NCBI GenBank assembly: GCA_045862955.1
Contig: BTVI01000030.1
Location: 1-41,568, forward strand
DNA from: Fimbriimonadales bacterium
Lineage (GTDB): Bacteria > Armatimonadota > Fimbriimonadia > Fimbriimonadales > JABRVX01
Direction: 5' to 3'
Length of the DNA stretch: 41,568 bases
The notes beneath the pieces were generated by a model that was given only the letters and a program-made list of their open reading frames with translations, was not told where the DNA came from and made no database searches. The translations under genes and the position numbers were made by a program. Of this stretch, positions 1 through 41,568 are shown piece after piece (within the stretch, counting starts at the first letter, position 1; each line of letters starts with the position of its first letter).

Positions 1-3000
1 AACGGACCCACCGTGTGAGTGCCCTGGTCGCACGGCGCATCGGTGTGTACCACCACGCCGTCGATCAGCACCTCGCAACGCTTCAGCGGCCCAGGCAGGT
101 TGTCACTGACCGTGTAGGTCACGCTGACAGGGCTCTTCACGCACTGACCCTCAGTCGGAGCGTTCACCCTCGCGGTCGGTGGCGTGTTGTCCACCTTGAA
201 GTTGACGACCAGACTCGTGCCCACGTTGTCGCACTCGTCTACCGCACGCACTTGCACCGTGTGAGGACCGTCACCCAGAGCGAACGGACCCACCGTGTGA
301 GTGCCCTGGTCGCACGGCGCATCGGTGTGTACCACCACGCCGTCGATTAGCACCTCGCAACGCTTCAGCGCACCGGGGAGGTTGTCGCTAACCGTATACG
401 TCACGCTGACAGGGCTGCGAACACACTGACCTTCCTGCGGGGCATCTACCGCCACCGTCGGAGGAGTCTCGTCCACCGTGAAGGTGACGAGCGCGCTCTG
501 ACCCACGTTGTCGCAGTCATCGGTAACACGCACCTGAACGGTGTGCAAGCCATCGCTCAGCGCGAACGGACCCGCGACGTAGTCACCCTGCGGACACGGC
601 GCGTCGGTCTTGACCACGACACCGTCGATCAGTAGCTCGCACTTCTTCAGCGGACCCGGCAGGTTGTCGGCAACACTGTAACGCACGGTCACCGACTTAC
701 CGGTGCACTGACCGTCCTGAGGCGCCGTGATCGTAGCAGTGGGAGGAGTCTCGTCCACCGTGAAGGTGACCAGCGCGCTCACACCGACGTTGTCGCAATC
801 ATCGGTTACTCGCACCTGCACGGTGTGGACACCGTCAGCCAGCGCAAACGGTCCCGCCACGTAATCACCCTGCGGACACGGTGCGTCGGTCCTGACGACG
901 ATACCGTCGATCAGCAGCTCGCACTTCTTCAGCGGACCGGGCAGGTTGTCGGCAACGGTGTAACGCACGGTGACCGACTTACCGGTACACTGCCCGTCCT
1001 GCGGAGATGTAATCGTCGCAGTAGGCGGCGTGTTGTCCACCTTGAAGTTGACAAGGGTGCTGGTACCGACGTTGTTGCAATCATCGGTCGCGCGCACCTG
1101 AACAGTGTGAGGCCCGTCGGCTAGCACGAACGGTCCGACCGTGTGAGTGCCCTGGTCGCACGGCGCGTCGGTGTGAACCACGGCGCCATCTATCAGCACC
1201 TCGCAACGCTTCAGAGGACCGGGTAAGTTGTCAGACACCGTGTAGGTGACACGAACTGGGCTCTTCACGCACTGCCCTTCGGTCGGTGCATCCACCCTCA
1301 CCGTCGGAGGAGTCTCGTCCACCACGAACGTCACCGTTGCACTCAGGCCCACGTTGTTACAGTCATCGGTTGCGCGAACCTGGACCGTGTGCGGGCCATC
1401 GCTCAGCGTGAACGGGCCGACCGTGTGAGTGCCTTGCGTGCACGGTGCGTCGGTGTGCACCACCACACCGTCGATCAGCAGCTCGCACTTCTTCAGCGGA
1501 CCCGGCAGGTTGTCGGAGACCGTGAAGGTGACGCTAACGGACCGCCCCGTGCACTGACCCTCGGTCGGTGCATCCACGCGGGCCGTAGGAGGCGTATCGT
1601 CCACCGTGAAGGTCACGAGCGCGCTCAGGCCGACGTTGTCGCAATCGTCCGTCACACGCACTTGCACCGTGTGCAAACCGTCGGCGAGGTCGAAAGGTCC
1701 TGCCGTGTAGTTGCCTTGCGGGCAGGGTGCATCGGTCTTGACTACCACGCCATCGATCAACAGCTCGCACTTCTTCAGCGGACCTGGTAGGTTATCCGCC
1801 ACGCTGTACGATATCGAGACGCTGCGCCCGGTGCACTGACCGTCCTGCGGCGAGGTGACCGTCGCAGTGGGCGGCGTATTGTCCACCTTGAAGTTGACCA
1901 GAGTGCTAGTACCGACGTTCTCGCAGTCGTCCTTCACTCGCACCTGAACCGTGTGAGGACCGTCGGCCAATGCCATCGTGTGCTCGTACGAACCCTGCGG
2001 GCACGGCACTTGCGTCTTGACTACCACACCGTCCACGAGAAGCTCGCAGATGGGCAGTGGTCCAGGCAGATTGTCGGCAACCGTGTACCGAATGGTAACA
2101 GGACTCCGAACGCACTGACCTTCGGCAGGAGCATCCACGCTGGCCGTCGGCGGTGTGTTATCCACCTTGAAGCCGACGACGCTACTGAGGCCGACATTGT
2201 TACAGTCGTCCGTCACGCGCACCTGCACCGTGTGGTTACCGTCCGGCAGCGCGAACGGCCCTACGGTTTGCGTGCCCTGCGGACACGGCGCTTGTGAGTG
2301 TACGACCACACCGTCAATCAGCACCTCACACAGCTTGAGCGGGCCTGGCAGGTTGTCGGACACGGTAAAGCGCACGCTCACTTGACCCGTAACGCACTGC
2401 CCCTCTGCCGGCGCCTCGATGGTTGCAGTCGGCGGCGTGTCATCCACCTTGAAGGTGACGGTAGCACTGGTGCCGATGTGCTGGCAATCGTCCTCGGCCC
2501 GTACGAACACTGTGTGAGTCCCCTCGCTCAATGTGACCGGACCGAAGGTATGCGTTCCTTGCGGGCAGGGGGCTTTCGTCTGCACCTTGACGCCGTCGAG
2601 CCACAGCTCACAGTATCGCAGCGGATCCGGGATGTTATCAGCGACGGTATAGGTGATCGTTACCTGATTGCGCACGCACTGCCCGTCGGACGGCGCAGTC
2701 ACCGTGAGGGTGGGCGGAGTATCGTCCACCTTGAAGGTGATGGGAGCACTAGCACCCGGGTTACCGCACGCATCTACGACCCGGATCTCTACGGTGTGGT
2801 AGCCTTCGGAAAGCGTGAAGGGCCCCACGGTGTGGCTGCCCTGCGGACACGGTTCGATGGTCTGCCGAACTACGCCATCAATCAAGACCTCACACTTCGA
2901 CAGGTTGCCGGGAAGCGTGTCAGCTACCGTGAACTCGATGGTGACAGGGTTCCGAAGGCACTGGCCATCTTGGGGCGCCACGATGACAGCAGTCGGGGGG

Positions 3001-3006
3001 GTGCGG
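1..3006 (-). repeat. Coding tandem repeat, 282-bp (94-aa) unit, 10 full copies plus one partial
   Basis: The Val-Asp unit boundary (mostly gtccac on + strand) recurs near 189, 471, 753, 1035, 1317, 1599, 1881, 2160, 2442, 2724, 3006. Spacing is 282 except one 279. Confidence 0.9.
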
Positions 3007-3770
3007 TCTACGAAGAAGTCGGCGACTGCGGTCGAGATGTTACCTGGCGACCGACATAGCTCCTCGGGATCGAAACCGGCCTGATCCTGGACGACGAAAC
3101 TCAGCCTATGTGCGCCGTCCGACAGCGTCGTCAGGTCGAGCACGCCGATCGGCGTCGTGAACGGACAATCGTTCACGGGGCCCTGCGTGGGGGTTATCTG
3201 GACATCGTCCAGCTCCCAGTACCAGCGGCGAATGCAGTGCAGGTCGTTCGCAGTACCCTGGTATTCGAGAGAGTCGTCTGACGCGTTGTAGCACGCCTTC
3301 GGGTTCAGGATGAAGGCCTCAGCATCCGGGGGTGTGTTGTCCACCACGAAAGGCACTTCGTCGAACTCCAGGACCACCTCACCGTTCTGGGTCTGCTGGA
3401 GCAACTCCGCTCGGAACGTATAGTTCCCATCGGCGAGCGGGGCGAGCGGGCTTTTCGTGTTAATACAGGGCGGCCAGATTCCGAACTCGCATCCATCGGG
3501 ACAGGTCGGTCCAGCGATGACACGCACGACGTTGTTGCCTGCGTCCAGGATGACGAGTTGAACTCGTGAAAGGAGTTCCCCGGTTGCCGCGTAATGGATC
3601 TCGAGCTGCACGAACTGCGAGACCACCATGTTCGGCTCTGGGATGATGATCTGGACGAACCGAGGCCCCGTGCCCCAATTGGAGCCTGGCTTGTCCACTG
3701 GATCGATAGTGACTTGAGCCGCAGCCAGAATCGGCAGCAGCAAGCACAGGATGCTAAGAAACCGACGCAT
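1..3770 (-). CDS. Large secreted Cys-rich Ig-like repeat protein (3' end truncated by window edge); paralog of 6973-10365 and 13492-15603
   Basis: Manual translation from ATG at 3770: MRRFLSILCLLLPILAAA-QVTIDP (signal peptide), two unique domains, then ~94-aa repeats such as VDNTPPTATVTSPQDGQC...DNLPGPLKKCELLIDGVVVKTDAPCPQG...ADGLHTVQVRVTDDCDNVG. The 282-bp periodicity keeps the frame to the window edge. Absent from the ORF track because it has no stop in the window. Confidence 0.9.
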   Translation of the reverse strand, partial: MRRFLSILCLLLPILAAAQVTIDPVDKPGSNWGTGPRFVQIIIPEPNMVVSQFVQLEIHYAATGELLSRVQLVILDAGNNVVRVIAGPTCPDGCEFGIWPPCINTKSPLAPLADGNYTFRAELLQQTQNGEVVLEFDEVPFVVDNTPPDAEAFILNPKACYNASDDSLEYQGTANDLHCIRRWYWELDDVQITPTQGPVNDCPFTTPIGVLDLTTLSDGAHRLSFVVQDQAGFDPEELCRSPGNISTAVADFFVDRTPPTAVIVAPQDGQCLRNPVTIEFTVADTLPGNLSKCEVLIDGVVRQTIEPCPQGSHTVGPFTLSEGYHTVEIRVVDACGNPGASAPITFKVDDTPPTLTVTAPSDGQCVRNQVTITYTVADNIPDPLRYCELWLDGVKVQTKAPCPQGTHTFGPVTLSEGTHTVFVRAEDDCQHIGTSATVTFKVDDTPPTATIEAPAEGQCVTGQVSVRFTVSDNLPGPLKLCEVLIDGVVVHSQAPCPQGTQTVGPFALPDGNHTVQVRVTDDCNNVGLSSVVGFKVDNTPPTASVDAPAEGQCVRSPVTIRYTVADNLPGPLPICELLVDGVVVKTQVPCPQGSYEHTMALADGPHTVQVRVKDDCENVGTSTLVNFKVDNTPPTATVTSPQDGQCTGRSVSISYSVADNLPGPLKKCELLIDGVVVKTDAPCPQGNYTAGPFDLADGLHTVQVRVTDDCDNVGLSALVTFTVDDTPPTARVDAPTEGQCTGRSVSVTFTVSDNLPGPLKKCELLIDGVVVHTDAPCTQGTHTVGPFTLSDGPHTVQVRATDDCNNVGLSATVTFVVDETPPTVRVDAPTEGQCVKSPVRVTYTVSDNLPGPLKRCEVLIDGAVVHTDAPCDQGTHTVGPFVLADGPHTVQVRATDDCNNVGTSTLVNFKVDNTPPTATITSPQDGQCTGKSVTVRYTVADNLPGPLKKCELLIDGIVVRTDAPCPQGDYVAGPFALADGVHTVQVRVTDDCDNVGVSALVTFTVDETPPTATITAPQDGQCTGKSVTVRYSVADNLPGPLKKCELLIDGVVVKTDAPCPQGDYVAGPFALSDGLHTVQVRVTDDCDNVGQSALVTFTVDETPPTVAVDAPQEGQCVRSPVSVTYTVSDNLPGALKRCEVLIDGVVVHTDAPCDQGTHTVGPFALGDGPHTVQVRAVDECDNVGTSLVVNFKVDNTPPTARVNAPTEGQCVKSPVSVTYTVSDNLPGPLKRCEVLIDGVVVHTDAPCDQGTHTVGP

Positions 3771-3975
3771 GGGCGCCCATCTCACTTTCTCTAATCACTG
3801 ACGGGGACCAGAAAGGGGGCGCGTCCGGCACCTGCGCAGATTGGGCTTAGCCCTTGGCCCGCCGTGAGGCGAGGCGCACCTCACCCGCTGCGGCGAAACC
3901 CAACCACCTTAGCTCCCCGGCACTCTCGCAAAACGAATTGTACCAGCCGGATTCTTTACCGTTGACCTGGTGAAC

Positions 3976-4004
3976 ATTCTAACCGCATTGGTTCCAGCTG
4001 TCAA
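3976..4004 (-). promoter_or_regulatory. Sigma70-type promoter for the Ig-repeat gene at 3770
   Basis: Minus strand TTGACA (4004-3999), 17-bp spacer, TAGAAT (3981-3976). A second extended -10, TGgTACAAT, lies at 3945-3937. Confidence 0.75.
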
Positions 4005-4059
4005 GAGTTGCAACCTAATCACACGTACAGGTGGCCTGCAATTCGGTATTTGGGCTAGG

Positions 4060-4096
4060 CAAGAACTAAGGCCCCGGCGCCACTGCGCCGGGGCCT
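4060..4096 (-). terminator. Intrinsic terminator-like hairpin after the 4126-5949 gene
   Basis: Perfect 12-bp stem aggccccggcgc/gcgccggggcct with 4-nt loop, followed on the minus strand by TAGTTCTTG. Confidence 0.7.
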
Positions 4097-4125
4097 CGCC
4101 CTACGGAGTCTGCGGTGCTTCCCGC

Positions 4126-5949
4126 CTAGTCGCCGACGCGACCGAAGGAGGAGAGCGTCAGGCTGAGGTCTCTTACGTCGGTAATGCCGTCGCCGTTCAA
4201 GTCGGTCCGTGGATCCGTGCGCTCGGCGAACAGGACCATGAGCGCGACATCGTGCATGTCCACCTTGTTATCACCGTTGACGTCACCCGGGAACAACTCC
4301 ACGTCCAAACCGGTGCAGCCGTGCGCGGGCAGCGCGCTCAGCGTGACCTTGCGGCAGAGGTAGCCGGGCACTCGGAACTCTACTTCGAACGGGCCGGCAC
4401 CAGCTGCGAAGCGCTCACCGCGCAGTAGATAGAAGCCACTGCGGGCCTGCGGAAGCTCGTCCTCTACCACTGGCGAGCCGTTGAGCTCGCGCACACGTAC
4501 CTGCAGCTTCACGAACGACTGGTCCCCGTCGCCGTTGGGCCCTCGCCAGCCGGCTAGGTCCACGTTCTGAGCGACGCCCTGGAACTCGAACGCACCCTTG
4601 TCGGGATAGGCCTGCGACTTGCCCGTCGAGTTCACGGGACGATTGGCTCCGTTGAAATCGTCGTAGACGTACAGGTAGCCGTAGTCGAGCACCGTGCTGT
4701 CGGGCGACAGCTCGTACGACAAGGGGTCGTCCAGGAAATTGCGGTTGAGGAAATTGGGATCGGTATGGGTGGTCGTCGGTCCGGCACGTTGCAGGTCCTG
4801 CTCGGTGTCGAATGCTCCCACATCGTTCATCCAGAAGTTGGCGTAGGCCCAGTTGTAATCCGACGTCCCATCCCTACCGACGGCTGCCCGAGGGCCGCGG
4901 TTGTATGCGATCAGCTCGTTGCGGAAGGTCCCGTTGCCGTGGTCTGCCACGTACACCGCCGAGTTGCCAACCGTCGCAACGTTGTCGGCTATGGTGTTAT
5001 GGGTCAGGCGGGGCCAAGCACCGGAGCCGCGGACGAGGATGGTTGCAGACCCGGCTCGGTTTCGGCTGAACACGTTGTTGGCAATGTCCGTCGAAGTGTA
5101 GTCGTACAGGTCGGCTGCCGAGCCATAGGTTGCCTCGTTCTCGACGAAGAAGTTGCGGGTGAAGGGCACCTGCTGCACCCTACGCAGCCAGATGGCACCA
5201 CCGCCTTCGAGCGCCGTCGAGGTAGCGACATTACGCTCGAACCGAGAGCACATCACATAGCCGAGGCCCGCGTCCATAGCCAGGCCACCACCCCTCGCGG
5301 CAACGCACTCTCGAACCGTCAGCTCGGATGCCTTGAACCCCGCACCGACGGCGTGAATGCCTCCACCCGACCCGGTAGTGGAGCATCGCTGAACCAGGAC
5401 CCGGGTCAGCTCGATGGAGCCGTTGGCAACGGAGATTCCGCCGCCGTGGTTGCCTGTGTACGACGTGCAATCCTCTACGACCACATCGGTGAGTCGTACG
5501 TTGTCCGACTGGTACGAGTAGAGCCCTCCGCCGAACCCGACCGCGTTGCCGTTGCGTAGGGTGAGCCGGTCGAGCACCGTGTCGTGCGCGCGATTGAGCC
5601 GAAGGACGCGGCCCTGGCGTCCGGCATCCAGAACCGTCGCGCCCCCATGCCGCGCCTCGAGTGTGGCTTCATCGCCCGCGAAACCGCCATAGAGCTCGAT
5701 GCCCGAAACGTTGATCGTAAGCATCTCGAGATAGACGCCCTGGCGGAGCCACAGCTGTGCGGGGCCGCCGGCAGCCTGAAGTGCACCAGCCACGGTGCGC
5801 TTGGCGGCTGCCCAGCTGAGGCCGGAGTTGGCGTCGTTGCCATCGGGCGAGACATAGATGACCTGCGCGGCATTGGCAATCGCGGACACCGCCAACACCG
5901 CTGCCATCACTACCGGCTTCGAGAACGATCCGAATGGCCGATGATTCAC
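4126..5949 (-). CDS. Secreted right-handed parallel beta-helix protein (DUF1565-like start) with choice-of-anchor-Q-like segment and C-terminal dockerin-like EF-hand pair
   Basis: RBS AAGGAG then GTG at 5949. Signal peptide, then IYVSPDGNDANSGLSWAAAKRTV, GGG-rich beta-helix turns, LSPDSTVLDYG..DFNGANRP..PDKGAFE, and GDVNGDNKVD / DLNGDGITD. The upstream ORF extension to 6327 looks non-coding. Confidence 0.85.
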   Translation of the reverse strand: MNHRPFGSFSKPVVMAAVLAVSAIANAAQVIYVSPDGNDANSGLSWAAAKRTVAGALQAAGGPAQLWLRQGVYLEMLTINVSGIELYGGFAGDEATLEARHGGATVLDAGRQGRVLRLNRAHDTVLDRLTLRNGNAVGFGGGLYSYQSDNVRLTDVVVEDCTSYTGNHGGGISVANGSIELTRVLVQRCSTTGSGGGIHAVGAGFKASELTVRECVAARGGGLAMDAGLGYVMCSRFERNVATSTALEGGGAIWLRRVQQVPFTRNFFVENEATYGSAADLYDYTSTDIANNVFSRNRAGSATILVRGSGAWPRLTHNTIADNVATVGNSAVYVADHGNGTFRNELIAYNRGPRAAVGRDGTSDYNWAYANFWMNDVGAFDTEQDLQRAGPTTTHTDPNFLNRNFLDDPLSYELSPDSTVLDYGYLYVYDDFNGANRPVNSTGKSQAYPDKGAFEFQGVAQNVDLAGWRGPNGDGDQSFVKLQVRVRELNGSPVVEDELPQARSGFYLLRGERFAAGAGPFEVEFRVPGYLCRKVTLSALPAHGCTGLDVELFPGDVNGDNKVDMHDVALMVLFAERTDPRTDLNGDGITDVRDLSLTLSSFGRVGD

Positions 5950-6388
5950 TTGTGCCGCTCCTTCTGTGTAGAAATCGTGGGGCACGGAATGCCCTCTCGG
6001 GTGGCTCATTCCCCACGGGAGCGGCGCAGGCTCTCGTATCTTCCTTGGCTTGGGACGCCGCGGGCAAAATCCGGCAAGGCTGTCAGCGCGTGAACGGCAC
6101 GGCAACGCCGATCGGGTCTTTTCGGGCCTGGTGCTGACACTGGGAGCGACACAGGTACGAGTACGGTTTTTCGGCAACCGCCATACCAGAACTGCTCGCT
6201 CGCTTCTTCCTCCCTTGCCATCTCCAAGGCAGCGGCTCGGCGTACGGGTCTCCTCTGGCACTGTGCAGACCCGCTCGCGCCTTCCCGCACTGGTATCCCA
6301 AAACCTACCGGTGCCTGGTGGTAGCACATGACTGGCGAGGCTCTTCCCCGCTCGCCCTTCACAGGGGATAGAGGACGGGGCACTGGCG

Positions 6389-6560
6389 ACGGCATGCTGA
6401 AACCCACGGCATGCTTAGACCCACTCGTCATGCTTTAACCCACGTCATGCTGAAACCAACGTCATCCGGAAACCAACGTCATCCGGAAACCAACGTCATC
6501 CGGAAACCAACGTCATCCGGAAACCAACGTCATCCGGAAACCAACGTCATCCGGAAACCA
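6389..6560. repeat. 17-bp tandem repeat (VNTR-like): 4 degenerate plus 6 identical copies of ACGTCATCCGGAAACCA
   Basis: Identical units start at 6459, 6476, 6493, 6510, 6527, 6544. Degenerate units start at 6389, 6406, 6425, 6442. Confidence 0.95.
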
Positions 6561-6561
6561 A

Positions 6562-6756
6562 CGTCATGCTGAGCCTGTCGAAGCATGGGACCGCCGGCCG
6601 CACGTTTTCAAATTCACCCGGTGGCTGGGGCCCTCCCGGCCGCATGCTTCGACTGGCTCAGCATGACGGTGTAGGACACCCGGCCCTCGAGGCTGCGAGG
6701 CGTGAGGGTCCAGTACGCCGTCAGGCGTCCACAGGCTCAGCATGACGGTGCAGGAC
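6562..6756. repeat. REP-like element: 26-bp inverted repeat pair plus a third partial copy
   Basis: CGTCATGCTGAGCCTGTCGAAGCATG (6562-6587) pairs with CATGCTTCGACTGGCTCAGCATGACG (6643-6668), 1 mismatch. A direct copy of the right arm lies at 6731-6756. Resembles the GTCAxxCTGAGCxTGTCGAAG class of extragenic palindromes (from memory). Confidence 0.8.
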
Positions 6757-6886
6757 GGCTGCACGCTCTCACCGGCCCATCCTCGGGATAGGGCCGAGGT
6801 GAAGGTGTATCGTGCCAGCTCTCGGCATCGGTTCCGAAGCAGAGGCTCTTCCCCCACTGCATACCCGTGGCGCCTCCGGCAGCTGC

Positions 6887-6923
6887 AAGAACAAAGGTAG
6901 CGGCCCCGCCGGAGCGGGGCCGC
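6887..6923 (-). terminator. Intrinsic terminator-like hairpin after the 6973-10365 gene
   Basis: 10-bp stem gcggccccgc/gcggggccgc with 4-nt loop; minus-strand tail TACCTTTGTTCTT. Confidence 0.7.
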
Positions 6924-6972
6924 ACCTCTCGGCCTCCTGTGTTGCACGAGTAGTGCCGAAGTTAGTAAGAGC

Positions 6973-9900
6973 CTATTCCTGTCGGAAGAACAGGTCCGCC
7001 GCCTGCTCGATCAGCAAGCAACCAACCGGCTCTTCGTCACTCTCGATCAGGTACTGGTGCCAGAAGCGCACGTCGCGCTTGCCGTCCTGGCCGATGAACG
7101 TGTAGAAGTCCACGCTCGCCAGGCCGACGATTGTCTCGAACGCTGTTAGCGCTTCGGTCGGGTCTGGAATGTTGAGCGCATCACGGAGCGAGTCGGCGAC
7201 GATGGGCGGGATCTTCGGCTTCTGAGTCCGCCCCAGCGCCACGGTCGAGAAGTACTCGATGTTGCGCAGGATGATCTCGGTGCCCATCGCACGGCCTTTA
7301 TTGAACGGGCTCTCGAGCACCCATCGCCACACGACCGTTTGCGGCTCACCGATGCGGCCGGTATTCGGGTCGCGTACCACGTACACCACGCCCAGCTCGT
7401 AAGTGGTGCAGGGCGGCGAGAACAGCAGGCTGCGATTGCCCATGTACCAGCCGTCGTCCGACTTCGGCAGACGGAGCGCCAGTCGCAGCACCGACTCATC
7501 CAAGTCAGCGTTGGTTGCGGGGCCGCGATTCCGCCTCTCGGGGTGCATCCAGTCCGGGTCGAACGTGTTTACACCGGACCCAGGGCCGATGACGAATGCC
7601 GCGCACTTCCAGAACGGCGTGCACTTCCAGTAGGTGGCCTGCTGGACGATTAAGTTGTCGTCAATCGTCACGTTGTTGTGCAGCAGGATGTCGCGGATGG
7701 TGAACCCGTCCAGGTTGATGTAGCCGGGTCGGAACGTGTCCTTCAGGGTGTTGTCCCACGGATCCACGCTCTTGAAGTTGCTCCGGATCACGTTCTTCAG
7801 CTCATCGCCCCAACAACCTTCACACGGCCCATGACACGGTCCGACGATGAAGGTCGTCTCACACACTCCAACGTTGCCACACTCATCCCTGGTCTGCACC
7901 CGCAAGCGGTGCACCCCGTTAGCGAGGAAGGGCAGTTCGATCTCGGGTGCGCACTCCCCATCGCCGAAGTCAGCAGGCAAGCCGGGCCAATCGAGTGGCT
8001 CGCCATCCAGGGTGATTTCGAGGACTGTTATCCGCGAGCACTCATCGTGGACGCAGAACTGCGCCATGACGGGGTTCTGCAGGCAAGAGCCACTCGGCTC
8101 AGTCCACTCACAGCGAGGAGGCCGCTTGTCCACATTGAACGTCCAAGTCGTCTCGCCAGGGTTGTTGCACCCGTCCCACACCTTCACGACCACCGTGTGC
8201 GGGCCGTCGGAAAGGTCGGAGGGACCAGGACACTCGATGGTGGTCCACACACCGTCCCCAGCAAACACGACCGAGCCTTCGCAGCGCTTCACACCGTCCA
8301 ACCAGAACTCGTACCGACCGGTACCAGCGCAGTCGTCGGAGGTCTTCACCGACAGCAAACCAACCGGACTGCACACACAGTCGCCAGTGGGCACGGGGTC
8401 GCTGAACTGCGGCGGCGTCTTGTCCACGTCGAAGGTCCAACTCGTCTCGCCAGGGTTGTTGCACCCGTCCCACACCTTCACGACCACCGTGTGCGGGCCG
8501 TCGGAAAGGTCGAAGGGACCAGGACACTCGATGGTGGTCCACACACCGTCCCCAGCAAACACGACCGAGCCCTCGCAGCGCTTCACACCGTCCAACCAGA
8601 ACTCGTACCGACCGGTACCAGCGCAGTCGTCGGAGGTCTTCACCGACAGCAGACCAACCGGACTGCACACACAGTCGCCAGTGGGCACGGGGTCGCTGAA
8701 CTGCGGCGGCGTCTTGTCCACGTCGAAGGTCCAGCTGTAAGAACGTGCGTTACCACACTTGTCGGTCACTACTACTTCGACGAGGTGCGTACCGCCTGCT
8801 AGATCCAGCGGGCCTGGACAAGTGATCGATTTCCAGACGTCTGGAACCAATTGCTCCGTGCCTCTGCACCTTTCGACCCCATCCAGCGTCAGAACCCAGG
8901 CTGCCTCAGGGCAATTATCCTTGAGGTCGAAGCGAAGGCTATCGATCGGGCTGCAAATGCAATCACCTTGAGGATAGCCGTTGCGAACGTCCGGGGGGGT
9001 CACGTCTGGGTCATAGACGCATCCGCTCAAGCCAGTCAGTCCGTCCGCGTCCGTGACCTCGATGCACACCGTAGTGGGGCCGGGGAAGTTGAAGGCGTAT
9101 GGAGGCTGGGGGTTGAACCGCGTTCGCAGGGCGGGATCATCGGTGCAGATGCGCGTGCCTTTGGTCAGCAAAAAGTGATCGAAAGTCCCTTGGGCAACGA
9201 TCGTCTCTCCAGGGTCCCGCTTCTTGTTACCGTCGCTGTCGATCCATACGACGAAGCTCAGGAATCTCTTTGCAGGATCGGGATCGTCGTCATAGGCATC
9301 CCGGTCACTAAAGCAGAAGTTGACGTCGAGCGGATTACAGCTACAGTAGGGAGACGGCTTGCACTCCACTTCGGGAGGCTCCTGAACATCGTGGGGCACT
9401 GGCGGGCCCTGTGTGCAGTTCGGGCCACTGTAGCACGTATACGTGGATTGCTCGACGAACCCCGCGCCATCGCATGCCAGTATATGAACATAGTACCTGC
9501 CAGGACTGGCGGGCCAATGTTCCGGGGGCCAGTGGAGCCCAGCGTCGTTGAACTCCTGATTGTACTCACTAGGGAACGGGCAGGGGAACACGACCTCGCG
9601 CCGCCACAGCTCAGGTCCGTTCGGATCTCCAATCGTCACCCACAGAGTGATCTTCGAGACCCCGGAACCCGGGAACACCGGGTCGCTTAAGTCGTCCTTG
9701 GCCTTGATCCTGAACCGAGGTGGAGGATCCGACGGCGTGGACAGGGGCCTGTTCACGTCAAACTCGAGATTGGGGGCCTTCCTGTCCAGCACGAACTTGC
9801 GGTAAGTAACCAGCTTGATATCGGCCTCTGCCGGGGGACACAGCGTTGGCGGCGGTGGGTCAGGGTTCAAATTCTGATACAGGATGACCGCCGCCGTCCA

Positions 9901-10365
9901 GTGTCCATCCAGCAGGCCGGGCCTGAGGGCAAAGTCCACACACTTAATCGCCGTTCCAGAGCCTCCGAACTCGAAGTAGTCACCGGACAGCACGAGCTTC
10001 TGATTGTCTGAAATGTTGCAGACCTTGCTCCTGTCATAGAGATCGACCGGATAGCTCAAGCCCGCCCGGTCATCGATGAGCACATAGTAAAGGCCGTGGT
10101 TCGACTCACATCCGTACGCTATGTCTAACTCGAACTTGCCGCTCAGCCTTGGCGGCACGAAGTCCTGGCACAACAGGTCGGGGCCACCGGGACGAACGAA
10201 GGAGATCGGGCCCAGAGAGTTCGGATCCAGTGGGCCGCGAGCTGCTCCTGGATTGGCGATCGCGGAGCCGCCCTCCTGACGTTGCGGCGGCACTTGAGCC
10301 TCCCCAGCGCCTGCTGCACCCAGAAAGAAGAGAAGTCCCGCCGCACATCGCGTAAGCACTCCCAT
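6973..10365 (-). CDS. Secreted Cys-rich Ig-like repeat protein with conserved C-terminal domain of unknown function
   Basis: ORF of 1132 aa from 10371; RBS GGAGG spacing favours ATG 10365. Signal peptide ending AGEA-Q. Ig-like units (DKTPP...LSDGPHTVVVKVWDGCNN). C-terminal ~277 aa clearly homologous to the C-terminus of 13492-15603. Confidence 0.9.
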   Translation of the reverse strand: MGVLTRCAAGLLFFLGAAGAGEAQVPPQRQEGGSAIANPGAARGPLDPNSLGPISFVRPGGPDLLCQDFVPPRLSGKFELDIAYGCESNHGLYYVLIDDRAGLSYPVDLYDRSKVCNISDNQKLVLSGDYFEFGGSGTAIKCVDFALRPGLLDGHWTAAVILYQNLNPDPPPPTLCPPAEADIKLVTYRKFVLDRKAPNLEFDVNRPLSTPSDPPPRFRIKAKDDLSDPVFPGSGVSKITLWVTIGDPNGPELWRREVVFPCPFPSEYNQEFNDAGLHWPPEHWPASPGRYYVHILACDGAGFVEQSTYTCYSGPNCTQGPPVPHDVQEPPEVECKPSPYCSCNPLDVNFCFSDRDAYDDDPDPAKRFLSFVVWIDSDGNKKRDPGETIVAQGTFDHFLLTKGTRICTDDPALRTRFNPQPPYAFNFPGPTTVCIEVTDADGLTGLSGCVYDPDVTPPDVRNGYPQGDCICSPIDSLRFDLKDNCPEAAWVLTLDGVERCRGTEQLVPDVWKSITCPGPLDLAGGTHLVEVVVTDKCGNARSYSWTFDVDKTPPQFSDPVPTGDCVCSPVGLLSVKTSDDCAGTGRYEFWLDGVKRCEGSVVFAGDGVWTTIECPGPFDLSDGPHTVVVKVWDGCNNPGETSWTFDVDKTPPQFSDPVPTGDCVCSPVGLLSVKTSDDCAGTGRYEFWLDGVKRCEGSVVFAGDGVWTTIECPGPSDLSDGPHTVVVKVWDGCNNPGETTWTFNVDKRPPRCEWTEPSGSCLQNPVMAQFCVHDECSRITVLEITLDGEPLDWPGLPADFGDGECAPEIELPFLANGVHRLRVQTRDECGNVGVCETTFIVGPCHGPCEGCWGDELKNVIRSNFKSVDPWDNTLKDTFRPGYINLDGFTIRDILLHNNVTIDDNLIVQQATYWKCTPFWKCAAFVIGPGSGVNTFDPDWMHPERRNRGPATNADLDESVLRLALRLPKSDDGWYMGNRSLLFSPPCTTYELGVVYVVRDPNTGRIGEPQTVVWRWVLESPFNKGRAMGTEIILRNIEYFSTVALGRTQKPKIPPIVADSLRDALNIPDPTEALTAFETIVGLASVDFYTFIGQDGKRDVRFWHQYLIESDEEPVGCLLIEQAADLFFRQE
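8141..8728 (-). repeat. Near-identical 294-bp (98-aa) tandem duplication of one Ig-like unit
   Basis: 8141-8434 versus 8435-8728 differ at only a few positions; the protein units differ mainly by GPFDL/GPSDL and ETSW/ETTW. Confidence 0.9.
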
Positions 10366-10472
10366 TATCATACACCTCCCTTTCCGACACCCGACTCCCC
10401 AAGAAGACCATTCTTACGAGAACTGGAGCTAGGCGTTTTGCTGGCCCGAAAAATCACTGGCTCCGTGCGTGC

Positions 10473-10501
10473 AGTATATCACGAGTCCTAGGAATTGGCA
10501 A
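10473..10501 (-). promoter_or_regulatory. Sigma70-type promoter for the Ig-repeat gene at 10365
   Basis: Minus strand TTGCCA (10501-10496), 17-bp spacer ending in TGa, TATACT (10478-10473). Confidence 0.75.
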
Positions 10502-10763
10502 GCATCCTCCCGCCATTTTCATAATGCAGCCCACCCCAACATGATCGTACGCAGATATCAGGGCAGGCTACGTGACATATCCACAGCGGACGACCAGATC
10601 GCGGAGCAGCATCCTCCCGAGCTTGACGTCAGACCATTCCGGGGCGAAGGCTCAGTGCTACACGCGTGTTCTCACGAGTCTTCTTTCGCGACCCAGAACC
10701 GCTCGGATCGGGGCAACACGACCTCAGTGACGGGTCTTTGCATGTGGGGTCGGGCGACGCTGG

Positions 10764-12713
10764 TCAGTCGCCGCGCCGATCGAAGTTTAGCAGGACTACA
10801 GTCAGATCCGTGACGGTGATAACTCCATCGCCGTCTATATCGTAAATGGTCGGCTTTTCCCACGGCGTGAACATCAGCAGATTGAGGTCAGCCACCCCGA
10901 CTTGGTTATCACCAGTTAGGTCTCCACCCACGAGCACCGGGACATCATGCTCGGTCGAACCCACACCAGGGGAATTGTACTTCGGGAATGGGAACTGCAG
11001 GGACCTGCCCGACGATGGGTCAGACGGATCTATGAGACCTTCGAGCGCCTTCCAGAGGTAGTTCCGCACCTTCACTTTGACTGAGTACCTGGCTCCTTTC
11101 TCCCAACCCCATCCGCCAGGCAACACGTAAAAGCCGTCTGCAGACTGCGGCACCTCGGCATCGAGAAGAAGACGATTCGTCTCGTCCCAAACCCGGACCT
11201 GCAGTAGTACAGCCGACTGGTCGGGGCGTCCGTCGGTCACGCATCTCCACGCCTCCAGCTGCACGCGCTGCTGCACCCCTTGATACTCCAACGCGCCTCC
11301 GTCCGGCATGGGGTCTACATCATACCGACGTCCCGCCACAGGTCGAGGCTTGAGGGCATCGGGGTCGCTCATCAGATCGGCCGCCTCTGCATAGTCGTCA
11401 TTTAGTCCAAGAGGTGCACCGTCAATGATCCTGCTTCCCTCCGTAAGATGAAATGAGAGCGGATGGTGAGTGTAGTGTCGGTTCAGGAACTTAGGGTCTC
11501 GTTCCCCCACTCCACCGCAGAGCGTCTGGACATCGTACGGATCGTCGAACAAGGGGCCGGAGTTGGCCCACACATACACGGTGACAAGCTGAAAGCCCGC
11601 GCTAGCCTCTCTGCCGAACGGAGCACGCGGCCCGCAGTTATAGGCGACGATGGAACTTCTCAGTAGTACCGTCGCCCTGTCGGCCGAGCCGACCGCGGAG
11701 TTCCCAAGACTTGCGATGTTGTCGGCGATCGTGCAGTGCCACGCTGTGACATAGGTGTACTGCCCCGTGACCAAGACTGCGCAGCCGTCTCCACGGTTTC
11801 CTGAGATGATGCAGTTGAATACCGTAGGCTTGCTTCCGGCCGCAGCCACTAAGGCGGACCCGACTGGAGCCTCATTTCCTGTGAACAGACTCCTGCTGAC
11901 TGCGAGACCACTACACGTGTTGAGGAATGCGCCGCCGCCCGCAGCCGTTGTATCGCCAGATGCACGGTTCGAGATCATTTGCACACTCTCGAGTAACCCG
12001 ACCACACCGGAAAGATAGAGTCCACCACCCTTCGTAGCAGCACACTGTGTAACCAGGACGTTCTTTGCTACCAAAGTGCCGCTGGACATGTACAGCCCGC
12101 CGCCCACCGAGTTTGAAGCGCAACGGCGGATCGTCGAGTCCTGCAGGTCTACTGTGGACGAGATGGCGCACATCCCTCCACCGGAGACGTAGCCACGAGG
12201 CTCGCAGTCCTCAATGGTAACTTGTCGCATCACCAGTGATGTGCAGTTCGATACATTCACTCCAGCCCCGAGACCACTGCCCCCACCGTTCCGAATGACA
12301 AGACGATCTAGACGAGTGCTCTCACAATCTGAAACCCGAAGGCACCTCGCCAGCTTCTGTCCGTCAATCACCGTTTCCCTGCCGGTGCGGTTGTCATTCC
12401 CCTCGGGGTCGAAGTGGGAAGTGTCTTCGGTGCCAGAGAAGCCACCGTAGAGCTCCAGATCGTGCTTGGCGTTGATCGTCAGCCACTCTTGATAGACCCC
12501 TTCCCTGATGAAGATGCGGGTAGGGGACGTGGGATTGGACGGAGCGGCGGAGATGGCGGCGCCGATGGTGCGCTTGGCCAAGGCCCAACTGGAGCCGTTG
12601 TTGGCGTCGTTGCCGTCCGTGGAGACGTGGATGACCACCCCGGCAACGGCTGCGAGGTGCGAAAGCGTGAGGGCGAGAATGCCAACCAGGAAGCGGATGC
12701 AGAATCGGTTCAC
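10764..12713 (-). CDS. Secreted right-handed beta-helix protein with C-terminal dockerin-like domain (paralog of 4126-5949 and 15938-17773)
   Basis: GTG at 12713 after GGGGTG. Signal peptide, IHVSTDGNDANNGSSWALAKRTI, GGG beta-helix turns, LTEGSRIIDG..PDGGALE, GDLTGDNQVG / DIDGDGVIT; ends FDRRGD. Confidence 0.85.
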   Translation of the reverse strand: MNRFCIRFLVGILALTLSHLAAVAGVVIHVSTDGNDANNGSSWALAKRTIGAAISAAPSNPTSPTRIFIREGVYQEWLTINAKHDLELYGGFSGTEDTSHFDPEGNDNRTGRETVIDGQKLARCLRVSDCESTRLDRLVIRNGGGSGLGAGVNVSNCTSLVMRQVTIEDCEPRGYVSGGGMCAISSTVDLQDSTIRRCASNSVGGGLYMSSGTLVAKNVLVTQCAATKGGGLYLSGVVGLLESVQMISNRASGDTTAAGGGAFLNTCSGLAVSRSLFTGNEAPVGSALVAAAGSKPTVFNCIISGNRGDGCAVLVTGQYTYVTAWHCTIADNIASLGNSAVGSADRATVLLRSSIVAYNCGPRAPFGREASAGFQLVTVYVWANSGPLFDDPYDVQTLCGGVGERDPKFLNRHYTHHPLSFHLTEGSRIIDGAPLGLNDDYAEAADLMSDPDALKPRPVAGRRYDVDPMPDGGALEYQGVQQRVQLEAWRCVTDGRPDQSAVLLQVRVWDETNRLLLDAEVPQSADGFYVLPGGWGWEKGARYSVKVKVRNYLWKALEGLIDPSDPSSGRSLQFPFPKYNSPGVGSTEHDVPVLVGGDLTGDNQVGVADLNLLMFTPWEKPTIYDIDGDGVITVTDLTVVLLNFDRRGD

Positions 12714-13318
12714 CTGTTCACCCCGGAAAGGGCCGCCGGGCACACTTGCCCGAATATGCAGCCGTCATCTGGGGGTTGGGTTCCGCCTCTTCGTAGCCGG
12801 CCTAACCCGTGGGAGTGCGGGAACAGGCAAGCATTCTTCAGCGTGGTTACAGGAAAACTAGTAGTGCTACGAGGTAGCCACGAAAGGCCGTTTGGCATGT
12901 GAGGCGGGATGAGACCAGCTCGTGGGGTAGTGCCAGCCCGGAGGTCGGAGGCTGCTCCGCAAAACCCCGACCCCAGATCTCCCATTCCGCTTCGCGAGGA
13001 AACGCTTTGCGCTTCGCTCCAAACGAAGGGGACTAGGGCAACGCACCACGAGGGCGCCGAGCATCTCACCAGAGGGAGCAGAGGATACGCCTTGCAGGGA
13101 TTAGGCAATGCAGGTGCAGTGCGTGGCGGCACCAGGGGATCAAGCTTGGGAAGGGCGCGGTCACCCAGCAGCACACAGTCGGCACGTCGGGCTACCGAAT
13201 CGAGGGGAAGCACGGTCCTTTCCTTCACAGTCGACACGAATTGAGCTAACCTGCACCGTATGCCCATCCGGGTTACATAACAATGCCGCTGGGCGGCAGG
13301 GCCCGCGGTTCGACGATT

Positions 13319-13348
13319 ATTATACCCGGAGTCTTGCCAGCATGTGAA
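13319..13348 (-). promoter_or_regulatory. Possible sigma70 promoter ~600 bp upstream of the 12713 gene
   Basis: TTCACA (13348-13343), 18-bp spacer, TATAAT (13324-13319). Confidence 0.45.
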
Positions 13349-13423
13349 GCGGCCATGCGGCAGCACCGTAAGTTTACCGGGTGACCAAGGAAATCGTGGT
13401 ACTTCCTGTTACAATTACGTCAT

Positions 13424-13467
13424 AACATAAACAGAACCGCCCGCCGGTCGATGGCCCGGCGGGCGGT
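13424..13467 (-). terminator. Intrinsic terminator after the 13492-15603 gene
   Basis: 12-bp stem accgcccgccgg/ccggcgggcggt; minus-strand tail TCTGTTTATGTT. Confidence 0.75.
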
Positions 13468-13491
13468 GTCCATTCGTGCAGTCCGACTAGA

Positions 13492-15603
13492 CTACGGGTG
13501 CCACAGCAGCGAGTTGGCCTGCTCGATGAGCAGACAGCCTATCGGCTCCTCGTCACTGTCGATGAGGTAATCGAAGAAGAACCGAACGTCGCGCTTGCCG
13601 TCCTGACCGATGAAGGTCCGGAAGTCAATTGCATACATTCCGATCACTTGCTCGAACGCGATCAGAGCGTCCAGGTCGTTCGGAATGTCCAGGGCGTCGT
13701 TGAGCGCCTTGGCAACGTGCGGCGGGATCTTCGGCTTTTGGGTGCGCCCCGCAGCCACGGTCGAGAAGTACTCGATGTTAGCGCGGATAACGTCCTTGTC
13801 GGGCATCTCGACGCACCAGCACAGCACCTTGGTGATAGGCGGGCCGGTTCGGCCGGTATTCGGGTCGCGGATGACGTAGGTCACCGACAGCTCGTAGCAG
13901 GTTCCCGGAGGCGAGAACAGCAACGAGCGGTTGCCGAGGTACTTGCCGTACGCGGTGTACACGACCGAATCGTCGATGTTCGCGCTCGTTGCGAAGGCCA
14001 GCGTATACCAGTTGGTGTTCAGGTCCGAACCCGGGCCGTACACGAAGGCACCGCACTTGTAGAGCGGCGTTACCTTGCGCACATCCACCGCCTGGATGAT
14101 CAGGTTGTCATCGAACGTCACACCGTGGCAGTTGAGAATGTCCCGGATCGTGAAGCCGTCGAGATTGATGACTTCCGGTCGGAACGTCCGCTTGACCCCG
14201 TTGTCGAACGGGTCGGTGGTAGTCAGATTGCCGCGCCAAATCAGGTTCGGCAGAATGACACAGTCGCAGTCACCGGGCGGATTCTCTTCCTGCTGCAGCC
14301 TGAACCGAGTCTGGGTTTGGTTGCCGCAGGCGTCGGTAGCCGTGATCAGGAAGTCGTGGCAAGCGAAGTCACCGGGCGTCCACTGCACCGAGCCGCTGGT
14401 ACCCGAGCCATTGTTCGGGTTGAGGCCAGTCGTACCACCGTCCACGGTGATGGTCCAGTTGCTCGCCTCACTAATGGTGAAGGAGATGGCGACCGTCGGA
14501 CCCGTGACTAGCTTGCACTGGCCCGGGTCGGTGATGACCGGAGTGACCACCGTGATCACCGGATCGGTGTTGTCGGTTGAGAAGGTCGACTGGCTAAAAC
14601 CGACGTTGCCGCACTCGTCACGAACCTCCACGCGCAGCGTATGGTTGCCATCCGCCAGCGTGGTGGTGTCGAAGGCGAGCGATGTCTGAGTGGGCAGCAG
14701 AGTGGCCTTCAACACGCCGTCCACGTACACCTTCGTGTCTACGAGCGCCGTAGTAGGCGGACTATTGTTGACGGTCCAGCTGAAGTTGACCGTACCCCGT
14801 AGACAAGTTCCCGGGCTCTGAACGTTGACGACCGGCGCGGTCGAGTCCACGGTGAACTCGAGCGTTCGCACGGTCACGTTCGGTCCGCTCTTGCACACGT
14901 CCGGGGGCAGGAAGCCCGCGGCATCTGCAACCTCGAACTGAATCGTGTAGATGCCGTCCGCGAGCAACGCCATGTTGATCGTCCGATTGACGTTGAGCGG
15001 GCTCGTGGTTGCCCCGTGCGATTCGTTGGCGATGCCGTTTCCGGTCAGACTCCAGGAACTGAAGTTGCTGGCATCTGTCGCGTTCGCGGTGAACTGAACG
15101 TTGGTGTCGTTCTTGTTGTAGCAACCCTTGTCCGGGTTCAGAGCCACGGAGGCTACAGGCGCCGTCTTGTCCAGCACGATCTGAATCACGTCAGTGAAGA
15201 TCGTGGCGTTCGTCTGCATGTCGTAAATGCGGGCGGTGCAAGTATAGGTCCCGTCAGGGAACGGACCACCCACTGCGAAGTCCGCACACGGTGGCCACAG
15301 CCCCGGGATACCACCGTCCGGGAACGTAGGCCCGCTGATGAACTTCGTCTCACCTGTACCGTTGCGAACACACCGGAGGTCCAGCGCGAGACCAGGTGAT
15401 ATGGCAGTGTGGCTAATGGAGAACTGCACCGAGCTGGTGACTTTCTGTCCATCTGCTGGCGAGTCGATACTCAGCTCGTTGAGGTCTCCCAGCTTACCGA
15501 CCTGTCCTACATTGCCAGGACCCCCAGGGCGAATGACCTGGGAATGCACCGCAATCGAGGACAGGAGCAGCAAGCTGCAACACAGGAGTCGTATTGGCTG
15601 CAT
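13492..15603 (-). CDS. Secreted Cys-containing Ig-like repeat protein (about four Ig-like domains) with conserved C-terminal domain of unknown function
   Basis: 703-aa ORF with purine-rich RBS and signal peptide MQPIRLLCCSLLLLSSIAVHS-Q. Ig motifs such as LADGNHTLRVEVRDECGN. Domains 1-2 align with the 3770 protein (GPTxPDG..GxWPPC; KxCYN; DxAGF.P...C.S..N). Confidence 0.9.
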   Translation of the reverse strand: MQPIRLLCCSLLLLSSIAVHSQVIRPGGPGNVGQVGKLGDLNELSIDSPADGQKVTSSVQFSISHTAISPGLALDLRCVRNGTGETKFISGPTFPDGGIPGLWPPCADFAVGGPFPDGTYTCTARIYDMQTNATIFTDVIQIVLDKTAPVASVALNPDKGCYNKNDTNVQFTANATDASNFSSWSLTGNGIANESHGATTSPLNVNRTINMALLADGIYTIQFEVADAAGFLPPDVCKSGPNVTVRTLEFTVDSTAPVVNVQSPGTCLRGTVNFSWTVNNSPPTTALVDTKVYVDGVLKATLLPTQTSLAFDTTTLADGNHTLRVEVRDECGNVGFSQSTFSTDNTDPVITVVTPVITDPGQCKLVTGPTVAISFTISEASNWTITVDGGTTGLNPNNGSGTSGSVQWTPGDFACHDFLITATDACGNQTQTRFRLQQEENPPGDCDCVILPNLIWRGNLTTTDPFDNGVKRTFRPEVINLDGFTIRDILNCHGVTFDDNLIIQAVDVRKVTPLYKCGAFVYGPGSDLNTNWYTLAFATSANIDDSVVYTAYGKYLGNRSLLFSPPGTCYELSVTYVIRDPNTGRTGPPITKVLCWCVEMPDKDVIRANIEYFSTVAAGRTQKPKIPPHVAKALNDALDIPNDLDALIAFEQVIGMYAIDFRTFIGQDGKRDVRFFFDYLIDSDEEPIGCLLIEQANSLLWHP

Positions 15604-15787
15604 TACCCTCTTCCTTCCGTTCTAGCAATAAGAGATAGCGAAACCGCCGCCGCGGAAGTCTGAACCCACGGCGCGCCCCTCTCTCCCCCCTCGAGCCGTA
15701 AGCCCGCGAGGTTATCGAAAAGCACAAAACCGTTTCACACGGCGCGCGACCGGCGCAAGTGATTCGCACCGAGCCCCGCTGCCCTAT

Positions 15788-15816
15788 ATTCTACATGCAG
15801 TTTTGCCGTACGTCAA
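15788..15816 (-). promoter_or_regulatory. Sigma70-type promoter for the Ig-repeat gene at 15603
   Basis: Minus strand TTGACG (15816-15811), 17-bp spacer, TAGAAT (15793-15788). Confidence 0.75.
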
Positions 15817-15937
15817 TGTTCCCGTGTAGAATCAGCACAGTCCGGTCTTCTTACCTGAGTGCAAAGACTTGCCAGCAAATACTCGTTACTCGCCAGTAAC
15901 TTTACGAGGAAGACAAACGAAGGCGCAGCAGGATACT

Positions 15938-17773
15938 TTAGTCACCCAGCGCACCGAAGTTCGCCAGTACGGTGCTCATGTCCGGCACGTCTACCGATAA
16001 GTCGCCGTTGATGTCTCCGGGCATTGGTCCAGTCGCTCCGAAGGTGCTCATAATCACGTTGAGGTCCTGAAGGTCCACTCTGTTGTCGCCGTTCGCATCA
16101 CCGGGGATCAGCACGACGTTCAGGCCGGTACAGCCGTGCGCGGGAAGAGCAGGGATTTCGAGCTTCCGAATCAGATACCCCTTGGCAGAGATACGAATCG
16201 TCCACGGTCCACTCTGAGGCGCGAAGACATCGCCGGGAAGCGTATAGAAGCCGCTTTCGCTCTGCGGCACCCAGTCGTCCAGAACCAGCCGTCCGTTTCC
16301 ATCTTGCGCGCGGATCCGCAGTAGAGCCGCCGATTGGTCGCCGTCGCCCTGTGGCCCTCGCCAGCTCGGCATCGCGACGTACTGCGATACCGCCTGATAC
16401 TCGTAGCATCCCTTGTCCGGATAAGGCGTGCCATACCCGCTGGAGTCCACGGGACGAGGCGCCCCACAATAATCGAACTGCACCTCGACGTACCCATAGT
16501 CACGAACCAGGCTGTCCGGCCGAAGGTTGTAGCTCCACGGGATGTCCAGGTAGAGCCTGTTCACGTAGCGAGGGTCCACCTGAGTCGTTGTCGGGCCTGC
16601 AGCGTTGAGGTCCTGCGGGTTCGAGAACGGGGCGACCGAGTTCATGTAGAAGTTCCCGTACGACCAGTAGTAGGAGGCCGATGCGTCCCTTCCCACCGCC
16701 GCGTCGGGACCCGTGTTGAACGTGATGTTCTCGTTTCGGATCGTGCCCGAAGCCTGGTCGTAGAAGTACATCACGCTGTTCCCGACCGTGGAGACGTTGT
16801 CGGAGTACGTGTTGTTGATGAGCCGGGGCCAGGTTCCAGAGTTGCGCACCAAAACGGCAGCGGTGCCGGCGGTGTTTCGGGTGATCAGGTTGGCATAGAC
16901 CTTCGTGTTCGTTCGGTTCAGAAGGTCGAGCGCGGCACCGGCATTCGCCTGGTTCTCCGTGAACCAGTTCCGCTCGATCTGGACCTGCTGCACCGTGCGT
17001 AGCCAGGCGCCGCCGCCGCCCTCTAGCCCTCCACAAGTCGCGATGTTTCTGCGAAACACGCACGAGCGGACGTATCCCACTCCCCCCTCGAGCGCGAGGC
17101 CTCCACCCTTCGAGGCAACGTTATCCTCGAAGACGACTCCGGTTAGGAAGACGTCGGCACCGACCGCCCGCATGCCTCCGCCTATGTCGGCGGTGGTGCA
17201 CCTTCGAATGATGGTGTCTGTGATCGTGATGGACCCGTTCGATGCGTAGATCCCGCCGCCGGAGTTGTTGGTGCTGGAGGTGCAGTCTTCCAGTACACAG
17301 TTCGTGAGCGTCAGGTTGTTCGCGCTAGCAGCGTAAAGAGCGCCACCGAACCCGGTTGCCCTCCCGTTGCGTAGCGTAAGCCGGTCCAACAGCACGTCGG
17401 CAACGTAGTTCACGCGCACCGGACGCCCGAGATTGGCGCCATCGATCACCGTCGATTCGCCATGACGCTCTTCGAGAAGGGATTCGTCCCCGTAGAAGCC
17501 GCCATAGATGCGAAGCCCTGCGGTCTGTATCACGACGTTCTCGTAATACACACCCTGCCGAACCCAGATCTCGGAACCCGACGGCGCAGCAGCGACCGCC
17601 TGGCCAATCGTCGTGAATGCGGTGGCCCAGGTTCCGCCCCCTTGGTCGCTTCCGGTCGGCGACACATAGATGACTCCGAAGGAAGCGCTGGTGGACACGA
17701 CAAGCACGATGCATTGAAGCATCGCGCGCGAGGCCCTCGCCCGGAAACCGTAACACCCGCGAGCTTGTAACAA
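15938..17773 (-). CDS. Secreted right-handed beta-helix protein with choice-of-anchor-Q-like segment and C-terminal dockerin-like domain
   Basis: ORF open from 17836; start uncertain (TTG 17773 after GGGGTG, or ATG 17722). IYVSPTGSD..., extensive identity to the 4126-5949 protein (LEGGG.AWLR.VQQV, WRGPxGDGDQS, LPAHGCTGL), GDANGDNRVD / GDINGDLSVD; ends FGALGD. Confidence 0.85.
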   Translation of the reverse strand: MLQARGCYGFRARASRAMLQCIVLVVSTSASFGVIYVSPTGSDQGGGTWATAFTTIGQAVAAAPSGSEIWVRQGVYYENVVIQTAGLRIYGGFYGDESLLEERHGESTVIDGANLGRPVRVNYVADVLLDRLTLRNGRATGFGGALYAASANNLTLTNCVLEDCTSSTNNSGGGIYASNGSITITDTIIRRCTTADIGGGMRAVGADVFLTGVVFEDNVASKGGGLALEGGVGYVRSCVFRRNIATCGGLEGGGGAWLRTVQQVQIERNWFTENQANAGAALDLLNRTNTKVYANLITRNTAGTAAVLVRNSGTWPRLINNTYSDNVSTVGNSVMYFYDQASGTIRNENITFNTGPDAAVGRDASASYYWSYGNFYMNSVAPFSNPQDLNAAGPTTTQVDPRYVNRLYLDIPWSYNLRPDSLVRDYGYVEVQFDYCGAPRPVDSSGYGTPYPDKGCYEYQAVSQYVAMPSWRGPQGDGDQSAALLRIRAQDGNGRLVLDDWVPQSESGFYTLPGDVFAPQSGPWTIRISAKGYLIRKLEIPALPAHGCTGLNVVLIPGDANGDNRVDLQDLNVIMSTFGATGPMPGDINGDLSVDVPDMSTVLANFGALGD

Positions 17774-18005
17774 CAGACCCAACACCCCGAAAGAGCAATG
17801 CGAATGGCCCGAACCCAGCACCGGCAGCGGCCACACAGAACCGAAACCATATTATCACAGGATCGGCGGAGGTTCGGTGCACGAATCCATCTGCCGCCGA
17901 TCGTCGCCGGCTGTTCAGACGGAAGATGGGCTCCGCTTGTTCCTCTGGCGGCACTACGCTTCGGCTGGGGAAGGGTCATCTGGTACCATCCGGAGCGAAA
18001 TCGGA

Positions 18006-18398
18006 ATGGCACGTTCTTTTCTCTCGATTGTTGTTGCCGCTATCTTAACCGTCACCGTGTTGGGAGTATTCTCCACCCACCAGTGGCATGGTCCCATCGG
18101 CACGCTGCAGCGCTACTTGCTCGCCGCGATGGAAGGCGACGGGGCCACAATGGAGAAGCTGGAGTACCCGCCGACATCTCTCTTCCGAGCTCAACTGATG
18201 CACGGTTACCGAGGGGCCCGCAACGTCAACATTCGGGAGCAGAGGCAGATCGGCGACTCACGCGTGTGGATCAGCACGGAGATATTCAACCCTCGGTATA
18301 GGCAGATCATCGTGATGTCTTGGGTCATGGTAAAGAGGCCGGACGGATGGAAGGTGGACATCCTGAAAACCATTCAGGTGAACTCGTGGCCACGGTAG
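18006..18398 (+). CDS. Small membrane-anchored/secreted protein, NTF2-like (DUF4878-like) fold probable
   Basis: ATG 18006 after GGAG. Hydrophobic N-terminus, helix LQRYLLAAMEGD, C-terminal VKRPDGWKVD. Confidence 0.65.
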   Translation: MARSFLSIVVAAILTVTVLGVFSTHQWHGPIGTLQRYLLAAMEGDGATMEKLEYPPTSLFRAQLMHGYRGARNVNIREQRQIGDSRVWISTEIFNPRYRQIIVMSWVMVKRPDGWKVDILKTIQVNSWPR

Positions 18399-18835
18399 TA
18401 CGCAGACGACTGAAGTGGACTACCGTGGTGGGATGGACCGTCGCGCTGGCGATGGTGGCCGCTATCGTACTGTTGATCTTCACTGTCGGCAACTCACCGG
18501 CCTCGGCAGTCAACGAGTTCCTCACCGCCCTGCGTGCGCGTGACGTGAAGCGCCTTGCCGCGGTTACATGGCTCCCGGAGGGCAGCCCGCCTGCGGAGGA
18601 GCAGTGGCGTAAGATCTTCTCCGAGGTCAAGCCGCTACCCATCTCCCACGACGAGCAACCGTTGATGGCGTCGCTCAGCGGAGACACCGCACTGGTAAAA
18701 ATGCTTGTGCGTATTCACGACCGAACGCCGCCCCAGGAGAGGGAGATTCAGTTCTTCGTTCGACGAGTGAACGGCAAGTGGAAGGTGGACGTCACGCGCC
18801 TGGTCCGCGACCCCTTCCAGAAACTGCCGTTCTAG
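18386..18835 (+). CDS. Small membrane-anchored protein, NTF2-like (DUF4878-like) fold probable
   Basis: GTG 18386 after AGGTG, overlapping the previous gene end. One TM helix, SPASAVNEFLTALRARD, RRVNGKWKVD. Confidence 0.7.
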   Translation: MATVVRRRLKWTTVVGWTVALAMVAAIVLLIFTVGNSPASAVNEFLTALRARDVKRLAAVTWLPEGSPPAEEQWRKIFSEVKPLPISHDEQPLMASLSGDTALVKMLVRIHDRTPPQEREIQFFVRRVNGKWKVDVTRLVRDPFQKLPF

Positions 18836-19002
18836 AGGACTCTGGTTGAGTTTCCGAGCCGGATACAGCGCAAATCCGGCAATGACAAGCGGCGGATTGC
18901 CGAACTTTCCACCCCCATCGAACCGAATAGTTAAGTGGAGCGCAATGAGGCGCCCACGGAAACGGTTCCCCAAGGCGCGGGGATGCCGAATCACGAAATC
19001 CG

Positions 19003-19011
19003 TGTTAGAAT
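19003..19011 (+). promoter_or_regulatory. Extended -10 promoter ahead of the ncRNA candidate
   Basis: TG-t-TAGAAT at 19003-19011. Confidence 0.5.
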
Positions 19012-19017
19012 GATATG

Positions 19018-19255
19018 GAGGTGACGGAAGGATAGAAGAGACGTTCAACAACTTGGTCGCCGGCATCGGCGAGAATGTCGAATAGCTCCGAGGAGCGAAT
19101 TCGATAGGCCAATTAGTGGTGCAGGGGATCCCAACGACGGGGGAACCGTAGGTACTGCAAAGACAGTGGAGCTTCTATCGCTCCGTGGCGACCCGCCGAG
19201 CCGGCGACCAGACCAAAATCTGGGCTTGCAGCCGACCTGCTGGGTCGGTTTTTCG
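19018..19255 (+). ncRNA. Structured non-coding RNA candidate (family not identified; 6S RNA is one possibility)
   Basis: Closing stem TGGTCGCCGGC-A-TCGGCG (19054-19071) pairs with CGCCGA-GCCGGCGACCA (19194-19210). Internal hairpins, own promoter and terminator, no credible ORF. Confidence 0.55.
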
Positions 19256-19259
19256 CTTT
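19230..19259 (+). terminator. Intrinsic terminator on + strand
   Basis: AGCCGACC-tgctg-GGTCGGTT followed by TTTCGCTTT. Confidence 0.7.
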
Positions 19260-19268
19260 CTGAACCCG

Positions 19269-20396
19269 TCACGGCAGAAGCCGCATGGTCACCGAGTCGT
19301 GAAACATCAGTCCCTCGCGCGTGAGACGCACTCTATGCTCGTCCATCGCCACCCAGCCCTTCTCTCGTAGCTCCTTTAGAGCAGGAGCGAGCCGCACCCT
19401 CGCATCGGGAACTCTGCTCTCCAGTCGCTCGAAAGGCACCCCCTCCGCCGTGCGAAGTCCGACCATGAGCGTCTCCGCAAGCCACAGTGCCTCACCGATT
19501 CGCTCCCGCTCTTCCACGTGGTCGCGGCCTTCCAGCACTGCCTCCGCGTATCGACTCGGGCTCCGCAGGTTCTTTCGCCGCTCGCCTTCGAGATACGAGA
19601 CTGCACCAGGGCCGAAGCCTGCATAGGGTTCGTTCCGCCAGTACGCCAAATTGTGCCTGCACTCCCGACCCGGCAGCGCATAGTTGGAGATCTCGTATCG
19701 CACCAGTCCGGCGCCCGCACAGAGGTTCTCGGCTTCCTCCTGCATAGCGATCTGCGAATCCTCGTCGGGGAGCTCGAGCTGCCCGCGCTGATGCATCGTT
19801 GCGTAGCGCGTGCCAGGCTCGATAGTGAGGCAGTAGAGAGATAGGTGCTCGGGCTCGAACGCCAGCGCTGCCCTCACACTCTCCAGCCAGAGGTCGAGCG
19901 TCTGGCCGGGCAGTGCATACATAAGGTCGAGGCTAAGGTTGTCGAAGCCGGCACGGCGCGCGGCATCCACGGCTTTGCGGATCTCGTCGGACGTATGCAC
20001 CCGACCCAGCACACGCAGTTCCTCATCGTGGAAGCTCTGCGCCCCGATGCTGATCCGGTTGAAGCCCATCGCACGCAGTGCCGCGAAGCGGTCGGCGTCC
20101 ACCGTTCCGGGATTCGCCTCTGCGGTGATCTCTGCATCGGCCCCAATGGCGAAGGTGTCGGTCAGGGCAGAAAACAGCCGAGACAATCTCTCCACCGACA
20201 AGAACGTCGGCGTGCCCCCGCCGAAGAAAACTGTTCCCACCTTCGCCTCCGCGACGTGCGACCGACGAATCTCCAGTACGCAAGCGCGCGTGAAGGTCTC
20301 GTGCTCCTCTTCCGGCCACGCGTAAGAGTTGAAGTCGCAGTACGGGCACTTCGACGGACAGAACGGCGTGTGAACGTAGACGGCCAAATCCCTCAC
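19269..20396 (-). CDS. hemW: Radical SAM heme chaperone HemW (HemN-like)
   Basis: YVHTPFCPSKCPYCDFNSY (CxxxCxxC), FFGGGTPT, EANP, YEISNYA and the HemW-type HNLAYW motif. Confidence 0.9.
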   Translation of the reverse strand: MRDLAVYVHTPFCPSKCPYCDFNSYAWPEEEHETFTRACVLEIRRSHVAEAKVGTVFFGGGTPTFLSVERLSRLFSALTDTFAIGADAEITAEANPGTVDADRFAALRAMGFNRISIGAQSFHDEELRVLGRVHTSDEIRKAVDAARRAGFDNLSLDLMYALPGQTLDLWLESVRAALAFEPEHLSLYCLTIEPGTRYATMHQRGQLELPDEDSQIAMQEEAENLCAGAGLVRYEISNYALPGRECRHNLAYWRNEPYAGFGPGAVSYLEGERRKNLRSPSRYAEAVLEGRDHVEERERIGEALWLAETLMVGLRTAEGVPFERLESRVPDARVRLAPALKELREKGWVAMDEHRVRLTREGLMFHDSVTMRLLP

Positions 20397-20508
20397 GCCC
20401 CGACTTTACCAGCGAAGAAGCGGTCGAGACGGCTCACGGTATCCTATGTGGACACCGCACCCGAAGTCTGCGTTCGCAGCGGCGACGAGACACTGGAGGC
20501 TCCGAAAG

Positions 20509-21666
20509 ATGCAACCCGACCTAGCCGACCGAATCCGCAACCTGCTGCCAGAGCTGATCGATCTCCGACACGATTTGCACGCCCACCCGGAGATCGCCTT
20601 CGAGCTGCCGCGGACCTCTGGCCTCGTCGCCGAACGGCTGCATGCTCTCGGCCTCGAACCCAGGACTGGGGTCGGTGGGTGCGGCATCACTGCGCTCATT
20701 CCCTCGGACGGTGGCGGCCCTACGGTCGCGTTGCGTGCCGACATGGATGCACTGCCCTTGGACGAAGAGACCGGGCTTCCCTATGCATCGCAGAACCCTG
20801 GAGCGATGCATGCGTGCGGTCACGACGGCCACACCACCATCCTGCTGGGCGCCGCATCGGTGCTCTCGGCACTACGCGAGCGACTACCGGGTCCAGTGCT
20901 TCTCATCTTTCAGCCCGCGGAGGAGATCGTGCGTGGAGCCGACGCGATGATCCGGGACGGCGCGTTGGACGATCCGTGCCCCGCCGCCATTTTCGGGCTG
21001 CACGGCTGGCCAGGCATTCCGGTCGGCACCGTCGGTCTTAGAGAAGGCGCGCTCATGGCGTCGGCAGACACCTGGGACGCCGTGATCCGAGGCAAGGGTG
21101 GACACGCAGCTCATCCGGAAGGCACCAACGACCCCATCGTCGCTGCAGCACACTTGATCACGGCTTGGCAGACCATCGCCTCGCGCCGTACACCCGCTGT
21201 CTCCTCTGTGGTCCTCACTGTCACGCGTGTAGAGGCGGGGAGCGCCTACAACATCATTCCGCCGGAGGCGCGCCTGTCTGGTACGTTCCGCACTCTCTCC
21301 ACAGAGATGCGGGAGCGTGTGCCGCAGCTGATGACCGAGATCGGCTCGAACGTATGCCGAGCCATGGGATGCACGTTGGAGTTGGCAGTCACGCCCGGCA
21401 CCACGGTCACAGTCAATCATGCCGGACTCACACGGCACGTGGCGACGGTGCTGGGGGAGGATCGCGTGCGCTGGGTAGATGCACCTTCGATGGGCGGCGA
21501 GGACTTCGGCCGCTTTGCTGAAGTAGTACCCGGTTGCTTCCTGTGGCTCGGCCTCGGCGACCGGCCCTTCTGCCATCACCCTGGGTTCGACTTCGCGGAC
21601 GAAGCACTCCCGGTGGGGATCGAGGTGCTCTGCCGGCTCGCACTCCATCCGCTACCGCAGCTGTGA
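20509..21666 (+). CDS. M20D-family amidohydrolase (hippuricase/aminoacylase-like)
   Basis: RBS GGAGG then ATG 20509. Motifs LHAHPE, RADMDALP, MHACGHDGH, FQPAEE, GGHAAHP, GGEDF. Confidence 0.9.
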   Translation: MQPDLADRIRNLLPELIDLRHDLHAHPEIAFELPRTSGLVAERLHALGLEPRTGVGGCGITALIPSDGGGPTVALRADMDALPLDEETGLPYASQNPGAMHACGHDGHTTILLGAASVLSALRERLPGPVLLIFQPAEEIVRGADAMIRDGALDDPCPAAIFGLHGWPGIPVGTVGLREGALMASADTWDAVIRGKGGHAAHPEGTNDPIVAAAHLITAWQTIASRRTPAVSSVVLTVTRVEAGSAYNIIPPEARLSGTFRTLSTEMRERVPQLMTEIGSNVCRAMGCTLELAVTPGTTVTVNHAGLTRHVATVLGEDRVRWVDAPSMGGEDFGRFAEVVPGCFLWLGLGDRPFCHHPGFDFADEALPVGIEVLCRLALHPLPQL

Positions 21667-22424
21667 ACGCGGTCGTTGTCGCGGGTGGGTTCGCATCCGA
21701 CGCGCTGACCGAGGTCACCGGCGAGCGCCGCAAGGGGCTGATCCGGCTCGGCGGCCGCGAGGCGGTCAGTTACGTACTGGAAGCCTTGCGGAGTGCGAGT
21801 GTCATCGGGCGGGTGGCCTTGGTGGGCCCGCAGGAGATGGAACCTCTGGCGAACGGTGCGATCTTCGTACACGAAGGATCGAACGTCTCGCAGAACGTCC
21901 TACTCGGAATCGGCGCGCTCGGTCAGGACCACGCGACGGACCCGGTACTGGTCGTCCCTGCCGACTTACCGCTCCTGCGAGCGGAAGACATCGAAGGGTT
22001 CTCGAGCCGCCTTCCGCGCGGCTTGGGAGCGGCTGCGTCCTTCGTGCGGCGTGAGCGCGTGGAGCGCGAACAGCCGGGAGCGCCGTACACCTACATCAAG
22101 ATGCGCGAAGGGCAGTTCGCAACGGGCGGCATCTCCATGGTCACGCCAGTAGTCGCAGCCCGTTTGGCACAACTCATCCAACAGCTGCACGAATCGCGGA
22201 AGTCCCAGCTACGCGTGGCACGAATGCTCGGAATCGGACTGCTCGTTCGTTTTCGCTTGGGACGGCTGCGGATCGACGAGGGCGTGCGGGCCGTGCGACG
22301 ACTGGTCGGAGAGGAGGTTTGGGCCGACCTGGACGCCTCACCGAGCACCTCGCTCGACCTGGACGGCCCAGAAGATTACGTGTACCTGCGAGACAACTGG
22401 GACCGCCTCCGATCCCCTCAGTAG
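21663..22424 (+). CDS. MobA-like nucleotidyltransferase (NTP transferase) family protein
   Basis: GTG overlapping the upstream stop (GTGA). Motifs AVVVAGG, KGLIRLGGR, PADLPLL, DLDGPED. Confidence 0.75.
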   Translation: MNAVVVAGGFASDALTEVTGERRKGLIRLGGREAVSYVLEALRSASVIGRVALVGPQEMEPLANGAIFVHEGSNVSQNVLLGIGALGQDHATDPVLVVPADLPLLRAEDIEGFSSRLPRGLGAAASFVRRERVEREQPGAPYTYIKMREGQFATGGISMVTPVVAARLAQLIQQLHESRKSQLRVARMLGIGLLVRFRLGRLRIDEGVRAVRRLVGEEVWADLDASPSTSLDLDGPEDYVYLRDNWDRLRSPQ

Positions 22425-23497
22425 TTCCGGTTCTCCCGGAAGAGTTCTAATGCGAAGAGGTACGTCTCGTATCGGATGTTCGGCGGAATGGAGTGATCCG
22501 AGTGGAAGAAGTAGGGGACCCGCATTTCTCGCATAGCCCGTACCTTCCTCAGCACTTCCGCTTCGACACGCGCCTTATCGTTCGTGGTCAGTTCCACCAC
22601 GTTGATATTGCCCATGAAGGCGAGGCGGTCGCCGTACTCGCGTGCGAGTTCCACCACGTCGCAGCCGGCCTTCGCCTCCATCGGCTGCAGGCAGTCGTAC
22701 CCGGCTTCGATGATGATGGGCACCGCCTTGCGCACATCGCCGCACGAGTGCAGGATGACCGGTAGCCCGTAGTCCTTTAGAAACTCTACCAGTGCGCGCT
22801 CGAAGGGGAGGATCAGTTCGCGGAGAGTCGCCGGTGAGCAGAAGAGGCCGTTACTGAACCCGAGGTCCTCGTAAATGAATATCCCGTCTGGCAGCCCTGC
22901 CTCTCGAAAGAGGTAGTCGAAGTGCAAGCGGTAATGGTCCAGATACACCTGGCAGAAGTCGCGAATCAGGTCGGGCTCCAAAAGCAGCGCGGGCAGGAAG
23001 TTCTGGTCTCCCATGGTGGCTCGAAGCAGTTCGAACACGTAGAGTTGCCCGTACACGGTGAACCGCCCCTTCTCTCGCGCTGCTGCCAGGCGCTTTCGCA
23101 CATCTTCGATGTCGCCCAGTCGGCTAGGGTCGAGGGTAAGCAGGGGTTCGCGGTACCGCTTCCACGTCTCCCAATCGGTCACTTCGAAGTCCACGTGCTC
23201 TGGAGTCCCGGACTTGCCCTTCCAGTAACGGAGCGACGCCCCTCGACCGTCCTTGCGGAGGATCCACTCGTCGGTTTCCTCCAGGACCTCGATCCTTCCG
23301 TGGAACGGCTCCGTGTTGAACCAGCCGCCGCAGTTCTCGATGTCGAACTGGAAGACATCCTCGGGGGTGGCACCTTCGGGATAGCCTTGGCTAGGCCACA
23401 CGTCCCGAAGAGTCTCCTCCCACCAGTGCTCGTACACACCCATGCGCTCGGGGATCTCGTGCTGCAATAGGGCTCGGACGATTTCTCTCGGCTGCAT
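22418..23497 (-). CDS. Uroporphyrinogen decarboxylase / MtaA-CmuA methyltransferase superfamily protein
   Basis: ATG 23497. Motifs YEDLGFSNGLFCSP, ILHSCG, LQPME, FMGNI, SDHSIP; lacks the RQAGR motif of true HemE. Confidence 0.8.
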   Translation of the reverse strand: MQPREIVRALLQHEIPERMGVYEHWWEETLRDVWPSQGYPEGATPEDVFQFDIENCGGWFNTEPFHGRIEVLEETDEWILRKDGRGASLRYWKGKSGTPEHVDFEVTDWETWKRYREPLLTLDPSRLGDIEDVRKRLAAAREKGRFTVYGQLYVFELLRATMGDQNFLPALLLEPDLIRDFCQVYLDHYRLHFDYLFREAGLPDGIFIYEDLGFSNGLFCSPATLRELILPFERALVEFLKDYGLPVILHSCGDVRKAVPIIIEAGYDCLQPMEAKAGCDVVELAREYGDRLAFMGNINVVELTTNDKARVEAEVLRKVRAMREMRVPYFFHSDHSIPPNIRYETYLFALELFRENRNY

Positions 23498-23583
23498 GTG
23501 CTTATCCAATCGCGAGTACGGGTTAGCAGGGATTCCGCGAGCGAGATGCGAACTCCTGGTCATCCCTCGTTTTGGAGGCACAC

Positions 23584-26238
23584 GTGCCCAAAGGACGACT
23601 GAACCTCGCCACTTGGATTCGCACGCTGACCGAGAAAAGCGCTCCACGGGAGTACACCGGAGAAGACCTACGTTGCGTAGCCATGCCACTCGGTGGCATC
23701 GGCACCGGCAGCATTGCCTTGTGCGGTGACGGAAGCCTGCGCCAGTGGCAGGTAGTGAACCAAGTGAACCACATAGCATGCGTGCCGGATTCGTTCTTTG
23801 CAGTATGGGCCCGTCAGCGCGGAATGGAACCGGTGGCGAAACTGCTCCAATCGGCAGCCTTCGCAGAAGACGCCTTCGACCCCGCCCCGGCGATAAGCGA
23901 CCACTACGTTCCCCCGACGTTGGTCCGCCGTCTACGTCGGCTACCCTGTGTGGAAGAGACCCGATTCTCTGGCGAATACCCCATCGCCCGCCTCGTCTAC
24001 ATCGATCGCGCACTTCCGGTAGACGTATCACTCGAGGCGTTCAGCCCATTCAAGCCGTTCGATGCGGAGGCATCGGGAATTCCTGCTATCTTGTTCACGT
24101 TCTGCGTTAAGAATCGAACCAAGGACCGCGTGTCCGCTGCGCTGATGGCTGGGCTGCAGAATTTCGTGGGGTGGGATGGTGTCAGCCTGATGAGCGGAGT
24201 GCAGAACCCGGGATACGGAGGTAACCAGAACATATTGCACCGCACGGCAGGATGCTACACCCTGGAGATGGTATCGTCGCGTCTTCAAGACGACCACCCC
24301 CACTGGGGGGAGTTGGCACTGGCAGCCCTCGCAGACGATGTTAGCGCCCTGCCGCAGTGGGACGATGTCGAGCAGATGTGGCACGACTTTCAACCCGACG
24401 GTGCCTTCCCGACCGTCTCCGGCATCTCTCCCAGTGCGCCTTGGCGTACCTGGAACGGGTCGCTCGCAGCGAAGTTCGAGCTGCAGCCGCAGGAGGCTCG
24501 TGAGATCACCTTCGTGCTGGCATGGTACTTCCCGAATCGCTTGGTGAACTGGCGTCAGCCTGCAGGCATCGTGCGAGACGAGAAGAGCCGCTTTTGGCTC
24601 GGCAACTACTACAACCGTTTCGGCTCGGTGGCCGCGGTGGTACAGCACGTGCGCGAGAACTTCGTCCGCATGCGCGAGGACGCTCGGCGATTCGTCGAGA
24701 CGATGTACCAGTCCTGTCACCCCTATTGGTTACTCGACGCCGTGACCGCGAATATCGTCCCCGCCAGGACTAACATCTGCTTGCGCACCCAGAAGGGCGA
24801 GTTCTTCGGTTTCGAAGGAGGGTGCGGGGCCTCGACGGATAGCATGAGATCGGTGGGCGGATGCTGCCCTCTGAACTGCACCCATGTTTGGAACTACGTG
24901 CTGACGGTAGGAAGGCTTTGGCCGGAGCTGGAGCTTTCTATGCGTCGAACGGACTGGCTCATCAATCAACACCCAACGGGATACCTACCACATCGCACAC
25001 CGCTGCCCGAGTACCTACCTCGCCTGTGGGAGATGCCGATCGGCGGGCCACCCAATCCCGCCTTGGACGGCCTATTCGGAGCCGTGCTAAAAACACTGCT
25101 AGTATATCAGTCTATGGGTGACAAAAGCATCTTGGAGACGCTCGCACCGAAGGTGTTCCTCGCAATGGATTACGTGATGGAGAAGCATGACACCGACGGG
25201 GACGGAGTCCTGAAGGGCGAGCAGCCGAACACCTATGACATACACCTCTATGGACCCAACACGTTCATCGGATCGCTGTATCTGGCTGCTCTCTTGGCCG
25301 CTGCCAAGCTAGCAGAGGCGATGGAGGATCGCGAGCGAGCGGCACGCTACCGAGACCGTGCAGACAAAGGCTCCCATGGATACGACAAGCTGTGTTGGAA
25401 CGGTTCCTACTACATCCAGGTAGTAGACCTGGAGCAGTATCCGGAGTATCAGTATGCGGAAGGTTGTGCATCCGACCAACTCCTGGGTCAGTGGTGGGCT
25501 CACATCTTGGGGCTCGGCTATGTTTTGCCCAAGGAGCACGTGAGAATAGCGCTGAGGAGCATCTTCGAGCGCAACTTCCGCGACGGCTTCGAGGGATTCG
25601 TGCAGGAGCCGAGGGTGTTCGCTTCTCCGAACGACCGCGGCCTTCTCGTGGCATCGTACGAGCCGGGAAAGCGACCGAAGGTACCACTGCTGTACTCCGA
25701 CGAGGTGTGGACAGGCATTGAGTACGCGGTCGCAGCGCTCATGCTACACGAGGGACTGACTACCGAGGGACTGGCTATCGTGAAGGCCGCGCGAGATCGA
25801 TATGACGGGTACGAGCGCAACCCGTGGAACGAGGTGGAGTGCGGCGACCACTACGTGCGACCGATGAGCAGTTGGTCGTTGCTCGACCTGACTTCGGGTG
25901 TGGTCTATGAGGCCCGCGAAGCACGAATCCGCTTCCGACCCACCTATCAGCGAGAGGAGTTTTGCGGATTCTTCACCGCAGGCCGATCATACGGTCTATA
26001 CCGCCAGACTCTCAGACCGGACCGGCTGGATGCAGCCATAGAGGTAGCCGACGGCGAACTGGCGCTGCAGGAGGTGGTGCTGGAAGTGCCCGGACAAAAG
26101 CACGTCGGCGAAGTGCTGCTGGACGGAACGCCGTGCGCGGCGAAGATGTCGCGTGAAGGAGACGACGTGCGTGTCAAGCTTTCCTCGCGTTGGTCACTTG
26201 CCGGAGGGCAGACACTAACACTCCGTCTCTCGACATAG
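23584..26238 (+). CDS. Glycoside hydrolase family 116 (GBA2-type beta-glucosidase/glucosylceramidase)
   Basis: RBS GGAGG then GTG 23584. Motifs AMPLGGIGTG, FGFEG, NCTHVWNY, QPNTYD, SDQLLGQWW, EVWTGIEY, ECGDHYVRPMSSW. Confidence 0.9.
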   Translation: MPKGRLNLATWIRTLTEKSAPREYTGEDLRCVAMPLGGIGTGSIALCGDGSLRQWQVVNQVNHIACVPDSFFAVWARQRGMEPVAKLLQSAAFAEDAFDPAPAISDHYVPPTLVRRLRRLPCVEETRFSGEYPIARLVYIDRALPVDVSLEAFSPFKPFDAEASGIPAILFTFCVKNRTKDRVSAALMAGLQNFVGWDGVSLMSGVQNPGYGGNQNILHRTAGCYTLEMVSSRLQDDHPHWGELALAALADDVSALPQWDDVEQMWHDFQPDGAFPTVSGISPSAPWRTWNGSLAAKFELQPQEAREITFVLAWYFPNRLVNWRQPAGIVRDEKSRFWLGNYYNRFGSVAAVVQHVRENFVRMREDARRFVETMYQSCHPYWLLDAVTANIVPARTNICLRTQKGEFFGFEGGCGASTDSMRSVGGCCPLNCTHVWNYVLTVGRLWPELELSMRRTDWLINQHPTGYLPHRTPLPEYLPRLWEMPIGGPPNPALDGLFGAVLKTLLVYQSMGDKSILETLAPKVFLAMDYVMEKHDTDGDGVLKGEQPNTYDIHLYGPNTFIGSLYLAALLAAAKLAEAMEDRERAARYRDRADKGSHGYDKLCWNGSYYIQVVDLEQYPEYQYAEGCASDQLLGQWWAHILGLGYVLPKEHVRIALRSIFERNFRDGFEGFVQEPRVFASPNDRGLLVASYEPGKRPKVPLLYSDEVWTGIEYAVAALMLHEGLTTEGLAIVKAARDRYDGYERNPWNEVECGDHYVRPMSSWSLLDLTSGVVYEAREARIRFRPTYQREEFCGFFTAGRSYGLYRQTLRPDRLDAAIEVADGELALQEVVLEVPGQKHVGEVLLDGTPCAAKMSREGDDVRVKLSSRWSLAGGQTLTLRLST

Positions 26239-26243
26239 AGCAC

Positions 26244-27050
26244 CTAGCGAGTGCCGCCATTCATCACGCTGGTAGCTCTGCTATACGCCTTCGGGTCCAG
26301 CTTCAGGAGGCGTTCAGCCGCCGCTCGTCGAGAGGCATCGCTCGGACGTGCGGTCTCCATGCACCGGACTAGGTGCTCGACTGCAGCAGCCTTGTTCCCC
26401 ATGCCTTCCAGTGCAATACCCAGGTGCAGTAGCACCTCCGAGTTGTCGGGATAGAGCTCGAGGGCCCGCTTCAGTTCCTGAACCGCCTCTTTATACCTGC
26501 CAGCCTTGCAGAGCGCCCAACCGACGGTATCACGTGCCTCGGGGCGGTCCGGCCTGGCTGCCACTGCTTTGCGTGCAAGTTCGAGCCCTCTCGAGATGTC
26601 CTTCTCCGTGTCCACCAAGAAGTACGCGAAGTCGTTCAGCACCTGCGGGTCCTCGGGCGCCATCTCGAACGCGATCTCGAACTCGGTGAATGCCGCCTCG
26701 TTGTCACCCTGTGCGAAGGAGTCTGCCGCCATCAGCCGATGCACTTGCGCTTGGTCCGCCTTGCTGAGGTTCGGCATGGCAGTCAGCGCTCGCTGCATCA
26801 CCCGCCGCGCATCTTCGAAGCGCCCTGCGAATGCGTAGGACTTCCTCAGACTTTGATAGGTGGCAAGGTCTCCGCCTGCGCGTGACAAGATGCTGTCCTC
26901 CAGCGCCCGCGCCTTCTGCATGTTTCCTGCGCGGGCAGCGATGCGGTGCTGCTCGCTGAGCGGAATCTCGTTCTTCTCGGGTGCCTCACGGCAACCCGCA
27001 AGAAAGGCAGCGAAAAACATCACCACTACCCATAAAGAGCGTGCAAACAT
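26244..27050 (-). CDS. TPR-repeat lipoprotein
   Basis: ATG 27050 after GAGGGA. Lipobox LAG-C; TPR units (VLNDFAYFL, DTVGWALCKAGRYKEA, LHLGIALEGMG). Confidence 0.85.
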   Translation of the reverse strand: MFARSLWVVVMFFAAFLAGCREAPEKNEIPLSEQHRIAARAGNMQKARALEDSILSRAGGDLATYQSLRKSYAFAGRFEDARRVMQRALTAMPNLSKADQAQVHRLMAADSFAQGDNEAAFTEFEIAFEMAPEDPQVLNDFAYFLVDTEKDISRGLELARKAVAARPDRPEARDTVGWALCKAGRYKEAVQELKRALELYPDNSEVLLHLGIALEGMGNKAAAVEHLVRCMETARPSDASRRAAAERLLKLDPKAYSRATSVMNGGTR

Positions 27051-27667
27051 TCCCTCACCCGTTCTTCCGCTATGGCTCCGACTCGTAACACCTCGGGGCT
27101 GTCGCCCGTGACGTCTACGACCGTCGAGGGCGTACCCAGTGGCGATGGGCCACCCGACAACACCATCTCGAGCCCGGACCCGAGCGCTGCAACGATCTCC
27201 TCTACACGCATCGCAGGCGGCGACCCTGTCTTGTTCGCGCTGGGACACGCGAGCGGCCCGCCGAAAGCCGACAGAAGCGCCAGCGCCACCGGATGATTCG
27301 GCACCCTGAGCCCCACGGAGCCGCCCCTGCCTCGGGCCAGAGGCGCGATCCGCGGGTCGCCGGGAACCACGACCGTGATCGGGCCGGGCGCGAAGGACTC
27401 GAACAGCAGCCTTGCGGCTTCCGGTAACGGCTCAGTCCACCATGGTGGCTCCACCCGATACACCTGCACTGGAAACGGGTGGTTCTCCTCGCGCCCTTTA
27501 AGCTCGGCCAGACGCTCGCAGGCGGAGGCGTTGGTCGCATCGCAAGCAAGGCCATAGACGGTCTCGGTGACATACGCAATGATGCCGCCGGCACGTAGGA
27601 TGGCCGCCGCCTCCCTGATCTCGCAGGCAGCTTCCGTGACATCGTCAGCGAGCGTAATCGTGCGCAT
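27026..27667 (-). CDS. tsaC: L-threonylcarbamoyladenylate synthase (TsaC/YrdC-type, single domain)
   Basis: Motifs TETVYGL, KGR, PGPIT, GLRVP, PSANKTG, STVVD, RVGAI. Confidence 0.9.
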   Translation of the reverse strand: MRTITLADDVTEAACEIREAAAILRAGGIIAYVTETVYGLACDATNASACERLAELKGREENHPFPVQVYRVEPPWWTEPLPEAARLLFESFAPGPITVVVPGDPRIAPLARGRGGSVGLRVPNHPVALALLSAFGGPLACPSANKTGSPPAMRVEEIVAALGSGLEMVLSGGPSPLGTPSTVVDVTGDSPEVLRVGAIAEERVRECLHALYG

Positions 27668-27709
27668 TTCCAGCCTCTATACCGCATTGTCGGCGCGCCC
27701 GAGGCCCGA

Positions 27710-27726
27710 TTGGCACGAACCTTGCC
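27710..27726 (+). promoter_or_regulatory. Sigma54 (-24/-12) promoter motif
   Basis: TTGGCACG-aacc-TTGC at 27710-27725 matches YTGGCACG-N4-TTGC; intergenic, upstream of the 27888 gene. Confidence 0.65.
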
Positions 27727-27887
27727 CCATATTGGCCGAGCGACCGCACCCCGCAACCGGAGGAGGCGGCGCCATCTCGATTGCTTGCGCGCCGGACTTG
27801 GCGCGACGGTTTGTTTGGCGAAAGGAGAGCCTACGCTCTTGCGAGCCTGCGCTGCCGCGCGTGTCCAGGCGCCGATTGGAGTGCGCG

Positions 27888-28496
27888 ATGGAACCCGTGC
27901 GGCTGGTCTTGGCAGAGAAGAGCATCGCCCTGCAGAAGGTGCTTCAGGCAGGGCTCGAACGGTTCGATTTCCAGGTGACGCCCGTCCGGACCCTTTCCGC
28001 TGCGCTCGCGGCATGCATAGAAGGTAGGGTCCGAGCCGTGCTTCTCGGTGAAGACTTGGTGAACGGGGCCTCGCTCGAGCTCGACCCACGCATCACGCTT
28101 ATCATGATGACCGATGCCGCTCCCCCAGAAACCCCCTGCCTCTGGATTCGCAAGCCCTTCGATCCGGCACTGCTGGTCGCATTCCTTTATCGCCGTTGTC
28201 GGCGAGAACACCCGCGGCTAAACCGGCGCTGTCACTATCGGGAGCAGGCACACGGCTCGGCGGTGGTTGTAGCCGAGAAGACCGGTACCACCACATTCTC
28301 CGAACTGCTCGACCTGAGCCCGAGAGGATGCAGCGTCTTCTCTAGCCACGGGGCCAGCGAGGGTGACACCGTGCAGATGCTGGTGCGCGTCGGCCGTTGC
28401 GAGCGAGCGCTGCGGGGTGTCGTGCGCAACGCCCGGCTGGTGGTCACCGAAGATGGCGAGCTCCGCCGTGCCCTCGGCGTGGAGTTCGTGGACTAG
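27888..28496 (+). CDS. Degenerate receiver-like domain fused to PilZ domain
   Basis: ATG 27888 after GGAG. REC-like fold ending IRKPFD but with G at the phosphoacceptor position (VLLGED). PilZ motifs RCHYR (RxxxR) and DLSPRG (DxSxxG); ends LGVEF. Confidence 0.75.
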   Translation: MEPVRLVLAEKSIALQKVLQAGLERFDFQVTPVRTLSAALAACIEGRVRAVLLGEDLVNGASLELDPRITLIMMTDAAPPETPCLWIRKPFDPALLVAFLYRRCRREHPRLNRRCHYREQAHGSAVVVAEKTGTTTFSELLDLSPRGCSVFSSHGASEGDTVQMLVRVGRCERALRGVVRNARLVVTEDGELRRALGVEFVD

Positions 28497-28566
28497 CCTC
28501 CGCACTTCTTCGTATTAGGTGCCACCGGCGCAGGAGCGGTGGAGATATGAAGTGTGAGTACAGCAC

Positions 28567-31551
28567 TTACTGCCTCGACCACCAGGCCTTCCATGCCGCC
28601 AATCGAGTAGCGGACTCCTCCGGATCGCTGATCCACCTATCCAGCGGCTTCTGCCCGGACGCACGGCACAAGGCAGCGTCGAAGGCCCCGCGCTCTTCCG
28701 GCCCAGCTTTCTCCCACACCTCCAGGAGGATGGGGATTGCGCGGCGGGCGTTGGCATCGAGTCGGTTCACGTGCGCAGCCAGAGACGTAGCCGCCCATGC
28801 CTTCATCTGTGGGTCCTTCAGGCTGGTGACGGCATGGTAAGCTAGGTCGAACACCTCCTGGGTCGGTGTACGCGAGCAGTAGTGCAAGATGAAGGCGCGG
28901 ACCATTCGATCCTCTTCGACATCCCACAACCTACGTAGGATCGGTGCTGCCGCGGGCAGCTGCTCGTCCCTCATTCGCACGCAGAACCACCTTCGGTCCT
29001 CGATCCCATAGCCCATGAGCGTGTCGGCCACCGACTTCGCATCCGGCGCCGTGCCAATGCGAAGCGAGATCGTCATCGCATCGATCGCGAGCCGTGCGTC
29101 CGGGTATGCACACATCGCTTTGAGTGCATCGAGCACAGGCTTGCTCTTCCACACAGGCAGCCGGGCATAGTCAATGCGCTTAGTCGAGTCTTCGCCCTTT
29201 GCCAACCACTGTCCGGCCTGTGGCTTCCACATGAGCAATAGGGCGTGTAGGATAGGCCGGACGATCTCTGCATCCTCGCCCGGGCGCAGACGTGCACACA
29301 GCCTCGGGAAGTAGTCCTCGGGCTTGACCATATAAGTATCGGTGCACCAGTAGAGTGCCACCTTGAAGACCGACGGGTTGTGGTCATTCAGCAGTCTTAG
29401 GATGTGCGGGGCGGCCTGGGCGGAACGTGTCGCTCCGAGGCCGACGGCGGCTCGGAAGCGCACACGCCAGTTAGCATCCTCTGCCAGCGTGGCCAGAACG
29501 GGAACCACGCGCGCATCGGCACTTCGAGAGAGCGCACGCGCATACGCCTCGCGCGCCTCCTCCGAAAAGCTGGCCGAAGCCTCTGCCAAACCTAACAACT
29601 CGTCCGTGGCCTTCAGCAGGCCGAGCGCGCGCAAGGCCGCCACCTGCACTTCGCCGGCCACCGCCGCCGCGTCCCGCAACGCAGCCCGGAAGCGCCCATC
29701 TCCCGACGCGGCCATCGCGTTGCACAGCGCGATGTCGAGCGGGCCCGCATCGGCAAGGTACTGCACTTCGCCGACCAGGCCGAGCATCTCGAGAGCCAGT
29801 GCCCGCACTTCACCCGTCCCTTTACCACACTCACGAAGGGCTGCAATCAGCGGCGCGACATCACCACGCGGCTCGCGCACGATGCGCCTGAGCGTCCCCT
29901 CTGCCCACGCCGGAACGGGCCCCGAGCGCCCGGCCAGTGCACTCACCAGCGCAGCACCTGCCACTGCGCCTCCCGCAACCATTCGCTCCCTGGCAGCCTC
30001 CTTCGCCATCGGGTCGCCATCGGCGATCAGCACCTGCACTAGGCGGGCCATGTCATCTGCCGCCAAAGGGATGGGTGGTTCCTGCGTGTAGGAGATTCCC
30101 TCGAACGAGGGCACGTAGTACTCCGGTTGGTTCGGGTAGTCCCCCGCGAGCATGGGCGACCAGAACGCATCCGCGGCCTTCACCAAGCAGCGGCGATAGT
30201 CCGTCTCGGCATCCGGCGGCACGGGGTACCAGATGGTGCCTGCCATTCCCAACACGCGCTCGGATGCCAACGATGCGGCGTATATGGAATAGAACTGGTC
30301 GTTCTCCACGTGCCACTGCGACCAGGGAGAGCAGAGGATGCGAAAGCCATCGTCCAAGTATCGCTTTGCCGAGGTGAAGTCGTTGCCGCCATACAGCCAC
30401 GGCAGTACGATGATGTCACGTGGAAGATCGGCCGCTTCCTTGCCTAACAGGCTGATCCCGTCGTTCCACACGAGCGTGCGCAGGCCCTGACGAATCAAGT
30501 ACTCGTGACACAGCAGGATCAGCTCCTTGTGCACCTTGGGATCGCGGAGAGGGTTCTCGTTAAAGTCTTGCGCTACGTCTTCGTCCATCCCTATCAGGAA
30601 GTTAGCAGGCCGCAACGTCTCGATCACCTCGTCGAAGGCCTCGAAGAGCGCCTCCCGGTACAGATCGGTGTCGAGCGCCGCGTAAGGGTACGGTGCCAGC
30701 CAGATGTCGTGGGCGGCCGACGCATTCATGAACGCGGTCAGCTCCAAGCCCAAAGCCTTTGCCTTATCGGCCACAACGCGCACGCTCGCCTTATCGTTCT
30801 GGGTGAAGCCCTCGACGAAGATCTCCGGCAAGCGATCCATCTTCATGCCGCAGCCAATCTCCACCACCAGCCCGGTCAGCTTGTGGTGTGCGGCAAGCCG
30901 GACCGAGCGCTCCAACAAGTCCGTGCGCGTGATATGCCGATAGCGATGCTCGCCTCGCTCGTAAGCCGATCCGTACACGCCGAAGGGCAGCTGAAGACTC
31001 CGCCACCCGTGCGCCGGCCAATCGGCGATGAACAGCCCAGGCAGCTCGAGCGTATCACCGGTTCGCTCGCACTGGCGCGCGATCTGCAAGAGAGTCTGCA
31101 GACCGTGGAAGCACGCGCGCATCGAGTTCCCGGCAAGCACCACGTATTCGGGGGTGATTCGGACGTTGTAGCCTTCCTCGGGGCCGGGACGCACGATGCC
31201 CTGTGGCGTCGGCTCCAGCCACGGCAGGTGGCCGATTCGCTCGTGCAAGCCGACAGTGATGTCGCCCTTCCGGTAGCCGTGCTCGTCCGCCTCCTCTACC
31301 CGGATGCTCAGCCCGGACCGCGCAGACAACTCGGCAGCGAGCTCCCGTGCCGACACTCGGAGGTACGGTGGGCAGTCGCGGGGGATCAGCACGCGCGTAC
31401 CAGGCTTCAGCGCAAACCCCTCTTTGGCGGCTTGCATGAGCTGTGGCCGGGGTCGCAGCTGCGGCAGTTCCCTCACCAACTCGGGCTGGGCGGGGACAGA
31501 GGAAGCTGCAAGGCCTGCCACTAACGTCAGCATCAGTGCACAGGTTCTCAT
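28567..31551 (-). CDS. Secreted GH20-like hexosaminidase (domain 2 plus catalytic barrel) fused to HEAT/PBS-lyase-like repeats
   Basis: Signal peptide; EEGYNVRIT..GLQTLLQ..IADWP (GH20 domain 2); IGMDE; VWNDG; HEAT repeats such as LAEDANWRVRFRAAVGLG. Confidence 0.75.
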   Translation of the reverse strand: MRTCALMLTLVAGLAASSVPAQPELVRELPQLRPRPQLMQAAKEGFALKPGTRVLIPRDCPPYLRVSARELAAELSARSGLSIRVEEADEHGYRKGDITVGLHERIGHLPWLEPTPQGIVRPGPEEGYNVRITPEYVVLAGNSMRACFHGLQTLLQIARQCERTGDTLELPGLFIADWPAHGWRSLQLPFGVYGSAYERGEHRYRHITRTDLLERSVRLAAHHKLTGLVVEIGCGMKMDRLPEIFVEGFTQNDKASVRVVADKAKALGLELTAFMNASAAHDIWLAPYPYAALDTDLYREALFEAFDEVIETLRPANFLIGMDEDVAQDFNENPLRDPKVHKELILLCHEYLIRQGLRTLVWNDGISLLGKEAADLPRDIIVLPWLYGGNDFTSAKRYLDDGFRILCSPWSQWHVENDQFYSIYAASLASERVLGMAGTIWYPVPPDAETDYRRCLVKAADAFWSPMLAGDYPNQPEYYVPSFEGISYTQEPPIPLAADDMARLVQVLIADGDPMAKEAARERMVAGGAVAGAALVSALAGRSGPVPAWAEGTLRRIVREPRGDVAPLIAALRECGKGTGEVRALALEMLGLVGEVQYLADAGPLDIALCNAMAASGDGRFRAALRDAAAVAGEVQVAALRALGLLKATDELLGLAEASASFSEEAREAYARALSRSADARVVPVLATLAEDANWRVRFRAAVGLGATRSAQAAPHILRLLNDHNPSVFKVALYWCTDTYMVKPEDYFPRLCARLRPGEDAEIVRPILHALLLMWKPQAGQWLAKGEDSTKRIDYARLPVWKSKPVLDALKAMCAYPDARLAIDAMTISLRIGTAPDAKSVADTLMGYGIEDRRWFCVRMRDEQLPAAAPILRRLWDVEEDRMVRAFILHYCSRTPTQEVFDLAYHAVTSLKDPQMKAWAATSLAAHVNRLDANARRAIPILLEVWEKAGPEERGAFDAALCRASGQKPLDRWISDPEESATRLAAWKAWWSRQ

Positions 31552-31635
31552 GCATGCCTCTTCGCGGTCCGTGCCCCGTGATCCTTCCGTCCGCTGGTCG
31601 CCCCCGAGCGGGGCCTCAGGTACGATACCGCCGAT

Positions 31636-34600
31636 ATGGTACTGATGGAACTGGCAGCAATGATGGCAGCCGCGCCGGCGTTGTGGAGCATCGGCATTTC
31701 GGACGACACTTCCATGGGGCTAGCCCTCGCTCCCTCGGCCTACAGGGAGTTCTCAGGCGACGCCTATTACGTAGTAGGCGCATCCCGCCCAGAGCGTGAC
31801 TGGCCCTATGTGCACCCGGGCCCCTCGGATGCTTGGGCAGGTAGTACCAGCCACACCTTCACGGTTTGGTTCGGGCTCGAAGCAACACCTGCCCGCGACT
31901 GCACTCTCGTACTGGATCTGCTCGACACACACGGATCCGTGCCCCCGCAGTTGTTGGTGGATCTCAACGGGATGCGCATAGCCGACATCCAAACTACACA
32001 CGGCTCAGGCAGTGAGCGCGCCTTGGAGGGGGAATACGAGCGCGGCAAGCCGTTCGAGGCCGAGGTCAGGCTGCCGAACGAGCACCTGAAAGCGGGCGAC
32101 AACGTGCTGACGATCACGAACGCCAGGGGGAGTTGGGTGGTGTATGACAGTTTGCGAATGGAGGCACCCGAGGGAACGACGCTGAAACAAGTGACTCCCC
32201 ACTCAAGTGGGGAAGTCCTGCCGGCTCGAGCGGTCATCTATCGAACGCCGGAAGGGCCACGCCAACAGGTGGCGGTGCGAGTGACCTATCGCGGCGAGCC
32301 TACCCAAGCACACATCTCGGTGGACGGAGCGACCCCCATGACAGCCGACATCCACTCGGGGTCGCAGACGCTGCGGGCGATGGTCTCCGCCGCAACAGCT
32401 CCACGCACAGTGGGCATCGAGATCCGAACCGAGTCGGGCATGGCAGCCGACCTCCAGACCGAGGTCGAGCCGGTGCGCCGGTGGGACGTGTACATTCTTC
32501 CTCACTCCCACGTCGACGTGGGGTACACGAGTCACCAGAGCGTCGCACTGAAGACCCACAAGAAGAACATACTGGACGCAGCCCGGCTCGCAGAAGCTAC
32601 CAACAGCTACCCCGAGGGCGCGCGCTTCCGATGGAATTGTGAGACGTTCTGGGCTCTCGACGACCTGCTGCGCACGATGGACGAGCCCGAGTGGGAGAAT
32701 CTCGCGCCGTGGCTATGGAACGGGTGTATTCACCCCGACGCCTCCTATGCTCACCTGCTCTCCGGTTTGGCTCGGCCTGAGGAGTTGCTACGGAGCTTCC
32801 GGATGTCCCGGCTGCCCAGGCCGAAGAGCGTGCCCCAATCGGATGCAGCGATGCTGGTGGACGTGCCTGGCGCGAGCTGGGGCATGGTAACAGCGATGGC
32901 ACACGCAGGGGTCCGGTACCTGGTCCTAGCACCTAACAACTCGGATCGCATAGGTCGTGTAAGGGTAGCGTGGGAGAACAAGCCCTTCTACTGGGTGTCG
33001 CCCTCCGGCAAGGAGCAGGTGCTCGTGTGGCAGACCGAACCCTACTCGCTCGCCACATTCCTAAAGACTGGACCCAATGGGTGGGGATACTCCAACCTGG
33101 ACTCACCGCCGGAGCCCATCCGCACACCAGACCCACAGAAGCACTTTCTCGATCCGTGGCTGTTCGAGAAGCTATCTGCACTCGAGACTGCGCAGTACCC
33201 CTATGATATGCTATTGGTCACGTGGGCTCTGGCCGACAACTCGCCGATCGACCCCGACCTCCCAGATGCCGTGCGCCGCTGGAACGAGACGTATGAATTC
33301 CCTAGGCTGGTGATTGCTACCACCTCCGAAGCGATGCGAGAGTTCGAGCGCCGATACGGTAGCAGTGTGCCACGAGTCAGTGGTGACTATTCGCCTTACT
33401 GGGAGGAGGGCGCCGCATCCAGTGCGCGCGAGACCGCACTGAATCGTGCCTCTGCAGACCGTCTGGTTCAGGCCGAGACGCTGTGGGCTATGCTGGACCC
33501 CGACAGCTACCCTCAGGAAGACTTCCTGGATGCGTGGCGCAACGTACTACTATACACCGAACACACATGGGGAGCGCACTCCAGCGTGTGGGATCCCGAC
33601 AGCGATTTCGTGCGAAAGCAGTGGGAGACGAAGCAGCGTTTTGTGCTAGACGCGGACGAGCAGTCTCGACGTTTGCTGAGCCGTGCGCTCAGTGCAGATG
33701 ATGGTAACGATCAGCGTGAGATCGATGTGTTCAATACCTCGTCCTGGACACGCACGGAGTTGGTATCACTCCCTCGCAACTGGTCGCTCGCGAGAGACCG
33801 AGTGGAGGATGCCGATGGCAAGCCAGTGCCTTCGCAACGCCTGTCGAATGGTGAACTGGCATTCATCGCCTCGGAGGTGCCCGCCTTCGGTGCGAAGCGC
33901 TTCCGACTCGTACCAGGCGAGCCCTACGTGGCACGGTCTGCTACACCCGATGGCCACTCGGTCCAGAACGACACCTACCGTGTCACCTTGGACGAAGCCA
34001 CCGGAGACATTGCCAGCATCGTGCGAATCGAGGACGGCCGGGAGCTAGTGGACGGCTCACAGCCGCATCGCTTCAACCAATACCTGTACGTTCGAGGAGC
34101 GGACATCGAGGGTGCGAGCACCTCCGGCGCACCCAGGATCGAGGTGATCGAGCGCGGCCCACTGGTTGCCACGTTGCGCGTCACCTCCGCCGCACCGGGA
34201 TGCAGGTACTTGGTGCGAGAGGTCCGTGTCATCGCAGGCATCGACCGCGTAGACATCACGAACACGGTGTGGAAGCGCCCGGTGCGCGAAAAAGAGGGAG
34301 TGCACTTCGCTTTTCCGTTCTCCGTCCGAGGCGGCCAGGTGCGCTTCGACACGGCATGGGCCGTCGTGACTCCAGAGACGGGCCAGATTCCGGGTGCTAA
34401 CAAGAACTTCCTCAGCGTGCAACGCTGGGTGGACGTATCGAACTCGTGGCACGGCATCACGCTGGCGACCCCCGACGCTCCGCTGATCGAGTTGGGCGGG
34501 CTGTGGGGAAATCTGATCGGCAGCCAAACAAACCCGGAAGCGTGGCTCGAGAGGCTGACACCTACGCAGACGATCTACTCGTGGGTGATGAACAACCACT

Positions 34601-35004
34601 GGCACACGAACTATCGGGCAGACCAGCAGGGCGAAGTCACATTCCGCTACTCGCTTCGCGCCCATGAAGCCTACGACTCCGCTGCTGCAACGCGCTTCGG
34701 TGTCGAAGCAAGCAGCCCGCTGATTGTTGCGCACGCGACTTCAGACAAGCGCCGCTCTCTGCCCTTCGCGGTCCAGGCGGAGGGGGCGATCGTAACGGCC
34801 CTCAAGCCGAGCGAGACGGACAGGGGGTGGGTCCTGCGCTTGTACGCCGCGTCGGGACGAGACGAGAAGGTGAGAATCCTCTGGAAGGACGGACGGGCGC
34901 GCGGCGTGTGGACGGCGGACGCGCGCGAAGAGCCCAATGATCCCTCCTCCGACGAGATCACAGTCCCAGCGTGGGGAGTGCGAACCCTGTACATCGAACG
35001 CTAG
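31636..35004 (+). CDS. GH38-like glycoside hydrolase (alpha-mannosidase-like) with N-terminal beta-sandwich accessory domain
   Basis: Motifs PHSHVDVGY, FRWNCE, DVPG, YTEHTWG, VFNTSSWTR, NNHWHTNY; typical C-terminal LKPSE..VLRLY. Confidence 0.8.
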   Translation: MVLMELAAMMAAAPALWSIGISDDTSMGLALAPSAYREFSGDAYYVVGASRPERDWPYVHPGPSDAWAGSTSHTFTVWFGLEATPARDCTLVLDLLDTHGSVPPQLLVDLNGMRIADIQTTHGSGSERALEGEYERGKPFEAEVRLPNEHLKAGDNVLTITNARGSWVVYDSLRMEAPEGTTLKQVTPHSSGEVLPARAVIYRTPEGPRQQVAVRVTYRGEPTQAHISVDGATPMTADIHSGSQTLRAMVSAATAPRTVGIEIRTESGMAADLQTEVEPVRRWDVYILPHSHVDVGYTSHQSVALKTHKKNILDAARLAEATNSYPEGARFRWNCETFWALDDLLRTMDEPEWENLAPWLWNGCIHPDASYAHLLSGLARPEELLRSFRMSRLPRPKSVPQSDAAMLVDVPGASWGMVTAMAHAGVRYLVLAPNNSDRIGRVRVAWENKPFYWVSPSGKEQVLVWQTEPYSLATFLKTGPNGWGYSNLDSPPEPIRTPDPQKHFLDPWLFEKLSALETAQYPYDMLLVTWALADNSPIDPDLPDAVRRWNETYEFPRLVIATTSEAMREFERRYGSSVPRVSGDYSPYWEEGAASSARETALNRASADRLVQAETLWAMLDPDSYPQEDFLDAWRNVLLYTEHTWGAHSSVWDPDSDFVRKQWETKQRFVLDADEQSRRLLSRALSADDGNDQREIDVFNTSSWTRTELVSLPRNWSLARDRVEDADGKPVPSQRLSNGELAFIASEVPAFGAKRFRLVPGEPYVARSATPDGHSVQNDTYRVTLDEATGDIASIVRIEDGRELVDGSQPHRFNQYLYVRGADIEGASTSGAPRIEVIERGPLVATLRVTSAAPGCRYLVREVRVIAGIDRVDITNTVWKRPVREKEGVHFAFPFSVRGGQVRFDTAWAVVTPETGQIPGANKNFLSVQRWVDVSNSWHGITLATPDAPLIELGGLWGNLIGSQTNPEAWLERLTPTQTIYSWVMNNHWHTNYRADQQGEVTFRYSLRAHEAYDSAAATRFGVEASSPLIVAHATSDKRRSLPFAVQAEGAIVTALKPSETDRGWVLRLYAASGRDEKVRILWKDGRARGVWTADAREEPNDPSSDEITVPAWGVRTLYIER

Positions 35005-35144
35005 CGCAAGGATCCTCGCTCAGCAGGCGGAGAGGATTGACGTCTTATAGAGCAGGCACGTAAGATCGGATCGGCCCCACTGCTAGCGGGGAGGAGTGCG
35101 AACCCGAAAGGGGTGTTCGACGTAGTTCCGTTCAGGAGGAGAAT

Positions 35145-35996
35145 GTGAACACTCTCAAAGTCGGAGTTCTGTTGGTCGTGCTGACTGCACTGCTGATGTG
35201 GATTGGCAGCCTGGTCGGCGGAACGAGCGGGGTCTTCGTGGCCTTCGCAGTGGCGATGGCCCTCAACTTCGGCAGCTACTGGTTCAGCGACAAGATCGTG
35301 CTCAGCATTCATCGCGCGCAGCCCGTTAGCCGCGAAGAGGCTCCCGAACTGCACGCCATGCTAGAGCGAATCTGTGCCCGGGCGGGCATCCCGGTGCCGC
35401 GGCTGTACATCTTGCCAGAGCAGCAGCCGAACGCGTTCGCCACCGGCAGGAACCCTCATCACGCCGCGGTCGCCGTGACCGAAGGCCTGCTTCGCAGCCT
35501 TCAGCCGAGCGAGGTCGAAGGCGTACTCGCTCACGAAGTCGCCCACATCAAGCACCGCGACACACTCACCATGACCATCGTCGCTACCATCGCAGGCGCG
35601 GTGATGATGCTGTCCCACATGGGCAGATGGGCCTTGATCTTCTCCGGGCGGGACGACCGCAACGGCAACGGCTTGGCCGTGCTCCTAGCGCTCATCATCG
35701 CACCGATTGCCGCGACACTCGTCCAGCTCGCTATCTCCAGGGCACGGGAGTTCGAAGCGGACGCAACCGGCGCGAGGCTTGCAGGCTCTCCCGCCGGCCT
35801 GGCGAGCGCGCTGGCGAGCCTGGAGCGGTCGGCCCGGATCATGCCTGCGCAGACCGTACCGAGCGCAGCGCACCTGTTTATCGTCAATCCGTTCGGCGGC
35901 ATGGGCTCGGCCGTCCTCAATCTCTTCCGAACGCACCCACCGACCGAGGAGCGGATTGCACGGCTTCGAGCCATGGAAATCGGGCGCAGCGCGTAG
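35145..35996 (+). CDS. htpX: Zinc metalloprotease HtpX (M48)
   Basis: RBS AGGAGG then GTG. Motifs PNAFATGRNP, AHEVAH (HExxH), SRAREFEAD, THPP. Confidence 0.95.
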   Translation: MNTLKVGVLLVVLTALLMWIGSLVGGTSGVFVAFAVAMALNFGSYWFSDKIVLSIHRAQPVSREEAPELHAMLERICARAGIPVPRLYILPEQQPNAFATGRNPHHAAVAVTEGLLRSLQPSEVEGVLAHEVAHIKHRDTLTMTIVATIAGAVMMLSHMGRWALIFSGRDDRNGNGLAVLLALIIAPIAATLVQLAISRAREFEADATGARLAGSPAGLASALASLERSARIMPAQTVPSAAHLFIVNPFGGMGSAVLNLFRTHPPTEERIARLRAMEIGRSA

Positions 35997-36021
35997 TTCA
36001 ATCTAGGCGGAAGGCTCTGGG

Positions 36022-36062
36022 AGGGCGGGTCCCGTCGGCTAGGCAGCAGCCCGCCCTTTTGC
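36022..36062 (+). terminator. Terminator-like hairpin between htpX and the TerC gene
   Basis: AGGGCGGGT...GCCCGCCCT followed by a short T run. Confidence 0.55.
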
Positions 36063-36087
36063 GTTAGACTCTGGGAGGCATCTCGCC

Positions 36088-37101
36088 TTGGAGGTATCCA
36101 CGCTGTCGCCGGAACTGATCGGCTGGCTCATCTTCGCCGCCATCATCTTGTCACTGTTGTATCTGGACCTAGGCGTTTTGCACCGCCACGCCCACGAGGT
36201 CAAGGTGAAGGAGGCGTTGATCTGGAGCGGCGTGTGGATACTGGTCGCCCTGGCCTTCAACATCGGCATCTACCTTTGGAAGGGCCACGGTCCAGCCATC
36301 GAGTTCCTCACGGGCTACGTGATCGAGCGCTCCCTTTCGATAGACAACGTCTTCGTGTTTCTCGTGGTCTTCCGTTACTTCCAGGTGCCGCCGAAGTTCC
36401 AGCACCGAGTGCTGTTTTGGGGCGTGTTTGGCGCCGTCGTGCTCAGAATCCTGATGATTCTTGCGGGCATCTCGCTCCTCAACCGATTCGCCTGGATGGT
36501 GTACGTGTTCGGCGTCCTGCTGATCGCAACGGGCATCCGCATGGCCTTCGAGAAGGACAAGAAAGCGGACCTCGAGGGCAACTTGGTCATCAGGCTCGTG
36601 CGCCGGATGCTGCCCGTTACCGAGCAGTATCACGACGCGAAGTTCATGGTGCGAACGGCCGGCAAGTTGTTCGCCACACCCCTGCTCGTGGCGCTCATCT
36701 TCGTCGAGGTGAGCGACGTGGTTTTCGCCATCGACTCCATCCCCGCCATTCTGGCAATCACCCGCGACCCGTTCATCGTGTACACCTCGAACGTCTTCGC
36801 CATCCTAGGCTTGCGCGCGCTGTACTTCGCGGTGGCCGGCATCATGGATATGTTCCATTACCTACACTACGGCTTGTCGCTCATCCTAATGTTCGTGGGA
36901 GTGAAGATGCTCTTGGCGGAGTCGCCCTACAAGATTCCGACAGAGGTGTCGCTCATCGTAGTGTGCGCGGTGCTGACGGTGTCCATCCTCGCATCGGTGT
37001 GGCGGCCGCGTCCAGCACCGACTACCCCGAGACCATCAGCCGACGGCGTCGCGGATGCAACGGAAGTGCAGCCGGTTCAGTCCACGCCGACACCGAAGTA
37101 G
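36088..37101 (+). CDS. TerC/Alx family membrane protein (putative Mn2+ homeostasis)
   Basis: Motifs ERSLSIDNVFVF, QHRVLFWG, DVVFAIDSIPA, TSNVFAILGLRALYF; multiple TM helices. Confidence 0.92.
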   Translation: MEVSTLSPELIGWLIFAAIILSLLYLDLGVLHRHAHEVKVKEALIWSGVWILVALAFNIGIYLWKGHGPAIEFLTGYVIERSLSIDNVFVFLVVFRYFQVPPKFQHRVLFWGVFGAVVLRILMILAGISLLNRFAWMVYVFGVLLIATGIRMAFEKDKKADLEGNLVIRLVRRMLPVTEQYHDAKFMVRTAGKLFATPLLVALIFVEVSDVVFAIDSIPAILAITRDPFIVYTSNVFAILGLRALYFAVAGIMDMFHYLHYGLSLILMFVGVKMLLAESPYKIPTEVSLIVVCAVLTVSILASVWRPRPAPTTPRPSADGVADATEVQPVQSTPTPK

Positions 37102-37163
37102 CGCTGACGTCGGCGGGACCGGGGGCATCGTACAAGGCTCAGATTCCCGCCTTCGAGCCTGCT

Positions 37164-37206
37164 GAAAAAGCCCTATGCCCTCGCCTATCGGCAGCACCGA
37201 GGGCAT
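37164..37206 (-). terminator. Hairpin between the convergent TerC and ferredoxin genes
   Basis: ATGCCCTCG/CGAGGGCAT stem; T run (GGGCTTTTTC) on the minus strand. Confidence 0.4.
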
Positions 37207-37430
37207 GAAGCGAAGCTGAGGACCGCGCCGGGGCGCGCTTCGGAACTTCCGCGTCGGTGCCGTGACGAGCTCTCCATCAGGCACCTTCGCAGGAATGACA
37301 TTGGATGGCACACCAAAGTCACTAATCTCGATTACTGCGAAAGCAGGAGCCCACGAGACCCGGACGCTGCCGCGCGCATGGCTCTGCCAGTGAGATGCGT
37401 GCAGTCCCCCCCTTGCTGCTTAGCAGCGAC

Positions 37431-37622
37431 TTAGTTGGCAGCTACGATGGCGTCGTTAGGGCAAGCGGCTTCGCACTTGGGGCCGTCCGGCTCACCGGCA
37501 CAGTCCGTGCACTTGTTCGGGTCAATCACGTAGGTGTCGGCGGCCTCCGAGATGGCTCCGTTCGGGCACTCGGGCTCGCATACCCCGCAAGCGATGCAGT
37601 CATCGGTAATCTTTCGCGGCAT
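37431..37622 (-). CDS. 2[4Fe-4S] ferredoxin
   Basis: CIACGVCEPECP and CTDC-x7-CEAACP; RBS GGAGG. Confidence 0.92.
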   Translation of the reverse strand: MPRKITDDCIACGVCEPECPNGAISEAADTYVIDPNKCTDCAGEPDGPKCEAACPNDAIVAAN

Positions 37623-37803
37623 TCGATTCCCCTCCAGAAGGTTTCAGCGCCGATTGCGCCATTGTGCACAAAGCACCGTCAACATAATAGCACACTTCGT
37701 GCCGCTAAGGATCGTCGGACGCTTCGGGTCCTAGGCAGACTCATTCAATTGCCAGGTCCCGCTCTCCGAAGGAGCATGGCCTCGGCAGCGAATCCTCTTC
37801 GCC

Positions 37804-38889
37804 ATGGGTGATCCCTCTCTCGAGTACAAGCCCGACGCGGCTGAGGCGATACGCCGAATGGAAGCCTGGTGGGAGGGCGCGATCCTCGATCGGCCCGCCA
37901 TCCAGGTTCGAGCACCCAAGCCGCGACAGGTGCTTGCACCCAAGAGCCACCACCGGTCGCTGCGCGAGCGGTGGATGGATACCGAGTTCGCCGTGCGATG
38001 CGCCGAGGCGTGGATCGCTTCGACTTATTGGTGTGGAGAGACGCTGCCGACTTTCGTGCCCAACCTCGGGCCAGAACTGCTCGCGGCTGCCTACGGCGCC
38101 GAGCTGGAATTCGGTGAGGACACTTCTTGGTCCGTGCCCGCGCTGAGTGATTGGCATGGGCTCGACCGCCTTAGCTTCGATCCGTCCAATCCGTACATCC
38201 AGAAGATCCTGGAGATGACGCGGCTGGGGCTCGAGGTCGGACGCGGGAGGTTCCTCGTGGGAATCACGGACCTGCATCCGGGTGCGGACCTCGCGGCCTC
38301 TCTGCGAGACCCGCAGCAGCTGTGCGTGGACCTCATTGAAGCTCCCCAACAGGTGCACAGGCTCATGGACCACATCCGTCCGGCGTTCTACGAGATGTAC
38401 TGCCTTCAGGAGAGCATATTGACGGCAGCAGGACAACCCATCACGGTGAGTTGGCACCCGTTGTTCGCACCAGGACGCTACTACATCCCTTCTGCCGACT
38501 TTTCGTGCATGGTGTCCGAACCGATGTTTCGGGAGTTCTTTCTCCAGGAGATCGTCGAGGAGGTCGAGTGGCTGGACCGGTCGGTGTACCACCTAGACGG
38601 GCCGGGAGCACTCCACCTGCTAGACACCATCCTCGAGATCCCGAAGCTGGATGCCCTCGAGTTCGTGTACGGCGCCGGCAACGGGCCTGCGTCCAAGTGG
38701 ATGGATGTGTATCGCCGTGTCTTGGCGGCGGGCAAGAACATCCACATAACGGCCGAACCCGACGACCTGGAGCCGTTCTTCGAGGCTCTAGATCCGGAAG
38801 GCGTGATGCTCTGCACATGGGCTAAAGACGTGGAGCACGCAGACGCAATCGTACGAAGGGTGTCGAAGTGGACGAAAAGCGGGCCTTAG
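37804..38889 (+). CDS. URO-D/methyltransferase-superfamily protein of unknown function
   Basis: Motifs WWEGAILDRP, PNLGP, TDLHPGAD, DFSCMVS, YHLDGPGA, LDPEGV. Confidence 0.7.
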   Translation: MGDPSLEYKPDAAEAIRRMEAWWEGAILDRPAIQVRAPKPRQVLAPKSHHRSLRERWMDTEFAVRCAEAWIASTYWCGETLPTFVPNLGPELLAAAYGAELEFGEDTSWSVPALSDWHGLDRLSFDPSNPYIQKILEMTRLGLEVGRGRFLVGITDLHPGADLAASLRDPQQLCVDLIEAPQQVHRLMDHIRPAFYEMYCLQESILTAAGQPITVSWHPLFAPGRYYIPSADFSCMVSEPMFREFFLQEIVEEVEWLDRSVYHLDGPGALHLLDTILEIPKLDALEFVYGAGNGPASKWMDVYRRVLAAGKNIHITAEPDDLEPFFEALDPEGVMLCTWAKDVEHADAIVRRVSKWTKSGP

Positions 38890-39590
38890 TCTACGAAGTC
38901 CTCGCCCTCGTAGGCGCGATCCTCGCCGACACCGGGGAACAAGAACATGAGGTCAGGCCCGTCGCCGAATATTGCTGTCGTCGTGCGAGATAACTTCTTG
39001 TACTCGGCGCTGCCGTCCGCAAACAGCACGTTCAGGGTTGCTCGGTCGTCGTGGGAACTCTCTCGCCCGGCTTGGTGAAAGGCCCACTGCTCCCAAAGCA
39101 CCGCCACCTTGGAAGGAACGATCAATCTTGCTAGGTTGCCGTCGTAGGCGAGGTCGAGCTTATACTCGTAGGAAGTGGAGAACCGGCTCCTGTCATCTCC
39201 GCGGTCAGCCGGACAGAACAGGTCTCGCATTCGCAGGTAGGGGTGGATGTCGTCGAGCCAGCAGTACCGTTCAGCTGCCGGGCGGGCAGCACACAGGCAA
39301 TAGGAGCGGTGGACGAACTGCTCGGCATAAGTGTACTGGAACGCCTCTGCCAGAAGGTTGTGCTCGGGGAGAAGGCCCGCATGGTCGTCGCTGTACATCG
39401 TGAGGGCGGCACCTGCTTGGTGCAGGTTCGAGAGACACGACGAACCCATCCCGGAACGCTTCGCCGCGGAGATCACCGGATACAGCAGCGCGGCGAGCGT
39501 CGACAGGATAGCCACAACGGTGAGTAGTTCAACGAGGCTGAAGCCTCTGACGAGTTCACCGTTTGTCTTCGCAGCAGACGAGCAAACCAT
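38886..39590 (-). CDS. Prepilin-type N-terminal cleavage/methylation protein with H-X9-DG-like C-terminal motif (DUF1559-like)
   Basis: RG-FSLVELLTVVAILSTLAALLYP; CLSNLHQ; FCPAD; H...NVLFADG. Confidence 0.85.
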   Translation of the reverse strand: MVCSSAAKTNGELVRGFSLVELLTVVAILSTLAALLYPVISAAKRSGMGSSCLSNLHQAGAALTMYSDDHAGLLPEHNLLAEAFQYTYAEQFVHRSYCLCAARPAAERYCWLDDIHPYLRMRDLFCPADRGDDRSRFSTSYEYKLDLAYDGNLARLIVPSKVAVLWEQWAFHQAGRESSHDDRATLNVLFADGSAEYKKLSRTTTAIFGDGPDLMFLFPGVGEDRAYEGEDFVD

Positions 39591-39797
39591 AGGACCTTTG
39601 GGCCTTACACCGACAATCTATTCTAACGCGAATCCTGCGAAACTTGCCGCGACAACTCAGAATTCCGAGGGGTTTTTCGCGTGTTGAACTCGGATTTCCC
39701 AGAAAACCGGTATTCGGCCACTCGCTAATGCGAGCCCCCTTTCGAATCCAGCTCCCAAGTCAATGCGATTCGCACCAATCGGCACGAGGCCGAGAGC

Positions 39798-41258
39798 CTA
39801 CTCGCACATATTGATCGGCACGATGCCTAGGTACCTGCACGCCGCTTCCAACTCGGCAAGCCAGTCGCCCTCGATTGCGTGGATGTGGTTGCATGAGAAC
39901 TGCATCGCCAGGTCGCGCTCCGAGCAGTCGAACTTCGCGTACGCATGGGGCCACTCGTAGCTGGTCTGCTTTCCGAGCCGCTCGTTTTCTTCCCAACCGT
40001 AGTCCACAAAGGATCCCGTGAAGAAGTGCATCCGATACGTTCCGCTCGCCCGAGTAATCCGCGCGAAGGTCACCTTTTCGGCCGGCGCGGCGTAGAACTG
40101 CACCGAAGCGCCGCCGCACGGGAAGTACATCGGGTCGCTGGGGAAGAGCCTCACTCGCGACCAGTTCTCGGCGAAATCTTCGGTTCGCGTTGCGAACCAC
40201 GGGGCGTGCTGCCCCGAGTTGACCAAGTCGTAGATACCCTGCTCCTTGTGGTAGTGCCGTAGGTCGGCGAACAGGACGGGAGTTCCCGACAGGTGATGCA
40301 GAAGCTGCATCGTGAGCGCACCATTCGAGTCGCACTCGGTGGCGGTGATGATGGGCTTCTTCCGTGGATTCTCCCAGTCGGCGGTGTCGTTCAGAAGCGC
40401 TTCCGGAAGGTCCATCGTGATGCCGTGCGGCCACTCCGTGTAGTCCAGCTGTCCGGTGAGTCCGAGGAAGTCTAAGCCCTCCTCCACGCAGTAGTCCTTG
40501 ATGGCGAGGTAAAGCCGCACCTGCCGACCGAGCTGCCCGTCAACACCTCTCGGCAAACGCTCGTTATCCCACAGGATCTCCTTCGCGTGACGCTCGAGCC
40601 ATTGCAGACCGGCTTCCACGCGGTCGTTGGGGATTCTCTCGGCGAGCCATGCCAACGTCAATTGGCTACGGTGGAACACGTGAATGCCGAACTCCTCCAT
40701 CCATTGGCTGGGGTCTATGTGACCCGTGTACATTCCCATGGAGGGGCCATCGAATTCACCGTAGCGCAAGCCACTCAGGCGCTCGGCAGCATGCTCTCCT
40801 CTCTGAATCCGATCCGGTTCGTGGAGCGCGAGGAAGCGCCGGATGTCCGCGGCCACTTCTGGCTCGTCCACATCGCCGAGGGCCCTGCCATACGGAATGC
40901 CGATCTCGTCGAGCGCGCCAGCCGCCGCGAAGAAGGCGACCCAACCCGGGTACGACGGATTGATGTTTCCCACGAACAGAATGGGGCAGTCCACGTCGCG
41001 CGCAGCCTGCGCCGTAAAATCCGGATACGCCCAGACACAGTAGTTGAAGACCACGACCTCGCAGCCACCTTCGTTCATTCGAGTGGCCTCGTCTCGGGCG
41101 GTGCTCCAGTTCCACACGGCCTGCGAGCCTTCGATCACCTCATGCCCTTCCTTGCGGAAGAACTCGGCGATCTTGGTCTGGAATCGTGTGGTGGACTCCC
41201 TGCCTCGCTCGGCCACTCGTCTGCGGCCATCGGTAAAGGTAATGATGCCGATACGCAT
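39798..41258 (-). CDS. fucI: L-fucose isomerase family protein
   Basis: ATG 41258 after GAGGGA. Motifs SMGMYTG, TECDSNG (Glu), FADLRH (Asp), NSG, WPHA, NHIH (His), matching FucI metal/catalytic residues; shorter than enteric FucI. Confidence 0.8.
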   Translation of the reverse strand: MRIGIITFTDGRRRVAERGRESTTRFQTKIAEFFRKEGHEVIEGSQAVWNWSTARDEATRMNEGGCEVVVFNYCVWAYPDFTAQAARDVDCPILFVGNINPSYPGWVAFFAAAGALDEIGIPYGRALGDVDEPEVAADIRRFLALHEPDRIQRGEHAAERLSGLRYGEFDGPSMGMYTGHIDPSQWMEEFGIHVFHRSQLTLAWLAERIPNDRVEAGLQWLERHAKEILWDNERLPRGVDGQLGRQVRLYLAIKDYCVEEGLDFLGLTGQLDYTEWPHGITMDLPEALLNDTADWENPRKKPIITATECDSNGALTMQLLHHLSGTPVLFADLRHYHKEQGIYDLVNSGQHAPWFATRTEDFAENWSRVRLFPSDPMYFPCGGASVQFYAAPAEKVTFARITRASGTYRMHFFTGSFVDYGWEENERLGKQTSYEWPHAYAKFDCSERDLAMQFSCNHIHAIEGDWLAELEAACRYLGIVPINMCE

Positions 41259-41391
41259 TGTTCGCTCCCTCGAATGCCGGCCCGGAGGGTTCACGGCGAC
41301 CCGCGGCGCGGGCCGTAGCCGAGAGGGTCTCCGCGGAGGCGCCGGGCGGCGCTTGCCATCCCCTACACTTCGCCGTTCGTGCAGCCGTCCC

Positions 41392-41419
41392 TTGTTACTC
41401 GGGCATAGGAATGTATACT
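41392..41419 (+). promoter_or_regulatory. Possible sigma70 promoter for gpsA
   Basis: TTGTTA, 16-bp spacer, TATACT. Confidence 0.4.
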
Positions 41420-41472
41420 TGCGTTCGCGCCTGCGCCGACTGGCAGGCGACACGGGAAGGGGATCGACCTGC

Positions 41473-41568
41473 GTGAGCGATGCAGTGATTGTCGGCGCCG
41501 GAAGCTGGGGAACGGCTCTCGCCCTAGTGCTCGGGCGCAAAGACGTCTCCGTCTCCCTCTGGGGGCGC
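41473..41568 (+). CDS. gpsA: NAD(P)H-dependent glycerol-3-phosphate dehydrogenase, 5' fragment (runs off window)
   Basis: GTG 41473: MSDAVIVGAGSWGTALALVLGRKDVSVSLWGR (GAGSWGTALA Rossmann signature). Confidence 0.85.
   Translation, partial: MSDAVIVGAGSWGTALALVLGRKDVSVSLWGR

Follow-up and report, generated by a model that had tools for sequence, protein, structure and literature searches.

The closest described counterparts of this locus are found among dockerins, adhesins, portable surface tails, and β-helix glycan enzymes. The last ~110 residues of its A proteins are homologous to the type II X-module–dockerin (XDoc) dyad (CipA, PDB 2b59, 5g5d; A. cellulolyticus ScaA/ScaD), with the dyad of C. 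thermocellum CipA matched at E 6e-7 by a profile of 11 A proteins and a fold agreement of TM 0.50–0.55 over the target. The B proteins share the layout of anchoring scaffoldins, namely head, stalk, and C-terminal module; however, they end in a domain which we term BCTD rather than in SLH, no Pfam cohesin was found in the host, and the tag occurs on 75 unrelated proteins, whereas the XDoc of CipA resides on a scaffoldin. Further, B proteins resemble Ig-repeat adhesins (SiiE-, LapA-like; Pfam Big_7/Big_13) in their tandem Ig repeats of varying number, and the B profile matches 2yn3 (E 6e-5) and the large adhesion protein 6xi3 (E 0.056). They differ from these adhesins by a Sec-type signal peptide, 4–6 Cys per repeat, and BCTD, and no type I secretion family is among their Pfam/NCBIfam matches. 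BCTD is terminal and portable like PEP-CTERM, GC-type dockerin (NF041540), T9SS CTD, and SLH tails but, in contrast to these, is a folded ~260-aa domain, has stand-alone genes of its own, and is restricted to a single family. Finally, A shares its fold with β-helix glycan enzymes (AlgE4/AlgE6, RbmB, PL6, PL9, GH136) and NosD (Z 27–32) at 10–19% identity, with many families tied.

The one member of the Armatimonadota checked in print, F. sacchari, is diderm (PMC11535203, in excerpt). How Armatimonadota retain their many secreted surface proteins is not described in the searchable literature. Likewise, the Armatimonadota literature on S-layers, dockerins, PEP-CTERM, and Fimbriimonad surface proteins (mostly non-subscription main texts) describes neither the domain nor the pair, in line with the sequence-only reading, which did not recognize the pairing as a known system.

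Array architecture

The window, i.e., the whole stretch of 41,568 nucleotides that was analysed, stems from a Fimbriimonadia (Armatimonadota) genome, and its array arose by joint duplication of a two-gene cassette. Six minus-strand ORFs alternate in the order A-B-A-B-A-B, exactly where the sequence-only reading had placed six co-oriented secreted-protein genes:

15938..17773, minus strand: A1, comprising signal peptide, right-handed β-helix (~residues 17–380), linker, and X-module + dockerin tag; likely start at the ATG at 17722 (594 aa)
15941..16297, minus strand: C-terminal X-dockerin tag of A1, a module common to 75 proteins of the genome
13492..15603, minus strand: B1, 703 aa, comprising signal peptide, two-Ig Cys-loop head, two more Ig domains, and BCTD
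14821..15480, minus strand: Ig-like head of B1 (residues ~42–261)
13495..14268, minus strand: BCTD of B1, ~258 aa, undescribed domain
10764..12713, minus strand: A2, 649 aa, the most divergent A paralog
6973..10365, minus strand: B2, 1130 aa, comprising divergent head, Cys-rich Ig repeats, and BCTD (6976–7800)
4126..5949, minus strand: A3, 607 aa
1..3770, minus strand: 5′ part of B3, 1256 aa, comprising head and ten full 4-Cys Ig repeats
9046..12383, minus strand: block replaced between congeners (A2 residues 111–end, spacer, B2 residues 1–440)

Two other genomes show the same strict alternation, which thus is not an assembly artefact. Moreover, independent sludge metagenome contigs cover 8707–19000 and 1146–6498. 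B3 is truncated by the contig start; the end of contig C33 overlaps base 1 of the window by 141 nt and carries 716 further codons (34548–36698), ending in BCTD as B1 and B2 do. If both contigs join directly, full B3 would comprise ~1,900 aa, with an insecure repeat number at the break. Rfam gives no match in 1–20000, and none of seven small spacer/upstream ORFs reaches the cut-off of a Pfam family. Locus scans return only three genome loci and six short metagenome loci (1.3–10.5 kb; one being a weak 17-residue match). DNA of the window occurs in bioreactor and sludge communities.

The paralogs are clearly diverged, as had been noted. A1, A2, and A3 are related along their full length at 33–51% identity, B1 and B2 are 41% identical across the last ~530 aa, and B1 and B3 30% across the first ~460 aa. 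Of the related N-terminal domains ascribed to all B proteins, the kinship of B1 and B3 is borne out; the N-terminus of B2 is only weakly related to both (E 0.002–0.07) and has the Cys-loop motif in common with them. Within the window, B3 contains ten full Ig repeats of 93–94 aa with 4 Cys each and B2 two near-identical repeats of 98 aa with 6 Cys each, the cysteines probably forming disulfides.

BCTD, a candidate surface anchor

BCTD (~260 residues) is the C-terminal domain encoded by 24 genes across three genomes and, including metagenome proteins, is confined to one family. It is confidently modelled as an FN3-like β-sandwich with insertions plus a helical bundle. No Pfam or NCBIfam family and no clear PDB entry matches: the PDB sequence search yields nothing below E 1, Foldseek nothing at E ≤ 0.001 (low-TM rows, mostly kinesins, TM about 0.2), and the structure comparison (VIA) nothing at Z ≥ 8 among 48,161 chains, including for S-layer folds, with a best Z of 6.4; Atlas matches stay below 0.9 and are unnamed. 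This lack of a structural match does not imply a new fold. The best match aligns residues 157–258 with the four-helix bundle of Neobacillus novalis GH92 (PDB 7nsn; Z 6.4, rmsd 1.9, 72 residues). This bundle is likewise C-terminal on a secreted protein, but the match spans less than one-third of BCTD at a Z reached by generic helical bundles. In the part of the GH92 paper that was accessible, the bundle is assigned no function, and its deletion cut yeast-wall binding by about half (PMC10167667).

The domain lies at the extreme C-terminus of unrelated secreted passengers, except for P0034 with two BCTD-like units in tandem. Beyond the B proteins, the passengers are mutually unrelated (Big_3_5, Big_7, DUF3344-like, SGL propeller). 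On homologous passengers of two families in G000, BCTD is interchangeable with PEP-CTERM and X-dockerin: a ~185-aa passenger ends in BCTD (C2), X-dockerin (C26, C47, C72), or PEP-CTERM (five ORFs printed), with C2 and C26 61% identical over 299 aa, and a second passenger carries a BCTD (C48) or X-dockerin tail (C33; 49% over 193 aa). The N-terminal domain of the C2 protein was considered as a cohesin-like receptor and rejected, as it is family-restricted and has no Pfam or meaningful PDB match; since it is itself fused to dockerin and PEP-CTERM, it is a passenger.

Stand-alone BCTD genes consist of signal peptide, short linker, and BCTD. Two of them rank 12 and 18 of 1849 in codon bias, which is an expression proxy only, next to GAPDH (15) and an SLH-bearing protein (16); the reference comprises 27 genes (24 ribosomal-protein-like ORFs in a cluster beside EF-Tu, EF-Tu, GroEL, and DnaK). 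Five stand-alone proteins have the same longest contig of 54,622 bases. BCTD lacks membrane segments as well as known wall-binding motifs, and a dedicated sorting enzyme was not identified. Asp-Pro self-processing, as in FrpC-type modules, was considered for the start of BCTD and dropped because the dipeptide occurs in 30 of 46 rows and in a predicted β-hairpin turn.

Taken from its distribution over passengers, BCTD is likely a surface anchor and possibly a coat subunit. Alternatively, it could be the functional end of the protein, as a lectin, receptor-binding, or catalytic domain, with the stand-alone copies acting as effectors secreted in abundance and the Ig repeats as spacers or oligomerization aids. 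This would fit its conservation, which at 48–62% between paralogs lies far above that of its passengers, its invariant polar residues (Q59, K65, K71, C72, N84, R114, S119, T123, Y125, T176), its existence as a separate protein, and the wall-binding effect of the loosely similar GH92 bundle. However, BCTD takes the place of PEP-CTERM or X-dockerin on shared passengers, and no other anchor is detected in the B proteins, whose sequences and scans reveal neither a lipobox-like start nor SLH, a membrane tail, or a barrel. We consider such a functional end quite improbable.

β-Helix proteins with a genome-wide tag

Residues ~15–390 of A form a right-handed β-helix closest to AlgE4/E6 epimerase, RbmB lyase, NosD, and tailspikes (Z 27–32, 10–15% identity). 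Pfam and NCBIfam scans assign only the generic Beta_helix, with no enzyme-family cut-off reached. Between residues 96 and 399, the only charged or aromatic residues invariant in all 11 A proteins are D113, D308, R329, F366, and R389, while E234 and D266 are conserved only in the 9 non-A2 rows. With so few invariant residues, catalysis by A is unproven. Rhombotarget A was discarded as a functional model, since it matches in fold only and the papers listed for it offer no lead.

The earlier description of A as β-helix plus dockerin-like holds for the β-helix and, by profile homology to the CipA dyad, for the tag, which stays below the Pfam threshold for Dockerin_1 (A3 only, 18.6 vs 22.9 bits). 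Against the 29-bit cut-off of the GC-type dockerin NF041540, A1 scores 14.2 and another tag of the genome 20.4. The proposed choice-of-anchor-Q-like domain falls short of its model: NF041518 remains under its 25-bit cut-off in A3 (16.7) and gives nothing in A1 or A2. The tag contains two D/N-rich loop-helix repeats, predicted to be of the Ca-binding type, and in 74 of the 75 tagged ORFs it ends at most 25 aa from the C-terminus.

This distribution does not support the idea that dockerin–cohesin logic pairs A with B. Pfam cohesin PF00963 was not found in 5/5 genomes searched (control positive in 2/14), and B1–B3 show no Cohesin match by Pfam, although a cohesin diverged beyond the model is possible. 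BCTD as a general tag receptor is rejected because all 12 genomes of the sister family f4 and G040 carry 29–110 tags and no BCTD match.

We favour, at somewhat less than an even chance, a reading in which B is an Ig-stalk surface protein held by BCTD and A a tag-displayed glycan-binding or glycan-cleaving β-helix protein, both standing side by side without a dockerin–cohesin dock. Both proteins would be exported by Sec signals. BCTD would tether its passenger to the envelope, C-terminus next to the cell and head pointing outward, and the stand-alone proteins, if abundant, may form a coat that incorporates the fusions. The heads would be held at differing heights by stalks that comprise about 4, 8, and 18 or more Ig domains and are probably stiffened by disulfides. 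A, displayed via the genome-wide tag, may bind or act on a polysaccharide that is also engaged by the neighbouring B head, and unequal crossing-over in the array could reshuffle A-head units against stalks and anchors.

Linkage of A and B

As proposed earlier, the pairing is kept. In three genomes, 8/8 A genes are immediately followed by a B gene, and the cassette is present in three copies here, three in the congener, and two independently duplicated ones in the sister genus. Searching by the C-terminal domain instead leaves 16 of the 24 BCTD genes without a neighbouring A, contrary to the expectation that BCTD homologs generally accompany one. As all A-B pairs derive from one ancestral locus, the association represents one origin and a few duplications. 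A and B might be unrelated surface proteins that became neighbours by chance when the segment was amplified; the single origin, the A-less BCTD genes, and separate promoter sites agree with such hitch-hiking. Yet two genera underwent three or more duplications that all copied both genes, no A-A or B-B tandem occurs at the locus, A is never found without B among 228 genomes of the order, and only A-adjacent genes encode the head. We regard mere hitch-hiking as quite improbable.

The promoter-like sites and terminator-like hairpins are located as follows:

15788..15816, minus strand: σ70-like site of B1, 10/12 consensus
13319..13348, minus strand: σ70-like site upstream of A2, 11/12
10473..10501, minus strand: σ70-like site of B2, 10/12, extended −10
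3976..4004, minus strand: σ70-like site of B3, 11/12
13436..13467, minus strand: intrinsic-terminator-like hairpin after B1
6900..6923, minus strand: intrinsic-terminator-like hairpin after B2

Promoter-like sites number 8 vs 3.8 ± 2.0 in shuffles, the best four preceding B1, A2, B2, and B3, and the B1 site is conserved in the A-B spacers of the congener and in both of the sister genus. With its own site before each B, B transcription would be independent of A, and the codon-bias rank of B1 (113 of 1849) far above that of A1 (950) does not suggest 1:1 synthesis. RNA-library contigs from two studies span B1 nearly end to end, with no silent-stretch control; those over the A genes (query 10000–17800) are patchy and unsuited to ranking.

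The separate promoter sites and the codon-bias ranks weigh against cognate docking, in which A would bind the Cys-loop head of its own B via a diverged X-dockerin or the β-helix, B serving as an anchoring scaffoldin whose receptor is not a cohesin and which lifts A off the cell at three heights. Two observations fit docking as well as or better than the favoured reading. The Cys-loop head is present in 8/8 A-adjacent B proteins vs 0/12 other BCTD proteins checked, and both the head and an upstream A are missing in a sister-genus protein whose stalk resembles that of B3 (52% identical); in addition, 6/8 A tags rank 70–78 of 79 in a tag profile biased by having been trained on the other tags. 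The layout also parallels XDoc-binding anchoring scaffoldins as far as the consulted part of PMC4217186 describes them. Moreover, A2 (111–end) is 37% and the B2 head 41% identical to the congener, compared with 87–95% for the other A/B genes, and fourfold sites in the block are near saturation; by sequence comparison, A2 and the B2 head are replaced as one block. Together with the restriction of the head to A-adjacent B proteins, this replacement would fit A-head docking. A metagenome A protein and a head-bearing metagenome B also have longest contigs of equal length (18,391), on which they may be neighbours.

The expected congruence of the trees was found in part. A and B-head trees have four sister pairs in common (98–100 support), including the independent sister-genus duplication, and the mirror-tree gives an A-head rho of 0.76 (7/5040 permutations, 7 units, which are kin and of which one pair is joined solely by equal contig size). 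In the 6-unit set, however, A tracks BCTD (24/720 permutations) about as well as the head (30/720), so that the trees do not point to the head specifically. Further, neighbouring genes co-travel without binding, the head is predicted to be Ig-like rather than cohesin-like by sequence and predicted-structure searches, and in the 12 f4 genomes the tag must in any case have a different receptor. Cognate docking thus appears possible but doubtful. Its combination with a new self-assembling BCTD coat seems improbable. In it, abundant stand-alone subunits would tile the cell, fusions would insert disulfide-braced stalks that differ in length into this lattice, and each A would dock on the Cys-loop head of its cognate stalk via a diverged X-dockerin; the head would then act as a dockerin receptor other than a cohesin, and the array would constitute a recombining library in which tips and stalks are matched.

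The reach of the system is limited, as BCTD was detected in a single family, represented by 3 genomes and metagenome proteins. Within it, the A-head pairs provide the few specific candidates for an X-dockerin receptor in a genome without a recognizable cohesin, and BCTD adds a third kind of tail to a genome that also uses PEP-CTERM and X-dockerin. It belongs to no catalogued family and is present both alone and fused, so the 30-kDa protein makes anchoring or self-assembly directly testable.

Array layout and transcription signals

Reading of open reading frames confirmed the six genes proposed by the sequence-only reading, which lie at their places on the minus strand of the window and alternate between A and B. 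The A paralogs, beta-helix proteins with a C-terminal X-dockerin tag, are pairwise 33-51% identical over their full length, while the last ~530 residues of the Ig-stalk proteins B1 and B2 share 41% identity. B3 is cut by the window start; the end of contig C33 overlaps window base 1 by 141 nt and adds 716 codons, the end of which resembles those of B1 and B2. The window is contig C30 in its entirety; given its direct join to C33, B3 would be ~1,900 aa long, a size that is insecure because the contig break falls within near-identical repeats.

Promoter-like sites number 8, compared to 3.8 ± 2.0 in shuffles, and the four best lie upstream of B1, A2, B2, and B3. The B1 site is retained in the congener (G001) and in both spacers of the sister genus (G002). 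Terminator-like hairpins are located 3′ of B1 and B2; the three A-to-B spacers gave nothing of the kind beyond weak 5-pair stems. RNA-library contigs (four runs, two studies; without silent-stretch control) cover B1 almost end to end. Window DNA is found in metagenomes from bioreactors, sludge, and aquatic sites, with at least half of the window words in 14 of the 23 runs listed, three of these 14 being possible sources.

Two further regions were observed. In the B2-A3 spacer (6372-6756), tandem 17-bp repeats precede three copies of a ~35-nt hairpin-type repeat, and these repeats reach very high summed depth in metagenomes. Short ORFs at 17798-18835 (plus strand), divergent from A1, match Pfam below threshold only (MlaC, E 0.004; YccF/DUF4381, E 0.07).

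The C-terminal domain of B

B proteins comprise a signal peptide, a two-domain Ig-like head, Ig repeats (2-6 Cys), and a C-terminal domain of ~260 residues, termed BCTD. Matching places occur in the genome under study (G000; 8), G001 (7), and G002 (10); two of the eight belong to one gene divided by a contig end (34-nt overlap), giving 24 BCTD genes. The relatives carry the label Fimbriimonadia. None was found in 38 other genomes of the order or in 400 drawn from the phylum, and 22 proteins came from an exhaustive search of 1.84 billion representatives with a profile. Protein P0034 (526 aa) consists of a tandem pair of BCTD-like units and little else, the sole such architecture seen.

The BCTD model is confident (pLDDT 94.9, pTM 0.89) and combines a beta-sandwich part, for which FN3 domains give a weak alignment (Z about 4), with a helical bundle. 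The best structural match of the bundle is the four-helix bundle of one GH92 protein (Z 6.4, 72 residues), to which the accessible text of its paper assigns no function (PMC10167667). Foldseek gave no match at E ≤ 0.001, Pfam no family better than E 0.016 for 46 BCTD members, and NCBIfam no match for two BCTD queries. BCTD is outside every catalogued family, and in its mode of working the locus is likened to known C-terminal anchoring modules and to anchoring scaffoldins (PMC4217186).

The passengers of the compared BCTD proteins are mutually unrelated. Two passengers carry alternative tails. For one, ~185 residues long, the tail is BCTD on C2, X-dockerin on C26, C47, and C72, and PEP-CTERM in five ORFs among those listed; for the other it is BCTD on C48 and X-dockerin on C33. 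Judged by these sequences, BCTD acts like a portable C-terminal tail. We infer that it is an envelope anchor, possibly also a coat subunit, in a phylum that includes a diderm member (PMC11535203); that BCTD forms the working tip is improbable. Two genes encode little beyond a signal peptide and BCTD:

G000:C5:1-899 (locus L004), stand-alone BCTD gene (~310 aa)
G000:C5:2306-3247 (locus L004), stand-alone BCTD gene (~310 aa)

A small secreted-protein gene sits between them. They rank 12 and 18 of 1849 in codon bias (top 1%), beside GAPDH, compared to 113 for B1 and 950 for A1, codon bias being an expression proxy only, from 27 reference genes. Five small proteins of the stand-alone type have a common longest contig of 54,622 bases. 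If a coat protein is made in abundance, the C5 genes are its leading candidates.

The ~185-aa secreted domain, which has no name (G000:C2:13691-14251, L003:5692-6252, and paralogs), has 10, 9, and 29 matches in G000, G001, and G002, where it forms tandem arrays in the latter, and 0 in 38 other genomes; two PEP-CTERM copies on C15 are near the top in a codon-bias run with 2 reference genes. G002:C2:108541-113706 (L034) holds three tandem BCTD genes, two of them with DUF3344-like passengers and one with a beta-propeller, and lacks an A gene. A 672-aa protein (G000:C28:27132-29150; codon-bias rank 16 of 1849) carries an N-terminal SLH-like stretch and a coiled coil, presumably resembling SlpA/OmpM outer-membrane tethers.

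Pairing of A with the B head

The proposed pairing holds from the side of A, which directly precedes B in 8/8 cases (G000 3, G001 3, G002 2; the G001 pairs are divided over contigs and the second G002 B leaves its contig before the C-terminus), but not from the side of BCTD, as 16 of the 24 BCTD genes have no neighbouring A. All eight A-adjacent B proteins have a Cys-loop motif in their second head domain, by construction since the pattern was drawn from them; among the other BCTD proteins, 0/12 from G000 and G002 have it, a count that excludes four unpaired G001 genes. In G002, a protein whose stalk resembles that of B3 lacks both the head and an adjacent A.

Trees of nine A proteins and nine heads have four common sister pairs at 98-100 support, but one metagenome pair, linked solely by an equal longest contig (18,391), is placed differently. 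The two G002 copies form one of the common pairs and were thus duplicated as a unit independently of the G000/G001 genus. The BCTD tree joins B1 and B2, while the A tree separates A2. Between G000 and G001, identity is 37% for A2 (residues 111-end) and 41% for B2 (residues 1-440), compared to 87-95% for A1, B1, A3, and B3; the corresponding fourfold-site values are 0.30-0.33 for the A2/B2 block and 0.46-0.67 for the others. The A2 body and the B2 head after it thus form a single block that was either exchanged or retained differentially.

Pairing, motif, tree, and block data fit a putative A-head functional unit. However, most of the pattern is expected from linkage alone, and distance correlations give the head no advantage over BCTD. 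Docking of each A on the head of its cognate B, the main rival explanation, is rather unlikely, and pure hitch-hiking of both genes seems improbable. No description of BCTD or of the A-B pair was found in the literature listings searched.

Protein A, its tag, and a proposed reading of the cassette

Beta_helix is the sole Pfam family above cut-off in A. The predicted structure (pLDDT 80; residues 384-447 poorly modelled) is a right-handed beta-helix nearest to AlgE4/E6, RbmB, NosD, and tailspikes (Z 27-32, identity 10-15%), and at such similarity the fold does not name an activity. E234 and D266, which 9 of the 11 A proteins aligned retain and both A2 lack, may be catalytic. Of the 228 genomes of the order, 3 match the A-specific stretch (residues ~290-480), with 8 genes in total; all three belong to the family of G000.

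The final ~110 residues of A match the CipA type II X-module-dockerin by profile (E 6e-7), in agreement with the fold. This tag terminates 75 ORFs in G000, in 74 of them ≤25 residues from the C-terminus, and matches all 12 genomes of the sister family f4 (29-110 per genome). A cellulosome-type reading was not borne out, because Pfam Cohesin was not found in any of the five genomes searched. Across the order the tag is patchy: families f1 and f4 and genome G040 have 29-110 copies, most f2 and f5 genomes 0-3. A secreted 385-aa protein (G000:C31:3820-4977; codon-bias rank 2 of 1849) ends in half a tag, i.e., one loop-helix repeat.

We tentatively favour a reading in which B would stand on the cell as a stalk protein anchored through BCTD, while A would be a glycan-directed beta-helix protein displayed through the common X-dockerin tag. 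Both are inherited together as a cassette and would act side by side.
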